Shown here: piece after piece, positions 1 to 64,000 of the stretch | How the letters are laid out: every line of letters begins with the position of its first letter | Numbering within the stretch: the stretch's first letter is position 1 | NCBI GenBank assembly: GCA_036004445.1 | Contig: DASYRL010000012.1 | Coordinates: 23,853-87,852 of the forward strand | Direction of reading: 5' to 3' | Origin: a bacterium | GTDB lineage: Bacteria > Sysuimicrobiota > Sysuimicrobiia > Sysuimicrobiales > Kaftiobacteriaceae | DNA: 64,000 nucleotides | The notes under the pieces: model-generated | Databases searched by the model: none | Told to the model about the DNA's origin: nothing | The model's input: the letters and a program-made list of their open reading frames with translations, nothing else | Position numbers and translations under genes: made by a program

Positions 1-890
<890 letters not shown>

Positions 891-911
891 TCAGGGAAAG
901 GAATCTGTGTG

Positions 912-1061
912 ATGCGGATCCTTCGAGTGGTCGCCCTGGCCATCGGGGTCGTGGCTACCGTCGCCATGGCATCGGTCCTGGGCTACATCGCTTACGTGGT
1001 CCGGCTGTGGAGCAAGGCGATGGCCGATGAGGAGATTCCCCGTCTGAGCGCGAATGGCTGA
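912..1061 (+). CDS. small single-TM protein (49 aa), hypothetical
   Basis: ORF not in track (<60 aa); high GC3, hydrophobic helix VVALAIGVVATVAMASVLGYIAYVV; ends 8 nt into the next membrane-protein gene. Confidence 0.35.
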   Translation: MRILRVVALAIGVVATVAMASVLGYIAYVVRLWSKAMADEEIPRLSANG

Positions 1062-2364
1062 CCCTCCCGGGTCAGCCAGAAGCTGGATCTCCCCTGACCG
1101 TCCCCACCTGCCGCCGCGTGCGGTGTTTCTTGCCGCGGCGGTGCTGGGGTTTCCCGTTGTCGCCGCATTCGTCGTCGTCGCCGCCGCTCACCTCGCCCGG
1201 CTCGACTATCATGCCTGGCCGGTGCTGGTCGCCAACCATCTCGTCACGCTGGGATGGGGCACGATGGTGGCCGTGGGAGCCCTCTATCAGCTGTACCCGG
1301 CGGCGGCCGGTGTGCGTCGCGATCCCCCGCGAACCGACGCCGTGGCCGCCGTCTTCTACATCACGGCGGTGGTCGCGATGGCCGCGGGATTCTGGTTCCG
1401 CTGGGTCCCCGCGATCCTCGCGGGAGGATCCGCACTCGTCGGCACCGTGCTCCTGCTGGACGTGATGGCCTGGCGGGTCACTGTTCGACGCCGGCGATGG
1501 TCGTGGCCATTGACCTACGCCGCGACCGCGATGCTCGCCCTGCTCGGGGTGATGGCTTGGGGCCTGCTGCTGGCGGCGAATTGGCGCTGGGCGTTCTGGC
1601 CCGCGCTGCTGGGACCGCTCGGCTTGGGCGTGCACCTGCCGCTCGGTCTGGTGGGCTGGTTCGGATTGCTCGTGACCGGTATTTCCTACTATCTCCTGCC
1701 ACGGTTTGCCGATCATCGCGCCACCGCGGCGAGGTTTGCCAGCCCCGTCTACGCCGCGCTGGTGGCTGGGATGCTCGGCCTCGTCGCGGGAGCCGGCGGA
1801 TGGACCGGGGCGACGCGCCTGGGACTCGGGCTGCTCGGCGTCGGCGGACTGCTCTATGCTGCCGATGTGTGGGATTTCGTGTCGTCCTGGCGGGGCCGGG
1901 GGCGGGACATTACCCGGCTGCATTGGATGGTGATCGCGGCCGAGACGGTCGCCCTCAGCGCCGGCTTGATCGCGCACGCCGTCCGCCTTCTGCCGGGAGA
2001 CCCGACCCGATGGGCGGTTGCGGCGGTCGTGCTGTTCCTGCTGGGATGGTTGACGCTGGCCATCATGGGACAAGTCTACAAGGTCACGCCGTTTCTGATG
2101 TGGTTCTACCGATTCTACCGCCGGATCCCGGCCTACGAGGTGCCGCGCCTTCCCGCGCCGTATTGGCCGGCACCGGCTCCCTGGGCGCTGGCGGCGACGG
2201 CACTCGGCGGACTGATGGTGAGTGGGGCAATTCTGTTGGACTCGGTCTTGCTGGCCCAGATCGGGGGAATCGTATTCCTGATCGGCAGTGTCATCTTTTC
2301 AGCGACAATCGGCTACTCTTGGATCCCCACGCTGGTAGCGTCAATGCGGACAGGTGCGCGGTGA
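1054..2364 (+). CDS. polytopic membrane protein with internal duplication, function unknown
   Basis: About 12 predicted TM helices; repeated motif H..P...LGW...G..Y.L.P in helix 2 and helix 6; coding-like GC3. Confidence 0.6.
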   Translation: MADPPGSARSWISPDRPHLPPRAVFLAAAVLGFPVVAAFVVVAAAHLARLDYHAWPVLVANHLVTLGWGTMVAVGALYQLYPAAAGVRRDPPRTDAVAAVFYITAVVAMAAGFWFRWVPAILAGGSALVGTVLLLDVMAWRVTVRRRRWSWPLTYAATAMLALLGVMAWGLLLAANWRWAFWPALLGPLGLGVHLPLGLVGWFGLLVTGISYYLLPRFADHRATAARFASPVYAALVAGMLGLVAGAGGWTGATRLGLGLLGVGGLLYAADVWDFVSSWRGRGRDITRLHWMVIAAETVALSAGLIAHAVRLLPGDPTRWAVAAVVLFLLGWLTLAIMGQVYKVTPFLMWFYRFYRRIPAYEVPRLPAPYWPAPAPWALAATALGGLMVSGAILLDSVLLAQIGGIVFLIGSVIFSATIGYSWIPTLVASMRTGAR

Positions 2365-2429
2365 TTCCGACGGCCTATTTCCATTTGGTGGCGGCGAGTG
2401 GGGCCGCCCCCGAGCCGTACGCCATGGAA

Positions 2430-3083
2430 CTATGGCTCTATGAGTCCTTTACGAATCGCGTAGCGGACGAGTTCGGTGCGATCGTGCAGCCCGAGTTTCT
2501 CGAGGATGTGCGCGCGGTGGGTCTGTACGGTTTTGATGCTGATGTACAGCTGTGTGGCGATCTCTTGGTTTGATGATCCCTGGGCGATCAGCGTGAGGAT
2601 CTCCCGCTCGCGCCCAGTCAGCCCGTCGTAGCGTTCCTTCTCCTCGCCCGCCTCGACGCGCCGCAGGTAATCCGCGATTACGTTCTTCGCCACCGAAGGG
2701 TAGAGAAACGCCTCCCCTCGCGAGGCCGCCCGCACGGCGGTGACCAGGTCGGTCGCCGCCGCCCGCTTGAGCACGTATCCCGACGCGCCCGCGCGCAGCA
2801 GGCGGAACACGTAGCTTTCATCCTCGTGCATCGTGAGGGCCAGCACGTTGACGTCGGGATGCCGCTGCTTGATCTTCTCCGTTGCCTCGATGCCGCCGAT
2901 GCCGGGCATCGAGATGTCCATGACGACCACGTCGGGCTTGAGCGCAGCCATCAACTCTACCGCCTGCTCTCCGCTGGACGCCTCACCAACAACCTCGAAG
3001 TCGCGCTCCGACGACAGGATCATCCGGACGCCTTCCCGGACGATGGAGTGGTCGTCGGCGATGAGGATCTTCGTCTTGGCCAT
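2430..3083 (-). CDS. NarL/FixJ-family response regulator (REC + LuxR-type HTH)
   Basis: Receiver Asp pocket (LIADDH, VVMDISMPG), C-terminal LTGREREIL...IKTVQTHRAHILEKL HTH. Confidence 0.9.
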   Translation of the reverse strand: MAKTKILIADDHSIVREGVRMILSSERDFEVVGEASSGEQAVELMAALKPDVVVMDISMPGIGGIEATEKIKQRHPDVNVLALTMHEDESYVFRLLRAGASGYVLKRAAATDLVTAVRAASRGEAFLYPSVAKNVIADYLRRVEAGEEKERYDGLTGREREILTLIAQGSSNQEIATQLYISIKTVQTHRAHILEKLGLHDRTELVRYAIRKGLIEP

Positions 3084-3285
3084 CGGATGGAGCGTACCAC
3101 ACCGTCGGGAAGCGGGAAACGGGAGGCGATGTCCCAGCGCGGCTACCCAAGTCGCCGATTGACCCAGTACTCCGATATCCGGCGGCGGCCCGAGACCAAA
3201 ATCCAGCGGCAGCCTGATGGCCCGTCCGTCCTCTGCCGCAGAGAATGGGTCCCAGAATCCAGATTACCTGTGGAGGGAGACCGGG

Positions 3286-4296
3286 ATGCGGGGATTGGGA
3301 AGAACGGGCACCGTGGTGGCGATTCTGATCGTGGCCGCGCTCATTTTCGGCGGTGGCATCTGGTTGGGCAGGCAACAATCACAGGTGGCGTCCGAGCCCC
3401 CCGCGCGGGTCACCCAGACCACGCCGCAGGATGCCCACGCCATGCAGGTAGAGATGGACGCCGCTCATGAAGCACGCGTCAAGGCGTTTCCGGCGAAGAC
3501 TGAGGGAGTCGGAGCGCAGGCGATTACACCGAGATTGGACGGCGGTGTCAAGGTATTTGAGATCACGGCCTCCGAGGTGCAGTGGGAGGTCGAGCCCGGC
3601 GTCCGGCGCGCGGCGTTCGCCTACAATGGGCAGGTTCCCGGTCCAACGATCCGGGTTACTGAGGGGGATCGGGTGCGGATCGTGTTAAGGAACAACCTTC
3701 CGGAGAGCACCTCGATCCACTTTCACGGCCTTGTCACGCCCAACGCGATGGACGGCGTCCCATTCATTACGCAGCCGCCCACCCGACCGGGACAGACCTT
3801 CACCTACGAATTCGTGGCGAAGCCGGCCGGCACCCACATGTACCACTCGCACAACGGTGTCGACCAGATCACCAAGGGGCTGCTCGGCGCGTTCATTGTC
3901 GTGCCCAGAGCCGGGGAGCCCAAGGTCCAGGCCGACGTGGTGATGGTCATCAATGATGGACCGCTGGGCTACACGTTGAACGGGAAGAGCTTTCCGGCGA
4001 CGCAGCCGATCGTGGTCAGCCGCGGCCAACGGATTCGCATCCGCTACATGAACGAAGGATCCATTATCCACCCCATGCACCTGCACGGTATGGCGCAACT
4101 GGTTGTTGCCAAGGATGGCAAGCTGTTGCCGAACCCGTACGAGGCTGACACCGTGAACGTGGCGCCGGGCGAACGCTATGACGTCTTCGTGGAGGCTACT
4201 GAACCGGGTGTGTGGGCGCTGCACTGCCACATTCTCTCGCACGCCGAGTCCAGCACCGGCATGCACGGGATGGTCACCGCGGTGATCGTGAAGTGA
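3286..4296 (+). CDS. two-domain multicopper oxidase (small laccase-like), N-terminal membrane anchor/signal
   Basis: Copper-ligand motifs HFHG, HSHNG, HPMHLHG, HCHILSHAE; start chosen at ATG 3286 behind GGAGGGAG RBS; TM segment GTVVAILIVAALIFGG. Confidence 0.85.
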   Translation: MRGLGRTGTVVAILIVAALIFGGGIWLGRQQSQVASEPPARVTQTTPQDAHAMQVEMDAAHEARVKAFPAKTEGVGAQAITPRLDGGVKVFEITASEVQWEVEPGVRRAAFAYNGQVPGPTIRVTEGDRVRIVLRNNLPESTSIHFHGLVTPNAMDGVPFITQPPTRPGQTFTYEFVAKPAGTHMYHSHNGVDQITKGLLGAFIVVPRAGEPKVQADVVMVINDGPLGYTLNGKSFPATQPIVVSRGQRIRIRYMNEGSIIHPMHLHGMAQLVVAKDGKLLPNPYEADTVNVAPGERYDVFVEATEPGVWALHCHILSHAESSTGMHGMVTAVIVK

Positions 4297-4527
4297 TCAG
4301 TGCCGCTCGAGCGGGTTGTCCATCCGCCGGCGGGCGCGGTCGAGCGCGCTGCCGGGCTCCATTCCGGCGAGGCGGCGGTCCAGATGCACGGTGAGGGGAA
4401 AGCCGCACTCCGGACAGACTTCGCCGTGCTCAGCAGGGAACAGGCGCCCGCAGCGCGGGCAGATCGAGATCAACGTCAGACGGCGGCCAACCGGCAGTTT
4501 CTCCTCTATCGTGGGCATGTCCGGCAC
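4297..4527 (-). CDS. small zinc-ribbon protein (CxxC...CxxC), hypothetical
   Basis: CPRCG...CPECG motif; 76 aa; wedged between the oxidase and the second response regulator. Confidence 0.4.
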   Translation of the reverse strand: MPDMPTIEEKLPVGRRLTLISICPRCGRLFPAEHGEVCPECGFPLTVHLDRRLAGMEPGSALDRARRRMDNPLERH

Positions 4528-4664
4528 CTCCGTTCGCCTTCAGTGTATGGAGGAGCGCCGGGCTCGCCATCAGGCAGCCACCCGATACCGGGCCGCTCCC
4601 CCGAGGCGAGAATCGGCTGCCAACCCGATACTCCGCGCCCGGCCGCGGGGATACCCTGACGGCG

Positions 4665-5375
4665 ATGGATCACACCAAGCACGCCTCCACCCAGTCCCCG
4701 CGCCGCGGGGGAACGGTCCGGACGAAGGTTGTTCGGATCCTCATCGCCGAGGACCACGCAATCGTGCGCGAGGGGATCCGGATGATCCTGGCGACCCAGC
4801 CGGACTTCGAAGTAATCGGTGAAGCCGCCGGTGGCGCCGAGGCCTTGGTCCTTGTTGACGACCTGCACCCCGACGTCGTGGTCATGGACATCAGCATGCC
4901 GGGGATGAACGGTGTCGACGCCACGCGCGCGATCCGGAAGACGTACCCCGAGGTGCACGTGCTGATCCTGACCATGCACGAGGAAGAGTCGTTCGTCTTC
5001 CAGCTCCTGCAGCTGGGGGCGTCGGGCTATGTGCTCAAGCGGGCGGCCGCGACCGACCTGGTTGACGCGGTGCGGGCGGCGAGCCGCGGCGAGGCCTTTC
5101 TGTATCCGGCGGTGGCGCGCAGCCTGGTCCAGGACTACCTGGAGAACGTCCGCACCGGTCGCCGGAGTCCCCGACAGGACGGGCTCACCGACCGTGAGCG
5201 CGAAGTCCTGGTGCTGATTGCCGAAGGCCTCACCAACGCCCAGATCGCAGACAAGCTCTTCATCAGCGTGAAAACCGTGCAAACCCACCGGACCCACATC
5301 ATGGAGAAACTCGACCTCCACGATCGAGGCCACCTCGTCCGCTACGCCGTCCGCAAGGGTCTCATTCAACCCTAG
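4665..5375 (+). CDS. NarL/FixJ-family response regulator, paralog of the 2430..3083 gene
   Basis: Near-identical blocks to the first regulator (VVMDISMPG, ILTMHEEESFVF, ASGYVLKRAAATDLV, RGEAFLYP, KTVQTHRTHIMEKL). Confidence 0.9.
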   Translation: MDHTKHASTQSPRRGGTVRTKVVRILIAEDHAIVREGIRMILATQPDFEVIGEAAGGAEALVLVDDLHPDVVVMDISMPGMNGVDATRAIRKTYPEVHVLILTMHEEESFVFQLLQLGASGYVLKRAAATDLVDAVRAASRGEAFLYPAVARSLVQDYLENVRTGRRSPRQDGLTDREREVLVLIAEGLTNAQIADKLFISVKTVQTHRTHIMEKLDLHDRGHLVRYAVRKGLIQP

Positions 5376-5438
5376 GAAACGAGGAAACGCGGGAGCGGGT
5401 GGACTTTGTTTCCCCGTCTCCGCGTTTTCCCGTTTTCC
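5375..5438. repeat. tandem-unit hairpin (GGAAACG units / complementary CGTTTTCC arm)
   Basis: ggaaacgaggaaacgcggg ... cccgtctccgcgttttcccgttttcc; between response-regulator stop and pfkA start. Confidence 0.8.
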
Positions 5439-5459
5439 GCCGTTGCGGGGATAAGATGA

Positions 5460-6437
5460 GTGAAGATGAGACGCATCGGTGTCCTGACAAGCGGCGGCGA
5501 CGCGCCGGGCATGAATGCGGCCATCCGCGCCGTCGTGCGCGCGGGGATCGCGGCGGGGGTCGAGGTCTGGGGGGTAGGGCACGGGTACACTGGTCTAATC
5601 GCAGGCGAGCTGAGACCGCTCGGGCCGCGGGACGTCGGCGGCATCATCCACCAGGCCGGCACGGTCCTGCACAGCTCCCGCTGTGAGGACTTCTTTCATG
5701 ACGCCGGACGGCGCGAAGCCATCGAGACCATCGGGCAGTACGGCCTCAGCGGCCTGGTCGTCGTGGGAGGTAGTGGATCGCAGCGCGGGGCCGCGGACCT
5801 ATCAGCGATGGGCGTCCCCGTCGTGGGCGTGGCGTCGACGATCGACAACGACATTTACGGAGCCGACATCAGCATCGGCGTGGACACCGCGCTCAACATC
5901 GCGCTGGAGGCGATCGATCGGTTGAAGATGACGGCGTCCTCGCTGCAGCGCGCCTTCCTCGTCGAGGTCATGGGGCGGGACTGCGGCTACCTGGCGTTGA
6001 TGGCGGGGCTGGCCGGCGGGGCAGAGACCATCGTCATCCCTGAAGTCGAGACGGATCCTGCGGCCGTGTTCGCAGAGCTCGCAGCCTCAGCCGACCGAGG
6101 CAAGCTGCACGCCTTTGTCGTCGTCGCCGAGGGCGCAGCCTACAACGCGGAACGGCTCATCGCGTATGCGCGAGAGCATCGCCAGGCCATCGGGTTCGAG
6201 CTGCGCGCCACGATCCTTGGCCACGTCCAGCGAGGCGGGAGTCCGACCGCGTTCGACCGCCTGCTGGCCACCCGCGCGGGAGCGGCGGCGGCCCAGGCGC
6301 TCCACGACGGGACGCACGGTGTGATGTTCGGTCTGCGCGACGGAGCAATCGCAGCGACTCCGCTGGTCGACGTGAAGGCCCGGCGGAAGGAGCTCGATCT
6401 GCGGCTGCTCGAGCTGGCGCGGATCATGGCGACCTAG
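5460..6437 (+). CDS. pfkA: ATP-dependent 6-phosphofructokinase
   Basis: GVLTSGGDAPGMNAAIRAVV, GGSGS, MGRDCGYLAL motifs, about 325 aa. Confidence 0.93.
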   Translation: MKMRRIGVLTSGGDAPGMNAAIRAVVRAGIAAGVEVWGVGHGYTGLIAGELRPLGPRDVGGIIHQAGTVLHSSRCEDFFHDAGRREAIETIGQYGLSGLVVVGGSGSQRGAADLSAMGVPVVGVASTIDNDIYGADISIGVDTALNIALEAIDRLKMTASSLQRAFLVEVMGRDCGYLALMAGLAGGAETIVIPEVETDPAAVFAELAASADRGKLHAFVVVAEGAAYNAERLIAYAREHRQAIGFELRATILGHVQRGGSPTAFDRLLATRAGAAAAQALHDGTHGVMFGLRDGAIAATPLVDVKARRKELDLRLLELARIMAT

Positions 6438-6438
6438 G

Positions 6439-6477
6439 CCGGGAACCGGGAACTGGGAACAGGGAACAGTGAACCGG
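6439..6477. repeat. tandem GGGAACNG x5 array in the 42-nt spacer between pfkA and the aldolase gene
   Basis: ccgggaaccgggaactgggaacagggaacagtgaaccgg; complementary-type array (GTTCCC units) lies at 18455..18484. Confidence 0.8.
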
Positions 6478-6479
6478 CC

Positions 6480-7499
6480 ATGAGCGACCAACGACGAACG
6501 ACGAACGACGATCGGAACCTCAGCATCGGCAAGCTGCGGGGCCTGCAGCAGTTATCCGATGGCCGCGGCATCTTTGCCATGTGCGCGATGGACCATCGCG
6601 GGTCCCTCCGCAGGATGCTCAACCCCGCGGCGCCGGGCCAGGTACGCGCCCCCGACATCACTACCTTCAAACTGGACCTCGCTGAGATGCTCGCACCTAC
6701 GGCCACGGCGGTCCTGCTCGATCCAATCTACGGCGCCGCCCAGGCCGTTGCGGCCGGGGTGCTGCCGGGACACACCGGCCTGATCGTTTCGGCGGAGGAA
6801 TCCGGATATGAGGAAACGCCGGCCGGCCGGATCACCACGCTCCTCCCAGACTGGAGCGTGGCCAAGATCAGACGCATGGGCGCGTCGGGAGTCAAACTGC
6901 TCCTGTACTATCGGCCCGACCGCGCGGAGTCGGCTGCCCGCCAGCGCGCCGTCGTCGATGGCGTCGCGGCCGCGGCGGCGGACGCGGATCTGCCGTTCGT
7001 GCTGGAGCCGCTCCTCTACGCGCTGACAGCATCCGAACGGTCCTCAGAAAGCCTGGGCGGAATTCGCGCCGATCTCGTTGCGCAGTCGGCTGCGGAACTG
7101 GCACCGCGGGGGCCGGACATATTAAAGGTAGAGTTTCCCGGCCGCGGGCTTGGACCCGAGCGCTGGGCCGAAGTGTGCGCCCGGCTGGACGAGACCACGC
7201 CGATCCCCTGGGTCCTGCTCAGCGGCGGGGCCGGGTACGACGAGTTCCTCCGCTGGGTCGAAGCGGCATGTCGCGCCGGGGCCTCCGGATTCCTCGGCGG
7301 CCGCGCGGTCTGGGAGGACGCGGCATCTCTTGACCGCGGCTCTCGCCGGCGTTGGCTCCAGACTACCGGCGCGGACCGGATGCGCCGCCTCTCCGACATC
7401 GCCGGCGAATTCGGCCGGCCCTGGTGGAAGAAATACGCGGAGCGCTCCTCTGACCTCGCAACTCCTGACGCCCTTTGGTATCGGACATACGGATCGTAA
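6480..7499 (+). CDS. class I aldolase of the LacD family (tagatose-1,6-bisphosphate aldolase family)
   Basis: FAMCAMDHRGSL...LDP...KLLLYYRP...KVEFPG blocks typical of LacD-type class I aldolases; first codons are tandem CGACGAA repeats. Confidence 0.75.
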   Translation: MSDQRRTTNDDRNLSIGKLRGLQQLSDGRGIFAMCAMDHRGSLRRMLNPAAPGQVRAPDITTFKLDLAEMLAPTATAVLLDPIYGAAQAVAAGVLPGHTGLIVSAEESGYEETPAGRITTLLPDWSVAKIRRMGASGVKLLLYYRPDRAESAARQRAVVDGVAAAAADADLPFVLEPLLYALTASERSSESLGGIRADLVAQSAAELAPRGPDILKVEFPGRGLGPERWAEVCARLDETTPIPWVLLSGGAGYDEFLRWVEAACRAGASGFLGGRAVWEDAASLDRGSRRRWLQTTGADRMRRLSDIAGEFGRPWWKKYAERSSDLATPDALWYRTYGS

Positions 7500-7678
7500 T
7501 TCCGATCAAACCTTCTGCGATTGGGCGGGTGGAAGGGGCGGTCTGTGGATGGCTGAATCGGCGGTGGCCGCCTCCGAGCATCCTGCCGCCACTGATTTGG
7601 CTGACTAGGAAATACTCCGCGCCCGACGAACACGGAGAGGGCGTGGACCACGACACAATCCTCAGCACGACGCGGCAG

Positions 7679-8836
7679 ATGGGGATCTTCCGCAGCATTG
7701 CGGAGGTCCTTAACCGTTCATTCACCCTGCGCGAAGCCCTCGATGGCGCGCTGCACCGCATCGTCGAGCTTTTGGACGTGCGGGCCGGCTGGATTTTCCT
7801 GTTCGAGGACGAGACGTCGACGTTCCGCCTGGCGGCGGACGTGAACCTTCCGGGGGCGCTGGCCGTCGCCGGCAAGCGCCGGATGTCCGGCGACTGCCGC
7901 TGCAACCAGATGCTGCGGGACGGCCAGCTGACCGAACCCATCAACCTCATTCAGTGTGCCCGGCTGGAGCAGGCGCTCCCTCAGCAGCCTGAGTCGCACT
8001 GGCACGCGTCCGTCCCGCTGATCGCCCAGGACGAGACGGTCGGCATCCTCAACCTCCTCCTCGAGCGCGGCCGCAGCTTCACCACCGAGGAGCTCAACAT
8101 CCTCGAGTCCCTCGGCCATGAGCTGGCCGTAACGATCCAGCGCGCGCGCCTGTTCGAGAAGGTGCGCGATCAAGAGCAGACAGCCCGCGATTTGATGCAG
8201 CGCCTGCTGGTGGCGCAGGAGGAAGAGCGCGGGCGGATCGCCCGGGACTTCCATGATCAGGGCGGGCAGCTGATGTCGGCGCTGATGATCCAGCTCGATC
8301 ATCTCGCCGCGCAGGTTGACCAGAAGGACAAGCCACTGGCAGCGTCGCTGCGCAGACTGTACGGTCTCGCGCAGCAGGGCCTCGAAGAACTCCGCAAACT
8401 CGTCTACGAACTGCGTCCCCCGACGCTGGACGAGCTCGGGCTGGGGCCGGCGATCCGCGCGTACGTCGATACGCACGTACGCCCGGCCGGCTTGACCGTC
8501 GATCTGCAGCTGAGCGAACTCACCGAGCGGCTGCCGCCCGAGATCGAGACGGCGGCGTTCCGCATCGTCCAGGAATCGATCACCAACGTACTGCGCCATG
8601 CCCACGCCAAGAAGGTGGAGGTGCGGGTGGGGCGCCGGGGGGAGGCGCTGCAGGTCATGGTGCGCGACGACGGCGCCGGTTTCGACGCCGACGAGCCGCA
8701 GGCGGGCCGCCGGACGCTCGGACTGGCCGGGATGCGGGAGCGGGCTCAGTTGGTGGGCGGGTCGCTCCAGATTCTCTCGGCACCGGGCATCGGGACGACC
8801 GTGCTGGGTCGATTGCCTCTCCATGACACCGACTGA
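7679..8836 (+). CDS. sensor histidine kinase, GAF + HisKA_3 + HATPase_c (NarL-type partner)
   Basis: GAF-like N-terminal region, H-box ARDFHDQGGQLMSAL, G-boxes DDGAGF, GLAGMRERAQLVGG; start uncertain (ORF opens at 7475, ATG 7679 chosen). Confidence 0.8.
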   Translation: MGIFRSIAEVLNRSFTLREALDGALHRIVELLDVRAGWIFLFEDETSTFRLAADVNLPGALAVAGKRRMSGDCRCNQMLRDGQLTEPINLIQCARLEQALPQQPESHWHASVPLIAQDETVGILNLLLERGRSFTTEELNILESLGHELAVTIQRARLFEKVRDQEQTARDLMQRLLVAQEEERGRIARDFHDQGGQLMSALMIQLDHLAAQVDQKDKPLAASLRRLYGLAQQGLEELRKLVYELRPPTLDELGLGPAIRAYVDTHVRPAGLTVDLQLSELTERLPPEIETAAFRIVQESITNVLRHAHAKKVEVRVGRRGEALQVMVRDDGAGFDADEPQAGRRTLGLAGMRERAQLVGGSLQILSAPGIGTTVLGRLPLHDTD

Positions 8837-8845
8837 GCCACGACC

Positions 8846-10030
8846 GTGCCGATGACGACCGCGGACGTGGTGGTGATCGGGGGCGGGTCGACCGGCAGCA
8901 GCGTGGCGTTTCAGCTCGCCCGCCGGCTGCGCGGGGAGCAGGGCCGGGTGCTCCTGGTTGAGCGCGACACGGTGGGAGCCGGGCCGACGTCGAAATCCAT
9001 CGGGATCATCCGTCTGCACTACTCCTACGAACCGCTCGTCCGCATGGCGCAGCGGAGCCTGGCCCTGTTCTCCGAGTTCGAGGAGCTAACCGGCGGCACG
9101 GCCGATTTCTCCCGCATCGGGTTTCTCCTGCTGGTGTCGGAACCGCAGATGCCCACGCTGCGCGAGAACGTTGCGCTGCAGCACGCGCTGGGCGTGCGCG
9201 CGGAGGTCCTGTCCGCGGAGGCCGTGCTCGATCTTGATTCGCGCCTGGCCGTCGACGACGCCGGCGGGGCCGCCTGGGAACCGGACTCGGGATTCGCGGA
9301 CGGGTACGCGACCGCGACGAGTTTTGCCGCCGCCGCGCGGCGTCACGGCGCCGAGATCTGGGAGGCCGCGACCGTGTCCGCGATCGAGGTGAGCGGCGGA
9401 CGCGTGCGGGGCGTCGCGACCTCCCGGGGACGGGTCGAGGCGGCGTCGGTGCTGGTGGCCGCGGGACCGTGGACCCCGCCGCTGCTCGCGCCGCTGGGCA
9501 TCGACGTCCCGATCGTCAGCGCGCGGCAGCAGGTCGTGCAGCTGGCCCCTCCGCCGGCGTTCGGGCCACTGCGTCTTGTCGTCGAGGATCTGATTCAGGG
9601 GCTCTTCGCACGCCCCGAAGCCGGCGGCACGGTGCTGGCGGGTGTCCTGGAGGAGGATGCGGGCGATCTCGTCTCTCCCGACGTGTTCCGGCGCGGAGTG
9701 GACTTTGACTACGTCGAGCACGTCGGCCGGATGTGGGGCCGCCGGTTCCCCGAGGCCGCGCAATCGGACGTCCGTGGCGGTTACGCCAGCCTCTACGACG
9801 TCACGCCGGACTGGCAGCCGGTCCTGGGTGCCGTGGACGGGATCGAGGGATTGTTCATTGCCGCCGGGTTCAGCGGGCACGGGTTCAAGCTCAGCCCCGC
9901 GCTGGGAGAAGTGCTGGCGGCCCTGATCACCGGCGAGCAGCCGGCGGTCGACGTTTCCGCGTTCCGTTTGTCGCGGTTTGCGGAGGGCCGGCTGCTGCGG
10001 GGACACCACGCACAGGGGATTCTCGGATAA
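8846..10030 (+). CDS. FAD-dependent oxidoreductase (DAO family; glycine/sarcosine/D-amino-acid oxidase-like)
   Basis: N-terminal VVVIGGGSTGSSVAFQLA Rossmann motif; DAO-family length and C-terminal GHGFKLSPALG. Confidence 0.85.
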   Translation: MPMTTADVVVIGGGSTGSSVAFQLARRLRGEQGRVLLVERDTVGAGPTSKSIGIIRLHYSYEPLVRMAQRSLALFSEFEELTGGTADFSRIGFLLLVSEPQMPTLRENVALQHALGVRAEVLSAEAVLDLDSRLAVDDAGGAAWEPDSGFADGYATATSFAAAARRHGAEIWEAATVSAIEVSGGRVRGVATSRGRVEAASVLVAAGPWTPPLLAPLGIDVPIVSARQQVVQLAPPPAFGPLRLVVEDLIQGLFARPEAGGTVLAGVLEEDAGDLVSPDVFRRGVDFDYVEHVGRMWGRRFPEAAQSDVRGGYASLYDVTPDWQPVLGAVDGIEGLFIAAGFSGHGFKLSPALGEVLAALITGEQPAVDVSAFRLSRFAEGRLLRGHHAQGILG

Positions 10031-10073
10031 TCGCGGGAATGGTACCATACGCACCGGCAACTGGGAGGAGTCC

Positions 10074-11156
10074 ATGAAGTTTACGGTTGTAGGGTCGTAC
10101 GACGATCCGGTCCTGGCGTGGGTCGTCGGCGGGTTGAAAGAGGTTTTCACCCACCACGGCCACACCTACGTCGACGACCCGGACAACGAGGATCTGCGGC
10201 TGGTCATCAACTGCATCGACGTCGAGCATCCCCGTCCGTACCGCCGTAGGGCGAAAGCCGTCTTCGTGCTCTCCATCGCGGTGACCGACCAGAAGCCGGA
10301 GAACGTGCTGAAGCAAGCCTACCCGCTGCTGGTCAGATCGTTGGCCAACCTCTGCCTGTACCTCGTCCGCGACGGCGGCACGGTCAACACCTACTTCGTC
10401 ACCCTGGAGCAAGGCTACTACGCGATCCCCGAGCTGGGCGAGCGAGAGTACTTCGAATACATCTTCAAGCGCCTGTACCCGCTGGCGTCGTCGCAGTTGG
10501 TCATCGACAACCAGTTCGACGCTGACCTGGAGGCGGAGTTATGGCACGGAGACGCGCTGACCGCTCAGCTCTCCGACGCCGGCAAGCGGCTGGACGCCCT
10601 CGACCTGCTGCCGGCGCCGTTCCCGATCCACGAACTGCTCGATGAGCGGGACCTGCGGCACATCGAGCGGCTCTACGGCATCGGCGGGCTCAGCTACGGG
10701 AATCTCAGCGTCCGCAAGGACCCGGCTCGGTTCTGGATGAGCGCGAGCGGCGTTGACAAGTCCAACATGAAGGTGATCGGCCGCGACATGTTGATGGTGA
10801 AGGGGTTTGATGCCGAACGCAACGTGATCCTGCTCAGCGTCCCCCCCGACGTCAAGCCGCGGCGCGTGTCCGTCGACGCCATCGAACACTGGATGATCTA
10901 CACCGAGCATCCCGAGGTCGGCGCGATCGTCCACGTTCACGCCTGGATGGAGAACATCTCGTCGACGACGATCAACTACCCGTGCGGGACGATCCAGCTG
11001 GCCCAGGCGGTAGCCGACGTCGTCCGCGATGCGTCAACGCCGGGCCGCGCCGTCGTCGGCCTGAAGAACCACGGGCTCACGATCACGGGCCCAACGCTAT
11101 CGGATATCTTTGACCGACTAGAGCGGGGGTTCATTCGGCAGGTCCCGATGTCCTGA
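10074..11156 (+). CDS. fusion protein: unknown N-terminal domain + class II aldolase/adducin-family C-terminal domain
   Basis: C-terminal half has class II aldolase signature (SASGVDKS...HVHAW...GLKNHG); ATG 10074 behind GGGAGGAG RBS; N-terminal ~170 aa have no recognisable motif. Confidence 0.65.
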   Translation: MKFTVVGSYDDPVLAWVVGGLKEVFTHHGHTYVDDPDNEDLRLVINCIDVEHPRPYRRRAKAVFVLSIAVTDQKPENVLKQAYPLLVRSLANLCLYLVRDGGTVNTYFVTLEQGYYAIPELGEREYFEYIFKRLYPLASSQLVIDNQFDADLEAELWHGDALTAQLSDAGKRLDALDLLPAPFPIHELLDERDLRHIERLYGIGGLSYGNLSVRKDPARFWMSASGVDKSNMKVIGRDMLMVKGFDAERNVILLSVPPDVKPRRVSVDAIEHWMIYTEHPEVGAIVHVHAWMENISSTTINYPCGTIQLAQAVADVVRDASTPGRAVVGLKNHGLTITGPTLSDIFDRLERGFIRQVPMS

Positions 11157-11167
11157 CTGCGTCCACT

Positions 11168-11260
11168 CAGTCTTCCCTGTCTCCCCAGTCTTCCCAGTCT
11201 CCAACCAGCCCGTGTTGTAGCAGGTAGACAGGGTAGACAGGGTAGACTGGGTAGACTGGG
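11168..11260. repeat. tandem-unit hairpin (CAGTCTYCC units / GGTAGACWG arm)
   Basis: cagtcttccctgtctccccagtcttcccagtctcc ... ggtagacagggtagacagggtagactgggtagactgggtga; second arm runs into the GTG start of the next gene. Confidence 0.85.
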
Positions 11261-12495
11261 TGACGCCTTTGAAAGCTCTGGTATTTGATCCGACGATTCC
11301 GCGCTTCCTGGCGACGAAGGCGCTGTCGGCCGTGTCGCAGAACGCGTTGTGGGGCGCGTGGGCACCGCTGCAATATCGCGAGATCCCGGATCCGCCGCTG
11401 CCGGGGGACGATTGGGTCCGGGTCCGCACCATCCTCGGCGGGGTATGCGGCAGCGATCTCTCCGCAATTCACCTCACGACCAGTCCGGCAGGGTCCGTCC
11501 TGACGTCATTTCCGTGCGTCCTCGGCCACGAAAACGTCGGGACGATTGTCGAAGTGGGGCGGGGCGTGCACGATCTCACCCCCGGCCTGCGGGTCACCGT
11601 GGAACCCACGCTGCCCTGCGCCGCGCGAGGGATCGCTCCGCTCTGCGCCAACTGCGCCACCGGGAACTACAACATCTGCCTGCGCTACACCGAGGGCCAC
11701 ATCAGCCCCGGACTCAGCCTCGGTTTTTGCCGCGATACCGGGGGCAGCTGGGGGCAGACGTTTGTGGCCCATCGTTCCCAGATTCTCCCCGTCCCCGACG
11801 CCGTCTCGGACGAGAACGCCCTAATGGTCGAGCCGATGGCGGTGGCCCTGCACCCGTTTCTGCGACATCCGCTTCATGCCGGACAAACGGTGCTCGTCGT
11901 GGGGGGAGGGGTCATCGGGCAGTCGGTGGTCGCCGTCCTGCGGGCGTTGGGCGCGCCGGTCCGGATCGTTGTGCTGGCGAAGTACGCCTTTCAGGAGCAG
12001 ATGGCGCAGCGGCTGGGTGCGGATGAGACAGTGCGATTGCAGCGCGGCGACGGGCACTACGAGGCGCTGGCGTCGCTGCTGGGGGCGAAGCTGCATCGAC
12101 CGTTGATCGGATCTCGCGTGCCTGTCGGCGGAGGCGCCGACGTCACCGTCGAGTGCGTCGGCGGCGGCCGCAGTATCGGAGATGCGCTGTGGTGGACGCG
12201 CCCGGGTGGCTCCATGATCCTGCTGGGGGTGGCGGCCCTGCCGCGTGGGGTGGACTGGACGCCGATCTGGCTGAACGAGCTGCGCGTGCTCGGCAGCTAC
12301 ATCTACAGCATGGAGTCGTGGGAAGGCCGCCGCGTGCGCACGATGGACCTCGTGCTGGACTGGATCGCGCGCGGCCGGCTCGATCCGGCGCCGCTGGTGA
12401 CGCACCGGTTTCCGCTGAGCGACTACACCGGGGCGCTACGAACCGCGATGGGGAAGGCCCACTCGCAGGCTTTCAAGGTGGCCTTCACTCCTTAA
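11260..12495 (+). CDS. zinc-dependent alcohol dehydrogenase family (MDR; sorbitol/threonine dehydrogenase-like)
   Basis: GVCGSDLS, GHENVGTIVEVG, VVGGGVIGQ nucleotide-binding motif. Confidence 0.85.
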   Translation: MTPLKALVFDPTIPRFLATKALSAVSQNALWGAWAPLQYREIPDPPLPGDDWVRVRTILGGVCGSDLSAIHLTTSPAGSVLTSFPCVLGHENVGTIVEVGRGVHDLTPGLRVTVEPTLPCAARGIAPLCANCATGNYNICLRYTEGHISPGLSLGFCRDTGGSWGQTFVAHRSQILPVPDAVSDENALMVEPMAVALHPFLRHPLHAGQTVLVVGGGVIGQSVVAVLRALGAPVRIVVLAKYAFQEQMAQRLGADETVRLQRGDGHYEALASLLGAKLHRPLIGSRVPVGGGADVTVECVGGGRSIGDALWWTRPGGSMILLGVAALPRGVDWTPIWLNELRVLGSYIYSMESWEGRRVRTMDLVLDWIARGRLDPAPLVTHRFPLSDYTGALRTAMGKAHSQAFKVAFTP

Positions 12496-12498
12496 GAG

Positions 12499-12599
12499 CG
12501 TCTACTCAGTCTTCTCAGTCTCCTCCGTCTACTCCGTGCCACGCACGGATGTTGGGTGAGACGGTGAAGACGGAGTAGACGGTGGAGACGGTGAAGACG
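12499..12599. repeat. tandem-unit hairpin (GTCTNC units) between convergent genes
   Basis: cgtctactcagtcttctcagtctcctccgtctactccgtg ... gagacggtgaagacggagtagacggtggagacggtgaagacg. Confidence 0.85.
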
Positions 12600-12607
12600 C
12601 AGTTGGG

Positions 12608-13882
12608 TTAAGGGTAGATGCCCCTGGTCATGAGTGCGTCCGCGACCCGGCGGACCGCAAAGATTAGGGCGGCGGTGCGCAGGTCGACCTCGCGCTCCCG
12701 CGCCAGCTCGACGACGCTGTGGAAACTGCGCACGATGATGCGCTCGAGCCGCTCGTTGATCTCGGCTTCGCTCCAGAACAACGACTGCAGGTCCTGCACC
12801 CACTCAAAGTAGGAGACGACAACCCCGCCGGCGTTGGCCAGGATATCGGGGACGATGAACACCCCGCGTTCCTCCAGGATCTCGTCGGCTTCCGGGGTGG
12901 TGGGGCCGTTGGCGCCTTCGACGATGAGGCGCGCTTTAATCCGCGCGGCGTTGTCCCGCGTGATCTGGCCTTCAATGGCGGCCGGGACGAGGAAGTCGCA
13001 GGGGACTTCCAGCAACTGCGCGTTCGAGACCGGCTCGGTTTGCGGGAACCCGGCGACGCCGCCGGTCTCCTTCACGTGACGCAGGACGGCGCGGGGATCG
13101 AAGCCGCCGGAATTGTAGATACCGCCGGCGATGTCGCTGACCGCGACGACCCGGCAGCCCTGGTCGTGCATGAGATAGGCGGCGGTGGCACCGACGTTGC
13201 CGAATCCCTGGACGGCCACGCGCGCGCCGGCGAAGGGAACGTCACGTACGCGCGCGGCTTCGCGCGCGGCAATCATCACGCCGCGGCCGGTCGCCTCGCG
13301 CCGCCCGGCCGACCCGCCGATCGAGATCGGCTTCCCCGTCACGGCGGCGGTGATCGAGTGCCCCGCGTGCATGCTCAAGGTATCCATGAACCACGCCATG
13401 ATCTGGTCATTCGTGCCCACGTCGGGCGCAGGGATGTCGCGGTCCGCCCCCACGATGACGCTGATCTCCGACGCATACCGCCGGGTCAACCGTTCCAGCT
13501 CAGCGGTCGACAGCGCCCGCGGGTCACAGGCAACGCCCCCTTTTGCCCCGCCGTAGGGCAGGTGCATCAGGGCGCACTTCCAGGTCATCCACATCGCCAG
13601 CGCGCGGACTTCGCTGACGTTCACGTGCGGGCTGTAGCGGATGCCGCCCTTGGTCGGCCCGAGCACCATGCTGTGGTGGATCCGGTACCCGGTGAAGATG
13701 GAGACGGTACCGTCATCCATCTTCACCGGGAAGTTGACGGTAAGCTCGCGCTGCGGATGGGCGAGGTACTCCCGGATGCCGCGCTTCATCGGGACGTGCT
13801 CGCACGCACGGTAGAACTGGCGCAGCGCCATCTCCCAGGGGTCGTCGGCAGGTCGCGGCGGAGCCGGGATGATCTGTTTCAT
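12608..13882 (-). CDS. gdhA: NAD(P)-specific glutamate dehydrogenase
   Basis: GGAKGGVACDP, GFGNVGATAAY and Glu/Leu/Phe/Val dehydrogenase family blocks. Confidence 0.93.
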   Translation of the reverse strand: MKQIIPAPPRPADDPWEMALRQFYRACEHVPMKRGIREYLAHPQRELTVNFPVKMDDGTVSIFTGYRIHHSMVLGPTKGGIRYSPHVNVSEVRALAMWMTWKCALMHLPYGGAKGGVACDPRALSTAELERLTRRYASEISVIVGADRDIPAPDVGTNDQIMAWFMDTLSMHAGHSITAAVTGKPISIGGSAGRREATGRGVMIAAREAARVRDVPFAGARVAVQGFGNVGATAAYLMHDQGCRVVAVSDIAGGIYNSGGFDPRAVLRHVKETGGVAGFPQTEPVSNAQLLEVPCDFLVPAAIEGQITRDNAARIKARLIVEGANGPTTPEADEILEERGVFIVPDILANAGGVVVSYFEWVQDLQSLFWSEAEINERLERIIVRSFHSVVELAREREVDLRTAALIFAVRRVADALMTRGIYP

Positions 13883-14033
13883 CTTCGAGTCGTGTTTGAT
13901 TTACCCGTGCGTCGAACCTGTCCTGCCGCCCAGCGTCAGCCGGCACACGGCAGCGCGGTCGGGTGCGCGCCGGATGGTCGGGACCTGTGTGGTACGGTAG
14001 TCTGAAGGCGATGGCGATGAGTGGAGGTGGCGA

Positions 14034-14405
14034 ATGTTTCTCGACGAGCTGATGAAGCGGTTTGCGGATATGCAGACCCAGGCCACGGCGAAGACGGTGG
14101 TCGGCGAGCCGATGCAGATCAACGGGCGCACCATCATCCCGCTGGCGTCGGTGTCCTATGGTTTCGGCATGGGCGGCGGGCAGGGCCCGAAGGGCGAGGC
14201 AGGCAAAGACGCGCCCGTCGGCGGTGGTGGGGGCGGGGGAGCCCGCATCGAGCCGGTGGCGTTCCTGGAGATTACCGACGGCGCGCTGAAGATTCAGCCG
14301 GTCGTGAACGTCAACCGGATCGCGATCGTGGCGCTGCTGGTGGCGGGATGGGCCGCGTTCTGGTTCAGCCGGGCCAGGCGATCGCGGCGAGCATCCACAG
14401 CCTAG
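14034..14405 (+). CDS. GerW/YtfJ-family sporulation protein
   Basis: VVGEPMQINGRTIIPLASVSYGFGMGGG...GGGGGGGARIEPVAFLEI pattern; GGAGGTGG RBS. Confidence 0.65.
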   Translation: MFLDELMKRFADMQTQATAKTVVGEPMQINGRTIIPLASVSYGFGMGGGQGPKGEAGKDAPVGGGGGGGARIEPVAFLEITDGALKIQPVVNVNRIAIVALLVAGWAAFWFSRARRSRRASTA

Positions 14406-14449
14406 GAGCTAGGATCGTTTTCAAAGGGTGTGGGAACCGCCCGCCGGTT

Positions 14450-15568
14450 TCATAAGGTCCGGGAAATCCACTCCCCGACCAGGTAGCCGATCGCGGCGAT
14501 GCCGAGCCCGACGATGAACATGTCCGCTCCGCTGCGGAACGCTCCCCGGCCGGTGAACACGCTGCGGGCGGCGCCGACGCCGAAGTGCGAGAGCATGCTG
14601 ATGGTGAATGCCGTCAAGATCGCCGGCCGGCCCTGCATGATGAGGAACGGGAAGACAGGGATGAACGCGCCGACGGCTGTGGCCACTCCGGTAATCCACC
14701 CCTCGCGTAGCGGCGACATCGTCGCCTCGGCGATGCCCAATTCCATATGCGTCTTCTCGCGCAGGGCCCGCTCGGGATCTTCCATGACCTGCGCCGCGGC
14801 GCGCTTGGCTTCGGCCGGATCGAGCCCTCGCGTCTCGTACAATAGGGCCAGTTCCGCCTGCTCGAGGTCGGGCATCAGGCGCAGTTCTTCGCGTTCCACC
14901 GCAATCTCATGGGTGTAGACTTCCCGCTCGCTCTTGGCCGCGAGGAATCCGCTGCTGCCCATGGACAGGGCGTCGGCGATGAGGCCGGCCACCCCGGATA
15001 CCACGATGATGTGGTGGGGAACACTGGCACCCAGCACGCCCATCACGAGCCCGAAGTTCGCGGTCAGGCCGTCGTTGAAGCCGTACACGGCGTTGCGCAG
15101 GAAGCCGCCCGACGCCGTGCGGTGCCAGGGTTCTCCGGAGACCCCCAGCAGTTCGCCGAGCTGCTCCGCGTGTTCCGCGGACTCTTTGGCCAGTTCCGCG
15201 GCAGCTTGTGACGCTTCAGATTTCTGGTAGGCTTCCGCTCCGCGCAGGTAGCCTTTGGTCTCGCGGCCTTCCTCGCTGAGCAACAGAGAGGCCAAGAGCC
15301 GCCAGCCGAACATCCGGCCCATCATCGCCATGATCCGGGCGCGGAGGCTGGGGTGGTGAGGCGGCAGCTCGACGCCGGCGCCGTGGAGGACCTCCGCCCA
15401 TCGTGCGAGATGCTGATCCTCCACGCCGGCTAAGCCGCTGAAGACCCGTTTGCGCTGGGGGTCGGTCTCCCGCGAAACGATCTCCCGGTAGAGAAACGCG
15501 GCGTCGCCTTCGTCCTGCCAGTGCTCGTGCCAGATCTTCAGTTGATTGCCAGAAGTGCCGTTACGCAT
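14450..15568 (-). CDS. VIT1/CCC1-family iron/manganese transporter with N-terminal ferritin-like domain
   Basis: N-terminal ferritin/rubrerythrin-like helices (EGDAAFLYREI, EDQHLARWAE) fused to a VIT1 membrane domain. Confidence 0.8.
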   Translation of the reverse strand: MRNGTSGNQLKIWHEHWQDEGDAAFLYREIVSRETDPQRKRVFSGLAGVEDQHLARWAEVLHGAGVELPPHHPSLRARIMAMMGRMFGWRLLASLLLSEEGRETKGYLRGAEAYQKSEASQAAAELAKESAEHAEQLGELLGVSGEPWHRTASGGFLRNAVYGFNDGLTANFGLVMGVLGASVPHHIIVVSGVAGLIADALSMGSSGFLAAKSEREVYTHEIAVEREELRLMPDLEQAELALLYETRGLDPAEAKRAAAQVMEDPERALREKTHMELGIAEATMSPLREGWITGVATAVGAFIPVFPFLIMQGRPAILTAFTISMLSHFGVGAARSVFTGRGAFRSGADMFIVGLGIAAIGYLVGEWISRTL

Positions 15569-15574
15569 TGTTCA

Positions 15575-16435
15575 CTATAGTACTCTGCCTGCCACTCGCG
15601 GACCACTCCCGGAAGGTTGGTGGAGTTTGATGATAGCGCATTGCGAACGCCGAATCGCGCGGCCCGATCCAGATGCTTTGAGTTTCCGAATCCGATCTCC
15701 CAGACGTACCGCTCGATGTCTCTCCGTCGCGTCAGATACCACGGAGTAGCCGCTGATCCTAGACGGATGATAACCCAGATTGAGGAGGATCTTCCTGGTT
15801 CCGTCCAGCAAAGGGATCGAACGGTTCTTGAACAACATCTGCGGCGCGTTGAAGTGTTTCAGAAGATAGATGGAGCCATCTGTGTCGAAGAATCCGCGGA
15901 CGAATCGTTGTTGGTACTCAATCTCACTCAGGATCCAATCTGGAATGCCAACCTGATCTTTGACTTTGTTCGCCGAATAGAGTCCAATGCTGGGCAGCTC
16001 TCTCATAAGAGGGGTCGAGGTGAGGTAAAGGTCAACCACTGAGTGATCTTTCACTTGGCTCCTAGGCGGTCTGTAGTGGAACAAGGCTTCAACCAGGTCT
16101 TGAACGTAGGCGACGTATTGAGCGTCCGTCTTGATGTTGGCTGTGATGGTAAGCTGGCGCGTTCCTAGATGGCCATCTCCAAGCATGATGCCGCAGAACT
16201 CAGCCAGGTCACCGGAATGTGCAGGCACGTGGAGTATCCTCGCGTTGTGGCTTCCTCGTTGAGGGCCCTTCGGCTGAGTAGGAATTCCCAGTCGTACGAG
16301 ACGATCATATATAGAACCTGGGTGCAATTTCAGTATTGCCCCTGTCTCGAAGATGGTTTTGTTCTGACGTACGTAGAGTTCAGTTAGCTCCTCACGCTTC
16401 TCGCGCTCCTCCAGTTCGGTCCATCGCCGCGGCAT
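15575..16435 (-). CDS. free-standing double-motif LAGLIDADG homing endonuclease with N-terminal HTH-like region
   Basis: Two dodecapeptide motifs GIMLGDGHL and GFFDTDGSIYL; gene GC is markedly lower than its surroundings; stop lies 6 nt from the VIT start. Confidence 0.8.
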   Translation of the reverse strand: MPRRWTELEEREKREELTELYVRQNKTIFETGAILKLHPGSIYDRLVRLGIPTQPKGPQRGSHNARILHVPAHSGDLAEFCGIMLGDGHLGTRQLTITANIKTDAQYVAYVQDLVEALFHYRPPRSQVKDHSVVDLYLTSTPLMRELPSIGLYSANKVKDQVGIPDWILSEIEYQQRFVRGFFDTDGSIYLLKHFNAPQMLFKNRSIPLLDGTRKILLNLGYHPSRISGYSVVSDATERHRAVRLGDRIRKLKASGSGRAIRRSQCAIIKLHQPSGSGPRVAGRVL

Positions 16436-16557
16436 GACTCAAGCGTATTGTTGAGAGCGAGGCTGCGTCAATCCGAACACCTCGAATTGGCCCGACCGAG
16501 CCACTGGCACCGTTCTTGATGCAGCAAAGGTTCAACGTATGATAAGATGTCGGCAAT

Positions 16558-16644
16558 GGGCGGGTGCTGTGAGCGGCAAAACGGGCTGACTGTAGATCAG
16601 CTGGCTTAACGCCTACGGAGGTTCGAGTCCTCTCCCGCCCACCA
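16558..16644 (+). tRNA. tRNA-Tyr (anticodon GTA), long variable arm, CCA encoded
   Basis: Acceptor GGGCGGG/CCCGCCC, anticodon stem GCTGA/TCAGC with loop CTGTAGA, T-loop GGTTCGAGTCC, 3' ACCA; folded by hand, D-arm atypical. Confidence 0.75.
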
Positions 16645-16652
16645 TTTGAAGG

Positions 16653-16754
16653 CCAGTCTACCCAGTCTACCCAGTCTACCCAGTCTACCCGGTCTACCCA
16701 GTCAATAGAGGTGAGGCAGGTAGAGCGCTTGAGACTGGGAAGACTGGGTAGACG
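16653..16754. repeat. tandem-unit hairpin (CAGTCTACC x5 / GGTAGAC arm) immediately 3' of tRNA-Tyr
   Basis: ccagtctacccagtctacccagtctacccagtctacccggtctacccagtc ... ggtagagcgcttgagactgggaagactgggtagacg. Confidence 0.85.
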
Positions 16755-16766
16755 CAGTTGTCCTGG

Positions 16767-16837
<71 letters not shown>

Positions 16838-16840
<3 letters not shown>

Positions 16841-16869
16841 TGAACCACTGGCTGCACTCAGGTTCATGG
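16838..16869. repeat. REP-like 32-nt hairpin, copy 3 (reverse orientation), sharing the CCA of tRNA-Gly
   Basis: ccatgaacc-actggctgcactca-ggttcatgg; same stem as 51932..51963 and 26522..26553. Confidence 0.8.
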
Positions 16870-17020
16870 CGATGCCATGTTTCTCGCTAAGATCTTCTTC
16901 AGATTCTTCAGGCGCCGACGATCGGGACCACCTCGACCATCGGCAAGAGGACTTCGCCGGTGGCAGGCCGAATTCAGTCTGAAATCAAGCGGAAGTCATC
17001 AATCCAGTGAGGTGAATTGG

Positions 17021-17491
17021 ATGAGGCGAGTGCTCGCAGTCGTCCTGTGTGCCCTCTTGATCATGATCGCCACGGCCGTGAGTGGTCAGGGACGCATCGA
17101 CCCCAACGGTCGGCCGACCGCGTACGATCCGGAAGGGCAGCAGTCGTTGTGGATCTGGTTCGACGGCGACGTCTGGCGCGTCCGCGCGACGACCCAGAAG
17201 ACCCGGCATGTCTTCAACGGGTGGGTGCAGTTCCAGCGCGGGCTGCTGGCGCTCGGGAAGGATGACATCGAAGGCAACGTCGACATCGTCTCCCGCTTTG
17301 GCGACCGCGTCGGCTTCCATCTCGTCGCCGCGGGCGACGTGGACGGATTCAACCTGCGCACCGCGCGGGGGACGCCGGTGACGTTCTATGTCGAGATCGA
17401 CGGGCGCACCGGAGGCAAAGCGCTGGAGAAGATCTTCGTCGGGCGGCGGAACCGGAATCCCAGCGGCAACCCGTTCACGCTGTACCCGTAG
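17021..17491 (+). CDS. secreted hypothetical protein (signal peptide)
   Basis: ATG 17021 behind GTGAGGTGA RBS; N-terminal MRRVLAVVLCALLIMIATAVSG signal; ORF opens earlier (16877) in lower-GC DNA. Confidence 0.5.
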   Translation: MRRVLAVVLCALLIMIATAVSGQGRIDPNGRPTAYDPEGQQSLWIWFDGDVWRVRATTQKTRHVFNGWVQFQRGLLALGKDDIEGNVDIVSRFGDRVGFHLVAAGDVDGFNLRTARGTPVTFYVEIDGRTGGKALEKIFVGRRNRNPSGNPFTLYP

Positions 17492-17558
17492 TCTGAATCG
17501 CGGTTTCCTCTCAGCTGGCCCGGTACGCCGCCGGCGTGCCGGGCCTATTATTGAATTG

Positions 17559-18425
17559 ATGACGGCGCACATCCTCGACGGACGGGCGGTCGCGGCGCAG
17601 GTCGAAGCCGAGGTGGCGGCACAGGTGCGCGTGGTGACCGAGCAGGCCGGCACCTCGCCCGGACTGGCGGCCATCCTCGTTGGCGATGATGCCGCGTCGG
17701 CGCTCTACGTCCGGCGGAAGGGGGAAGCCGCGGGGCGCACCGGGATTCGTTCCGAAACCTACCAGCTCCCCGCCGAGACGGCCGAACAGGACGTCCTCAG
17801 CCTCATCGATGAGCTCAATGCCCGGCCGGACATTCACGGCATCCTCCCGCAGCAGCCGATGCCCCCGCAGATCAATCCCGACCACGTGTTTGCGCGCCTG
17901 GATCCCCGCAAGGACGTGGACGGTCTGAGCCCCGCCAACCTCGCCGCGCTCCTCGCCGGGCGGCCCGACCTCGTGCCCTGCACGCCCTCGGGGATCATGG
18001 TGCTGCTGGCTCACGCCGGGGTCGATCCCGCGGGGCTGGACGCCGTGGTGATCGGCCGCAGTCTGATCGTCGGCCGTCCGATCGCCTTGCTGCTGCTGCA
18101 AGCGAACGCGACCGTCACATGGTGCCACACGCGCACTCGCGAACTGGCCTCACACACGCGTCGGGCGGACATCCTGATCGCGGCCGCGGGCCGGCCCGGG
18201 CTGGTCACGGGCGAGATGGTCAAACCCGGAGCCGTCGTGATTGACGTCGGGATCACCCGCGTCAACGGCAAGTTGAGAGGCGACGTTGACTACGCCTCCG
18301 CCGCCGCCGTCGCGGGATGGATTACCCCCGTCCCCGGCGGCGTCGGGCCAATGACCATCGCAATGCTGCTTCGAAATACCGTCCAGGCTGCCGCTGGGCT
18401 CCTGCGAGTCCCTCGAACCATCTAG
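17559..18425 (+). CDS. folD: bifunctional methylenetetrahydrofolate dehydrogenase / methenyl-THF cyclohydrolase
   Basis: ILVGDDAASALYVRRK, PCTPSGIM, GRSLIVGRP, PVPGGVGPMTIAMLL blocks. Confidence 0.92.
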   Translation: MTAHILDGRAVAAQVEAEVAAQVRVVTEQAGTSPGLAAILVGDDAASALYVRRKGEAAGRTGIRSETYQLPAETAEQDVLSLIDELNARPDIHGILPQQPMPPQINPDHVFARLDPRKDVDGLSPANLAALLAGRPDLVPCTPSGIMVLLAHAGVDPAGLDAVVIGRSLIVGRPIALLLLQANATVTWCHTRTRELASHTRRADILIAAAGRPGLVTGEMVKPGAVVIDVGITRVNGKLRGDVDYASAAAVAGWITPVPGGVGPMTIAMLLRNTVQAAAGLLRVPRTI

Positions 18426-18454
18426 ACTTTTGAATATGTGGATCGGTGTCCCAA

Positions 18455-18484
18455 CGGTTCCCTGTTCCCGGTTCCCCGCTCCCG
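18455..18484. repeat. tandem GTTCCCNG array (complement of the 6439 array) in the folD-folC spacer
   Basis: ggttccctgttcccggttccccgctcccgg directly upstream of the folC ATG. Confidence 0.75.
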
Positions 18485-18491
18485 GTCTTCC

Positions 18492-19829
18492 ATGACGTAC
18501 GACGACGCGCTGGCGTTCATCAACGGCCTGCTCGACCGCGGCAACGCGCCGCCCATCGGCTACGAAGAGCGGCGGCTCCGGCGGATGGAGGACCTGCTCG
18601 CCCGCCTGGGCGACCCACATCGCCGCCTGCGCACGGTGCTGGTCGCGGGGACCAAAGGCAAAGGCTCGACCGCCATCATGCTCTCCTCGATCCTGGAAGC
18701 CACCGGGCGCAGGGTGGGACTGTACACCAAGCCGCACCTGGTCGACTACCGCGAGCGGATCCGGATCAACGGCGCGCTGATCTCCCCCACGGCACTGGCC
18801 GACGGGGTTGCGCGCGTCCGGCCTCACGTTGAGGCCATGCGGTCGGGGCCGTTCGGGCGCCCCACCTATTTTGAAGTGGCCGTGGCACTGGCCATGGAGT
18901 ACTTCGTTCGGAAGGCGGTCGATCTCGCGGTGATGGAGGTAGGGCTCGGCGGGCGGCTGGATGCGACCAACGTGGCGGAGCCGATCCTGTCGATTCTCAC
19001 CCCGGTCAGTTTTGATCACATGGAGGTCCTCGGCGAGACGCTGGCGTCGATCACGCGGGAGAAGGCGGGAATCATCCGCCCGCACGGCATGGTCGTCAGC
19101 GCCCCGCAGGCGCCCGAGGCACTGGCGGAAATTATCGGCGTGTGTAACGCGCAGGACGCAACGCTGATCGTCGCCGACGAGATCATGCAGTGGAGGCTGC
19201 TGCACACCAGGGTCCACGATCAGACGTTCCGGCTGCGCAGTCCCTCGCGCGACTACGGCACGCTGACGCTGCCGCTGGTCGGAACGCATCAGCTGGAGAA
19301 TGCGGCGACCGCGGTTGCCGCCGCTGAGGCACTATCCCGTCGCGGGGTCTCATGCTCGGAGGAGGCGGTGCGGGTCGGATTAGCCGCCCTCCGTTGGCCC
19401 GCCAGAGTCGAAGTGATCCGGGAGCGTCCGGCCGTGGTGCTCGACGTCGCGCACAACCCCGCATCGATCGCGGCCCTGCGCCACACGCTGGAGGCGCTGT
19501 TCCCCCGGCGGCGGTTCATCCTGGTCTTCGGCATGGTGGCCACGCACGATCACCGCGCGTCGACCAGCCTGATCGCCCCGCTGGCGGACACCGTCATCGC
19601 CACCACTCCCCAGCACGTCCGTCCGCTGCCGGCGGCCGCGCTGGCCGAAGAAGCGGCCCGCTACGCGCCCGCTGTGGAAGTCATCCCCGACCGTTTCGCC
19701 GCAGTCGATCGTGCGCTGGCGCTCGCGGGCTCGGACGACGTCGTCGTGATCACCGGGTCCTTTTTCCTCGTGGGAGACGTGAGGGAACATCTGATAAGCA
19801 AGGTCGGGATAAGAGGGATAATGGGATAA
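18492..19829 (+). CDS. folC: folylpolyglutamate synthase / dihydrofolate synthase
   Basis: VAGTKGKGST P-loop, Mur-ligase-family middle and C-terminal domains. Confidence 0.9.
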   Translation: MTYDDALAFINGLLDRGNAPPIGYEERRLRRMEDLLARLGDPHRRLRTVLVAGTKGKGSTAIMLSSILEATGRRVGLYTKPHLVDYRERIRINGALISPTALADGVARVRPHVEAMRSGPFGRPTYFEVAVALAMEYFVRKAVDLAVMEVGLGGRLDATNVAEPILSILTPVSFDHMEVLGETLASITREKAGIIRPHGMVVSAPQAPEALAEIIGVCNAQDATLIVADEIMQWRLLHTRVHDQTFRLRSPSRDYGTLTLPLVGTHQLENAATAVAAAEALSRRGVSCSEEAVRVGLAALRWPARVEVIRERPAVVLDVAHNPASIAALRHTLEALFPRRRFILVFGMVATHDHRASTSLIAPLADTVIATTPQHVRPLPAAALAEEAARYAPAVEVIPDRFAAVDRALALAGSDDVVVITGSFFLVGDVREHLISKVGIRGIMG

Positions 19830-21430
19830 TGTGGGTTGACGTCATCGTCGAAGACATCCTGGCCTCGCGCCCGTCCGATCGCTACGTCATCAACGACGCG
19901 AAGAGCCCGTCCGGCCCGATTCACGTCGGCTCCCTGCGCGGGGTAGTGCTGCACGACTGTGTTCTGCGCGGCCTGCGGGATCGGGGACGGGACGCCGTGT
20001 TCCTCTACGGGTTCGACGACTATGATCCGTTTGACTCGCGTCCCCAGGTCGTGCCCGAAGAGTTCGATCGCTATCTGGGCGTCCCGCTGTCGGAGCTCCC
20101 GTCCCCTGCCGGCGACGGCCGCAGCTACGCACAACACTACGGGCAGAGCTTCGCCGACGTGTGGCGGAAGGTCGGCGCCGATCCCCAGATCTACTGGACG
20201 AGCGAGATGTACAAGTCCGGACGCTTCAACGACGCGATCCGCCTCGCCCTCGACCGTGCCGAGGACCTGATCCGCATCGACCGGGAGATCAGCGGGAGCC
20301 AGAAGGCCGAACGCCACCCGATCCAGCCGCTGTGCGAGGCGTGCGGACGGATCGGAACCACCGTCGTGACCGGATGGGACGGGACTCGCGTCTCCTATGA
20401 GTGCCGGCCGGATAAGGTGGCGTGGGCCCGCGGTTGCGGCCACCGCGGGGAGCGGTCGCCCTTCGACGGCGGCAGCAAGCTTCAGTACAAGGCCGAATGG
20501 GCCGCGAAGTGGCGGATTCTTCAGGTTTCGATTGAAGGTGCGGGAAAGGACCACATGACCAAGGGCGGGAGCCACGACGTGGCCAGCGGCATGGTCGAGC
20601 GCGTGTTTGCGTATCCGACCCCGTATCCGATTCCGTACGAGTGGTTCCTCGTCGGCGGGCGTAAGATGAGCACGAGCAAAGGGTTGGGCGTACCGGCGGC
20701 CGAGCTGACGGCGATCCTGCGCGCGGACCTGGCGCGTTTTCTGATGGTGCGGCCGCACTACCGGCAGCAGATCAACTTCGATCCGGGCGGCGAGACGATC
20801 CCGACGCTGTACGACGACTACGATCGCGCCGCCGCGGCATACTTCGGAACGGCTGAGGCGTCGTCGCCCGCGGAGGCCGATACCATCCGGGACTACGCGC
20901 GGACGTTCTTCTTCTCCCGCATTGGGGGGGAGCAGCCGCGCTGCCACCGGATCCGCTTCTCGAAGGTGGCCTACCTGATCCAGATGCCAAAGGTTGACCT
21001 CCGCGAGGCCGCCGCCGACGACAAGGGCGCGCCGCTGCTGCCTGCGGATGTGAACGAGCTTGAGACCCGGGCCGCCGATGCCCGGCGCTGGCTGAAAACG
21101 TACGCGCCGGAGTCCTATCGCTTCGACGTCCAGGCGACCCTCCCGCCGGTGGCGCTGTCAGCCCGCCAGCGCGACTTCCTCGCGCGGCTGGCTCCGCTGA
21201 TTGCCGACGGCGCGGCCGGCGGGGAGGTCCTGCAGGCCGCGATTCATACCCTGAAGAGCGAGATGGGCGTGCCGGCGAAGGAAGCGTTCAGCGCGATCTA
21301 CCTCGCGGTCCTCGGCAAAGACTCCGGTCCGCAGGCGGGATGGCTGCTGGCGTCGCTGGACCGCGGGTTTGTCCTGACACGCCTGCGCGAAGCCGCCGGC
21401 TCAGGCCAGGCCCCGGGCCCCAGGCCCTAG
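19829..21430 (+). CDS. lysK: class I lysyl-tRNA synthetase (archaeal-type LysRS)
   Basis: HIGH-region variant SGPIHVGSLRG and KMSKS variant KMSTSKG, about 533 aa; ATG overlaps the folC TAA (taATG). Confidence 0.85.
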   Translation: MWVDVIVEDILASRPSDRYVINDAKSPSGPIHVGSLRGVVLHDCVLRGLRDRGRDAVFLYGFDDYDPFDSRPQVVPEEFDRYLGVPLSELPSPAGDGRSYAQHYGQSFADVWRKVGADPQIYWTSEMYKSGRFNDAIRLALDRAEDLIRIDREISGSQKAERHPIQPLCEACGRIGTTVVTGWDGTRVSYECRPDKVAWARGCGHRGERSPFDGGSKLQYKAEWAAKWRILQVSIEGAGKDHMTKGGSHDVASGMVERVFAYPTPYPIPYEWFLVGGRKMSTSKGLGVPAAELTAILRADLARFLMVRPHYRQQINFDPGGETIPTLYDDYDRAAAAYFGTAEASSPAEADTIRDYARTFFFSRIGGEQPRCHRIRFSKVAYLIQMPKVDLREAAADDKGAPLLPADVNELETRAADARRWLKTYAPESYRFDVQATLPPVALSARQRDFLARLAPLIADGAAGGEVLQAAIHTLKSEMGVPAKEAFSAIYLAVLGKDSGPQAGWLLASLDRGFVLTRLREAAGSGQAPGPRP

Positions 21431-21436
21431 GCTGCC

Positions 21437-22390
21437 ATGTCGGACGAGGTCCTCGTCCTGGTCTTCACGCGCCTGGAGGATCGGCACCTGGAGCAGATCC
21501 AGGCGGTGGATCCTCGCGTGCGCGCCGTGCGCGCCGCCGACCCGGCACAGGCGCGCGAGCTGGCGCCGCAGGCCACGGTCATGGTCGGGTGGAGCATCCC
21601 CCCGGAGGTGCTGGCGCAGGCGCGGGCGCTGCGGTGGGTGCACTCCAGCGGCGCCGGTGTGGAGCGGCTCCTGGTCCCGCCGATCATCGACGGCGACGTG
21701 ATCGTGACCGACAGCAGCGGCATCCACCGGGCCATGGTCGAACACGTCTACGCGGTGATCCTGGCCTTCGCCCGGCGCCTGCACGTGGCCGTCCGGCTGC
21801 AGCTCGCCCGTCGCTGGGATCATGCGGCCGTCGCCGGCGACGAGCTGCGGGGCCGGACCCTGGGCATCCTCGGGTTGGGAGCGATCGGCCGCGACATCGC
21901 GCGCGCCGCGGCCGCGTTTGATCTCAATGTGATCGGGATCAAGCGCCACCCGGAACCGGTCGCCGGCGTGGCCCGCGTCCTGCCTCCGGAGGGACTGCAC
22001 GAAGTCCTGCGGGAGGCCGACTACCTGCTGGTCGCGCTGCCGCTGACGGGCGCCACCCGCGGCCTGATCGGGGAAGCCGAGTTCGCCGCGATGAAGTCCT
22101 CGGCGATCTTTATCAACATCGGGCGGGGGGCGATCGTTGACGAGGCGGCGCTCATCGCGGCGCTGCGAGACGGGCGGATCGCCGGCGCCGGACTCGACGT
22201 GTTCATAGAGGAACCGCTGCCGACGGACAGCCCGTTCTATGAGATGGCAAACGTCATCGTCACCCCGCACGTGGCGGGATCCACGCCGCGCTACTTCGAC
22301 CGCGTCACGGCCCTGCTGATCGAGAACCTGCGGCGGTTCCTCAAACAGGAGCCTCTCCACAACGTCGTTGATAAGGAACTCGGCTACTGA
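21437..22390 (+). CDS. D-isomer-specific 2-hydroxyacid dehydrogenase (PGDH/glyoxylate reductase family)
   Basis: GILGLGAIGRDIARAA NAD-binding motif, catalytic His region VTPHVAGST. Confidence 0.88.
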   Translation: MSDEVLVLVFTRLEDRHLEQIQAVDPRVRAVRAADPAQARELAPQATVMVGWSIPPEVLAQARALRWVHSSGAGVERLLVPPIIDGDVIVTDSSGIHRAMVEHVYAVILAFARRLHVAVRLQLARRWDHAAVAGDELRGRTLGILGLGAIGRDIARAAAAFDLNVIGIKRHPEPVAGVARVLPPEGLHEVLREADYLLVALPLTGATRGLIGEAEFAAMKSSAIFINIGRGAIVDEAALIAALRDGRIAGAGLDVFIEEPLPTDSPFYEMANVIVTPHVAGSTPRYFDRVTALLIENLRRFLKQEPLHNVVDKELGY

Positions 22391-22400
22391 CGACGAAACG

Positions 22401-22479
22401 GTGACTTGTGACTCGTGACTGGTGACTCGCACTACGTAACCATGTCGATCGAGTCACGAGTCACGAATCACGAGTCACC
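22401..22479. repeat. tandem-unit hairpin (GTGACTYG x4 / CGAGTCAC x4) upstream of the EF-G paralog
   Basis: gtgacttgtgactcgtgactggtgactcg-loop-cgagtcacgagtcacgaatcacgagtcacc; followed by GGAGG and GTG start. Confidence 0.9.
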
Positions 22480-22494
22480 ACGAGGAGGCTGCGA

Positions 22495-24582
22495 GTGAAA
22501 CCCTATCCCGCGGACCATATCAGAAATGTCGCTGTCGTCGGCCACGGCAGCACCGGCAAAACCTCACTGGTCGAGGCGATGCTGTTCGTGGCCAAGGCGA
22601 CCGACCGTCTGGGCAAAGTCGACGACGGCACGGCGGTCACCGATTTCGATCCCGAAGAGCAGCGCCGCAAGCACACCATCAATGCCGCCCTGGCCCCGCT
22701 GGAGTGGAGAGACTGTAAAGTCAACGTCATCGATGCCCCGGGCTATCCCGATTTCGTCGGGGAGGTCGTCGGCGCGCTGCGCGTCGCCGACGGGGCCATC
22801 GTCGTCGTGGACGCGGTGGCGGGTGTGCAGGTCCAGACCGAGGTCGCGTGGGACTCTGCGGTCCACGGAGGGATCAGCCGGCTGGTGGTGGTGAACCGGT
22901 TGGACCGGGAGAACGCGAACTTCGAGACCGTCCTCGATTCGCTGCGGACCCGCTTCGGGAACAGCGTTGCCCCCCTGCAGATTCCGATCGGCGCGGAAGC
23001 GGCATTCACCGGGATCGTCGATCTGCTCGAGATGAAGGCGTACAGGTTCGCCGACGGGCAGGCAACCGCCGCGGAGATCCCGGCGGACCTGACCGGCCCT
23101 GCGCAGGCCGCACGCGAGCGGCTGATCGAAGCGGCCGCGGAGACCGACGACGCGCTCGTTGAGAAGTACCTGGACACGGGTGAACTGACCCAAGAGGAAC
23201 TGACGCGCGGGCTGCACGCGGGCGTGAAGGCCGGGACGCTGGTACCGGTCCTCTGCGCGGCGGCGACCAAGCTCGTCGGGATCACGCCCATCCTCGATGC
23301 GGTCATCGCGCTGCTGCCCAGTCCCGCCGAAGCCGCGGTGAAGGCCACCGACACCGCCAAGCACGGGGAAGCGACGCTGACCCCCGACGGCGCGGGCCTG
23401 CTGGCCGCGCTGGTCTTCAAGACGGTCGCGGATCCCTACGTCGGGAAGCTGTCGTACTTCCGCGTGTACTCGGGCACCGTGAAGTCCGACTCGGCTGTCG
23501 TGAACGCCGCAAAGCAGAAGCCGGAGCGGATCGGGCAGGTCTACTTCGTGCGGGGCAAGCACCAGGAGCCCGCGGGCCAGGTTTCGGCGGGCGACATCGG
23601 CGCCGTCGCCAAACTGGGCGATACGTCGACCGGTGATACGCTCGCCGCGAAAGACCATCCGCTGGTCCTGCCGCCCGTCGAGTTTCCCAGTCCGGTCATC
23701 TCGATGGCCGTCGAGCCCAAGAGCAAGGGCGACGAGGACAAGATGGGTTCATCGCTGCAGCGGCTGACCGAGGAGGATCCGACGTTCCATGTCCGCCGCG
23801 ACGCCGAGCTCAAGCAGACCGTGATCTCCGGCATGGGCGAGTCCCACCTCGAAATCATGGCCGACCGCCTGCGGCGGAAGTTCGGCGTCGACGTGGCGCT
23901 GTCGGTGCCGAAGGTCCCGTACCGGGAGACGGTACGCGGCAAGGGCAAGGCGCAGGGCCGGTACGTGAAACAAACCGGCGGACGCGGGCAGTACGGCGTG
24001 TGCTTCGTGGAGGTCGAACCGCTGGCGCGGGGCGGTGGGTTCGAGTTCGTCGACAAGATCTTCGGGGCGGCGATTCCCAACCAGTTCATTCCCTCGGTGG
24101 AGAAAGGGGTCCGCAAGGCGCTGGAAGAGGGCGTGCTCTCCGGATCCCGCGTGGTGGACGTCCGGGTGATTCTCTACGACGGGAAGTACCATGACGTCGA
24201 CAGCTCCGACATCGCCTTTCAAATCGCCGGCTCGATGGCCTTCCGGGAGGCCGCGACGGCGGCCGGGGTGGTGCTGCTGGAACCGATCGTGGAGCTGCGG
24301 GTGCGCGTTCCTGAAGACGAGATGGGTGACGTCATCGGCGAGCTCAATGCCAAGCGGGGGCGGATTCACGGAATGGAACCGCAGGGCAACGGCACCACAG
24401 TCGTCCACGCCCATGTCCCGCAGGCGGAAGTGCTGCGGTACGCGTCCGACCTGCGCTCATCGACAGGCGGCCGAGGGACGTTCGAGATGACGTTTTCCCA
24501 CTATGAGGAGGTGCCGGCCCACATCGCCGATAAGATCGTCGCCAGCGCGAAGCAGCATAAGGCCGAGGCGGCCTCGCACTAG
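22495..24582 (+). CDS. elongation factor G paralog (EF-G2-like translational GTPase)
   Basis: G-domain AVVGHGSTGKTSL, DAPGYPDF, NRLD; full five-domain length; not in an rpsL-rpsG-fusA-tuf context. Confidence 0.88.
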   Translation: MKPYPADHIRNVAVVGHGSTGKTSLVEAMLFVAKATDRLGKVDDGTAVTDFDPEEQRRKHTINAALAPLEWRDCKVNVIDAPGYPDFVGEVVGALRVADGAIVVVDAVAGVQVQTEVAWDSAVHGGISRLVVVNRLDRENANFETVLDSLRTRFGNSVAPLQIPIGAEAAFTGIVDLLEMKAYRFADGQATAAEIPADLTGPAQAARERLIEAAAETDDALVEKYLDTGELTQEELTRGLHAGVKAGTLVPVLCAAATKLVGITPILDAVIALLPSPAEAAVKATDTAKHGEATLTPDGAGLLAALVFKTVADPYVGKLSYFRVYSGTVKSDSAVVNAAKQKPERIGQVYFVRGKHQEPAGQVSAGDIGAVAKLGDTSTGDTLAAKDHPLVLPPVEFPSPVISMAVEPKSKGDEDKMGSSLQRLTEEDPTFHVRRDAELKQTVISGMGESHLEIMADRLRRKFGVDVALSVPKVPYRETVRGKGKAQGRYVKQTGGRGQYGVCFVEVEPLARGGGFEFVDKIFGAAIPNQFIPSVEKGVRKALEEGVLSGSRVVDVRVILYDGKYHDVDSSDIAFQIAGSMAFREAATAAGVVLLEPIVELRVRVPEDEMGDVIGELNAKRGRIHGMEPQGNGTTVVHAHVPQAEVLRYASDLRSSTGGRGTFEMTFSHYEEVPAHIADKIVASAKQHKAEAASH

Positions 24583-24743
24583 GCCCCAGGTCCTTCAGTC
24601 TGGCAGGGAATAATCGGCCCACATGGCTAGTTAGGGTACGGCAGGAGCGGTACGCCCCGCGCCGAACTCATTCAGACCATAACGGTGTGCGGAGGGCCTT
24701 ATCTCATCTGGAGATAGGGCCCTTTGCGGTGCTGTGCACGGTG

Positions 24744-26513
24744 ATGCGAAGCTTCCTGTCCCCCGATCTCAAAGAAGAGATCCGCCGCAAGGTCGATTTG
24801 GTCGACTTGATCTCGACCCATGTCGCCCTCCGGAAGGCTGGGAAGTACTACAAAGGGCTCTGCCCGTTCCATTCCGAGAAGACGCCCTCCTTTCATGTCG
24901 ATCGGGAGAAGGGCTTGTGGCACTGTTTTGGGTGTCAAAAGGGAGGAACGGCCTTCGATTTCGTGATGCAGACGGCAAACCTGACGTTCCCGGAGGCCGT
25001 CCAAGAACTTGCCCATCGTGCCGGGGTGCGATTGGAACGGACGCCGGAAGAGACCCGACGCACGTCAGAGCGAGAGCAGCTGCTCCGCGTGCTGAAGGCG
25101 GCGGCGGCGTTCTTCGCGGCCCAACTGGCCGAGCCGCAGACGGGCCGGCCCGCCCGGGAGTATCTCGACCGCCGGGGGATCGATGAACCGACGGTGCAGC
25201 GGTTCGGCCTCGGCTACGCCCCGGCGGAGTGGGATGGCCTGCTGAGCGCCCTGACGCGGAAAGGGTACCAGCCCGCGCTGCTGGAGCAGGCCGGACTCGT
25301 GCAGAGCCGGCAGCGGGGCGAGGGGTACTACGATCTGTTCCGGCACCGGCTCATGTTCCCGATCGTCGACCTCCAGGACCGGCCCGTCGCCTTCGGCGGG
25401 CGGACGCTGGATCCCGACGGGCAGCCGAAGTACCTAAACTCGAAAGAGACGGTGGCGTTTTCCAAGGGCAAGACGCTCTACGGGCTGTCGCTGGCACGGG
25501 ATGTGATCCGTCAGACCGATGAGATCGTGGTGGTTGAGGGCAATATCGACGCCGTCACCTGCCACCAGTACGGCATCGACAACGCGGTGGCCTCGCTGGG
25601 GACGGCCCTGTCGATGGATCAGGTCCTGTTGATGAAGCGCTTCGCCGCGCGGGCCGTGCTGGTGTACGACGCGGACGCGGCAGGAATGGCCGCCTCGGAG
25701 CGGGCGATGGCGTTGTTCGACGAGATGGAGTTGTCCGTGCGCGTGGTCGTGCTGCCGTCGGGGGATCCCGATGGGTTCATCCGGGCGCAGGGCGCCGAGG
25801 CGTTTCGGAGCCTGGTCGCACTCGCGCTGCCAGTGTTCGACTATCAGGTGGCGATGGCGGTCCGGCGGCACGATCCGTCGACCGTCGAGGGGAAGGTCAG
25901 GATCGTCGACGAGCTGCTGCCGGCCCTAGCCGGCGTGGCCAATCCGGTCCGGCAGGCCGAGTACGTCCGGACCCTCGCGGAACGGTTTAGCCTTGCCGAG
26001 GATGCGATCCGGCAGCGCCTCCGGAGCAAGGGGCGGGGCCGGACGGCGGGCAAAGCCCAGCCTCCCCTGGAGGCCCGGCCCGAGCGGGCGCGGGAGCGGG
26101 CGGAACGGCTCCTCCTGCACCTGATGATTCACGAGCCGTCCCTCCGGAGGGGGGTCGCGGCGCGGCTGGGGCCCGACGATTTCGCCGATCCGGTGCACCG
26201 GGCCGTGGCGGTGGCTCTGTTTACGGCTCCCGATGAGGAATCAGAACGCCTCCGGGAACGTCTAAATGAAGGAGAACAGGCCATGTTCCTGCGGATGCTG
26301 TTCGAGGATCCGCCGGTAGAGGAAAAAGACACGCAGAAGGTAGTCGACGACGCCATCTCATACCTGGCGGAGCGCGAGCCCGCCGCCCTGCGACGGGATG
26401 CCCTGGCCAAGGAGATTCAGATCGCCGCGGCCGCGGGCGACAGCGAGAAGGTTCGCAGCCTGCAGATGCAGTATCTAAAACTAGTTGGCACCACAGATGC
26501 CAAGGAAGGGTAA
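24744..26513 (+). CDS. dnaG: DNA primase
   Basis: CHC2 zinc finger CPFHSEKTPSFHV...WHCFGC, TOPRIM EGNIDAV...YDADAAG. Confidence 0.9.
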   Translation: MRSFLSPDLKEEIRRKVDLVDLISTHVALRKAGKYYKGLCPFHSEKTPSFHVDREKGLWHCFGCQKGGTAFDFVMQTANLTFPEAVQELAHRAGVRLERTPEETRRTSEREQLLRVLKAAAAFFAAQLAEPQTGRPAREYLDRRGIDEPTVQRFGLGYAPAEWDGLLSALTRKGYQPALLEQAGLVQSRQRGEGYYDLFRHRLMFPIVDLQDRPVAFGGRTLDPDGQPKYLNSKETVAFSKGKTLYGLSLARDVIRQTDEIVVVEGNIDAVTCHQYGIDNAVASLGTALSMDQVLLMKRFAARAVLVYDADAAGMAASERAMALFDEMELSVRVVVLPSGDPDGFIRAQGAEAFRSLVALALPVFDYQVAMAVRRHDPSTVEGKVRIVDELLPALAGVANPVRQAEYVRTLAERFSLAEDAIRQRLRSKGRGRTAGKAQPPLEARPERARERAERLLLHLMIHEPSLRRGVAARLGPDDFADPVHRAVAVALFTAPDEESERLRERLNEGEQAMFLRMLFEDPPVEEKDTQKVVDDAISYLAEREPAALRRDALAKEIQIAAAAGDSEKVRSLQMQYLKLVGTTDAKEG

Positions 26514-26521
26514 GAGGCATG

Positions 26522-26553
26522 CCCTGAACCCGAGCAAAGCGAGTGGTTCAGGG
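26522..26553. repeat. REP-like 32-nt hairpin, copy 1, between dnaG stop and rpoD start
   Basis: ccctgaacc-cgagcaaagcgagt-ggttcaggg; 9 nt upstream of the rpoD ATG. Confidence 0.8.
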
Positions 26554-26561
26554 TGACGACG

Positions 26562-27659
26562 ATGGCAAAGAAAAAGGCGGCCCAGAGCCTGCCCCAGACA
26601 ACTGAGGAGATGCCCGCCGAGCTGAAAGCCCTGGTCGAATTGGGCAAAAAGCGCGGCCATTTGACCCACGACGAGATTCTCGAGCAGTTCCCGGAGGCGG
26701 AACAGAACATCGAGTTGATCGACCGGGTCTACTCCGTCCTCCTCGAGCAGGGTGTCGACGTCGTCGAGGATGCCAAGGAAGCCGAGGCCAAGGGCAAGGA
26801 GGACGAAGAGGCCCGCGAGGCCGAGGGCGTGACCATCGACGATCCGGTCCGGATGTACCTCAAGGAGATCGGGAAGGTCTCCCTGCTGTCGCCGGAACTG
26901 GAAACTGAGCTCGCCCAGCGGATGGAGAAGGGCGAGGAGGCGGCCAAGCGGCGCCTCATCGAGGCGAACCTGCGCTTGGTGGTCTCCATCGCCAAGAAGT
27001 ATGTCGGCCGGGGGATGCTCTTCCTGGATCTCATCCAGGAGGGAAATCTGGGTCTGATCCGCGCGGTCGAGAAGTTCGACTGGCGCAAGGGGTTCAAGTT
27101 CAGCACCTACGCCACGTGGTGGATCCGGCAGGCGATCACCCGCGCCCTGGCCGACCAGGCGCGGACGATCCGCATCCCGGTCCACATGGTGGAAACGATC
27201 AACAAGCTCATCCGCATCCAGCGGACGCTGCTCCAAGACCTGGGCCGCGAGCCCACTGCGGAGGAAGTCGCCGAAGCGATGGCGCTGCCGGTGGAGCGCG
27301 TGCGTGAGATCATCAAGATCTCGCAGGAGCCGATTTCCCTGGAAACGCCGATCGGCGAAGAGGAAGACAGCCACCTCGGCGATTTCATCGAAGACCAGGA
27401 GGCCCTGGCGCCGGCGGAAGCCGCGTCCTTCACGATGTTGAAGGAGCAGCTGGAAGACGTGCTGGAGACGCTGACGCCCCGGGAGCGAAAGGTCCTCAAG
27501 CTGCGGTTCGGCCTCGACGACGGCCGGCCCCGCACGCTCGAAGAGGTCGGCCGCGAGTTCGGCGTCACCCGCGAGCGCATCCGCCAGATCGAAGCCAAGG
27601 CGCTGCGCAAGCTGCGCCATCCGTCTCGTTCGAAGCGCCTGAAGGACTTCATCGAATAG
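26562..27659 (+). CDS. rpoD: RNA polymerase sigma-70 factor
   Basis: Regions 1.2-4 ([60 protein letters not shown]); alternative GTG start at 26553. Confidence 0.93.
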
Positions 27660-29009
<1,350 letters not shown>

Positions 29010-29066
29010 GAGAACGACCCAGATGGGGCAGAGACAACCGGCCCGGGCCCGCAGTAGGCTCGGGCC

Positions 29067-29768
29067 GTGGCGTTTCTGCGCGGTATTCTCGACGTCCTCT
29101 TCCCGCCCGCCTGCCAGGTGTGCCGCACTCCGGGACAGGACGTCCTGTGCCGGATCTGTATGGAGCGTATCCGGCTCATCCGTGCGCCGGTCTGCGAGCG
29201 CTGCGGGAAGCCGCTGCGCGGCCCACCCGATCTCATCTTTACCTGCCTAAAGTGCCAGGGCAGGCGCCTGTCCTTCAGACGGGCGCGCGCGGCCGGCATC
29301 TACGATGGCGCGATGCGCGAGGCGATCCACGCGCTGAAATTCGCTGGACGGAGCGCGCTCGCCGGTCCGCTCGGCGCGGTGATGGCCGAATCGGCCACCC
29401 AGTGGCGCGCGGATCCACCGGAGGCCATCGTGCCCGTCCCGCTGCACGCGGTGCGGCGTCGGGAACGGGGATTCAACCAGGCGGAGCTGCTGGCGCAGCC
29501 GGTCGCCGAGGCGCTGAGCCGGCCGCTCACGCCGGGTGCGCTGACGCGAGTCCGGCCGACCGATGCGCAGAGCGGGCTTGACGCGGACGAGCGCCGGCGG
29601 AACGTGCGCCGGGCGTTTGCGGCCGGCGTGCCTCTCGACGGAGGGATCTTGCTCATCGACGACGTGTTCTCGACGGGCTGCACGGTCAACGAGTGCGCCA
29701 GGGCGCTCCGTGCCGCCGGCGCCGGGTACGTCGACGTGCTGACCCTGGCACACGCCGTGCTGGAATAG
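29067..29768 (+). CDS. ComF-family protein (double zinc ribbon + phosphoribosyltransferase domain)
   Basis: CxxC x4 at the N-terminus, PRTase motif LLIDDVFSTGCT; GTG start. Confidence 0.75.
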   Translation: MAFLRGILDVLFPPACQVCRTPGQDVLCRICMERIRLIRAPVCERCGKPLRGPPDLIFTCLKCQGRRLSFRRARAAGIYDGAMREAIHALKFAGRSALAGPLGAVMAESATQWRADPPEAIVPVPLHAVRRRERGFNQAELLAQPVAEALSRPLTPGALTRVRPTDAQSGLDADERRRNVRRAFAAGVPLDGGILLIDDVFSTGCTVNECARALRAAGAGYVDVLTLAHAVLE

Positions 29769-29823
29769 CCAGAGCGCCGGCCGGGCCGGCGCTCTGGGAG
29801 CTGTCGCGCCACGTGCGGAGGCG

Positions 29824-32067
29824 CTACGGCGCGCCGACGTACAGCCAGAACGGGATCCGCAGCGTGGTCGTGCCCTTCAATGTCAGCTGGCCTTCGTACT
29901 GGCCCAGGGCCGTGGGTCCGGCTTCGGCCGTGACGTTGAGGATGAGCGTGGACCCCGCGCCGAGGGTCACCGACTTCGTGCTCAGGCGGATCTTCACGTC
30001 CGACGTGGCCGAGCCGTCGGGGCGCTCCGGTCCTTTGACGTCTACCGTCCAGCTGCCACCGCCGCTCACTCCCACGATGAGCACGGCGCGGACCCGGCTG
30101 CTCGACGGGGTGACGGAGCCGAAGTTGATGCTCGATGGATCGAACGTCGCCCGCGGGTTGCGCGCCAGCGCCAGGTCGATGCGCCCGGCGCCGCGGACCA
30201 TGACGCTGGTCTCCACCGTCCCACTGACGTGATCCCAGACCGGCTTCTTGGCCGTGCTCATCAGCGCCGACTTGATCTGCTGGGGCGACCACGTCGGGAA
30301 CTTCGCGCGCAACAGCGCCGCCGCTCCGGCCACGTGCGGCGACGCCATGCTCGTTCCCTGGAAGAAGGCGAACAGGCCCGGGCCGTTGATGGAGGACAGC
30401 ACGTTGACCCCCGGGGCCGTCACGTCGGGCTTAATGTGGTTGTCGAAGGTCGTCGGTCCGCGCGAGCTGAAGCCGGCAATGATGTCGGCGTTCTTGGTCA
30501 CGAACTCGGCGAAGTCGGGATCGATCCGCGCCGCGGCGGTCCCGGGATGTCCTTGATACCAGTCGCGCATACCGATCCCGCTCTCGTTGCTGACCATCAC
30601 CGCGGGGATCGTGGGCTTCGGGTCGGTGGCGTCGTGGGCCATGCCCACGGGATCGCCGGCGACGTTGTTGAAGATGAGCACCCCGATCGCGCCGGCGTTC
30701 TGCGCGTTGCGCACCTTGGTGGTGAACGTGCAGCTGCCGCGGCTGATTAGCGCGAGTTTGCCGGTCAGCGGCGTGCCGGCGACCGCGTCGCAGGCCAGGT
30801 CGTTTCCCGCGATGGCGCCCCACCACACGTAGAGCGCCGCGGTCGTCGACGTGAACACGCTGAAGTCGCCCGTCGCGGCCCCGACGTTCTGCAGCTTCGA
30901 CGGGACGCCGCTGGGGGCGGTGACGTCGACCGGCTGGCCCACGAAGTGCGGATTCGTGCTGGCCCCGGCGGTAATGGCCTTCTCGGCATTCCCCGGCGAC
31001 GACACGGTGCCGGCTCCGGGACCCGAGTTCCCCGCGGCCACCGCGACGATCACCCCCGCGTCGACGGCCGTGTTGGTGGCGATCACGATGGGATCGAGGT
31101 TGGTCGGGGTGAGGATGGTGCCGCCCAGGCTCATGTTGAGCACGTCCATCCCGTCGGCCACGGCGTCGTCGATGGCGTCCACGATCTGGGCGTCGCTGGA
31201 CGACTCCGCGCCGTCGGGAAACACGTTATAGTTGCCCAGGTACGCGCGCGGGGCCAGCCCGGTCAGCGAGAACATCACGCCGTTGACCTTCGCGCTCGTG
31301 CTGCTGTTGCCGGCCACAGTTCCGGCGACGTGGCTGCCGTGGCCGATCGTGTCCCTCGCGCTGTCCGCAAACCCGGCATCCGGATACGACCGGGCGACGA
31401 TGACCTTCTTGTTCACGTAGGCCAGGTTGCCGGTGGTGTCGGTCTTCGGGTAGCCGACCGGGTTAGTGTACCCCGCGTCTTTGAAGAAGTTGTTGCGGAT
31501 GTCGATGCCGGTGTCGATGATCCCCACCATGACACCGCCGCCGCCCCGGCTGGCCCCGGTGAGATCGGAGCGCAGGGCTGCGGCGCCGATCAGGGGGTTG
31601 CTCACGTTCATCAGCGGATGGAACCGCCGGCTGATCGTGACGCTGCGGACGCCGGCCAGCCGCTGTACGACGGGGATTCCCCGGCCGCTCAGGACGACGG
31701 CCATGCCATTAAACACGATGGAGAACCGCTCCGCCACCTGCGCGTCGGGCACCGCGCTGCGCAGGCTCGTGACAAAGGTGGTCTGCCGGTCCCCGAGCGT
31801 CTGCTGATACGACTGTGCCGCGGCCGATGCGGCGTCGACCCGCGCGCCGGCGGCCGGACGGAACCGCGCCGCGACGGGCGGGTCGGTCAGCTGCACGATG
31901 ATCTTGACGCGATCGGATGATGCGGCCGCCTGAGCCAGGGCCGCGGCGTTGTTGATGACGCCCGTCTGAGCGGCCGGGACGTCGAAGGCGGGACCGCCGG
32001 CGGTAGCCGACCCTCCCGCCAGTGCGACGATGAGACCAAGCGCGAGCCACGCACGCCTTCCTCCCAT
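29824..32067 (-). CDS. secreted subtilisin-like serine protease (peptidase S8) with PA-like insert
   Basis: Catalytic D (IIDTGID), H (GHGSHVAGT), S (GTSMASPHVAGAAALL); signal peptide from ATG 32067 behind GGGGGCGGAG RBS. Confidence 0.9.
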   Translation of the reverse strand: MGGRRAWLALGLIVALAGGSATAGGPAFDVPAAQTGVINNAAALAQAAASSDRVKIIVQLTDPPVAARFRPAAGARVDAASAAAQSYQQTLGDRQTTFVTSLRSAVPDAQVAERFSIVFNGMAVVLSGRGIPVVQRLAGVRSVTISRRFHPLMNVSNPLIGAAALRSDLTGASRGGGGVMVGIIDTGIDIRNNFFKDAGYTNPVGYPKTDTTGNLAYVNKKVIVARSYPDAGFADSARDTIGHGSHVAGTVAGNSSTSAKVNGVMFSLTGLAPRAYLGNYNVFPDGAESSSDAQIVDAIDDAVADGMDVLNMSLGGTILTPTNLDPIVIATNTAVDAGVIVAVAAGNSGPGAGTVSSPGNAEKAITAGASTNPHFVGQPVDVTAPSGVPSKLQNVGAATGDFSVFTSTTAALYVWWGAIAGNDLACDAVAGTPLTGKLALISRGSCTFTTKVRNAQNAGAIGVLIFNNVAGDPVGMAHDATDPKPTIPAVMVSNESGIGMRDWYQGHPGTAAARIDPDFAEFVTKNADIIAGFSSRGPTTFDNHIKPDVTAPGVNVLSSINGPGLFAFFQGTSMASPHVAGAAALLRAKFPTWSPQQIKSALMSTAKKPVWDHVSGTVETSVMVRGAGRIDLALARNPRATFDPSSINFGSVTPSSSRVRAVLIVGVSGGGSWTVDVKGPERPDGSATSDVKIRLSTKSVTLGAGSTLILNVTAEAGPTALGQYEGQLTLKGTTTLRIPFWLYVGAP

Positions 32068-32166
32068 GGTTTCTCCGCCCCCTTCTATCGCTGTGTGGTC
32101 GTGGCCAGGAAAGTGACGGCTCACCCGCTGCGGGTGGGCGCCGGCGGATATTTACCCAGGTTTCTG

Positions 32167-33135
32167 CTACACGGATGGAACGCGGGGGGAGCGCGCGACG
32201 CCGGGCGGGAGGTCGAGGGCCGTGAGCAGTCCGGGCGCGGCGGCCGGCAGCCGGGGGATCGTGTTGGCGACGATCGCGCACGTGGCGAGATCCCCCTGCA
32301 CGCCGCCGGCGATCACCGCGTGGACGGGAGGCGCCCCGGCGATCCGGATCTCATCGCGAGGATCGTCCATTCCGATAGCCATGGTGAGGTCGAGGACAAT
32401 CGAGCCTGAGCGGCATACCTGATGCAGGCCGCGCACGGCGCCGTCGGAGCCGATGACGGGAGCGATGGATTCTTCGATCGCCTGCGGCGCCCAGCCCAGC
32501 GCCGCGGCGATCATCGCCGCCGACTCCGGGAGTCCGACGTGGGCGATGCGGCCGGCCGCCACGCCGGCGGCAAATTCCTCCGCCGTCAGCCCTGCGCCGA
32601 CCTTGCGCTGCAGGGGAAGGCGGCGCCGCCCAGCGTCGACCACCCGCGTCACCGTGATGCCCGTCACCTCGCGGCACGGCATCGTCAGGATGACCGGAAG
32701 CAGGTCCATGATGAAGCCGGGGTTCACCCCGGTGCCCAGTACTCTCGCCCCGTGTGTGCGCGCCGCAGCGTCGAGCCGGGCGGCGTCCTGCGGATGAGCC
32801 GACCACGGGAACGACAGCTCCTCGCAGGTGGAGATGACGTTCCATCCCGCCCCCAGGAGAGGCAGCAACTGCGGAAGGACCGCTTGAAGATGGGATTGGG
32901 TGGAGTGAATCACGACGTCGATCCCGGCGTCGCGCATGTCGGCGATGGCGGGCACGACGGCAAGATTGGCGGGGGCCGCGGGCAGCAGGTCGCGCAGCGG
33001 ACGCCCGGCTTTCGCGGGATCCGAGTCGACCGCGCCGACGACCTCGTAGCCGCGCTGCAGCACGATGTCGGCAATGCCCAGACCGATCGGACCAAGGCCG
33101 TAGAGGAGAATGCGCAGAGGCGGCACGCCCATCAT
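32167..33135 (-). CDS. DapB-N-like NAD(P)-dependent amine dehydrogenase family protein (2,4-diaminopentanoate dehydrogenase-like)
   Basis: N-terminal Rossmann ILLYGLGPIGLGIA; family assignment by overall similarity pattern only; start ATG 33135. Confidence 0.6.
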   Translation of the reverse strand: MMGVPPLRILLYGLGPIGLGIADIVLQRGYEVVGAVDSDPAKAGRPLRDLLPAAPANLAVVPAIADMRDAGIDVVIHSTQSHLQAVLPQLLPLLGAGWNVISTCEELSFPWSAHPQDAARLDAAARTHGARVLGTGVNPGFIMDLLPVILTMPCREVTGITVTRVVDAGRRRLPLQRKVGAGLTAEEFAAGVAAGRIAHVGLPESAAMIAAALGWAPQAIEESIAPVIGSDGAVRGLHQVCRSGSIVLDLTMAIGMDDPRDEIRIAGAPPVHAVIAGGVQGDLATCAIVANTIPRLPAAAPGLLTALDLPPGVARSPRVPSV

Positions 33136-33231
33136 TGTACGGCTCCGGGACCGGGCTGCCAATCGGACGGGGACCGGAGGGTTTGCCGCGGCGCGCCCAG
33201 AAGCCCCAGACACTTTAAGGGGAGGGATCGC

Positions 33232-34173
33232 ATGCCGGTCGCGGTGGTCGCCATCGGCGGCAACTCGCTGATCAGAGATGAATCAAATCCTGACGTGCGG
33301 GGCGAGATCGAGGCCCTGCGCGAGACCTGCCGCCACCTGGGAGCGATGCTCAGCCAGGGATGGGATATCGTCCTCACCCACGGGAACGGGCCGCAGGTGG
33401 GCTTCAACCTGCTCCGGTCCGAGCTCGCCGCCGCCGTAGCCCCGCCGCTGCCGCTGGACGTGCTGGGCGCCCAGACCCAGGGATCGATCGGCTACCTCAT
33501 CCAGCAAATCCTCGGCAACGAGCTGCGCAGCCGGGACATCCGCAAGCGCGTGGTCACCGTCGTCACCCAGACCCTGGTCGATCGCGGCGATCCGGCGTTC
33601 CACCGGCCGACCAAGCCGGTGGGGCCATTCTATGAGCCCGACGAGGCCGAGCGGCTGCGGGCCGCCCGCCAGTGGGAGATGATCGAAGACGCGGGACGGG
33701 GCTGGCGTCGCGTGGTGCCGTCGCCGATGCCGCTGGAGATCGTCGAGCGGCTGGTCATCAAGGGCCTGGTGTTTCAATCGATCGTGGTCATCGCCGCGGG
33801 TGGCGGGGGCATTCCGGTAGTGCGGCGGTCCGACGGAGCGCTGGAAGGCGTCGAAGCCGTCATCGACAAAGATCTCGCCACGTCGCTGCTGGCGCAGGCG
33901 ATCGGCGCGGACCTCCTGCTCATTTCGACCGCGGTCGAGCGCGTGGCTCTCAACTACGGGACACCCGAGCAGCAGGACCTCGCACGCATGACCGTGGATG
34001 AGGCCAAGCGGTACCTCAGCGGGGGACACTTCCTGCCGGGCAGCATGGGACCGAAGGTGCTGGCATCGCTGCGCTTTGTGGAGGCGACCGGTGCGGAAGC
34101 GCTGATCACTTCCCCCGAGGCGATCGAGCGAGCACTCGCCGGGCGCACCGGGACGCGCATCCTCCCCCGGTAA
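33232..34173 (+). CDS. arcC: carbamate kinase
   Basis: VVAIGGNSL, LTHGNGPQVG, VIAAGGGGIPV blocks; AAGGGGAGGGA RBS. Confidence 0.9.
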   Translation: MPVAVVAIGGNSLIRDESNPDVRGEIEALRETCRHLGAMLSQGWDIVLTHGNGPQVGFNLLRSELAAAVAPPLPLDVLGAQTQGSIGYLIQQILGNELRSRDIRKRVVTVVTQTLVDRGDPAFHRPTKPVGPFYEPDEAERLRAARQWEMIEDAGRGWRRVVPSPMPLEIVERLVIKGLVFQSIVVIAAGGGGIPVVRRSDGALEGVEAVIDKDLATSLLAQAIGADLLLISTAVERVALNYGTPEQQDLARMTVDEAKRYLSGGHFLPGSMGPKVLASLRFVEATGAEALITSPEAIERALAGRTGTRILPR

Positions 34174-34242
34174 TCTACGGCGTCCAGCCGATGACCCGGC
34201 GGGCGTTGGCTGGTACCCTATAAAGGACTCTGGGCGAAGGAG

Positions 34243-35442
34243 ATGACTCCCGTGAGCGATCTGATACTGGCCGACCGCATGGCCGGCCTGGGCACGGAAA
34301 CTGCGTTCGAGGTGCTCGCCAGAGCCCGCGAATTGGAGCGGCAGGGCAGGTCGGTCGTGCACCTGGAGATCGGCGAGCCCGACTTCGACACTCCCGAGCA
34401 CATCAAAGAGGCGGCCGTGAAGGCCCTGGCGGATGGGTACACGCACTATACGCCTTCCGCCGGCCTGCACGAGGCTCGGGAAGCCGTTGCCGAGCACGTC
34501 GCGGTCACTCGCGGCATCCGCGTGGATCCCTCGGAGGTCGTGATCACTCCCGGCAGCAAGCCGATCATGTTCTTTGCCATCCTCGCACTGGTCAATCCCG
34601 GCGACGAAGTCATCTATCCTGATCCGGGCTACCCGATCTACGAATCGGTTGCCCGCTTCGTCGGCGGCGTCCCTCGGCCGCTGTCGCTGCGCGAGGAGCG
34701 TGGGTTCCGCGTCGACCCCGACGAACTCGCCGCCTTGGTCACGCCGAAGACCCGCCTGGTTATTCTGAACTCTCCGCACAACCCGTGCGGGTCGGTCCTC
34801 ACCCGCGAGGACCTGACGGCGATTGCCGGTGCGCTGGCGCGGTCGAACGCCTACGTCCTCGCGGACGAAATCTACTGGCAGATTACCTACGACGCCGAGC
34901 ACACCAGCCTCGCCGCGCTGCCTGGCATGCAGGAGCGCACGATCATCCTCGACGGGTTTTCCAAGGCGTACGCGATGACGGGATGGCGGCTGGGGTACGG
35001 CGTGATGCGCCGGGACCTGGCCGCGAAGATGGCGCAGCTGATGGTCAACACGGCATCATGCGCGGCGGCGTTCACTCAGATGGCCGGGATCGCCGCGCTG
35101 CGCGGGCCGAAGGAGCCGGTGCGGGCGATGGTGGCGGAATTCCGCCGGCGCCGCGACGTTATCGTCGACGGTCTCAATGCCATCGAGGGCGTCTCCTGCA
35201 CGCGGCCCCACGGAGCGTTCTATGCGTTTCCGAACGTGGCGCGCCTCGACGCCGACAGCAAGCGGCTGGCCGATTTTCTCCTCACCGACGCCGGGGTGGC
35301 CTGTCTGTCGGGGACGGCGTTCGGACGACACGGGCAGGGTTTCCTGCGCTTCTCATACGCCAACAGCGTCGAGCAGATTCAGGAGGCGCTGCGTCGCGTG
35401 GCCGAGGCACTCAAGCGCTATCCCGCGCCTGCCCGATCGTGA
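34243..35442 (+). CDS. pyridoxal-phosphate-dependent aminotransferase class I (aspartate aminotransferase-like)
   Basis: NPGDEVIYPDPGYP, SKAYAMTGWRLGY (PLP lysine region). Confidence 0.9.
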   Translation: MTPVSDLILADRMAGLGTETAFEVLARARELERQGRSVVHLEIGEPDFDTPEHIKEAAVKALADGYTHYTPSAGLHEAREAVAEHVAVTRGIRVDPSEVVITPGSKPIMFFAILALVNPGDEVIYPDPGYPIYESVARFVGGVPRPLSLREERGFRVDPDELAALVTPKTRLVILNSPHNPCGSVLTREDLTAIAGALARSNAYVLADEIYWQITYDAEHTSLAALPGMQERTIILDGFSKAYAMTGWRLGYGVMRRDLAAKMAQLMVNTASCAAAFTQMAGIAALRGPKEPVRAMVAEFRRRRDVIVDGLNAIEGVSCTRPHGAFYAFPNVARLDADSKRLADFLLTDAGVACLSGTAFGRHGQGFLRFSYANSVEQIQEALRRVAEALKRYPAPARS

Positions 35443-35510
35443 CTCGTGACTCGTGACTCGACATGCTCGAGGTGTAGTGGCTAGTCACTAGTCACGAGTC
35501 ACTAGTCACG
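35438..35510. repeat. tandem-unit hairpin (GTGACTCG x3 / CTAGTCAC arm) bridging two convergent gene ends
   Basis: cgtgactcgtgactcgtgactcg-loop-ctagtcactagtcacgagtcactagtcacg; aminotransferase TGA and lipoprotein TAG stops lie inside the repeat units. Confidence 0.9.
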
Positions 35511-36035
35511 CAGTGTTCCGGGTCTAAAGGTCCGCACGACTTCATCGCACTGCTTTTGTCCATCGCGCCATTTATCGAAGGGTTTGGCGCAGACGAGGAC
35601 GTAGGTCTTCGCGGCTCCTGAAACGGCCACCCCGACCGACGCCCACTCGACGCCTCCGGAGCTCCCTGTCACCTCGAACTTGTCCCACCGCGCGTCGGGA
35701 CTGCTCCGCGGATCCTGCTGAAAGCCCGAGACCCCGTGAATGGTCAGCTCGGAGAAGACCAGGCGGCGCACGCCCGATTCATCCAGCGGTCCGCTGACGT
35801 CGGTCACGAAGACCGCGATGAATTCACTCGACGCGTCGGGTACGGGCGTCCCCGGCGGGACGAAGCGAATGCGCCCGCCGCCGCCGTCCGACCTGGTCCA
35901 CTCAGGCGGCGTCCGCACCGCGAATCCCGTGGCCTCGTCGCGTTGTTCGGTGAGCGGCGTCTCCTGACGCGGCTGACACCCTGTGAGGAGGAGCGCCCAG
36001 AGCAGTACGACGGCGGCGGTCGATCCGCGTCTCAT
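35502..36035 (-). CDS. lipoprotein, hypothetical
   Basis: Lipobox MRRGSTAAVVLLWALLLTGC; the other 337 aa of track ORF 35502..37046 are antisense to the ADH gene and rejected. Confidence 0.55.
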   Translation of the reverse strand: MRRGSTAAVVLLWALLLTGCQPRQETPLTEQRDEATGFAVRTPPEWTRSDGGGGRIRFVPPGTPVPDASSEFIAVFVTDVSGPLDESGVRRLVFSELTIHGVSGFQQDPRSSPDARWDKFEVTGSSGGVEWASVGVAVSGAAKTYVLVCAKPFDKWRDGQKQCDEVVRTFRPGTLRD

Positions 36036-36272
36036 GTTGGGTCGAATTCGTGCACCCCCGCTGCGGTCCTGGGTCCGCGTGTATCTAGCCTCGAAGAGCT
36101 CAGCATCGGCAACGTCGCATGCGCAGGACCGGCTTCGCCGAGTCCGAGCATCACACGCGAAGGAAAGCAGGGAAACGCGGGGAGGGGGAGGTTCGGAAGG
36201 GGGAGGGAATCGCTCTCCCCCTTCGAGTGGCACAGAGGGCCGGTCGCGCGTGCCGGGGAAGTGCACACATCG

Positions 36273-37274
36273 ATGCAGGGAATGGTTCTTTACCATCCCG
36301 GGCCGGGTTCCGGCGCACAGTTGCGCATGGAACGTCTGCCCGATCCAACTCCCGGGGCCGGCGAAATCGCGCTGCGAGTCACGCGGTGTGCTGTCTGCCA
36401 TACCGACCTCCACATCATCTCGGGCGACCTCCCGCCGCACAAAGCGCCGTTGGTCCCCGGTCACCAGATCGTGGGCATCGTCGAACGCGTGGGCCCCGGC
36501 GTGACCCGCTTCGTTCCCGGCGATCGCGTGGGGATCGGGTGGCTGTACGATGCCTGCGGGCGGTGCGATGCGTGCCGGAGCAGACACGAGAATCTCTGCG
36601 CGCAGGCGAGGTTCACCGGATACGACGTCGATGGCGGCTATGCCCAGTTCGCGCTGGCGAACGCGGACTTCGCCTACCGGATCCCCGGGCAATTCACCGA
36701 TACCGACGCCGCGCCGTTGCTGTGCGCGGGAGTGATTGGCTATCGGGCGTTGCGGCTCTCGGGGATCGAGCCAGGCCAGCGCCTCGGGCTGTTCGGTTTC
36801 GGCGCGTCCGCGCATCTCGTCATCCAGGTCGCCCGGTATTGGAGATGCGAGACGTACGTCTTCACCCGCAGCAAGGAACATCGCGAACTCGGCCGGGCTC
36901 TGGGTGCGGTCTGGGCCGGCGGTGCCGAAGATGCCGCGCCCGCGCGGGTGCACGCGGCCATCGTGTTCGCTCCCTCCGGCGCCGTCGTCGTGCAGGCCCT
37001 GGGACATCTGGAGCGCGGGGGGACCGTCGCCATCAACGCGATCCACCTCGATCGGATCCCGGCGTTCGACTATGACCGGCTGTACTGGGAGCGCAGCCTG
37101 CGCAGCGTCAGCAACATCACGCGGGCCGACGCGGAGGAGTTCCTGGCGCTCGCGGGCAGAATTCCGGTGCAGACCGCCGCCACGCTCTTTCCGCTCGCTG
37201 AGGCGAACACGGCGCTGGCGGCGCTCCGCGCCAGCCGCGTGACGGGTGCCGCCGTGCTGGATACGGAGGCGTGA
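36273..37274 (+). CDS. zinc-dependent alcohol dehydrogenase (AdhP-like)
   Basis: CAVCHTDLH, GHQIVGIVERVG, structural Zn CGRCDACRS, GFGASAHL. Confidence 0.88.
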   Translation: MQGMVLYHPGPGSGAQLRMERLPDPTPGAGEIALRVTRCAVCHTDLHIISGDLPPHKAPLVPGHQIVGIVERVGPGVTRFVPGDRVGIGWLYDACGRCDACRSRHENLCAQARFTGYDVDGGYAQFALANADFAYRIPGQFTDTDAAPLLCAGVIGYRALRLSGIEPGQRLGLFGFGASAHLVIQVARYWRCETYVFTRSKEHRELGRALGAVWAGGAEDAAPARVHAAIVFAPSGAVVVQALGHLERGGTVAINAIHLDRIPAFDYDRLYWERSLRSVSNITRADAEEFLALAGRIPVQTAATLFPLAEANTALAALRASRVTGAAVLDTEA

Positions 37275-38422
37275 TGAGGATTGGGATCTTCACCGACGCG
37301 TACAAACCGCTGATCACCGGCGTGGTCAATTCGGTCGACCTGCTGCGGCGCGGCCTGGAGGCGCACGGACACCAGGTATTCATCGTCGCGCCCAGCTTCG
37401 CCGGCTATACCGACGTCGAGACGTGCGTGATCCGGTATCCTGCGATCAACCTGCCCTCGCGGGTGCCCACCCCGCTCGCCATTCCCATCGCCCCTCGGGT
37501 CTTCCGCCGGATTGCCGCACTGCGGCTGGACGTCATCCACTCACAGCATCCGTTCGCGGTCGGGCGCGCGGCCGCGGCGATCGCGGCGCGGCTTGATCTG
37601 CCGCTCGTGTATACCTTCCACACGCAGTACGAGCAGTACGCCCACTACGTCCCACTCCATCCCGCATTGGTCCGGTGGGCGGTCCGGCGCATGGTGGCAA
37701 CGTACGCGTCGCACTGCGACGTGGTCGTGACGCCGGGGCCGTCGATTGTCGGCCTGCTGCGGTCCTATGGAATCCACCAGCCCGTCGAGATCGTTCACAA
37801 CGGCATCGACCTGTCCATGTTCGAACGCGCCCGCCCGGGCGATCTGCGCGCACGGCTGGGCATTCCCGCGGCCGCCCCGGTCGCGATCTACGCCGGGCGG
37901 CTGGCCCTCGAGAAGAACCTGGAGTTCCTGCTGGCCTCGTTCCGCCTCGCGGCGGAGATCGTTCCCGAGGCGCAGCTGCTGCTGGTGGGGGAAGGGGCCG
38001 ATCTCGATCGCCTGCGCCGTCTCGCCGCTGCCGCCGAGCTGGCCGGCCGCGTGCGATTCACCGGCGCCGTCCCGTACGCCGACATCCCGGCGTACTACGC
38101 GGCGTCGGACGTGTTCGTGATGACGTCGCTCACCGAAGTGCGTCCGCTGGCCATCATCGAAGCGATGGCCGCGGGGTTGCCCGTCGTGGCCCTCGACGCG
38201 CCGGGGGCGGCCGATACGGTCACCGCCGGGATGGACGGGCTCCTCGCTCCTCCCGATACCGCGGACTTTGCGGCAGCGCTGGCGAGGGTGATGCGAGAGG
38301 GAGATCTTCGCCGCGCGTTAGGCGCCAATGCGAGGGCCGCGGCGCGCCAATATTCCTTTCTCACCACGTCCCGCCGGCTCGCCGACATCTACGCGTCCGC
38401 CGTTGAAGCGCGGCGGCACTGA
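37271..38422 (+). CDS. glycosyltransferase family 4 (GT-B)
   Basis: N-terminal GT4 donor-binding region and C-terminal GT1-type motif (ESFGLP-like VRPLAIIEAMAAGLPVVA). Confidence 0.88.
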   Translation: MMRIGIFTDAYKPLITGVVNSVDLLRRGLEAHGHQVFIVAPSFAGYTDVETCVIRYPAINLPSRVPTPLAIPIAPRVFRRIAALRLDVIHSQHPFAVGRAAAAIAARLDLPLVYTFHTQYEQYAHYVPLHPALVRWAVRRMVATYASHCDVVVTPGPSIVGLLRSYGIHQPVEIVHNGIDLSMFERARPGDLRARLGIPAAAPVAIYAGRLALEKNLEFLLASFRLAAEIVPEAQLLLVGEGADLDRLRRLAAAAELAGRVRFTGAVPYADIPAYYAASDVFVMTSLTEVRPLAIIEAMAAGLPVVALDAPGAADTVTAGMDGLLAPPDTADFAAALARVMREGDLRRALGANARAAARQYSFLTTSRRLADIYASAVEARRH

Positions 38423-39854
38423 CGCCCTCCTCGCCGCCGCGGTTGCCGCACTCGTGCTCCTGCGGGTGGGGGCGGCAGGGCGCCTGCCGCTGTTCGACGA
38501 CGAGGCGTATTACTGGCTGTGGAGCCTGCGTCCGGACTGGGGCTACCTCGATCACCCGCCGCTGATCGCCTGGCTGATCTATGCTGGGACGCGCGTCTCC
38601 GACTCGCCGGGATGGATCAGGGCGCTGCCGCTGGTGTGCGGCGCGCTGACCGTGTATGTCCTCTTCCTCTTCGCGCGCGACCTGTTCGGCGGCCGGACGG
38701 CGCTGCTGGCCGCGCTCGTCGCGTCGGTGACGGTGGGCGTAGCCGGCGGCAGCCTGCTGGCGACGCCGGATACGCCGCTGCTGTTCGCGTGGGTATTCAC
38801 CGCGCGGGCGGTCTGGCGCGCGGCGCATGACCGTCCCCGCTGGTGGGGGCTGGCCGGAGCGGGGCTGGGTGCCGGAGTGCTCGGCAAGCTCTCGATCCTG
38901 TGGCTGGCTGCGGGGCTGGCCTGGTATCTGTTCGCCAAGGGCCGCGCACTTCGCACGACCGGGCCCGTTCTCGCCCTAGCCATCGCCATGGTCATCGGCA
39001 GCCCGTTTCTCGTCTGGAACGCTCGACATCAGTGGGCGACCATCAGGTTCACGCTGATCGAGCGGCCCGTCCACCTGCCGCCGGGACCGTCGGCGGTTGC
39101 CGATCTGCTCGCCGCCCAGTTCATCTATGCCGCTGTGCTGTTCCCAGTCTTCGCCTGGGCGCTGTGGGCCGCGTGGCGCCGGCGCGCCGACGAGCGGTTC
39201 CGTTACCTCTTCTGGTCCGCGATACCGGCGGTTGCCGTCCCGCTGGCCTTTGCGCTGACCACGGGGACTCACCGCAATGCCTGGATGGTACCGGCATACC
39301 TTGTCCTTGCTGTCAGCGTAGCGGCGCTGTGGAACCGCCTGACCGCCGTGGCCACGGCGGTCGCGGTTACCGCTGGGATCGCCACGAGTACGCTGCTGCT
39401 TCTTCCCGGCTTCCCGCCGATCCCCGGGCTTGCCGAGCTCCACGGATGGGAGCAGGCGGGTCGCCGGGCGGCGTCGGAGGTCGTGCGACTGCCGCAGCCG
39501 GCGGTCCTTGCGTCGGATCGGTATCAGGCTGCGGCGCAGCTCGCGTACGCGACACACGCCCGGGTCGCCATCACGCTGCTGCCGCGGGCAGATCCGGAGT
39601 CGATCTGGACTCGGTTGTGGGGACCTTCAGGGCAATGGGGCGGCCGTGACGCGATCGTCGTGGTCGATCCGGCCTGGCCGGCGTCGGACTGGCGGCGCTA
39701 CGCATCGCGCGTCAGGGAGCTGCACCCGCTCGTCGTCGGGCTCGATCCCCAACGATCGAGGACGTTTCTGTTCTACCGGCTGGAGGGGCTGCGGCCTGAT
39801 GCCCGAGGCCCGGGGCCCGTGTCTATCTCTTGCAGGTCCAGCAGTGGTTGCTGA
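38403..39854 (+). CDS. GT39/GT83-like integral membrane glycosyltransferase (ArnT/PMT family)
   Basis: DE-loop motif LFDDEAYYW after first TM, about 11 TM helices; start uncertain (TTG 38403 in frame; ORF opens at 38328). Confidence 0.78.
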   Translation: MKRGGTDALLAAAVAALVLLRVGAAGRLPLFDDEAYYWLWSLRPDWGYLDHPPLIAWLIYAGTRVSDSPGWIRALPLVCGALTVYVLFLFARDLFGGRTALLAALVASVTVGVAGGSLLATPDTPLLFAWVFTARAVWRAAHDRPRWWGLAGAGLGAGVLGKLSILWLAAGLAWYLFAKGRALRTTGPVLALAIAMVIGSPFLVWNARHQWATIRFTLIERPVHLPPGPSAVADLLAAQFIYAAVLFPVFAWALWAAWRRRADERFRYLFWSAIPAVAVPLAFALTTGTHRNAWMVPAYLVLAVSVAALWNRLTAVATAVAVTAGIATSTLLLLPGFPPIPGLAELHGWEQAGRRAASEVVRLPQPAVLASDRYQAAAQLAYATHARVAITLLPRADPESIWTRLWGPSGQWGGRDAIVVVDPAWPASDWRRYASRVRELHPLVVGLDPQRSRTFLFYRLEGLRPDARGPGPVSISCRSSSGC

Positions 39855-40638
39855 AGGTCAGCACCGCGTCCCCTGTCACGCGCCCGAATCCGGGAACGTC
39901 GCTGACCACGTCGGAGTCGAGCTGCTTCCAGATCCACACCCCGCTGGCCTGACCCCACGTGATCTTCGTCCCGACGCGCCCCCAGTCGTACAGGAGGGCC
40001 TGCTCGTACACGCGGCCGAGCTCATCGGTGATGAAGACCGCGGCGTACGCGCCCCCCGGGGCCTGCAGGAATTCCTTCATGGTCGGTGAGGTGTAGAGCC
40101 ACTTCGCCACCGCGCGGCGGTCGTCGGTGTTCTGCTTGTCGAACTTGCCGCGTCCGAAGCGCGCGATCGCCTGGCTCACGCGGTCGCGCCGCACGCCCAC
40201 GACCACGTATTTTTTGTCCGCGCGCTGCTCGAGGATGAAGAAGTCGTGATCGGTGTAGTCGCCGGGGTTCTCCGACTGCAGCTCTCCCTTTTCCTGGATC
40301 AACCGGCGGACCGTGCCGGCGAACGGGCGGAGCAGCACCGGGAGGTCAAGCTGTTTGATGTCAATTTTCCGGCGGATGGGCCCGCCCTTCTGTTCCCGGA
40401 ACTCGGCGAACGATCCACTCGCGGTGGCGGCGAGCCGCAAACCGCGTACGTTGAGGTTCAGCCGCGCGGCGAAATCGGCGGTCTCGTAGTACGGGTCGGT
40501 GGTCTCCGATCCGAAGATCCGCTCGAGCAGCTGGTCGACGGTCGGCCCCTGCGCGGCCACCGCGGCCGGCAGGATCACCGCCGCGGCGACCCCTGCAATG
40601 ATCCGGACAATGGCACTACGCATGTGTGCTCCTTCCAT
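39823..40638 (-). CDS. secreted hypothetical protein
   Basis: Signal peptide MRSAIVRIIAGVAAAVILPAAVAAQG; coding-like GC3; no recognisable family motif. Confidence 0.55.
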   Translation of the reverse strand: MEGAHMRSAIVRIIAGVAAAVILPAAVAAQGPTVDQLLERIFGSETTDPYYETADFAARLNLNVRGLRLAATASGSFAEFREQKGGPIRRKIDIKQLDLPVLLRPFAGTVRRLIQEKGELQSENPGDYTDHDFFILEQRADKKYVVVGVRRDRVSQAIARFGRGKFDKQNTDDRRAVAKWLYTSPTMKEFLQAPGGAYAAVFITDELGRVYEQALLYDWGRVGTKITWGQASGVWIWKQLDSDVVSDVPGFGRVTGDAVLTFSNHCWTCKR

Positions 40639-41152
40639 ATTCTTCCCAGGACACCATCGACGCCAGCGGACGCCGTCCCCGCCCGGTCAGCACCCTCAGC
40701 ACCGCGCGTTCCAACTGGCCGCGTCCTCGTGGATGAGGGTAGCCAAACGACACGGCGATGGCAATGCTCTTCGATGCCGGCGCGCCGAGCAGGGCGTGGG
40801 CCGGTTCGGTACGATGCAGCGTGGCGGGGCACGACCCGATACCCAGCGACCACGCCGCCAGCATCATATTTTGCGCGCAGCGGCCGGCGTCAAACGCGTC
40901 GCGGGCGGTGTCGATGAGGATCACGACCGCCGCCGCGGCGCCCGCCACGTGCTGCGCGAACCGCCCACACCGGGCCAGCGCGCGCAGGCGATGGCGGTCT
41001 TCTATCACTACGAAGTGCCACGGCTGGCGGTTCCGGCTGCTCCCACTGCGGCGGCCGGCTTCCAGGATCTTTGGCAGCACCCCGCGCTCCAATGGCCGGT
41101 CCGCAAACGTCCTGATTTCGCGCTTGCCGGTAATGCAGGCGTAGGCATCCAT
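40616..41152 (-). CDS. nitroreductase-family protein
   Basis: NRQPWHFVVI motif, about 180 aa. Confidence 0.8.
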   Translation of the reverse strand: MDAYACITGKREIRTFADRPLERGVLPKILEAGRRSGSSRNRQPWHFVVIEDRHRLRALARCGRFAQHVAGAAAAVVILIDTARDAFDAGRCAQNMMLAAWSLGIGSCPATLHRTEPAHALLGAPASKSIAIAVSFGYPHPRGRGQLERAVLRVLTGRGRRPLASMVSWEEYGRSTHA

Positions 41153-41205
41153 GACGACCCGATTCGACGGCCGCCGCACGGCCCCCGTTACGATAAGATA
41201 CCCTT

Positions 41206-42393
41206 GTGGCGATGGTTGCAGCGGTCGCTGAGGAGTTGTCGCTCCACCGCGTCGTCCCCCGCTGCCGGCACTTCGGCACCTGCGGGGGATGCCGGTGGCA
41301 GGATGTCGACTACGCCTCGCAGGCGGCAGCGAAACAAGCGCACGTGGCCGCGCAGCTCTCCGGCGTCGCGGGGGAGGGGAGTCTGCGCCCGATCATCGCC
41401 GCGCCCAGCCCCTGGTATTACCGGAACAAGATGGAGTTCACCTTCGGGCCTCCGGCGGCGCTCGGGCTCCACGAGCGGGCTCCGCAGCGGCGGATCGTGA
41501 ACGTGGAGGAATGTTTTCTGCAGTCGACGGCCTCGGCGGCCATCGTGCGCGACGTCCGGGACTACGTCGCCGCGCACGGGTTGTCGTGTTTCGACCCACG
41601 AACCCGCCAGGGGCTGCTGCGGACGTTGGTGATCAGGGAAGCCCGCGGCAGCGGGGAGACGATGGTCGGCGTCGTGACCACACCCGGTCCGTGGCCTGAC
41701 GCGGACGCGTTCGCCCTGCGGCTGGCCCGCGCCTACCCACAGGTGGCGTCGATCGTCCGGGGGATCGCCCCCGCGGAGACGATGGAGATCACGGCGATCG
41801 AGGTACTGTCCGGACGCGCGCACATCGTCGAGCGGGTCGCGGGCCTGCGGTTTGCGATTGGGTTGGACACCTTCTTCCAGGCCAATACCGCGCAAACAGA
41901 AGGGATGATTGCCCTCGTTGACGAATTCGCCGCGCTCAATGGGTCTTCTCGCGTCGTGGACCTGTATTGCGGGGTGGGGACGTTCGCGCTGGCGCTGGCG
42001 CGTTCTGCGGGGGAGGTCATCGGGATCGACTCGTCGCGCCGTTCCATTGAGGCCGCGCGCGCCAACGCCGCGGTCAACGACATTGCCAACGCCAAGTTCT
42101 ACGCGGCCGACGCCCGCGCGCTGGGCGTGATGGCCGGCGATCCGGGTCCGGACGTGCTGGTGCTCGATCCGCCGCGGGCGGGGGCCGGGGGACGGGTCCT
42201 GAGCCGGATCGCGGGGCTGGCGCCGGCGCGGATCATCTACGTGTCGTGCAACCCCGCGACCCTGGGGTCCGACCTGCGCGTGCTCACCGCGGCGGGATAC
42301 GCCGTGACGGCCGTCCAGGCGGTGGATCAGTTCCCGCAGACGCCGCACGTGGAGTGCCTCGTGCAGCTGCATCGAGAGACCGGACATGCGTGA
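41206..42393 (+). CDS. 23S rRNA (uracil-5)-methyltransferase RlmD/RumA-family
   Basis: Fe-S Cys cluster CRHFGTCGGC, SAM motif DLYCGVGTF, VLDPPRAG, catalytic SCNPAT. Confidence 0.85.
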   Translation: MAMVAAVAEELSLHRVVPRCRHFGTCGGCRWQDVDYASQAAAKQAHVAAQLSGVAGEGSLRPIIAAPSPWYYRNKMEFTFGPPAALGLHERAPQRRIVNVEECFLQSTASAAIVRDVRDYVAAHGLSCFDPRTRQGLLRTLVIREARGSGETMVGVVTTPGPWPDADAFALRLARAYPQVASIVRGIAPAETMEITAIEVLSGRAHIVERVAGLRFAIGLDTFFQANTAQTEGMIALVDEFAALNGSSRVVDLYCGVGTFALALARSAGEVIGIDSSRRSIEAARANAAVNDIANAKFYAADARALGVMAGDPGPDVLVLDPPRAGAGGRVLSRIAGLAPARIIYVSCNPATLGSDLRVLTAAGYAVTAVQAVDQFPQTPHVECLVQLHRETGHA

Positions 42394-43138
42394 ACACGAA
42401 GGCGTCAGCCGCGACGTGACCATTGAGACCGCTGAATCCGCGCAGCGCGCGCAGCCACAGCGGCGGCAGGGGCTGCGCGCCGGCAGCGTTTGGTACCGGC
42501 TGGTCCAGTACTCGATCCGGTTTCTCCTGCAGGTCGGGTGGGGGCTGCGCCTGTCCGGCGCCGAGTACCTCCCGGCCTCCGGACCGTTCCTGATTTGCCC
42601 CAATCATCCCAGCGAGCTCGACCCGGTCGCGCTGGGGGCAGCCCTGCCGTTCCGCCCGTCCTTCCTCGCCGGCCACGAGCTCGAGGAGTATCCGGTCATC
42701 TTCTGGCTGCTCAACCGTTTCGATCCGGTGCTCGTGCGCCGCGGGACGACTGACGTGGGCGCGCTGCGGGCTTGCCTGCGGCGGCTCCGCGCCGGTGACG
42801 TGATGGTCGTCTATCCTGAAGGAGGGGTCGTGCAGGACCGCCCGCTCGGGGACCTGCAGTCGGGGGCGGCATTTCTGGCGTTGCGGACGGGCGTCCCCAT
42901 CGTGCCCGCCGCCATTACCGGGATCGCTGAAGTCTGGCCCCTGGGTGCGCGGTTCCCGCGGGGGGGTGCAATCACCATCGCGTTGGGGCCGGCGCTCCAT
43001 CCAAAGCACGGGGAGCGGCCCGAAGAATTGACGCAGCGACTGGAGGCGGCGATCCGAACGCTGATGACCCCGCCCGCGTCAGCCGACGATGAGGCAGGTG
43101 ACCGTATCCCCGACGCCGCGGACACGCTGCATCTTTGA
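42386..43138 (+). CDS. plsC: 1-acyl-sn-glycerol-3-phosphate acyltransferase
   Basis: HxxxxD motif CPNHPSELD and VYPEGG block. Confidence 0.8.
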   Translation: MREHEGVSRDVTIETAESAQRAQPQRRQGLRAGSVWYRLVQYSIRFLLQVGWGLRLSGAEYLPASGPFLICPNHPSELDPVALGAALPFRPSFLAGHELEEYPVIFWLLNRFDPVLVRRGTTDVGALRACLRRLRAGDVMVVYPEGGVVQDRPLGDLQSGAAFLALRTGVPIVPAAITGIAEVWPLGARFPRGGAITIALGPALHPKHGERPEELTQRLEAAIRTLMTPPASADDEAGDRIPDAADTLHL

Positions 43139-43309
43139 CACCACGAACCGTCCGAGGTCGCCGACATCCTTGGCCTCGGCGATCGCGACCGCGTCATACG
43201 GCCCGGTGACCGCGTAGGCGTCTGAGACGCCCTTGATCTTGCGCAGGGCCGCCGCGACGTTCGTCGCCTGGCCCATCTGAGCCTTGACCAGAATCACCGC
43301 ACGCACCAT
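43079..43309 (-). CDS. stand-alone Lrp/AsnC C-terminal (RAM) domain protein, 77 aa
   Basis: MVRAVILVKAQ...IKGVSDAYAVTGPYDAVAIAEA fold pattern; 3' end overlaps plsC by 60 nt (convergent). Confidence 0.55.
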   Translation of the reverse strand: MVRAVILVKAQMGQATNVAAALRKIKGVSDAYAVTGPYDAVAIAEAKDVGDLGRFVVSKMQRVRGVGDTVTCLIVG

Positions 43310-43470
43310 AGCAGACCACCTCCGCCAAAACGCACGTTGAGAACTGATTCGCGTCCTCTCATCCTCTCCCTTTCCCGGCGTTCTGAGTGGCTCAGCAGCA
43401 GACGTTGTCTGAAGATGCGACTGCCGGGGCATAACGCAAGCAGGCGTCGACCGACGAAGGTGGGACCCGT

Positions 43471-44691
43471 ATGTTCCTAGAGTACTTCGACCTGAAGCGA
43501 CCGGGCTGGGATGCCGACGCGCTGGCGGCGCTCCTCACCCGCCTGCAGGAGAGCGGATACCAGAGCTTGACGCTCGACGCGCACGCCGTCGTGGCGCGCT
43601 ACGGGCAGATGCCGGGCGAGTTCGCGCTGCCGCCGGCGATCGCCGCCGCCGGGACGTTCGCCGACGTCCTGATCCCGCCCGCTCAGCGCCAGGCTCGGCT
43701 CGTCCTGGCGCGTCAGGGCGCCGACACGCTGCGGGCCGTGGTGCTGGGACGCAGCCAGCACGAGGTACGGATGTCCGCCACCGCGGCCAAGATGCACCTG
43801 GAAGCCGTACTGGGCGGCCGCATTGGCGACATGATGGTAGATGAGAATGGCCGTGCCGGACTGGTCCGCTTCCGCGCCGAAGCGCTGCCCGCCTTGCATC
43901 TGGCGGGAAACGGACGGAGCGGGGTGGAGGTGCGCAACCCCGCCGCCGCGCAGTTGCTGATCAGCCTGCGCCGGCAACCGCAGGTCCACCAGAAGGCGAC
44001 CGTGCTGGCGTCCCAGGTCGCGGCGTTGGCGCCCGACCGACCGGCGGACCAGACGCGTGAGCAGCTAGAGCAGCTCGTGGGTGACGGCATCCTCGACCGG
44101 TGGCACGTGGTGGTCTGCCGCGAATCCGGTCAGTGGCTGGCCTTCTCGCCGACCGCCGAGGAGGCGCGGAGCTTTCTGGCGTTGCACCTGAACTGTCCCC
44201 ACTGCGGCCGCAGCGTCGGCGAGGAGCAGGTGGATACCGCCTATCGACTGGGTACCGAGGTCGAAGCTTATCTGTCCGACAACCGTTGGATCTGCGACCT
44301 CGTTGAAACGTCGCTGCGCAAGATGGGCGTGGAGTCCGTGGCCTTTCATCCCGGAGCCGGGGCGGCCGACGGCGCGGCCTGGTATTACGGCTCCGTGCTG
44401 CTCTTCCGCGCCACCGACGCCGCACCCACCGCAGCGGACGTCGACGCGCTCGACGCGGCGGCGGCCGCCCTGGAGGCGCAGGGCTGGCACGTCGACGCGC
44501 TCGGCGTATCGAACACGCCGGCGCCGCCGGAGACGCGGGGCCGCGTCACGGTCATCGGCGGCCTCTCCACGCTGGATACCGTGTTTGAAGACATCCTCGC
44601 CGACTCACGCCGCCGCCTGCTCGCCTCGCTGCTGCCCGCGCAGCTGCAGCCGGTCGTCGTCCCACTGGCTGCACTGCTTCCTGCTTCGTGA
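43471..44691 (+). CDS. hypothetical protein (406 aa) with internal CPHCG zinc-ribbon-like motif
   Basis: GAAGGTGGGA RBS, coding-like GC3, no recognisable domain. Confidence 0.6.
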   Translation: MFLEYFDLKRPGWDADALAALLTRLQESGYQSLTLDAHAVVARYGQMPGEFALPPAIAAAGTFADVLIPPAQRQARLVLARQGADTLRAVVLGRSQHEVRMSATAAKMHLEAVLGGRIGDMMVDENGRAGLVRFRAEALPALHLAGNGRSGVEVRNPAAAQLLISLRRQPQVHQKATVLASQVAALAPDRPADQTREQLEQLVGDGILDRWHVVVCRESGQWLAFSPTAEEARSFLALHLNCPHCGRSVGEEQVDTAYRLGTEVEAYLSDNRWICDLVETSLRKMGVESVAFHPGAGAADGAAWYYGSVLLFRATDAAPTAADVDALDAAAAALEAQGWHVDALGVSNTPAPPETRGRVTVIGGLSTLDTVFEDILADSRRRLLASLLPAQLQPVVVPLAALLPAS

Positions 44692-44736
44692 ATCGCGACC
44701 GGAGGATATCCCCCCGCCGACTCGTAGTCCTCCAGT

Positions 44737-45720
44737 GTGGCGCGACCCCGAGTGTATGTCACACGCAAGATCCCTGAGCAGGGCATGGCCATCGTGGCGG
44801 CCGCCGCGGACGTTTCAGCGTGGGAGCGCGAAGACGTCCCCCCGCCGCGGGACGTGCTTCTGCGCGAGGCCGCGGGCGTCGACGGGCTGCTGAGCCTGCT
44901 CACCGATCCGATCGACGCGGCGCTGATGGACGCCGCGCCGCGCCTGAAAGTGGTCAGCAACTTCGCCGTCGGCTACGACAACATCGATGTCGCCGCCGCG
45001 ACCGCCCGCGGGATCGTCGTCACCAACACGCCGGAGGTCCTTACCGAGACCGTCGCCGACTTCACGTTCTGCCTGATCCTCGCCGCGGCCAGGCGGCTGG
45101 TCGAAGCCGATGCCTACACCCGGGCGGGGCGGTGGAAGACGTGGGAACCCCTGCTGCTGGCCGGCCAGGATGTCTACGGCGCCACGCTGGGTCTCATCGG
45201 CCTCGGACGCATCGGTTCCGCGGTTGGGCGCCGCGCGAAGGGCTTCGGCATGCGGGTGCTGTACTACGACGTGTTCCGGCGTGAAGACCTCGAGGCCGAG
45301 GAGGGCATCGAGTTCCGTGCGATGGACGATGTGCTGACCGACGCCGACGTCATCAGCGTCCACGTGCCCCTGTCCGCGCAGACCCGCCACTTGATCAGCA
45401 CGCCGCAGTTCGCCCGGATGAAACCCACCGCCGTGTTCGTGAACACCTCGCGGGGGCCGGTGGTCGATCATGCTGCGCTGACCGAGGCATTGCGCACGCG
45501 CACGATCTACGCGGCGGGCATCGACGTCTTCGAACGCGAGCCGATCGATCCGGCCGACCCGCTGCTCAAACTCGACCAGGTCACGGTGGCTCCCCACATC
45601 GCCAGCGCCAGCATCCCGACCCGCGTGAAGATGGCGACGCTGGCCGCGGACAACCTCGTGGCGGTCCTGCAAGGCCGCCGGCCTCCCAACCCGGTGAACC
45701 CGGACGTCCTCGCCCGATAG
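44737..45720 (+). CDS. D-2-hydroxyacid dehydrogenase (glyoxylate/hydroxypyruvate reductase-like)
   Basis: GLIGLGRIGSAVGRRA NAD motif, catalytic region VAPHIASAS. Confidence 0.88.
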   Translation: MARPRVYVTRKIPEQGMAIVAAAADVSAWEREDVPPPRDVLLREAAGVDGLLSLLTDPIDAALMDAAPRLKVVSNFAVGYDNIDVAAATARGIVVTNTPEVLTETVADFTFCLILAAARRLVEADAYTRAGRWKTWEPLLLAGQDVYGATLGLIGLGRIGSAVGRRAKGFGMRVLYYDVFRREDLEAEEGIEFRAMDDVLTDADVISVHVPLSAQTRHLISTPQFARMKPTAVFVNTSRGPVVDHAALTEALRTRTIYAAGIDVFEREPIDPADPLLKLDQVTVAPHIASASIPTRVKMATLAADNLVAVLQGRRPPNPVNPDVLAR

Positions 45721-45762
45721 GGCCCTGACATCCTCACCGTCCTGCGCCGATCTGCCCGCGAC

Positions 45763-46428
45763 GTGTACGACGCGCTGGGAGGCGTCATCGCGCTGAGCAT
45801 CCTGTGGTCGGTGACGCCGGCGCTGGCCCTGATCGGTCTGACCCTCGACACGCGTCTCGGGCAGGCGGCCTTCCTCGCCGGCTGGGTGCTCCTGGGACCG
45901 GTTACCACCGCGGCGTGGTCTGTGGCGGCGTCGATCGCGCGGCGGGAGTCCGTCGGCGTGCGGTCGCTCCCCGCCGCACTGCGGACGCAGTGGCTGGCGG
46001 GCCTGCTGTTCTTCCTCGTCGACGGAGGGATCGGCTGGCTGCTGCTGGCCAACGTGCGATTTTACCTGAACAGCACGCTGGGCATCCTCGGCCGGGTGCT
46101 GCCCGCCCTCGGCGAGGGCATCCGCGTGGGACACCTGGTGGGGTTCGTGTGGCTCGCGCCGCTGGTCCTGTGGGTCCTGGCGCAGCTGTACGCGCTGCCG
46201 CTCCTGGTCGCCGACCAGTCGAGCGCGGGTGTGGCGCTGCGGCGGGCCGCGCTCCTGGTCGTCGACAACATCTGGTTCACACTCGCACTCGCGCTGGTCG
46301 TGACGGCAATCTCAGCGATCCTGCTGCTGACGGGCGTCGGCGCCTTTGCCCTCCTACCGGGTGTGCTCGCGGTGCTGACGACGAATGCGACGAAGGCGCT
46401 GCTGGCGAAGTACGAACCGACGGCATGA
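45763..46428 (+). CDS. hypothetical polytopic membrane protein
   Basis: About 6 TM helices; no motif recognised. Confidence 0.5.
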   Translation: MYDALGGVIALSILWSVTPALALIGLTLDTRLGQAAFLAGWVLLGPVTTAAWSVAASIARRESVGVRSLPAALRTQWLAGLLFFLVDGGIGWLLLANVRFYLNSTLGILGRVLPALGEGIRVGHLVGFVWLAPLVLWVLAQLYALPLLVADQSSAGVALRRAALLVVDNIWFTLALALVVTAISAILLLTGVGAFALLPGVLAVLTTNATKALLAKYEPTA

Positions 46429-46461
46429 CGACGCGATTGCTTGATGACGCGATTGCGCGAG

Positions 46462-47349
46462 TTAGAGTCTGAGTCGCGGATCGAGTGCATCGCGGAGTCC
46501 ATCGCCGAGCAGGTTGAACCCGACGACGGTCAGCAGGATCGCGATGCCGGGGAACGTCGCCGCCCAGGGGGCGTCACGCAGGAACTCCCGCGTGTTCGCC
46601 AGCATCGCTCCCCACTCCGGCGTCGGCGCCTGGGCCCCCAGCCCGAGAAACGAGAGCCCGGCGGCTTCCAGGATCGCGGCGCCGATACCCAGGGTGGCCT
46701 GGACGATAATCGGCGCCAGGGCGTTGGGCAGGATGTGGCGGATGATCAGCCGGCTCGCTCTGGCGCCCAGCGCGCGGGCCGCCTCGACGAAGTCCTCCGA
46801 GCGGATCCGCAGCACCGACCCGCGCACGATGCGCGCAAAGATCGGTACGTTGATGACCCCAATCGCGAGCATGGCGTTGTTCAGCCCCGGCCCGCGGATG
46901 CCGACGATGAAGATCGCCAGCAACGTCGCGGGGAACGCCAGCATGATGTCCATCGTGCGCATGGTCAGGCTGTCGGCCCAGCCGCTGTAGAATCCCGCAA
47001 CCAGACCGAGCGCGGCCCCGACGGTCAGGGCGAGACCGACCGAGACGATGCCCACCGTCAGCGAGGTCCGGCCGCCGAAGATGATTCTCGACAGCAGGTC
47101 TCGGCCCAGGTCGTCCGTACCCAGCCAGTGCGCGCGTGACGGCGGCAGCAGTTGCGCGTCGAGGTCTTGCGCGATTGGATCGTACGGCGCCACTAGCGGC
47201 GCGAGAACGGCGAGCGCGGCGAAGAACACGATGGTCACCAGCCCCGCGATCGCGGTCCGGTTCCGGCGCAGGCGCCGCCACGCATCCGTGTAGAACCCCG
47301 TGGCGGGTGCCAGGCGCACTCCCGGCAGCCGCGCGACCTGCTCATCCAT
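46462..47349 (-). CDS. peptide/nickel ABC transporter permease (DppC/OppC-type)
   Basis: EAA-loop ARALGARASRLIIRHILPN and binding-protein-dependent transport signature. Confidence 0.9.
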   Translation of the reverse strand: MDEQVARLPGVRLAPATGFYTDAWRRLRRNRTAIAGLVTIVFFAALAVLAPLVAPYDPIAQDLDAQLLPPSRAHWLGTDDLGRDLLSRIIFGGRTSLTVGIVSVGLALTVGAALGLVAGFYSGWADSLTMRTMDIMLAFPATLLAIFIVGIRGPGLNNAMLAIGVINVPIFARIVRGSVLRIRSEDFVEAARALGARASRLIIRHILPNALAPIIVQATLGIGAAILEAAGLSFLGLGAQAPTPEWGAMLANTREFLRDAPWAATFPGIAILLTVVGFNLLGDGLRDALDPRLRL

Positions 47350-48346
47350 ACCGGATCCGCGGGTCGAGCACAGCGTAGGAGACGTCGACGAGCAGATTCA
47401 CCAACACGAACACCAGCGCGATGACCAGTACGACGCCCTGGACGAGCGGATAGTCTCGCGCAAAGATTGCGTCGACCACGAGCCGGCCGACGCCCGGCCA
47501 GGCGAAGATGGTTTCTGTCAGGATCGCCCCGCCCAGCAGAGCTCCCACGTTGAGGCCGATGACCGTGATCACGGGGATGAAGGCGTTTTTCAGCGCGTGC
47601 CGCGAGACGACCCGGCGTTCGGTCAGGCCTTTGGCCCGCGCGGTGCGGACGTAATCCTGCCGCAGGACTTCCAACAGGCTGCTGCGGGTCATGCGCGCGA
47701 TGATCGCCAGCGGCACGGTGGCCAACGTCACGGCCGGCAGCACGAGATGCCGCAGCGCGTTCTCCAGCGCCGGCCAGTTCCGCGTGAGGATGGCGTCGAC
47801 GATGTAGAGGTTCGTGACCCGTGTGATCTCGACGGTATAGTCGAGCCGGCCGGAGATCGGAAACCACCCGAGGTACCAGGCGAACAGCAGAATGAGCATG
47901 ATCCCTAGCCAGAAGATCGGCATCGAGAAGCCGAACAGGGCCACCACCATGCTGGCGCCGTCGAACCAGGAATTCTGCCGCGCCGCCGCGATGACGCCGG
48001 TGAGGACGCCCACCGCGGACGCGATCAGCATCGCCGCAACGGTCAGCTCGATCGTGGCCGGAAAGCGGTTGCGGAGTTCCTCCGTGACCTCTTCATTGTT
48101 CTGGATCGACCGCCCGAGGTCACCGCGAAGGGCGCGCCCCAGATACTTCCCGAACTGAATCGGCAGGGGATCGTTCAGCTGCAGCTCGGCGCGCAGATGG
48201 TCGATGGCTTCGGGGGTCGCATGCTCGCCCAACGCGATGAGGACCGGATCCCCTGGGGTCAAGTGGGAAATGGCGAACACGACGAGCAGGACGCCGAATG
48301 CGACCGGGACCAGCTCGACCAGCCGCCGCGCAAGGTAGCGTCCCAT
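47342..48346 (-). CDS. peptide/nickel ABC transporter permease (DppB/OppB-type)
   Basis: N-terminal MGRYLARRLVELVPV..., EAA loop ARAKGLTERRVVSRHALKN. Confidence 0.9.
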   Translation of the reverse strand: MGRYLARRLVELVPVAFGVLLVVFAISHLTPGDPVLIALGEHATPEAIDHLRAELQLNDPLPIQFGKYLGRALRGDLGRSIQNNEEVTEELRNRFPATIELTVAAMLIASAVGVLTGVIAAARQNSWFDGASMVVALFGFSMPIFWLGIMLILLFAWYLGWFPISGRLDYTVEITRVTNLYIVDAILTRNWPALENALRHLVLPAVTLATVPLAIIARMTRSSLLEVLRQDYVRTARAKGLTERRVVSRHALKNAFIPVITVIGLNVGALLGGAILTETIFAWPGVGRLVVDAIFARDYPLVQGVVLVIALVFVLVNLLVDVSYAVLDPRIRYG

Positions 48347-48429
48347 TTGCTCCTAATCCTACCGCACGATGCGCGAGAAAAAAGGGCCGGAGGCGATTGC
48401 CTCCGGCCCTTCGGAGCGAGCGAGACCTA

Positions 48430-50055
48430 CTACGGATTGAGCCAGACCCGGTACAGCCAGAAGATCTGCAATGGATGCAGCGAGAAGTTCTGCACCTGCT
48501 TGCGGTAGGCCGCCACGCGAGCACCGTAGACGAGCGGTACCCACGGGGCATCGTTGTGGATGACTACTTGCGCCTGCTCATAGTACTTGGCGCGCTGGGC
48601 CTGGTCGGTGACCTGCTGCGCCTTGATCAGCAAGTCGTGGACGGCATTGCTCTTGTAGAAGGCGATGTTGGACGCCTTCCCGACCGTCGTGTTGTCCTTG
48701 TCCAGCAGGACGTAGAGGAAGTTGTCCGGGTCGCCGTTGTCGCCGATCCAGCCCAGGATCGCCATGGGGTGTTCGCCGTTGCGAGTCTTACTGAGGTAGG
48801 TGCCCCACTCGAAGGTGACGAGCTTCGCGCGGATGCCGGCCTGGGCGAGCTGCGACTGCAGCGCCTCCGCGATCTTCTGCGGCTGGGTGAGGTACGGCCG
48901 CGCGCGGTTGGGCCAGTACAGCTCAGTCGAGAAGCCGTTGGGGTAGCCGGCTTCCGCCAGCAGTTGCTTGGCCTTCGCGACGCTGTACTCATACGGCTGA
49001 ACCGAATGGTTGTATCCCCAGATCGTGGGAGGCATCGGGTTCACGGCCGGAGCGGCGATCCCGCCATAGAATGCGCGCACGAGTGCGGGTTTGTTCACGG
49101 CGTAGTTGAGCGCGCGGCGGATCCGCACGTCGTTGAAGGGTTCCTTGCCCACGTTCATGGCGACGTAGCCCACGTTGAGCCCGGGGCCGGTGAACAGGGT
49201 CAGCGCGCTGTTCCCGCGGATCCTCGCGTAGTCCGGCGGGTTAACCTGATCCATGATCTGGATGGACCCTTTTTCCATCTCCAGGAGGCGTACCGTGTTG
49301 TCGGGGATCCCGCGGATGATCAACCGGTCGACGCAGGGACGCCCGCCCCAGTACTCTTTGTTGGCCTCGTAGGTGGCGTGGTCTTTCTGCACCCACTCCA
49401 CGAACTTGAACGGCCCCGTGCCGGTGGGATGCTTGAAGTAGTCTTTCCCGTACTTCCTGATCGCTGTTGGGCTGCTCACCGCGTTGCTGAACATCGCCAG
49501 CATGGCGATGAACGACGCGTTGGCCGACTTCAGGGTGAAGCGTATGCTGTCCGTCCCCACGGCCTGGATGCTCTTCACGCTTTCCAGCGTGAACTCTGCG
49601 TAGGCGAACGTCCCTTGGTGATACGGATTCTTCTTATCGAACTGGCGCAGGAAACTGAACTCGACGGCTTTGGCGTCGAGGGGGGTTCCATCGTGGAAGC
49701 GCACGCCACGGCGGAGCTTGAACGTCCAGACCAAGCCGTCGGGAGATACGGTCCACGACTCCGCCAGCGACGGTTCGACCTGGGTACCCTGAGCGGAGAA
49801 ACGGACGAGCGTGTCGAACACGTTCGACGTGTTGTTCACCGAAAACCCGTCTTCCACATCCGCGGGGTCCAAACCGACCGCGTCCTGCGCCTGACCGAAG
49901 ACCAGCGTTCCACCGATGCGGCCGCAGGCCCGGGCGTCCCAGGAAGACCGCATCGGAGCGCCGGCGATGGTGCCCGACGCCAGCAGCATGACGGCGAGCG
50001 CCAGCACGACCGGCAGCGCCAGCCGCCGAGACAGAGGATTGTGCAATTCGATCAC
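48430..50055 (-). CDS. ABC transporter substrate-binding protein, family 5 (peptide/nickel)
   Basis: Signal peptide then SBP_bac_5-like length (541 aa) and blocks. Confidence 0.9.
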   Translation of the reverse strand: MIELHNPLSRRLALPVVLALAVMLLASGTIAGAPMRSSWDARACGRIGGTLVFGQAQDAVGLDPADVEDGFSVNNTSNVFDTLVRFSAQGTQVEPSLAESWTVSPDGLVWTFKLRRGVRFHDGTPLDAKAVEFSFLRQFDKKNPYHQGTFAYAEFTLESVKSIQAVGTDSIRFTLKSANASFIAMLAMFSNAVSSPTAIRKYGKDYFKHPTGTGPFKFVEWVQKDHATYEANKEYWGGRPCVDRLIIRGIPDNTVRLLEMEKGSIQIMDQVNPPDYARIRGNSALTLFTGPGLNVGYVAMNVGKEPFNDVRIRRALNYAVNKPALVRAFYGGIAAPAVNPMPPTIWGYNHSVQPYEYSVAKAKQLLAEAGYPNGFSTELYWPNRARPYLTQPQKIAEALQSQLAQAGIRAKLVTFEWGTYLSKTRNGEHPMAILGWIGDNGDPDNFLYVLLDKDNTTVGKASNIAFYKSNAVHDLLIKAQQVTDQAQRAKYYEQAQVVIHNDAPWVPLVYGARVAAYRKQVQNFSLHPLQIFWLYRVWLNP

Positions 50056-50244
50056 TCCCTTCAGGATGAAGAAACCAGACGACTCAAGACCATTCGTGCC
50101 GGTGCCTCACCCCCTCTCCCGTGGTGCCGAGAGTATTCTCGCCCCCGCCACGCCATCCTCCACGCAGAGGAGACGCTAGGGGGTCGGAGAACTACCGTGG
50201 CATCCCAGCACCGTGTGGTCGTCAGCGTGAAGAGGAGGTAGGGA

Positions 50245-51066
50245 ATGAGAAGCCGAGGCATCGTATGGTGGGCACTCCTGCTGGCCGTGGCCCTGGCCGT
50301 CGTCGGGTGCCAGCGGCAGCAGGCGGAGCAGCCTGCACCGGCTCCCCAGCCGGCGTCGCAGTTGCCGGACCTGGGTGGGCGGACGGTCCGGGTCGCGACG
50401 GATGCAACCTATCCGCCGTTCGAAATGCTCGACGCGAGTAAGACCATCATCGGATACGACATCGACCTGATCACCGAGGTCTGCAAGCTCGTCAACTGTA
50501 AGCCCGACATCAAGAGCACCGCCTGGGACGGGATCTTCCCGGCGTTGCAGAAGGGCGACTACGACGCCGTGATCTCCGGGGTGACCATCACCGCGGAGCG
50601 CGACAAGACCATGGACTTCAGCGATCCGTACATCGAGGTGGGGCAGGTCGTGCTCGTGCGCGCCGACGAGACCCGCATCACCGGGGTCAACGATTTAACC
50701 GAGCGGACCCTCGCCGTCCAGCGCGGCACGACCAACGACGAAGCCGCGACCAAGATGCAGAAGGAGGGGAAGGTCAAGGAGGTCAAGCGCTTTCCGACCT
50801 TCGACCTGGCGGTGAAGTCGCTGCTCAACGGCGACGTCGACGCCGTCATCATCGACAACACGGCTGCGTCCGGCTACATGGGGACCAATCCGGACAAGCT
50901 GAAGATCGCCGGTGACAAGTTCACCAGCGAGGGGCTGGGCATTGTCGTCCGCGAGGGCGACAAGGAGCTGCAGGGCGCATTTAACGCCGCGCTGAAGACG
51001 CTGAAGGAGAACGGGACGCTGGACCGGCTCTACCAGAAGTGGTTCGTCGAGTATAAGCCGTCTTAA
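50245..51066 (+). CDS. amino-acid ABC transporter substrate-binding protein (family 3)
   Basis: Signal peptide, [17 protein letters not shown] motifs. Confidence 0.88.
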
Positions 51067-51073
51067 CGGCGGC

Positions 51074-51913
51074 ATGGATCCCACGCCGTCCGGTCCGGTG
51101 CCGGAGCTGACCGAGCACCCCGGCCGCGGCCGGCTGGTCTCGGTCGCCTTGCTGGAGAGGGCCCCCTGGTGGGCCCTCGTCCTGCTTATCGGCGGCATCG
51201 CCGCGGTCACGGCGATGTTGCGTTCGCCGGTGTACGTGGAGACCTACGACTTCCTCGCGCCGGCGATCCTCGTCACGCTCCAGCTCGCCGTGTACGCCTA
51301 CGTGGTGGCGATGCTGCTGGGGCTGATCGCGGCGCTGGGGCAGATCTCCAAGAACCCCTTCGTCTCCACGCCCGCCCGGCTGTACGTCGAGGTGATCCGG
51401 GGCGTCCCGCTGCTGGTGCAGATCATCTACATCGCCTTCGTGCTGACGCCGGCGCTCGCCGATCTGTTTCGCGGCGCAGGCCTGGCGTCGGTCGGCCTAT
51501 GGTTCCGCCGCGACATCGTGCGCGCCGTGCTGGCCCTGGGCATCGGCTACGGCGCGTACCTGGCGGAGGTGTACCGGGCGGGGATTCAGTCGATCGGCAG
51601 GGGCCAGACCGAGGCCGCCCGCTCGCTGGGGATGACGCCGTGGCAGACGATGCGGTACGTCGTCCTGCCCCAGGCGATCCGCGTGATCCTGCCGCCGCTG
51701 GGGAATGACTTCGTGTCCATGCTGAAGGACTCATCGCTGGCGTCGGTGATCTCGGTGCAGGAGCTCACCTACAGCGGTCAGCTGCTCAACGCGCGAACGT
51801 TCCGCTCATTCGAGACGTACAACATGGTGGCGCTGTTGTACCTGATCATGACGTTGGCCGGGTCGCTCGGCGTGCGTGGGCTGGAGCGGTGGGCGTCGAG
51901 GGGGAAGCACTAA
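51074..51913 (+). CDS. amino-acid ABC transporter permease (His/Glu/Gln/Arg family)
   Basis: EAA loop region EAARSLGMTPWQTMRYVVLPQA. Confidence 0.88.
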   Translation: MDPTPSGPVPELTEHPGRGRLVSVALLERAPWWALVLLIGGIAAVTAMLRSPVYVETYDFLAPAILVTLQLAVYAYVVAMLLGLIAALGQISKNPFVSTPARLYVEVIRGVPLLVQIIYIAFVLTPALADLFRGAGLASVGLWFRRDIVRAVLALGIGYGAYLAEVYRAGIQSIGRGQTEAARSLGMTPWQTMRYVVLPQAIRVILPPLGNDFVSMLKDSSLASVISVQELTYSGQLLNARTFRSFETYNMVALLYLIMTLAGSLGVRGLERWASRGKH

Positions 51914-51931
51914 CGAGGACCGCGGGCGTCG

Positions 51932-51963
51932 CCATGAACCCGAGCGCAGCGAGTGGTTCATGG
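51932..51963. repeat. REP-like 32-nt hairpin, copy 2, sharing the CCA of tRNA-Val
   Basis: ccatgaacc-cgagcgcagcgagt-ggttcatgg; stem carries an A:T pair where copy 1 has C:G. Confidence 0.8.
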
Positions 51964-52037
51964 TGGGCGGTAGAGGACTTGAACCTCTGACCTCATCCAT
52001 GTCAAGGATGCGCTCTAGCCAGCTGAGCTAACCGCCC
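51961..52037 (-). tRNA. tRNA-Val (anticodon GAC)
   Basis: Reverse complement GGGCGGTTAGCTCAGCTGGCTAGAGC...anticodon loop TTGACAT...GGTTCAAGTCC...ACCGCCCACCA. Confidence 0.9.
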
Positions 52038-52090
52038 CCCCGGCCTTCTATTATACGTGGTGGATGGCGAGCCGTGAACCGAGGTGGCAG

Positions 52091-52636
52091 ATGACGAAAC
52101 GCATCATCGCAGTGCTGGTGTTGATGGTTGCGGCGGCGCCGGGGCTCAGCCGGGCCGGCGCCCCACCATACCCGCCGGACATCGCCCCAGCAAGGCAGAT
52201 CGGCCCCGGTTCCCACATCGGTCCGTGGACGCTGGCGATGGGTATTGGGGGGCTGCGCCGGGCGCTCGGCGAGCCGGCGTCATCGGCGCCCCGCCCGATG
52301 TTCGACCAGCAGGCCGGCTGGACGGGGTACGTCTGGACCGTCCCGGACGGCACCCTGACCGCCTGGGCCCGCGACGGCAAGACCATCGGCTACCTCGAAC
52401 TGCGCGACAGCCGCGCCTTCCGCACCAGCAAGTTGATTGGTGTGGGGTCCACGAACCTGGACGTCGAGGCCGCGTACGGACCGGCACCGGTCCGGACTTC
52501 CATCCCCGGGGCCTCGCGCTACATCTACAATGCCCTCGGGCTGGCGGTGTTCACCCAGGGAACGTCCAGCGGATTCATCGCCGTGGCCGTCGCCATCTTC
52601 CCGCCCGGCACCGCGGCGAAGTTCTGGAAGTTCTAG
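52091..52636 (+). CDS. secreted hypothetical protein, likely co-transcribed with the channel gene
   Basis: ATG 52091 behind GAGGTGG; signal peptide MTKRIIAVLVLMVAAAPGLSRAGA; stop abuts the next ATG (tagATG). Confidence 0.5.
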   Translation: MTKRIIAVLVLMVAAAPGLSRAGAPPYPPDIAPARQIGPGSHIGPWTLAMGIGGLRRALGEPASSAPRPMFDQQAGWTGYVWTVPDGTLTAWARDGKTIGYLELRDSRAFRTSKLIGVGSTNLDVEAAYGPAPVRTSIPGASRYIYNALGLAVFTQGTSSGFIAVAVAIFPPGTAAKFWKF

Positions 52637-53602
52637 ATGAAGCGTCTGCTCCTCGCGGCGATGTGCGCAGTGTACGCGGGCATGATCCCAGCCGCGCACG
52701 CGGCGGCCCCGGTTCCACCCGCGACCGTTGCGGACCCGGTGCAGGTGAGAGTCGGAACGTATCTCCTCAACCTCGGACGCCTCGACACGGGCACCGGCAC
52801 CTACACGATGGATGTGTACATCAGCATGACCTGCGATCGTCCGTGCGATCCGACGGCGTTCGAGATCATGAATGGCCGGGCGACGGAGCGCGTGATGGTC
52901 GACAATAAGCCGCGGCGGAAGGTCTTCCGGCTGCAGGCCTCGCTGTCCTCGGAGATGGACCTGCGGAACTATCCGTTCGATACGCACATGCTCGGGATCG
53001 TCATCGAAGACGGCAAGCTCGCCGCCGCGGGGGAGGTCGGACAGACCACCGATGATCAGATCTACCTCGTCGAGGCAGCGAAGAGCGGGATCGCGCCGAC
53101 GGTCCGCGTGGCGGGTTGGGAGGTCAACCACCTCTGGCGGGCCACCACCACCGACGTCTTCTACGCGCCGTTTGGCGAGACGTACTCCCGCTACCAGTTC
53201 GCCGTACGGATCTACCGCCCGGTGCTCAGCGCCGTCCTCAAAGTGGTCCTGCCCGCGATCTTTCTGGTCATCGTCGGGCTGGTCTCGCTGCTGCTGGCGC
53301 CGGATAAGGTCACCCAGCGTCTCACCGTGGGGACATCCGCCCTGGTCGGCTCCGTGCTGCTGCACCTCAATCTGACGTCGGCGATTCCACCGGTGGGGTA
53401 CCTGACGTTTGCCGACAAGTTCATGCTGTTTAACTACGTACCGCTGGTGCTCGCGATCGTCGCGAGCGTCGTCATGCTGTGGTTTACCGACCGCGCGCAG
53501 ACCGACCGCGCGCACCGCGTGCACGTGATCTCAGGGATTTCGATCCCGATCATCTGGGTTGTGCTCCAGGGGATGAACCTGCTGACTCTGGCCGCCCGCT
53601 AG
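52637..53602 (+). CDS. pentameric ligand-gated ion channel (Cys-loop receptor family) homolog
   Basis: Signal peptide, ~200-aa extracellular domain with the YPFD Cys-loop motif (NYPFDTHMLGIVI), then four TM helices with pre-M1 Y..RP..L, M2, and M3 YLTFADKFMLFNYVPLVLAI. Confidence 0.65.
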   Translation: MKRLLLAAMCAVYAGMIPAAHAAAPVPPATVADPVQVRVGTYLLNLGRLDTGTGTYTMDVYISMTCDRPCDPTAFEIMNGRATERVMVDNKPRRKVFRLQASLSSEMDLRNYPFDTHMLGIVIEDGKLAAAGEVGQTTDDQIYLVEAAKSGIAPTVRVAGWEVNHLWRATTTDVFYAPFGETYSRYQFAVRIYRPVLSAVLKVVLPAIFLVIVGLVSLLLAPDKVTQRLTVGTSALVGSVLLHLNLTSAIPPVGYLTFADKFMLFNYVPLVLAIVASVVMLWFTDRAQTDRAHRVHVISGISIPIIWVVLQGMNLLTLAAR

Positions 53603-54690
53603 ACGGCACCGACCCGGTTCCCGCCGGTGCCCTTCACCCGGTACATAGCCCGGTCCGCCGCGTCGAGGAGTTCCTGGCTGCTCGTACCGTCGCGCGGAAA
53701 CGAGGCCATGCCGATACTGGCCGTCAGCGTCATGCCTTCGAGCAGGGAGACGTCCTCGATGTTCGTCCGGATCCGCTCGGCCACGCGCGCGGCCTCGGCG
53801 CGGCTCGTCTGGGGGAGGACCACGACGAACTCGTCGCCCCCGAATCGCGCCACGAAGTCCGAGTCGCGGCTGGACCGCTGCAGGGCGGCGGCCAGCTGGC
53901 GCAGCAGGTCGTCGGCGCGCAGGTGGCCGTGGCGGTCGTTGATGTCCTTGAAGCCGTCGAGATCGACGACGACGACCACGAGCTGGGTATCATACCGGGC
54001 GGCGCGCTGGAGCTCGCGCTTCAGGTGCTCCCGCAGGGCCCGGCGGTTGCCGAGGCCGGTCAGTGGATCGGTCAGCGCAAGGCGGCTGATCTGCCGGATC
54101 TGGAACCGCATGCTGGAGAGCACCAGGGCGACGGCGTAGAACATCCCGATGTAACTGATCAGAAACGCTGCGGCCGTCTGCATGGCCCAGCGTGGGCCGC
54201 TGAACGGCACGACCCCGGCCTGGACGAGGATCGTCGAGGTTACCAGCAGGACCGTGCTGAGCGTCGCGCTGGCCAGGGCCGCGGCGGGTCCCCGCAGCAT
54301 CGCCTCGACAGCCATCGACAGCGCGTACACCCACACGAACGGACTCTGCACGCCGCCGGTGTACGTGATGCCGATCGACAGCAGCACGAGCGCCGCGACC
54401 ATGTGTGTCAAGGGCATCCAGGCCTGGTAGCGTCCTTCGCCGATCAGGCGCTCCTGGATGCGCGTGAAGGCCACCACCGCCGCCGCAATTCCGACGACCA
54501 GCCACAGCGGTACCGCGGCACCGGCGACCCGCGCCAGGAGAATGATGACGACGACGAGGCCGGTCGCACCCAGGGTCAGGCGCAGCCCGATGCGGTGGGC
54601 GAAGACAGGACTCTCCGCCGCGGCAAACCATGAGGCCGCCAGGGGGGAGGTTTCTTGATCCTCGGGGGGCTCGGGATCGCGCTCCCTCAC
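53599..54690 (-). CDS. membrane-anchored diguanylate cyclase (5-6 TM N-terminal domain + GGDEF)
   Basis: GGDEF signature RFGGDEFVVVL, upstream DLDGFKDINDRHGH; GTG 54690 start behind GGAAG chosen; ORF N-terminal extension to 55050 rejected as low-complexity. Confidence 0.78.
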   Translation of the reverse strand: MRERDPEPPEDQETSPLAASWFAAAESPVFAHRIGLRLTLGATGLVVVIILLARVAGAAVPLWLVVGIAAAVVAFTRIQERLIGEGRYQAWMPLTHMVAALVLLSIGITYTGGVQSPFVWVYALSMAVEAMLRGPAAALASATLSTVLLVTSTILVQAGVVPFSGPRWAMQTAAAFLISYIGMFYAVALVLSSMRFQIRQISRLALTDPLTGLGNRRALREHLKRELQRAARYDTQLVVVVVDLDGFKDINDRHGHLRADDLLRQLAAALQRSSRDSDFVARFGGDEFVVVLPQTSRAEAARVAERIRTNIEDVSLLEGMTLTASIGMASFPRDGTSSQELLDAADRAMYRVKGTGGNRVGAV

Positions 54691-54769
54691 ACTTCCGGTA
54701 TACCCATCCTGCGGACGACCGCAGACTCCAGGGCAGGGGGGCCGAACTCGGGCGTGAAACGGGTGGGGG

Positions 54770-55261
54770 ATGCGTGCCGTCGTACAGCGGGTCACCGAGG
54801 CGCGGGTCCGGGTCGCCGGCGAGACCGTGGCGGAGATCGGGCGGGGATACGTCGTCCTGGTGGGAGTGAGCACATCCGATGGTCCGCACGACGCCGGCGC
54901 GCTCGCCGACAAAGTCGCCCACCTGCGGGTCCTCAGCGACGACGCGGGAAAGATGAACCGCTCGATCCTCGATGCCGGCGGCGAGGTGCTTTCTGTCTCA
55001 CAGTTCACGCTGTACGGGGATACGAGCCGCGGGCGGCGCCCCAGTTTCATCGAGGCCGCCGCGCCGGCCGTGGCGGCGGTGCTTTACGAGCGGTTCAACG
55101 AGCGCCTCCGCGCGCTGGGGGTTCCGGTCCAGACCGGCGCGTTCCGGGCGATGATGTCAGTGGAAATCTACAACGATGGGCCAGTGACAATCTTGCTGGA
55201 TACTGCCGGGGAGAGTTCGGGATCAAGGGGATCAGAGGGATCAAAGGGATCCGCAGAATGA
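54770..55261 (+). CDS. dtd: D-aminoacyl-tRNA deacylase
   Basis: [22 protein letters not shown] motifs; C-terminal 15 aa ([15 protein letters not shown]) are encoded by a GGGATCAR tandem repeat. Confidence 0.85.
55219..55252. repeat. tandem GGGATCARR x4 array forming the dtd 3' end
   Basis: gggatcaaggggatcagagggatcaaagggatcc. Confidence 0.8.
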
Positions 55262-55325
55262 AGAGCGACCGGGGGTACGATTGCCGATCCCCGTGATCGC
55301 CTTGATCCCTATGATCCCGCAGTCG

Positions 55326-55874
55326 TCAGTCGACCGTAAAGGTGAAATCGGGGGCCGGGAACCGCAGGAACCCGACCTGCACCGCCCACTCCAGCGTGTT
55401 TGTCCCCCGCACGAGCGGCAGGGTGATGCCGAAATTCCCCCGCGTCACCGAACCCCGCGCCATGCTCTTGGCCTCGACGTGATTGACGATCACCGTGGCC
55501 GTGGGGTGGGACTTGATCGTCAGTGCGCCGGTCACTGCCGCCGCCATCTTCGTCAGGTCCAGGTCGATGCTCAGCCATTCCACGTACTTGGTGGCGCCGC
55601 GGGGCAGGTCGAATCTCAGCCGCCGCGTCTGTCCGTCGCTGACCGCGATCAGCGAAATCGGCAGCGTCCCGTTCACCACAAAGGTGCCGTTGTCGTTCGC
55701 GTGCGCAGTAGTCCCCGCGACGGCGATAACCGTGCCCGGCCGCGTCGTCCCGCGGACCTCCACGGTACCCGAGGCCGCCGTGTACTTGAGATCCACCGCC
55801 AGCGGCAGTGGAGTCTGTCCGATCGCCGGGGTCGCCAACAGCAGGGCCACCAGCACCAGCACGATCACCCGCAT
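55326..55874 (-). CDS. secreted hypothetical protein
   Basis: ATG 55874 behind GGAGGAG; signal peptide MRVIVLVLVALLLATPAIGQ; upstream part of track ORF (to 56228) rejected. Confidence 0.55.
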   Translation of the reverse strand: MRVIVLVLVALLLATPAIGQTPLPLAVDLKYTAASGTVEVRGTTRPGTVIAVAGTTAHANDNGTFVVNGTLPISLIAVSDGQTRRLRFDLPRGATKYVEWLSIDLDLTKMAAAVTGALTIKSHPTATVIVNHVEAKSMARGSVTRGNFGITLPLVRGTNTLEWAVQVGFLRFPAPDFTFTVD

Positions 55875-56084
55875 CAATGGTCTCCTCCATGCCCGCGTTA
55901 TGGCCATCACACTCATATCACTACGCAGCGTCTCGTCGCCGAGTTCCAACAGTGCTTCAGTGTACGGGTCTGACAGCGGACCGCATAGGACCTGTGATAG
56001 CGGTGCCGCGCCGATTTGACAACAATCCGGAAATCGACGTATACTGACTTCTGATCGGCGAAGACGAGGACGAGTACGCTGCGT

Positions 56085-56392
56085 GCCGTTGCCCAGGAGA
56101 GAGGGGAGGATCCGGTGAGAGCTCCCTGGCGGTGCAGCTGAAGACCCCCTCCGAGCCGCCGCTTGAAACGTGAAAAGTGAATCGTGAATAGTGAATCGCA
56201 TCTGGAGTTTCCGGGTGGTCCGATTCACGAGTCACGATTCACGAGTCACGAAGTAAGGTTGGCCGTTTTCCCCGCGTGAAGGGGTTGCGAGCGCCGCCTT
56301 CGAACTGCGTGGGCGGAAGCAGGGTGGAACCGCGGGCCAGCCCCTCGTCCCTATGTGGACGGGGGTGTTTTGTTTTCCGGGGGAGGACGATC
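56085..56392 (+). promoter_or_regulatory. T-box riboswitch leader of thrS
   Basis: T-box sequence AGGGTGGAACCGCGG at 56321..56335; terminator hairpin cccctcgtcc/ggacgggg + U-tract at 56336..56376, ending 17 nt before the thrS ATG; 5' boundary and specifier loop not resolved. Confidence 0.7.
56169..56249. repeat. tandem-unit hairpin (GTGAATMG x3 / CGATTCAC arm) embedded in the thrS leader
   Basis: gtgaaaagtgaatcgtgaatagtgaatcg-loop-cgattcacgagtcacgattcacgagtcacg. Confidence 0.85.
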
Positions 56393-58315
56393 ATGGACCG
56401 CATTAGCATTACGCTGCCGGACGGCCGCATCCGAGAGTATCCCCGCGGCGTCACGCCCGCGGAGATCGCCCGCGATGTGGGCGTGCTCGATGCCATCGTC
56501 GCGAAAGTCGACGGGCGCCTGCGCGACCTCGCGGCGCCGCTGGACCGCAGTGCCGCCGTCGAGCTGCTCGACTTCGATGCTCCGGCGGGGCGCGAAGTCT
56601 ACTGGCACTCCTCGGCGCATCTGCTGGCCCAGGCGGTGAAAGAGCTGTTTCCGGAGGCCAAGCTGGCCATCGGGCCGCCGATCGAGCAGGGCTTCTACTA
56701 CGACATCGACATCGGCCGGCCGTTCGAGCCCGCCGACTTGGAGCGCATCGAAACGCGCATGCGCCAGCTGGCGGCGAACGACCAGCCCATCGAGCGGGTC
56801 GAGCTGCCGCGCGAGGACGCCATCCAAATGTACGAGGCGACGGGGGAGAAGTACAAGCTGGAGCTGCTGCGCGACGACATTCCTGATGCGCGGGTCTCCT
56901 TCTACCGGCAGAACGGATTCTCCGACATGTGCCGCGGGCCGCACCTGCCCCGCACGGGGGTGATCAAGGCGATCAAACTGCTCAGCACGTCCGGGGCGTA
57001 CTGGCGGGGGGACGAGCACCGCGAGATGCTCTCGCGCATCTATGGGATCACGTTTCCGCGCCCGGACCAGCTCGATGCGCACCTCCAGCTGCTCGAAGAG
57101 GCGCGCCGGCGCGACCACCGCCGGTTGGGCCGGGAGCTCAAGCTCTTTGCCTTCGCCGAGGAGCTGGGACAGGGACTCCCGCTGTGGCTGCCCCGGGGCG
57201 CCGTGGTGCGGCGCATCCTGGAAAACTACATCGTCGATCTGGAATCCTCACGCGGCTATCACCACGTGTTCGCACCGGACCTCGCTGCGGTGGAGCTGTA
57301 CAAGATTTCGGGCCACTGGGACTACTTCCGCGAGAACATGTACCCGCCGATGAAGGTGGACAACGAAGAGCTCGTGCTGAAGCCGATGAACTGTCCGCAC
57401 CACATCATGATCTACAAGCACGAGCAGCACTCCTACCGCGACCTGCCGGTGCGGATCGCCGAACTGGGGCGGATGTACCGGTATGAGAAGTCGGGCACGC
57501 TGACGGGGCTGCATCGCGTGCGCTCCATGACGCTGAATGACGCCCACATCTTCTGCCGGCCCGACCAGGTGAAGGAGGAGTTCGCCGGCGTCGTGCGGTT
57601 GATGCAAGACGTCTACCGTGACTTCCGGATCGAGGAGTATCGACTGGACCTGGCGGTGCACGACCCGGCGGATCGGCAGTACTACCATCAGGACGAGGAG
57701 CTCTGGATGCAGGCCGAGGGCCTGTTGGGCGAAGCGCTGGACGAGCTCGGGCTCCCGTATCAGCGGGACGTCGGCGGCGCGAACTTCTACGGCCCCAAGG
57801 TCGACGTGCAGATCAAAACGGCGGCGGGGAAGGTGGAATCGCTGTCCACGATCCAGATCGACTTCCTGCTGCCCCGGCGATTTGATCTGGAATACATCGG
57901 CGAAGACGGGAAGGCCCACCGGCCGGTGATCATCCACCGTGCGATCATCAGCACGATGGAGCGGATGATGGCGTTCCTCATCGAGCACTTCGCGGGCGAC
58001 TTCCCGCTGTGGCTCGCGCCCGAGCAGGCCCGCATCCTGCCCATCGCCGAACGGCATCTGGCGTACGCGCGGGAGGTCGCCGACGGCCTCGCCGCGCGGG
58101 GGGTGCGAGTGGAGGTCGACGTGAGCAACGAGCGGATGGGCTATAAGATTCGGCGCGCGGAAGTCGAGCACATCCCCTACATGCTCGTCGTCGGTGACAA
58201 GGAAGCCGCCAGCGGCCAGGTGGCCGTGCGCAGCCGATTCCGGGGCGACCTGGGGCCGATGCCGCTGGACGAAGTCGTCGCGAAGATCGCGCGCGAGGTC
58301 GAGACGAAAGCGTAA
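56393..58315 (+). CDS. thrS: threonyl-tRNA synthetase
   Basis: TGS domain, class II motifs (PMNCPHH, FRDLPVRIAELGRMYRYE, GGANFYGPKVD), anticodon-binding domain; GGGGGAGGA RBS. Confidence 0.95.
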   Translation: MDRISITLPDGRIREYPRGVTPAEIARDVGVLDAIVAKVDGRLRDLAAPLDRSAAVELLDFDAPAGREVYWHSSAHLLAQAVKELFPEAKLAIGPPIEQGFYYDIDIGRPFEPADLERIETRMRQLAANDQPIERVELPREDAIQMYEATGEKYKLELLRDDIPDARVSFYRQNGFSDMCRGPHLPRTGVIKAIKLLSTSGAYWRGDEHREMLSRIYGITFPRPDQLDAHLQLLEEARRRDHRRLGRELKLFAFAEELGQGLPLWLPRGAVVRRILENYIVDLESSRGYHHVFAPDLAAVELYKISGHWDYFRENMYPPMKVDNEELVLKPMNCPHHIMIYKHEQHSYRDLPVRIAELGRMYRYEKSGTLTGLHRVRSMTLNDAHIFCRPDQVKEEFAGVVRLMQDVYRDFRIEEYRLDLAVHDPADRQYYHQDEELWMQAEGLLGEALDELGLPYQRDVGGANFYGPKVDVQIKTAAGKVESLSTIQIDFLLPRRFDLEYIGEDGKAHRPVIIHRAIISTMERMMAFLIEHFAGDFPLWLAPEQARILPIAERHLAYAREVADGLAARGVRVEVDVSNERMGYKIRRAEVEHIPYMLVVGDKEAASGQVAVRSRFRGDLGPMPLDEVVAKIAREVETKA

Positions 58316-58455
58316 GCCGAACAGCCCATCTGAGGGATAGCGGGCCGGCGTGCCTCCTGGCACACTGTGTCCCGTACGAAATCGGCAGATGCCTGCGCGG
58401 ATCCGCGCGATACGGCAGCCGATTTCGTGCGGGACTGTGGCGTCAGGAGGAAGGC

Positions 58456-60828
58456 ATGCGCCGGCCCCTCGTCTGGTTCGCCATCGCGTTTGCGGCGGGG
58501 ATCGCCGTCGCCCGCTGGACGTTGCTCACCAGCTTCGCCTGGCTGGCGCTGGCCGGCGCGGCCTGCGGCCTGGCGCTGATCCGGCTGCGGGCGGGCCGGT
58601 CTGCGGTAGTGCTCTTGCTCGTCGCGGCGTGGACCGCCGGGGGCCTGTGGTCCTCGCTTGATCGTTTCGCCGCATCGGTCGATCCATTCGCCGGGTTGAT
58701 GGGCCTCCCGGTCACCGTCGAAGGCCTGATCGTCCGCCCGCCGCAGGTCCTTACCGGAGCGCTGCGGAGGCGGACCCGCCTCACCGTCACCGTCGATCGG
58801 GTGGATCGTCTCCATCACGGTCCTCGCGGCACACTCCTCATCACACTCACGGACCGGCGGGCGTTCGCCTACGGCGACCGCATTCGGGCGCACGGTCGGC
58901 TGTATCGCCCGCCGCCGGCCGGGAATCCGGGTGAGGTGTCCTACCGCGATGCGTTGCGATCGGCGGGGATCGACGCCGCGATGACGGTGCGCCGCGGCGC
59001 CGACGTCCGGCTCATCTCAAGAGGCGGGGGAAATCCAATTCTCGCGGCCGCGTACGGCCTGCGGGCGCGTCTGACCGCGTTCATGCACGGTGGCCTCCCT
59101 GAACCCGAAGGAGCGCTGCTGTCCAGTCTGCTGCTCGGCGACGACGGCGCCATCGCCCCGTCGCTGCGCGAGGCGTTTCGCAGTGCGGGGCTGCTCCACG
59201 TCCTTGTCGTGTCCGGCGCCCAGGTCGCGCTGGTTGTCGGCAGTATCCTGTGGGTCGGCCGTCTCGTGCGCGCGCCGCCACGACCGGCGGCCGTCGCCGC
59301 GGCGGGCGCGGTGGCATTCTTCGCGCTGATGACCGGATGGGTCCCGTCTGTGGGACGGGCGACGGTGATGGCGCTGGTGGGCGTGGCCGCGTCTCTGTTG
59401 CGGCGCGATCGCGACGCCTACACGTCGCTGGCCGCCGCCGCGCTCGTCCTGTTGATCGCGGAACCGGCGCTGCTGGCCGACCTGGGTTTCCAGCTCTCGT
59501 TTGCCGCGACATGGGGCCTGCTGTACGTCGCCCCCGCGCTCGCCGGCCGGATCGCGGCGGGTCCGCGCTGGCTGCGGGCGCTGGTCAGCATGACGGTGGG
59601 GGCGCAGCTGGCCGTGCTCCCGCTGCTGGCGTACCACGTCGGGCGGATCTCCGTGGCCGGCTTCATCGCCAACCTGCTGGTGGTGCCGATCGTCGGCGTG
59701 CTCGTCCCGGTGGGCTTCGCCGCCGCGGCCGTGGGCCTGGCCACGCCGGTGGTGGGCGGCGCGGCGCTGGCCGTCCTGCGCCCTCTGCTGACCGTGCTGA
59801 TGTCCACGGCCGAGTTCTTCGGCCGGACGCCGGGGGCCACGATCGCCATCGTCCCGCCGGATGTGCTGACCACAGCCGGCCTCTACGCCGTCTTGGTGGC
59901 GGCGACCGAAGTGGTGCGCGGTGCGATCCGACTCACACCGCCGCGCCTGGTGACTGGCTGCTGCGCGGTGGTGGCTGCCGTGTTGTGGATGCAGGCGGCG
60001 GCCGCGTCACCGGGGCGGCTGGTCATCACCGTGCTCGACGTCGGCCAGGGCGACGCGATCCTGGTGCAGTCCCCCGGCGGCGCATCCCTGCTGATCGACG
60101 GCGGGGGCGACATCGAAGGCCGGCCCAGCGGGTACGACGTGGGGGCGCAGCGGGTGGTGCCCGCGCTGCGCCGGCTGGGCGTCCGCGCCCTCGACGTCGT
60201 CGTGCTCTCGCATCCCCATGAGGACCACGCCGGAGGACTGGTCGCCGTCCTGAAGAACTTCAGGGTGGGTCTGGTCCTGGATGCGGGCGTGCCGCACCCG
60301 GCGCCGGGATACGTGGCCCTGCTGCGGTGGATTGAGCACACGAAAATCCCGTACCGGTTGGCCCGGCGCGGGATGCGCCTCGACCTGGGAGACGGAGTAT
60401 CGGTGACGGTCCTGCATCCCGAAGAGCCGCTACTGCTGGGAACCGGTTCAGATCCGAATCTCAACAGTGTGGTGTTGCGCGTGACCTACGGTCGGCTCAG
60501 CGCGCTGTTCGCTGGGGATCTGGAGGCGCCGATCGAGTGGAAGCTGCTGGCCGACGGTGACGACCTCCGCAGCGCCGTCCTCAAGGTCGGCCACCACGGC
60601 AGTGCGACGAGCTCGAGACCTGAATTTCTCGATGCCGTTCGTCCCACGGTGGCCGTCATCTCGGTGGGCGCCTGGAATCCGTTCGGCCACCCCCACCGGT
60701 CCACGCTCGACGCCCTGGATGAAGCGGGGGCGGTAGTGTATCGAACCGACCGACACGGCGCCGTGACGATCACGACCGACGGAAACCGGCTGTGGGTCCG
60801 GACCGTTCGTGATGCGAGCGATCGTTGA
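58456..60828 (+). CDS. comEC: DNA internalization competence protein ComEC/Rec2 (with C-terminal metallo-beta-lactamase domain)
   Basis: Competence domain LLHVLVVSGAQVALV; MBL motifs DVGQGDAILV, LSHPHEDHAGGL, VGHHGS. Confidence 0.9.
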   Translation: MRRPLVWFAIAFAAGIAVARWTLLTSFAWLALAGAACGLALIRLRAGRSAVVLLLVAAWTAGGLWSSLDRFAASVDPFAGLMGLPVTVEGLIVRPPQVLTGALRRRTRLTVTVDRVDRLHHGPRGTLLITLTDRRAFAYGDRIRAHGRLYRPPPAGNPGEVSYRDALRSAGIDAAMTVRRGADVRLISRGGGNPILAAAYGLRARLTAFMHGGLPEPEGALLSSLLLGDDGAIAPSLREAFRSAGLLHVLVVSGAQVALVVGSILWVGRLVRAPPRPAAVAAAGAVAFFALMTGWVPSVGRATVMALVGVAASLLRRDRDAYTSLAAAALVLLIAEPALLADLGFQLSFAATWGLLYVAPALAGRIAAGPRWLRALVSMTVGAQLAVLPLLAYHVGRISVAGFIANLLVVPIVGVLVPVGFAAAAVGLATPVVGGAALAVLRPLLTVLMSTAEFFGRTPGATIAIVPPDVLTTAGLYAVLVAATEVVRGAIRLTPPRLVTGCCAVVAAVLWMQAAAASPGRLVITVLDVGQGDAILVQSPGGASLLIDGGGDIEGRPSGYDVGAQRVVPALRRLGVRALDVVVLSHPHEDHAGGLVAVLKNFRVGLVLDAGVPHPAPGYVALLRWIEHTKIPYRLARRGMRLDLGDGVSVTVLHPEEPLLLGTGSDPNLNSVVLRVTYGRLSALFAGDLEAPIEWKLLADGDDLRSAVLKVGHHGSATSSRPEFLDAVRPTVAVISVGAWNPFGHPHRSTLDALDEAGAVVYRTDRHGAVTITTDGNRLWVRTVRDASDR

Positions 60829-61024
60829 CCGGATCGAAGAGGATGTTGCCGTCCTCATCTTTGAGGACGGCGGGCGGGCCTACGTGCCCGCGGCCCACCT
60901 GCCGGCGGGAGCGGGGGAGGGAACAGTCCTGCGCCTGTCGTGGACCGTCGACAGCAGCGGCGCGGCGGAGGTGTCCGAGATGATCGAGCGGCTCCGAGCC
61001 CGGACGGAGGAGCATCTGGAGTGA
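60809..61024 (+). CDS. DUF3006-family small protein
   Basis: MMRAIVDRIEEDVAVLIFEDGG...LPAGAGEGTVL pattern; overlaps comEC 3' end. Confidence 0.55.
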   Translation: MMRAIVDRIEEDVAVLIFEDGGRAYVPAAHLPAGAGEGTVLRLSWTVDSSGAAEVSEMIERLRARTEEHLE

Positions 61025-62022
61025 ATCCCCCTCGCGCGAAGCCCCAGCCATCGCCCGCGGTCCATCTCCTGGTCGGAGAGGAAGATCTGCTGGTGGAGCA
61101 GGCGCTGGCCGAACTGCTTGACGCGGTGATCCCTGCCGCCGACCGTGCCCTCAACCTCGATGTCGTCCGCGCGGACGAAGCGCCGATCGACGACATCATC
61201 ACCCGCGTGGATACGCTGCCGTTCTTCGGGGCCCACCGGGTCGTCGTGGTCAGGGACGCCGACCGGTGGAATGCGGCCGATCAGGAACGGCTGGCCGCCT
61301 ACCTCGATCACGGACCGCCGCCGTCGGTCCTCATCCTGGTGGCGGGGGCTTTGGATCGGCGGCGGAAGCTGTTCTCCGCGGTCAAACGAGCGGGCAGCGT
61401 GCGCGAGTTCCCCCGCCTGAAGACCTACCAGCTCGCGTCCTGGGTAAGCGGCCGTGCGAAGCAGCAGGACCGCGCCATCGACCGGGACGCCGCGGACGCG
61501 CTGGTCGCCCTCGTCGGATCGGGACTGCGCCAGCTGGCCCTGGAGCTGGACAAGGTCGTTGCTTTTGCCGGCGATCGTCCGCGCGTCACCCGCGCCGATG
61601 TGGAGGCCGCGGCGAGCCGGCGGGCCGAGACGACCATCTTCCATCTCGTGGACGCGGTCGGCGAACGCCGGACCGAGCGGGCGCTGCGCCATCTCGTGGA
61701 CATCCTTGCCGAGGAGGCGCCGCCGTACGTGCTGTTCATGATTGCGCGGCAGTTTCGTCTGCTGCTGCGGGCCCGTTCGCTGCAGGCGCAGAGACGGGAG
61801 GGGGCGGCGCTGCAACGCGCGCTGGGCGTGCCGCCGTTCCTCGTCGAGCGCGTCCTGGCACAGGCGCGGAACTTCCCTCTCGAAGTGTTCCCGGCGATCT
61901 TCGCGCGGCTCCAGGACGCCGACCGCGCCGTCAAGAGCACCGGCCATCCGGATCTCGCGCTGGAAACCCTCGTGGTCGAACTATGCGAGGAGAAGATAAC
62001 TATCGCGCAGTCGTCCGCTTGA
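61021..62022 (+). CDS. holA: DNA polymerase III delta subunit
   Basis: HolA-like N-terminal LLVGEEDLLVEQAL, central and C-terminal helical domains; GTG start overlapping the previous stop (GTGA); start uncertain. Confidence 0.8.
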   Translation: MNPPRAKPQPSPAVHLLVGEEDLLVEQALAELLDAVIPAADRALNLDVVRADEAPIDDIITRVDTLPFFGAHRVVVVRDADRWNAADQERLAAYLDHGPPPSVLILVAGALDRRRKLFSAVKRAGSVREFPRLKTYQLASWVSGRAKQQDRAIDRDAADALVALVGSGLRQLALELDKVVAFAGDRPRVTRADVEAAASRRAETTIFHLVDAVGERRTERALRHLVDILAEEAPPYVLFMIARQFRLLLRARSLQAQRREGAALQRALGVPPFLVERVLAQARNFPLEVFPAIFARLQDADRAVKSTGHPDLALETLVVELCEEKITIAQSSA

Positions 62023-62236
62023 GCAGTCTCGACTTCTTCCGTGCGGCGGTGTTCTTGTGGATGATGCCCTTCCGTGCGGCCCGGTCCAGGGCGGCAATCG
62101 CGAGGGCGACCGCGTCGGGCTGCTCGGCCGCCTGCCGCGCCACGGTCTTCAGGTGGGACTGGACACCCTGGTTGCGCAGCCGGCGTCTCACCGACTGCCG
62201 TTTTCGCTTTAACCCAGACTTGGATCGTTTTGCCAC
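62000..62236 (-). CDS. rpsT: 30S ribosomal protein S20
   Basis: MAKRSKSGLKRKRQSVRRRLRNQ...KTV...KKSRL, 78 aa. Confidence 0.88.
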   Translation of the reverse strand: MAKRSKSGLKRKRQSVRRRLRNQGVQSHLKTVARQAAEQPDAVALAIAALDRAARKGIIHKNTAARKKSRLLKRTTAR

Positions 62237-62293
62237 AGCGGCTCCTCACTCGATGCGCGGCATTCGGACCTGGGCTATCCTATCACAGCGCTG

Positions 62294-63892
62294 ATGGCGG
62301 AACAAGGGACGCACAGATTGGGTGGGCTCGCCAGAGCCGCGACGCTCATGGCCGCCGCGACCGTGGCCAGCCGCCTGCTCGGCGTCGCCAGGGAGATCGT
62401 CGCCGCCGCATTGTTCGGCGCCAGTAACGACAAGGCCGCGTACGTCATCGCGTACTACGTGCCCTTCTTCGTGCAGCGCCTCCTGCTCGGCGGGACCCTC
62501 AGTATCATCTTCATCCCGACCATCAGCCGATACCTCGCCCGCGGCGACGACGACGGGGCGCGGCGGCTGTCGGGCTCGCTGTTCACCCTCGTCCTGCTGG
62601 GCGGCATCGGCATGGTGGCGGTGGGGGAACTGGCTGCCCCGCTGCTGGTCCGGATCGCCGCTCCGGGGTTTGCGGCGATCCCCGGAATGACCGCGACAGC
62701 GATTGCCCTGACGCGCATCATCTTCGTGGCGATGCTGTTCCTCGCGCTCTCCCTGTTTGTGACTGGGTTCCTCCAGGCCCACCATCAATTCACGATCCCC
62801 GCCGTGTCGCCGCTGCTGTTCAACCTGGTTATTATCGGAGGCACACTCGTGCTCGGTCCCCGGATCGGCATCGCCGGGCTGGCGCTCAGCTGGATCCTCG
62901 GCACCGCCGCGCAGTTCGCGGTGCAGCTGCCCGCGGCGCGAGCGCTGGGGTTGGGGTTCCGCGCGGCAGACATCCACCATCCGGCGGTCCGGGAGATTGC
63001 CCGGCTCGCGGTGCCGGCGATCCTCGGACTGGCCGTCGTGGAGATCAACGCTTACGTCGGCCGTTTCTTCGCTTCCCTGCTTCCGGCAGCGAGCGCGGCC
63101 AGCCCGATTGCGGTGCTCGACTATGCTTATGAGGTGGTGCAGGCACCGGCCGGCATCTTCGCGATCTCGATCGCGACGGCAATCTTCCCCCTGCTCTCCC
63201 GGCACGCCGCCTCCGGAGCGTCTGACGATCTCCGGGCCACGGGGTCACTGGGACTGCGCACCATGCTGGTCGCGATCCTACCCGTGACCGCGGGAATTCT
63301 TGCGCTGGCTGCCCCGCTGGTCGCGCTCGTCTTCCAACGGGGAGAGTTCGGCTCCGCGGCCACGGCCGCCGTCAGCGCGACCATGACCGCCTACGCCGTC
63401 GGGCTGCCGGCGATCGGAGCGTATTATGTCGTGACGCGGACGTACTACGCACTCCACGACATGGCGACGCCCGTGCGCGTCGGAGTGGGCATGGTCGCCC
63501 TGAACGCCGTCCTCGACTACCTGCTCATGCGAATCTTCGGAGTTGCCGGAATCGCGCTTGCGACCTCACTGGTAGCTACCATAAATATCGGAACGCTGCT
63601 GTGGCTGCTCCGCCGCCGCCTCGCGGGGATTGATGGAGTGCGGCTGGTCCGGACAGTCCTGCGTGCGGGGACAGCGGCTGGGGCGGCCGGCGCGGTGATG
63701 GTGGCGACGTCGGCCGCGCTGCGCGGGGTGATCGGCGGGGGACCTCTGTCGGCGCTCGCCATCCAGGTCGGCGGCGCGGCGGTGGCCGGGCTGGCGGCGT
63801 ACGTCGCGGCGTGCGTGCTGCTGCGGGTGGACGAACTGCGGACGATCCGGGACCTGCTGCGCGGCCGGCAGGCGCCAGACGCGTCGCGTTGA
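62294..63892 (+). CDS. murJ: lipid II flippase MurJ (MviN)
   Basis: N-terminal ASRLLGVAREIVAAALFGAS...YYVPFFVQRLL and 14-TM length. Confidence 0.9.
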   Translation: MAEQGTHRLGGLARAATLMAAATVASRLLGVAREIVAAALFGASNDKAAYVIAYYVPFFVQRLLLGGTLSIIFIPTISRYLARGDDDGARRLSGSLFTLVLLGGIGMVAVGELAAPLLVRIAAPGFAAIPGMTATAIALTRIIFVAMLFLALSLFVTGFLQAHHQFTIPAVSPLLFNLVIIGGTLVLGPRIGIAGLALSWILGTAAQFAVQLPAARALGLGFRAADIHHPAVREIARLAVPAILGLAVVEINAYVGRFFASLLPAASAASPIAVLDYAYEVVQAPAGIFAISIATAIFPLLSRHAASGASDDLRATGSLGLRTMLVAILPVTAGILALAAPLVALVFQRGEFGSAATAAVSATMTAYAVGLPAIGAYYVVTRTYYALHDMATPVRVGVGMVALNAVLDYLLMRIFGVAGIALATSLVATINIGTLLWLLRRRLAGIDGVRLVRTVLRAGTAAGAAGAVMVATSAALRGVIGGGPLSALAIQVGGAAVAGLAAYVAACVLLRVDELRTIRDLLRGRQAPDASR

Positions 63893-64000
63893 CACCGTCT
63901 TTGAGCGGGTGGTATCGTGGACGAAAGGTGCTTAGCACTCTTTGGCGGTGAGTGCTAACGATGAAACCCCGATGAGAGTACTGGACGGTCGCAAGACCGC

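Follow-up and report, generated by a model that had tools for sequence, protein, structure and literature searches.

In an uncultured soil bacterium, many of the gaps between genes are filled by long hairpins whose arms consist of 7-9-base repeats. What kind of element these hairpins are, how they arise, and whether they act at all are the questions raised by the 64-kb stretch of DNA analysed here (the window).

Hairpins with tandem-repeat arms

By combining TRF with an inverted-repeat search, we recovered all the loci at which the initial annotation had reported such hairpins, and obtained eight intergenic hairpins of 66-105 nt each, with arms in which a unit of 7-9 nt stands 3-6 times in tandem (Table 1). 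One of these, at 55218, had been described as a one-armed array, but proved to have a second arm (43-nt arms, 77% complementary, in the inverted-repeat search; 38-nt arms, 30/38 paired, in a separate scan); its left arm is the 3' coding end of the D-Tyr-tRNA deacylase gene (dtd). The arrays at 6439 and 18455, whose units are complements of each other, are indeed one-armed, and the array at 6488 does lie inside a gene.

In the window there are 19 arrays with a period of 6-10, whereas 40 dinucleotide shuffles gave 1.45 on average and never more than 5; of strictly paired arrays there are five, and the shuffles gave none. Folding gave -36 to -57 kcal/mol for the eight hairpins (z = -4.3 to -9.1), and for none of them was this equalled in 200 shuffles. 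They are the strongest inverted repeats of the window, and its longest and best-paired arms (at least 21 nt, at least 78% paired) belong exclusively to them. An assembly artefact was rejected, identical copies of the hairpins at 11168, 12499, 55218 and 56164 being present in independent assemblies of the same species (L001 and L163). The tandem-armed hairpins are real, fold strongly, and lie far beyond chance expectation.

Table 1 Tandem-armed hairpins and related arrays in the window
Feature	Position	Strand	Evidence	Context
One-armed array CGGGAAG x3.3	3106..3128	+	TRF	Divergent spacer
Two-armed hairpin, 8-nt units GGAAACGN / NCGTTTCC	5375..5440	.	-36.5 kcal/mol, z = -4.6	Begins at stop codon of LuxR-type response regulator, upstream of PFK
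One-armed array GGGAACN x5.6	6439..6477	+	TRF	Occupies PFK stop-aldolase start spacer
In-gene array CGACGAA x3.9	6485..6511	+	TRF	First codons of DeoC-type aldolase
Two-armed hairpin, 9-nt units CAGTCTNCC / GGTAGACNG	11161..11265	.	-54.2 kcal/mol, z = -5.5	Occupies class II aldolase-ADH spacer
Two-armed hairpin, 9-nt units (C/A)GTCTNCTC / GAGACGGTG, tail GACGCAGT	12498..12603	.	-53.5 kcal/mol, z = -4.3	Between convergent ADH and GDH genes
Two-armed hairpin, 9-nt units CCAGTCTAC / GTAGACTGG, tail GACGCAGT	16653..16756	.	-57.2 kcal/mol, z = -6.8	Between tRNA-Tyr (16558-16644) and tRNA-Gly (16767-16840)
One-armed array CGGTTCC x4.6	18455..18486	+	TRF	FolD stop-FolC start spacer
One-armed array GGGATAAN x3	19806..19831	+	TRF	Encodes FolC C-terminal tail, overlaps LysRS start
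Two-armed hairpin, 7-nt units GTGACTN / NGAGTCA	22400..22479	.	-52.0 kcal/mol, z = -9.1	Between 2-hydroxyacid dehydrogenase stop and ribosome-binding site of EF-G (gene start 22495)
Two-armed hairpin, 7-nt units GTGACTC / (C/G)TAGTCA-type, tail CACGCAGT	35438..35510	.	-39.6 kcal/mol, z = -5.0	Overlaps stop codon of aminotransferase
Two-armed hairpin, 9-nt units GGGATCANN / NNTGATCCC, tail CCGCAGT	55218..55319	.	-53.4 kcal/mol, z = -5.0	Between convergent dtd and minus-strand 182-aa ORF
Two-armed hairpin, 7-nt units GTGAANN / GA(T/G)TCAC	56164..56251	+	-47.2 kcal/mol, z = -8.4	thrS T-box leader

The hairpins are a property of the clade. The window and the CSP1-3/Sysuimicrobiota-like MAGs with which we compared it (L001, L154, L156, L162, L163 and L166) have them at a density of ~0.12-0.13 per kb, as against ~0.008 per kb in ~1.7 Mb of other loci from other phyla. 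The distance from a stop codon or tRNA end to the start of the hairpin is 0-9 nt, and several hairpins fill co-directional spacers up to the ribosome-binding site or start of the next gene; their abutment on stop and start codons, reported initially, is confirmed. Across the clade, about 15 lie between co-directional, five between convergent and two between divergent genes. Over 14 co-directional hairpins there is no strand preference (the sense strand folds better in 8/14, mean difference +0.9 kcal/mol), which would fit a DNA-level or neutral element equally well as an RNA element.

Unit families and their change between relatives

The 64 kb contain five or more unit families side by side, with units of 7, 8 and 9 nt and mostly not G-rich, and the units group into a small number of families, which turn up again in other genera and at loci that are not orthologous. 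GTCTAC-type 9-mers build the hairpins at 11161, 12498 and 16653, among which the non-repeat tail GACGCAGT is invariant; at 11161 it stands on the left side as its reverse complement, ACTGCGTC, and the whole hairpin, reverse-complemented, aligns with that at 16653. The same 9-mers occur in L166, where they end in GTAGACGCA, and L166 also shares the GGAAACGC/GGAGCGCG 8-mers with the window, while CACACAAC units are found in L001, L002 and L154. The motif CGCAGT is present at 5 of 16 hairpin edges, with ~0.04 expected. The initial annotation had taken the differences between units as an argument against descent from a transposed copy. This is not supported, since copies of one family at unrelated loci with a common non-repeat tail indicate that new copies arise by copy-and-insert too, and not only in place. 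Two of the three GTCTAC-type copies have no counterpart in any of the relatives examined; of the two, that at 12498 is flanked by TTAAG on both sides (12492-12496 and 12608-12612). This is the only clear target duplication among three testable insertions, and it could alternatively result from selection for retention of both stop codons. The loops of same-family copies are unrelated to each other, and no transposase gene was found in the window or in the fetched loci of relatives.

Once present, the arms change quickly. The hairpin at 16653 has 5.7 and 2.4 units in its two arms in the window and 2.7 and 4.4 in a 98%-identical strain (L001); whole units are gained and lost rapidly within each arm, as slippage, one of the processes suggested initially, would produce. 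Complementarity, as the initial annotation had also claimed, is kept through unit changes. Ahead of EF-G, where the spacers are orthologous, GTGACTC pairs with GAGTCAC in the window and GTGAATC with GATTCAC in L154 and L156; position 5 of the GTGANTC unit is A-T in eight unit pairs and C-G in five, with positions 1-4 invariant, a pattern of covariation in a hairpin that is retained across FolD identities of 82-100%.

Comparison of orthologous spacers shows hairpins being gained, lost and replaced from species to species. The hairpin at 11161 is absent from L154 as well as from L002, L155, L162 and L032, where the stop and start overlap or nearly adjoin; that at 12498 is absent from L162 as well as from L002, L154, L155 and L156, where the convergent stop codons overlap and leave no spacer. 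At the 5375 site, L001 and L002 carry a hairpin of CACACAAC type instead. The PFK-aldolase spacer is just ~10 nt long in L002, which also lacks the CGACGAA array of the aldolase gene. The FolD-FolC spacer holds a related array in L154 and none in L155 and L158, and the FolC/LysRS junction a reverse-complement array in L155 and a two-armed hairpin in L158. Five of six lineages have strong structure in the tRNA-Tyr/tRNA-Gly spacer (z = -3.0 to -6.1), formed by unrelated sequences. The hairpin types of relatives differ there from that of the window, and in L154 the hairpin is a non-tandem one, with a T6 run after it, immediately ahead of tRNA-Gly. Since many orthologous spacers of relatives have no hairpin at all, no hairpin is essential.

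Candidate roles and origins

The hairpin at 56164 was said to lie inside the thrS T-box leader, and this is borne out by cmscan, which places a T-box at 56052-56355 (72.9 bits, E = 1.6e-15, under the gathering score of 93) with the hairpin as a 79-nt insertion in its stem II loop. The leader has a promoter-like site at 56016-56045 and an attenuator hairpin at 56342-56365, followed by the U-tract UGUUUUGUUU, and thrS starts near 56393. Folding here favours the sense over the antisense strand by 12 kcal/mol. At the same spot L164 has a single GTGAC-GC-GTCAC hairpin, and the window hairpin can thus be read as possible in-place growth from a pre-existing 5-bp hairpin rather than as an insertion. 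In L166 a tandem hairpin precedes the thrS start by ~20 nt, in a region where we looked for a T-box and found none.

The best explanation, to which we attach roughly even confidence, is that the hairpins are REP/BIME-like palindromic repeat elements, a class present across the clade, which lengthen through slippage and whose probable role is that of RNA stem-loops at 3' ends or between cistrons. The RNA role is one that we purely infer. The hairpins would be co-transcribed with the adjoining genes and, because they have no U-tract, would not by themselves halt RNA polymerase. If they act at all, they would do so as stable 3' or intercistronic stem-loops that block 3'-to-5' exonucleases and set transcript ends after factor-dependent termination, in the manner of REP elements and of the stem-loops without U-tract that are found at Rho-dependent 3' ends of E. 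coli and Streptomyces transcripts (PMC13613805). Selection would purge them from promoters and coding cores, and arms would lengthen because no mutation extends a stem more easily than the duplication of a unit.

Intrinsic terminators were rejected as a candidate: no U-tract is present at any tandem-armed hairpin, one of them, in the T-box leader, precedes a canonical terminator, and a second one separates two tRNA genes. One could still imagine bidirectional terminators without a U-tract, as the initial annotation did, here factor-independent ones of the "I-shaped" type that would replace canonical terminators in this high-GC lineage. The strong stems that begin immediately after stop codons, two of them between convergent genes, would suit this, as would the hairpin and T6 run that L154 has where the window has a tandem-armed hairpin, and the fact that canonical sites of hairpin plus U-tract are no commoner in the window than chance (11 vs 8.1, 5 vs 7.7 and 8 vs 7.2 expected). 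We nevertheless consider it improbable: a canonical U-tract terminator is in use in the T-box attenuator, with the tandem hairpin between it and the promoter, inside the leader of an essential gene; another hairpin separates tRNA genes just 122 nt apart; the hairpin of L166 sits close before thrS; several filled co-directional spacers leave no room for a promoter; and two hairpins are in divergent spacers. Mycobacterial tests have also reportedly found the U-tract to be required for termination. It is more conceivable, though still doubtful, that the hairpins are selfish or neutral mobile DNA, MITE- or REPIN-like non-autonomous elements without RNA function that are found at gene ends because insertions are tolerated there, moved by a dedicated enzyme encoded elsewhere, such as a RAYT/Y1-type HUH transposase recognising the hairpin and its CGCAGT tail. 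The lineage-specific insertions (one with the TTAAG duplication), the family copies in both orientations with their common GACGCAGT tail, the excess of CGCAGT at hairpin edges, the recurrence of families at other loci of other genera, the substitution of one family for another in one spacer and the lack of a sense-strand folding bias all speak for this reading. REP/RAYT systems have a palindrome with an adjoining short conserved GTAG motif, which the motif beside these palindromes recalls. Against it stand the missing transposase, the inconsistent target duplications, the unconserved loops, the plausible one-unit seed of the T-box hairpin in L164, the retention of an orthologous hairpin with covariation, and the changes in unit number and periodic mismatches, which show an in-place growth that a cut-or-copy element does not need.

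The two remaining possibilities concern DNA structure and binding. Arrays of double-stranded binding sites, for a GANTC methyltransferase or restriction-modification system or for a nucleoid or regulatory protein, with an incidental hairpin potential, seem very unlikely to us. Every unit of the GTGA(A/C)TC family does contain GANTC, with the covarying base as its free N, several genera share the limited unit repertoire, and GANTC is under-represented in the window (180 observed vs 310 expected) yet ~7-fold enriched within arrays, a deficit gauged against dinucleotide shuffles only, which ignore codon structure. GANTC is, however, confined to this one family and absent from the GTCTAC, GGAAACG, CACACAAC and GGGATCA families, so that the GANTC-binding role proposed initially does not extend to them; at least five unrelated families would require five different proteins, units of 7-9 bp are out of phase with the DNA helix, and binding needs neither inverted pairing nor matched unit numbers. 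G-quadruplexes, as proposed for the GGGAATC arrays of Xanthomonas and the GGGGAYT arrays of Nostoc, we regard as scarcely credible here. Some units have a GGG run in about four copies per array (GGGAACN, GGGATCANN, GGGATAAN and the GGGTAGACN arm), and four is the preferred number in Xanthomonas (PMC4692102), but units without G-runs (GTGACTC/GTGAATC, CACACAAC and CGTCTACTC/GAGACGGTG) have the same architecture, and pairing with the C-rich arm would compete.

Relation to described repeats

With REP, BIME and REPIN elements of Proteobacteria, the hairpins, for which we use the working name palindromic long-unit SSRs, share an imperfectly palindromic form, extragenic sites at the 3' ends of genes and between convergent ones, several families per genome, a short conserved motif by the stem, and differences in presence among relatives. 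REP elements are known as stabilisers of mRNA 3' ends and not as intrinsic terminators. Their stem is a single palindrome of ~20-40 nt, whereas the hairpin arms are tandem arrays; REP families are highly uniform, number in the hundreds and are tied to RAYT transposases, none of which we found in the window or fetched loci; and the REP motif is GTAG, that of the hairpins CGCAGT. MITEs, too, are short non-coding insertions with inverted ends, and one window case has a 5-bp direct duplication, but the hairpins have no conserved internal sequence, tandem arrays make up their inverted ends, there is no consistent target duplication, and no parent IS was found. Intrinsic (Rho-independent) terminators are likewise GC-rich stem-loops right after stop codons and between convergent genes; the hairpins differ in having no U-tract, stems 3-5 times longer with periodic mismatches, and positions within a 5' leader and a tRNA pair. 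The STRR heptamers of cyanobacteria and the TAACTGA arrays of Beggiatoaceae are tandem heptamers, abundant between genes and with units that differ by lineage (PMC4679880; PMC4692102), but are overwhelmingly one-armed and resemble our one-armed arrays at 6439 and 18455: Nostoc has just a few paired arrays (PMC4692102), and a Beggiatoaceae genome one inverted set among 170 (PMC4679880).

The initial annotation did not recognise the hairpins as a described class, but a precedent exists in the convergent pairs of intergenic GGGAATC heptamer SSRs of Xanthomonas campestris and X. citri (Rehm et al. 2015, PMC4692102). There, 89-93% of the arrays, typically of ~4 copies, are intergenic, at a mean of 28 nt from the end of the upstream ORF and rarely between divergent genes; 70-75 cases per genome are opposite-strand pairs that form an inverted repeat; and the arrays are transcribed, and close species differ in array length and sequence (PMC4692102). 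Tandem 7-nt units, intergenic position near the upstream ORF end and inverted array pairs are thus common to both. The hairpins of the window differ in the number and length of their unit families (five or more, of 7, 8 and 9 nt) and in belonging to a different, uncultured phylum, and since most of their families are not G-rich, the G-quadruplex rationale of Xanthomonas fails here. They look like a variant of a repeat type that is little studied and known from Xanthomonas, rather than an altogether new kind of element. What they add to it is evidence of arm covariation, of per-arm change in unit number between strains and of a shared non-repeat tail, together with one target duplication and an insertion into a riboswitch stem.

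Census and genomic setting of the hairpins

Using TRF, we recovered every locus named in the initial annotation as an array of period 7-9, with contiguous units in 2-5.7 copies per arm. The complementarity of the arms claimed there was borne out by an inverted-repeat search, in which paired arms at eight loci were 75-95% complementary and 7-54 nt apart, and the array at 55218, previously taken to be one-armed, proved to have both arms. The shuffle comparison proposed at the same time also came out in favour of the arrays: against a null model of 40 dinucleotide shuffles, a scan of the window found 19 arrays, compared with a shuffle mean of 1.45 (maximum 5), and 5 strictly paired arrays, compared with 0. 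In a centre-scanning inverted-repeat search of the 64 kb, the longest and best-paired arms all belonged to tandem-armed hairpins. Folded as RNA, the eight hairpins reach -36.5 to -57.2 kcal/mol (z = -4.3 to -9.1), a strength matched by 0 of 200 shuffles. Since identical copies of those at 11168, 12499, 55218 and 56164 are found in independent same-species assemblies (contigs L001 and L163), an assembly artefact can be ruled out.

Hairpins, unpaired arrays and thrS leader features, with positions in the window
Feature	Position	Detection or match	Context or detail
Two-armed hairpin 5375	5375-5440	TRF + inverted-repeat search	between co-directional genes
Two-armed hairpin 11168	11161-11265	TRF + inverted-repeat search	between co-directional genes
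Two-armed hairpin 12499	12498-12603	TRF + inverted-repeat search	between convergent genes (ADH/GDH junction)
Two-armed hairpin 16653	16653-16756	TRF + inverted-repeat search	between tRNA-Tyr and tRNA-Gly
Two-armed hairpin 22400	22400-22479	TRF + inverted-repeat search	between co-directional genes
Two-armed hairpin 35438	35438-35510	TRF + inverted-repeat search	after plus-strand gene; downstream gene uncertain
Two-armed hairpin 55218	55218-55319	TRF + inverted-repeat search	between convergent genes; left arm codes for D-Tyr-tRNA deacylase C-terminus
Two-armed hairpin 56164	56164-56251	TRF + inverted-repeat search	thrS leader; 79-nt insertion within T-box stem II loop
One-armed arrays	3106, 6439, 18455, 19806	TRF	
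In-gene array	6485	TRF	
Promoter-like site	56016-56045	11/12 consensus positions matched	
T-box (RF00230)	56052-56355	full-length model match, 72.9 bits, E = 1.6e-15; gathering score 93	
Canonical terminator	56342-56365		CCCTCGTCCC...GGACGGGGG, then UGUUUUGUUU
thrS start codon	near 56393		

The hairpins start 0-9 nt past a stop codon or the 3' end of a tRNA gene and as a rule take up the entire spacer as far as the following ribosome-binding site or start; clade-wide, about 15 lie between co-directional, 5 between convergent and 2 between divergent genes. Beyond the thrS attenuator, the window shows canonical terminator-like sites at no more than chance frequency. Past the 35438 hairpin, ~760 nt (35511-36275) hold no confident gene, and in the long ORF at 35736-37274 the ADH domain starts only at residue 207. 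An ordinary, non-tandem hairpin (17/18 pairs) lies 3' of thrS at 58369-58435 and is kept in L163, so simple stem-loops also sit at gene ends in the source genome.

The window has a GC content of ~67% and encodes housekeeping genes; its nearest named genome is Candidatus Geohabitans tengchongensis of the phylum Candidatus Sysuimicrobiota (CSP1-3), and relatives found by ThrRS carry the labels 'Bacillati bacterium ANGP1' or 'Armatimonadetes bacterium'. It was compared with L001, a soil MAG contig (SMAG_U4708) 98% identical to part of it, with L002, colinear at ~77-83% identity, and with L154-L167, syntenic contigs at graded distances found via FolD and ThrRS homologues. Tandem-armed hairpins occur at ~0.12 per kb in the window, at ~0.13 per kb in L001, L154, L156, L162, L163 and L166, and at ~0.008 per kb in other phyla (~1.7 Mb of loci). 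Clear examples in a few unrelated metagenomic contigs (L097, with 43% GC, L119 and L137) mean that the architecture is not unique to the Sysuimicrobiota clade. A single assembly, GCA_036505015.1 (DASXUC01), holds both L001 and L155, syntenic contigs of different relatives: L001 DNA is 98% identical to the window and the FolD of L155 only 82%, so this bin is mixed.

Turnover of units and spread of copies

The hairpin between the tRNA genes (16653) has 5.7 units on the left and 2.4 on the right in the window, as against 2.7 and 4.4 in the 98%-identical L001. Orthologous copies of the hairpin upstream of EF-G occur in the window, L154 (88% FolD identity) and L156 (82%), and L158, L160 and L162 have none; the unit pairs of this hairpin are GTGACTC:GAGTCAC in the window and GTGAATC:GATTCAC in L154 and L156. 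Across 17 unit pairs of the GTGA(A/C)TC family, positions 1-4 are invariant, position 7 is the usual mismatch, and position 5 is A-T in 8, C-G in 5 and mismatched in 4. This covariation at position 5, together with the switch of units at an orthologous site, shows that both arms change together. Mismatches in the stems are periodic, the same unit position being affected repeatedly, and along both arms of the T-box hairpin matched unit pairs take turns with mismatched ones at a period of 14, which implies that arms grow by duplicating their own units and not by copying the opposite arm.

The C-terminus of FolC differs in each lineage after a conserved GSFFLVGDVRE and is array-encoded (window 19740-19831; L155 12140-12222; L158 4790-4985), by GGGATAA x3 in the window, by its reverse complement in L155, and by both arms, ATCTACCCC and its partner, in L158. 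The arrays thus rewrite protein tails, and the same variation makes the one-armed arrays look like remnants of two-armed hairpins. At the other end of a protein, CGACGAA x3.9 (6485-6511) adds ~9 residues to the N-terminus of a DeoC-type aldolase and is absent in L002. Where the LysRS gene ends and the next gene starts, an AGGCCCC-type heptamer array (window 21406-21432; L155 13818-13845) is kept at 82% FolD identity.

The hairpins at 11168 and 12499 appear to be recent gains. Both are missing from L002, L154, L155, L156 and L162, where the genes on either side overlap or are almost contiguous. The convergent stop codons of the relatives overlap at the ADH/GDH junction (CTAA, CTAG, TTAG), and in the window 111 nt lie between TTAAG at 12492-12496 and TTAAG at 12608-12612. 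This is the only insertion with a clean flanking duplication among those searched (12499, 11168, 16653, the T-box hairpin and a hairpin at 8790 of L002); the flanks of 11168 and 16653 hold only TGA or TTG-like 3-mers.

The initial annotation had noted that unit sequences differ between loci and had argued from this against descent from a single transposed copy, a view that is not supported, as unit families and tails recur at non-orthologous loci. In an alignment of three GTCTAC-type hairpins, namely 12499, 16653 (window and L001 alleles) and the reverse complement of 11168, the tail GACGCAGT is invariant, and a GTCTAC-type hairpin at a different locus of L166 (78% ThrRS identity) ends in GTAGACGCA. 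Of 16 hairpin ends, 5 have the motif CGCAGT at their outer edge, in three unit families and on one side only (~0.04 expected); the hairpins of L154, L156 and L162 lack it. Non-orthologous loci likewise share GGAAACGC/GGAGCGCG units (window and L166), CACACAAC units (L001, L002 and L154) and GGGATAA/GCGATAA units (window, L155 and L164). Within one spacer, families replace each other: that between the response-regulator gene and PFK holds a GGAAACG-type hairpin in the window as against a CACACAAC-type one in L001 and L002. Between tRNA-Tyr and tRNA-Gly, five lineages show four distinct structured sequences, and L160 shows none. Shared families and tails, gains, and replacement in the same spacer contradict a purely locus-specific origin and indicate that hairpin copies are made and inserted. 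One could also speculate, improbable as we consider it, on a previously undescribed route of birth and spread, in which a small stem-loop or copied seed would gain units one at a time on each arm, and an enzyme or repair pathway recognising the hairpin and its CGCAGT-type tail would place new copies at stop-codon palindromes. If true, CSP1-3/Sysuimicrobiota would possess a specific REP-like system that works by a mechanism of its own, one perhaps shared with the arrays of Xanthomonas.

Two further differences between assemblies should be recorded. In L001 (160-266, compared with window 5375-7567), the response-regulator gene is joined directly to position 7568, with PFK and the aldolase missing and the breakpoint at the post-regulator hairpin; an array thus coincides with a difference in contig structure between two same-species assemblies, and the junction reflects either a rearrangement associated with the hairpin or a join made in MAG assembly. 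Beside the tRNA-Tyr gene, a LAGLIDADG-domain ORF (15575-16435, minus strand; GC3 0.59 compared with ~0.85 in its neighbours) is lacking in the 98%-identical L001 as well as in L154 and L155, all of which have tRNA-Tyr immediately after VIT1; apparently, a free-standing homing-endonuclease-like gene was inserted here recently.

A hairpin within the thrS T-box leader

The leader of thrS fits RF00230 in its stem I, T-box sequence and terminator/antiterminator. An Rfam scan at the gathering threshold returned tRNAs only, and the T-box was detected only under an E-value threshold. The thrS T-box leaders of the clade score 73-80 bits, compared with the gathering score of 93. The inserted hairpin can be ruled out as the cause, since the insertion-free leader of L164 (447-676) also falls below 93, at 79.6 bits; the insertion costs few bits (72.9 compared with 79.6). 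Default Rfam annotation would thus miss these leaders throughout the clade. L164 (85% ThrRS identity) carries a single GTGAC-GC-GTCAC hairpin in the stem II loop, exactly where the window has its 4+4 units, which might represent either the seed of the tandem hairpin or what is left after its collapse; the stem II loop of L165 has no hairpin at this site. In L166, no T-box was detected upstream of thrS; a tandem hairpin lies ~20 nt upstream of the start, with no promoter called upstream of it.

Function and relation to known repeats

The initial annotation did not recognise a described repeat class. The window hairpins are the same kind of object as the paired GGGAATC heptamer arrays of Xanthomonas (Rehm et al. 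2015, PMC4692102). Of those arrays 89-93% are intergenic, at a mean distance of 28 nt from the ORF upstream; they are transcribed, seldom found between divergent genes, and differ between close species; 70-75 cases per genome consist of two convergent arrays forming an inverted repeat. Shared features are a head-to-tail unit of ~7 nt in ~4 or more copies (here periods of 7-9 and 2-5.7 copies), opposite-strand arrays close together as an inverted repeat (here at 8 loci), and an intergenic position nearer the upstream ORF end, although hairpins in short spacers here also reach the next start. Xanthomonas has one dominant, G-rich unit proposed to form G-quadruplexes, whereas at least five families are found here, most of them not G-rich. 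The STRR arrays of cyanobacteria and the TAACTGA arrays of Beggiatoaceae for the most part lack a partner (PMC4692102; PMC4679880), and beyond the papers on Xanthomonas/Nostoc and Beggiatoaceae our literature search yielded no report of tandem-armed hairpins, whether in CSP1-3 or in other organisms. New relative to these reports are the uncultured phylum, the coexistence of several families of 7-9 nt, the mostly non-G-rich units and the evolutionary evidence.

With REP/BIME/REPIN elements the hairpins share behaviour, being extragenic imperfect palindromes at 3' ends or between convergent genes, but their tandem arms do not match the simple REP palindrome. REP stems are flanked by a GTAG-like motif, and here CGCAGT lies at some edges. 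No cognate RAYT (Y1 HUH) or other transposase was found among the ~50 window ORFs (Pfam scan) or among the genes tabulated for the fetched loci, and REP copy uniformity compares with families of 3 copies each in the window (64 kb plus ~160 kb of relatives surveyed). In the FolD-FolC spacer of L162, a hot-spring relative, lie two copies of a conventional REP-like palindrome, TTTGGGGTCAGACCCC (10867-11116). MITEs have a target duplication of fixed length and homologous internal sequence. Here 12499 is flanked by TTAAG on both sides, 11168 and 16653 by TGA or TTG-like 3-mers, and loops within a family are unrelated. A CRISPR array would require repeats of 25-50 nt with unique spacers, and the units here are contiguous and of 7-9 nt; integron attC and retron readings are ruled out by anatomy and conserved housekeeping synteny.

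As to function, the suggestion that the hairpins are terminators lacking U-tracts fares poorly. None of the hairpins has a U-tract: their flanks contain no T-runs, and the terminator scan reports none of them. One hairpin sits in the leader of an essential gene, thrS, upstream of its canonical attenuator, another between two tRNA genes, and in several spacers there is no room for a promoter between hairpin and next gene; that of L166 lies ~20 nt upstream of the thrS start, at a leader with no T-box found. Binding arrays for a GANTC/GACTC-type protein, also proposed at the outset, would fit only one unit family. G-quadruplex formation, the proposal made for Xanthomonas, cannot apply throughout here, since G-runs are missing from several families (for example GTGACTC, CACACAAC and CGTCTACTC). 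Separately, in the whole window GANTC is rarer (180 compared with 310) and GATC commoner (605 compared with 429) than expected from dinucleotide shuffles, skews to which codon effects may contribute and which are a possible sign of a HinfI-type restriction system or of Dam-like methylation.

Structure persists at the same spacers despite sequence turnover, and the orthologous hairpin upstream of EF-G is kept with covariation, both of which we count for a structural role. An apparent advantage of sense-strand folding (6/6 in the window), a possible sign of selection on RNA, vanished once relatives were included (8/14 co-directional hairpins), which counts against a role exerted strictly at the RNA level. 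REP elements act as stabilisers of the mRNA upstream of them. In both E. coli and Streptomyces, stable stem-loops lacking a U-tract mark the trimmed 3' ends of Rho-dependent transcripts (PMC13613805). Given the terminator evidence, the persistence of structure, the folding result and this precedent, we favour the reading that the hairpins may be REP-like stem-loops that are tolerated, and at times of use, 3' of genes and between cistrons.

The coexisting unit families of this Sysuimicrobiota lineage separate hairpin formation from G-quadruplex formation and provide a cleaner system than Xanthomonas, with orthologous spacers that offer arm covariation, turnover of unit number, family replacement and one datable insertion. 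In practice, annotation of MAGs from this abundant soil phylum is affected, as arrays lengthen ORF calls. The questions made testable are how REP-like palindromes originate and grow, whether the U-less stem-loops found at gene ends are RNA elements under selection or selfish DNA that the genome tolerates, and how repeats rewrite protein C-termini and riboswitch stems.

Follow-up and report, generated by a model that had tools for sequence, protein, structure and literature searches.

The gene at positions 52637 to 53602 of the plus strand (321 codons plus stop), within the 64,000-nt stretch of DNA analysed here (the window), encodes a protein which its sequence and predicted structure identify as a genuine bacterial relative of the animal neurotransmitter-gated ion channels. 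It is the only gene for a subunit of a pLGIC (pentameric ligand-gated ion channel) in the window, where it lies between the gene of a small secreted protein, p181, and a convergent gene for a GGDEF diguanylate cyclase. Public gene calls on an identical contig give the three products the same lengths (181, 321 and 363 aa). The reading that we consider probable combines a GLIC-like channel with a lineage-specific, co-transcribed accessory protein (p181) and an unrelated GGDEF neighbour. The channel assignment itself is secure, yet expected, and represents a solid but fairly ordinary addition to the family.

Identity and fold of the channel

The first-pass annotation had proposed a prokaryotic pLGIC of the GLIC/ELIC type, and this proposal is borne out by sequence, profile and fold matches together with the full set of signature residues. 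A phmmer search of the PDB matched residues 96-309 of the protein to GLIC chains with E values of 1e-12 to 1e-14, making GLIC its closest solved relative, and a profile built from the 46 sequences of its subfamily matched GLIC with an E value of 4e-32. The Pfam matches are fainter, that of Neur_chan_memb being marginal (E 3.4e-6; 28.0 bits, cut-off 28.1) and that of Neur_chan_LBD weak (16.4 bits, cut-off 26). The NCBIfam model NF033918 (LGIC_1) scores 58 bits against a curated cut-off of 500 bits, and the channel is thus related to the family but not a member of that named subfamily.

The AF2 model of the channel (pLDDT 91.5) consists of a β-sandwich, with strands between residues 35 and 193, followed by four helices. 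Structural comparison with GLIC had been suggested as a check; in a Foldseek search of the PDB, GLIC ranked first over the full length (E 1e-22, TM 0.77-0.80), and the full-length matches included GLIC, GlyR and GABA-A (TM 0.72-0.80). Combined with the AF2 secondary structure, these matches give a layout of signal peptide (about residues 1-22), extracellular β-sandwich (about 33-193), M1 (196-219), M2 (225-248), M3 (258-285) and M4 (289-319). The model thereby reproduces the architecture described earlier, namely a signal peptide, a β-rich extracellular domain (ECD) carrying YPFD and four transmembrane helices, and the quoted pre-M1 (Y193-R194-PVLSAVL) and M2-M3/M3 (G254-YLTFADKFMLF) patterns are present as well.

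The signature positions of the superfamily have been tabulated by Jaiteh et al. 2016 (Table 1; PMC4795631), and include the [F/Y]-P-x-D motif of the β6-β7 loop tip, with a proline that is absolutely conserved. All seven positions are found in the channel (Y112, P113, D115, W161, R194, P206 and P251), in addition to the 0' arginine, R228. The Pro-loop (Cys-loop) signature Y112-P113-F114-D115 (52970 to 52981, plus strand) aligns with Y119-P120-F121-D122 of GLIC; its last three residues are invariant in the 46-sequence alignment, and residue 112 is Tyr in 41 sequences and Phe in five. The remaining positions align with GLIC as follows: R194, the pre-M1 arginine and salt-bridge partner of the loop aspartate, with R192; W161, the β9 tryptophan, with W160; P206, the proline kink of M1, with P204; P251, the proline of the M2-M3 loop, with P247; and R228, the basic residue at M2 0', with N224. 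The only cysteines of the channel are C10, within the signal peptide, C66 and C70. None of them flanks YPFD, and the disulfide cysteines that surround the β6-β7 loop in metazoan Cys-loop receptors are absent from the channel sequence.

Pore and extracellular domain

The M2 pore helix (53309 to 53380, plus strand) was registered by the GLIC alignment, and column statistics were taken over the 46 sequences. From the invariant R228 at 0', it presents T2', S6', V9', L13', H243 at 15' (44 of 46 sequences), N17' and S20', and is preceded by Q(-1') and T(-2'). When M2 is compared with the GLIC alignment, neither a Glu at -1'/-2' nor a P-A-R motif is seen, and the charge selectivity of the channel is therefore not readable from its sequence.

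Two features of the extracellular domain are specific to the subfamily or to a clade within it. At the end of strand β2, a subfamily-specific CxxxC pair, C66-D-R-P-C70 (52832 to 52846, plus strand), places C66 opposite W47 of GLIC. Of the 46 members, 41 have Cys at each of the two positions; in the other five, which make up one clade, the two are lost jointly. A C66-C70 disulfide is probable. The second feature is an 8-residue insertion, A129-AAGEVG-Q136 (53021 to 53044, plus strand), in the β7-β8 loop (loop B region), which is modelled by AF2 with a pLDDT of 76-79. It occurs in all six members of the clade that bears p181 and in none of the 40 other subfamily members; that it might serve as a docking site is speculation. 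Strong conservation over the 46 bacterial and archaeal members is seen for D59, F75, E76, N79, G80, R81, R98, E124, D125, Y143 and Y176 of the ECD, which argues for a common extracellular binding function.

Distribution of the channel subfamily

The pLGIC subfamily of the channel is uncharacterised and occurs widely among uncultured bacteria and DPANN archaea. A scan of a genome collection with the single channel protein as query gave none of these genomes, and an alignment-based query recovered 80 species-representative genomes, of which 57 are archaeal, mostly DPANN. Among the scored candidates 164 proteins passed an E value of 1e-5, and one motif alone matched 107 species-representative genomes, so that the earlier remark on the rarity of bacterial pentameric channels is overstated where metagenomes are concerned. 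A literature search found no relevant publication on pLGICs in DPANN or on archaeal pLGIC structures.

Around 77 distant channel loci, no neighbour family recurs except generic ABC ATPases. Homologs of SBP_bac_3, SBP_bac_5 and the permease were found near only one distant channel (L023), and in the sister clade SBP_bac_5/Opp genes directly follow the channel gene. A general link between channel and solute-binding protein across the subfamily was rejected, the link being limited to this sister clade.

The secreted protein p181

The gene upstream of the channel (52091 to 52636, plus strand) encodes a protein of 181 aa, not of 182 aa as annotated at first. It begins with a hydrophobic, signal-like segment (residues 1-19), contains no Cys and ends in a conserved C-terminal FWKF. 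Its five close homologs all fall in the same lineage, and its dN/dS of 0.21-0.32 (purifying selection in the range of 0.2-0.3) indicates a real protein. The protein of the window has no sequence match in Pfam, NCBIfam or the PDB; in particular, neither Pfam nor NCBIfam gives a PBP-II or Cache match or another recognisable small-molecule-binding domain.

A profile search extended p181 to a wider family of secreted proteins of ~170-190 aa, with 252 representatives at E<=1e-3. Of 53 members compared with Pfam, 17 match DUF7738 (PF24880; best E 8.6e-6) and four match BamE (PF04355; best E 1.3e-3). A structure model derived from six sequences is poor (pLDDT 51) and displays a helix-plus-β-sheet repeat pattern; in Foldseek it gave nothing significant, BLIP-like, DUF4309 and CAP-associated structures heading the list, and an internal repeat is not significant by BLASTP (E 0.34). 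Together these family matches and the model hint, tentatively, at a BamE/DUF7738/BLIP-like fold. The genomic context of the wider family is variable, and its genes are often multi-copy. Around 80 metagenome loci, gathered with a 12-sequence alignment since the 53-sequence alignment was too diverse for the scan, no neighbour family recurred except generic ABC ATPases.

Upstream region and gene junction

The upstream boundary of the p181/channel operon is marked by a divergent tRNA-Val(GAC) gene (51961 to 52037, minus strand; ARAGORN; Rfam 67.9 bits), which sits 46-56 nt upstream of p181 in every lineage locus tested; the Rfam scan returned tRNAs only. The divergent intergenic region of 53 nt (52038 to 52090) was examined by promoter scan and by alignment of six lineage loci, across which both ATTATACG (the -10 box of the tRNA, which reads TATAAT on the minus strand) and a GAGG Shine-Dalgarno sequence ahead of the p181 ATG are invariant. 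These two elements favour the ATG at 52091 over that at 52064 as the start of p181. At 52078 to 52050 the minus strand carries a promoter-like site, with 10 of 12 positions matching. Further out, a SBP_bac_3 (PBP-II) gene lies 1.6 kb upstream, separated from the operon by a permease gene and by the opposite-strand tRNA gene. An island integrated at the tRNA was also considered as the carrier of the channel and was dismissed: the tRNA has the channel on its 5' side, the GC content is unremarkable, and it is on the 3' side that relatives have gained and lost genes.

The stop codon of p181 and the start codon of the channel follow one another directly in the junction ttctggaagttc-TAG-ATG (52619 to 52642, plus strand). 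The two genes therefore adjoin with a gap of 0 nt and, contrary to the earlier description, do not overlap. Eighteen junction bases are identical in 11 lineage loci (7 distinct sequences after merging duplicate contigs), although dS between the genomes concerned amounts to 0.5-1.3, and the ...TGGAAGTTC-TAG-ATG arrangement is invariant wherever a lineage locus covers it (11 checked, 7 distinct). A GGAAG lies 7-11 nt before the channel ATG, within the W-K codons of p181; since conservation of these codons is a general trait of the p181 family, it is not independent evidence for coupling. The earlier claim of co-transcription is supported, and p181 and the channel are probably also coupled in translation.

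Conservation of the gene neighbourhood

Within its own lineage, p181 is found directly upstream of the channel in 13 of 13 loci. No relative of p181 occurs at the other pLGIC loci of the subfamily (0/77) or next to the nearest outgroup channels, those of the sister clade, and no pLGIC was seen at the 80 metagenome loci of the wider p181 family. The pairing is thus lineage-specific on both sides, and p181 is dispensable for the channel subfamily as a whole. Inside the lineage, purifying selection acts on the two genes to a similar degree, their dN being nearly equal whichever pair of genomes is compared, and the tRNA-Val/p181/channel block remains intact while the flanking genes vary between relatives, with globin, Transgly_assoc, GYD or TGT genes on one side and the GGDEF gene present or absent on the other. 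Since the whole neighbourhood is syntenic within one lineage, much of the conservation of the pair stems from shared ancestry, which makes it one evolutionary event. The description of p181 as a dedicated partner is only weakly supported: the pair is kept, with an invariant junction, at the 13 loci of the lineage, and is not seen among the other subfamily channels, the outgroups and the wider p181 family.

The third gene (53599 to 54690, minus strand; GTG start at 54690) encodes a polytopic membrane GGDEF diguanylate cyclase of 363 aa, in comparison with which the 483-aa open reading frame of the mechanical list is over-extended. It matches Pfam GGDEF (PF00990; E 1.2e-46) and TIGR00254 (E 4.8e-49), has at least four hydrophobic segments in its first 190 aa, and carries an intact GGDEF motif at residue 284 with an RxxD I-site five residues upstream, at 275. 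Its reported 4-nt overlap with the channel gene is real (ctag, 53599 to 53602, stop on stop), and a terminator scan detected no terminator between the two convergent genes. In relatives the overlap is replaced by a gap of 3-4 nt. The cyclase is kept beside the pair in the closest relatives (L001-L006, L010 and L011) and is missing from one branch of the lineage (L007, L008, L009 and L012), in which Dtd comes directly after an intact pair; it is also absent from all 77 distant channel loci. Synteny of the trio, proposed earlier as a check, is accordingly not maintained, and the cyclase is judged a bystander.

Proposed explanation and alternatives

According to the favoured reading, the 321-aa gene encodes a GLIC-like, Cys-less pLGIC subunit of a soil bacterium that is related to Candidatus Sysuimicrobiota (CSP1-3). 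Cleavage of the signal peptide would leave the β-sandwich outside the cytoplasmic membrane, which the four helices are predicted to span, and five subunits are expected, by homology, to enclose a central pore with T2', S6', V9' and L13' of M2 as its lining. By analogy with the family, the pore may be opened by an extracellular small molecule or ion that binds at the interfaces between subunits, gating presumably proceeding via the conserved coupling network of YPFD, pre-M1 Arg and M2-M3 Pro. The protein p181 would be made from the channel transcript, probably by translational coupling, as a protein that this lineage alone recruited from a larger family of BamE/BLIP-like small secreted proteins, and most likely acts as an extracytoplasmic accessory in assembly, stabilisation or modulation of the channel. 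It would stand outside the basic channel mechanism, as the remaining subfamily lacks it, and the convergent GGDEF gene would be an unrelated neighbour.

The role of p181 may also be stronger or weaker than this. It could be an obligate auxiliary subunit or ligand-presenting protein docked on the channel ECD, for instance at the loop-B insertion, where it would deliver the agonist or itself gate or modulate the channel. The invariant junction and strict co-occurrence inside the lineage speak for such a role, as do the restriction of the insertion, which lies beside the canonical agonist site, to the p181 clade, and the hinted fold, BLIP/BamE-like folds being typically protein-binding modules. 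There is also precedent in bacterial pLGIC operons with stand-alone periplasmic sensor proteins (PMC549065). However, insertion and partner amount to one evolutionary event (n = 1), p181 offers no recognisable domain for a small molecule, and the ECD residues conserved across the subfamily are kept in the p181 clade too, which points to a direct ligand shared with the partner-less relatives. We regard an obligate subunit as unlikely, if credible, and the further proposal that in p181 a prokaryotic pLGIC has its first extracellular auxiliary subunit acting in trans, a BamE/BLIP-like protein that sits on the loop-B insertion and gates or tunes the channel, as rather unlikely. At the other extreme, p181 might be an operon passenger with no functional tie to the channel, a secreted envelope protein of a generic kind, sharing the promoter and kept adjacent by vertical inheritance. 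The variable, often multi-copy context of its wider family, never near a pLGIC, the synteny of the entire neighbourhood and the missing partner at the 77 other channel loci are all consistent with a passenger; yet the junction is invariant even at synonymous sites, the pair persists where flanking genes come and go, and the dN values of both genes track closely, and a mere passenger appears quite improbable.

The most extensive proposal, put forward in the first-pass annotation, was a three-gene module in which a signal is picked up by the secreted protein, turned into ion flux by the channel and from there into c-di-GMP by the membrane cyclase. Physical adjacency, the 4-nt convergent overlap in the window and retention of the cyclase in the closest relatives agree with it. 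Against it stand the loss of the cyclase from a branch with an intact pair and from every distant locus, which leaves the module unsupported, the convergent orientation, which implies separate transcription of the cyclase, the unconserved overlap and the fact that GGDEF genes are abundant in bacterial genomes. Such a link from extracellular signal to ion flux and second messenger is barely credible, and p181 is best viewed, as in the favoured reading, as a possible lineage-specific accessory protein of the channel.

Prokaryotic pLGICs such as GLIC, ELIC, sTeLIC and DeCLIC are structural workhorses for the understanding of neurotransmitter receptors, yet very little is known about their native ligands or what they do physiologically. 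With this channel, an uncharacterised subfamily gains a well-modelled member, whose unusually well conserved ECD should make ligand hunting tractable. If p181 were indeed an auxiliary subunit, the pair would offer a simple two-component model of accessory-protein modulation for this class of channels, and a trans-acting p181 would be a stand-alone counterpart of the fused N-terminal domain of DeCLIC or of the modulators of Ly6/Lynx type that act on nicotinic receptors in animals.

Comparison with known systems

The p181 protein resembles BamE/BLIP-like proteins and DUF7738 in size, signal peptide and helix-plus-β-sheet repeat pattern; it differs in that the protein of the window matches no model, and all similarity is either under the significance thresholds or close to them. 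As early as 2005, Tasneem et al. described bacterial pLGICs whose predicted operons also encode a stand-alone periplasmic protein, of the PBP-II or Cache type, and proposed that it cooperates with the receptor (PMC549065). The present operon shares with them a pLGIC gene next to that of a secreted or periplasmic protein, and departs from them because p181 is neither PBP-II nor Cache. In DeCLIC, the Desulfofustis pLGIC, an extra N-terminal periplasmic module modulates gating (PMC9897478). That module is fused in cis, whereas the candidate module here is a separate polypeptide with a putative interaction. The channel itself has no DeCLIC-type N-terminal domain: only the signal peptide and a short linker rich in Pro precede β1 of its ECD, which begins at residue 35.

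The best match in both sequence and fold is GLIC, the proton-gated pLGIC of Gloeobacter violaceus (e.g. PDB 3EAM), although identity reaches only about 20%. GLIC E35 and H235 (11'), the proton-sensing residues according to GLIC mutagenesis, align with G54 (Gly in 42 of 46 sequences) and S239, and E(-2') of GLIC is replaced by Thr; GLIC-like pH gating was set aside, as the proton-sensor residues are not conserved. GLIC in turn lacks H243 at 15', the CxxxC pair after β2, the FE-MNGR motif and the 8-aa loop-B insertion of the p181 clade. Both proteins are of about 320 aa, with a signal peptide, a β-sandwich ECD and four transmembrane helices, and both have a Cys-less Pro-loop without either an additional N-terminal domain or a long M3-M4 loop. 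Moreover, R98 and R81 of the channel align with GLIC R105 and R85, which line the carboxylate-binding pockets of GLIC.

Identity of the channel and its subfamily

The 321-aa channel protein (52637-53602, +) is a genuine pLGIC, a pentameric ligand-gated ion channel, in which every testable membership feature of the superfamily is present. It matches GLIC, the proton-gated pLGIC of Gloeobacter violaceus and its closest solved relative, at E 1e-12 to 1e-14 in phmmer searches of all PDB chains, and the profile of a 46-sequence subfamily alignment reaches E 4e-32. The AF2 model (pLDDT 91.5) shows a beta-sandwich followed by four helices and aligns with GLIC over its full length (Foldseek, E 1e-22, TM 0.77-0.80), with glycine and GABA-A receptors next. 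The signature positions in the table of Jaiteh et al. 2016 (PMC4795631) are all found (Y112-P113-x-D115, W161, pre-M1 R194, M1 P206, M2-M3 P251), as is the 0' Arg (R228). The GLIC/ELIC-type assignment made in the first-pass annotation is thus borne out by matches, fold and residues alike. The Pro-loop lacks flanking cysteines, as is usual in prokaryotes. Single-sequence Pfam scoring is marginal (Neur_chan_memb, 28.0 bits against a cut-off of 28.1), and the protein lies far under the subfamily cut-off of NCBIfam LGIC_1, which marks a divergent branch outside the named subfamilies. An identical protein has been deposited from the MAG of an unclassified soil "bacterium", annotated as hypothetical.

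The conserved extracellular domain (ECD) residues of the subfamily are D59, F75-E76, N79-G80-R81, R98, E124-D125, Y143 and Y176, whereby R81 and R98 align with GLIC R85 and R105; the M2-M3/M3 motif is GYLTFADKF, and M2 15' is His in 44 of the 46 members. A CxxxC pair after beta2 (C66 and C70; 52832-52846), with both cysteines in 41/46 members, probably marks a disulfide; one clade, to which a Bipolaricaulota sequence belongs, has lost the two together. The pair replaces a widely conserved Trp position (GLIC W47). The pore carries R0', T/S2', S6' and V/L/I 9', with T/Q in the -1' position and T in the -2' position of M2, and lacks both the cationic filter, E(-1'), and the anionic one, P-A-R. 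GLIC-style proton gating is unsupported, the proton sensor E35 being aligned with Gly and H11' with Ser.

A scan for the motif GYLT[FL]AD[KR][FV] finds the subfamily in 107 species-representative genomes. Among the best 80 of these 107, it occurs mostly in uncultured archaea: 57 carriers belong to the archaea (44 of them to named DPANN groups, with 4 Methanosarcinales, 1 Bathyarchaeota and 8 unclassified) and 23 are bacterial (Chloroflexota, Bipolaricaulota, Planctomycetota and others). The DPANN carriers in this set comprise 25 Woesearchaeota, 8 Micrarchaeota/Norongarragalinales, 5 Nanoarchaeota, 3 Iainarchaeum and 3 Aenigmatarchaeota. A literature search for pLGICs together with DPANN returned no paper.

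Organization of the locus

The same gene order emerges from the ORF listing, from direct reading and from the public gene calls for a metagenome contig of identical sequence. The 181-aa secreted protein p181 (52091-52636, +) precedes the channel, both as ORFs and in the public calls, and the latter place a GGDEF gene (363 aa, GTG start; 53599-54690, -) after it. The channel ATG directly follows the p181 TAG with a 0-nt gap, and not with the overlap previously described, while the 4-nt overlap of the convergent channel and GGDEF stop codons is present (ctag). In every lineage locus tRNA-Val(GAC) (51961-52037, -) and p181 are divergently oriented, the tRNA with an invariant TATAAT box (window 51961-52090; L001, L004, L007, L009, L010, L012). 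Past its 3' end the relatives carry nothing, Transgly_assoc, globin plus Transgly_assoc, GYD or TGT, a variability that suggests an insertion hot spot there.

Upstream, beyond the tRNA, the window encodes an SBP_bac_3 amino-acid-binding protein and a single ABC permease (50245-51913, +), a pair kept in the lineage with no ATPase gene adjoining; the binding protein also matches the iGluR-type Lig_chan-Glu_bd model. Downstream are Dtd and ThrRS, the latter sharing 78% identity with the ThrRS of Candidatus Segetimicrobium genomatis, which belongs to the phylum Ca. Sysuimicrobiota (CSP1-3) in the kingdom Bacillati. GC is uniform at ~0.67. Between Dtd and ThrRS, in all lineage loci, lies a conserved secreted protein of ~182 aa without Pfam match (about 55326-55875, -; MRVIVLVLVALLLATPAIGQ...), of which a listed 300-aa ORF is an over-extended call.

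In the sister clade, whose channels share 46-48% identity with that of the window, the pLGIC gene sits within or beside an oligopeptide-type ABC importer cluster (L173 1178-2245 and neighbours; the P0014 locus; L023 1952-4870), in the order OppC, pLGIC, SBP_bac_5, OppB, OppC; in the window lineage an SBP_bac_5/OppB/OppC cluster lies at least 2.6 kb upstream on the opposite strand. This arrangement could reflect ancestral synteny, or it could echo the association with PBP-II that Tasneem et al. reported. In one relative (L012 5896-6857, MAG SMAG_U7955) the channel gene is broken into two ORFs that overlap (5896-6645, 6642-6857); it would be a pseudogene with a frameshift, or else the assembly is in error.

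The putative secreted partner and the neighbouring cyclase

p181 is a real gene, as judged by its dN/dS of 0.21-0.32 (the range of the channel), a conserved GAGG Shine-Dalgarno before ATG 52091 and an N-terminal hydrophobic segment. By profile search it belongs, as a divergent member, to a wider family of secreted proteins ~170-190 aa in length, with 252 representatives at E<=1e-3; of its aligned members 17/53 weakly match DUF7738 and 4/53 BamE. After the signal peptide the family starts LIVPGxRIGxW and its C-terminus is conserved as ...VFRPGTAxxIW[KR]F (L092-L171, alignment A3 of the family); it is sometimes the C-terminal domain of larger proteins (P0137, 466 aa; P0143, 757 aa), and two or more copies occur in 22/80 metagenome loci.

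The favoured reading, held with moderate confidence, is that the channel would be a homopentamer in the cytoplasmic membrane, opened through the canonical Pro-loop/pre-M1/M2-M3 network when an extracellular small molecule or ion binds at conserved ECD interfaces; that p181, co-translated, would serve as an accessory specific to the lineage, outside the membrane, in assembly, stabilisation or modulation; and that the GGDEF gene would be unrelated. What the analysis shows is the homology, the fold, the signature residues, the make-up of the operon and the statistics of synteny; the pentamer, its gating and any contact of p181 with the channel are inferences. p181 directly precedes the channel in 13/13 lineage loci, and the 11/11 loci examined (7 distinct sequences, duplicate contigs merged) share one 18-nt junction, ttctggaagttcTAGATG, despite a dS of 0.5-1.3 elsewhere. 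dN of the two genes is nearly equal in each genome pair, and the tRNA-Val/p181/channel block is intact while its flanks vary (globin, Transgly_assoc, GYD or TGT on one side, the GGDEF gene on the other). Beside this pairing, the reading of p181 as an unrelated operon passenger seems rather improbable. It is also doubtful, if conceivable, that p181 is an obligate auxiliary subunit or ligand presenter. An 8-residue loop-B (beta7-beta8) insertion in the channel, found in 6/6 members of the p181-bearing clade vs 0/40 others, would favour such a role, a suggestive correlation that counts as a single evolutionary event. The p181 HMM has no match at 77 other channel loci, p181 is missing next to the nearest outgroup channels (47-51% identity), and its only five close homologs among 5.8 billion proteins are all in the window's lineage. 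The 80 metagenome loci (368 kb) with the wider family have no pLGIC and no recurrent neighbour. The pairing with a secreted protein proposed earlier is kept within this lineage and does not extend to those 77 loci.

The GGDEF gene, convergent to the channel, encodes a genuine membrane diguanylate cyclase, with its GGDEF motif at residue 284, the RxxD I-site and a Pfam match at E 1e-46. The first-pass annotation joined it with p181 and the channel in a three-gene module, which is very hard to credit: the cyclase adjoins the channel in the closest relatives only; in relatives a 3-4 nt gap takes the place of the overlap; L007, L008, L009 and L012 keep the p181/channel pair with Dtd directly downstream and no GGDEF gene between; and the neighbour occurs at 0/77 distant channel loci. 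The GGDEF gene is treated here as a bystander.

Comparison with known systems

The channel would work as GLIC-type prokaryotic pLGICs do; it departs from GLIC-type proton sensing (E35 to Gly, H11' to Ser). It differs from metazoan Cys-loop receptors in the absence of loop-flanking cysteines, and falls outside both the NCBIfam LGIC_1 subfamily and the DeCLIC-type channels, which bear a fused N-terminal periplasmic domain. The subfamily appears uncharacterised, and p181 is possibly an accessory protein specific to the lineage. A paper of 2005 (PMC549065) describes operons in which bacterial pLGICs are joined by periplasmic proteins that stand alone (PBP-II, Cache); the idea of a pLGIC with an operonic secreted partner is already known, whereas the partner here, p181, belongs to a different family.
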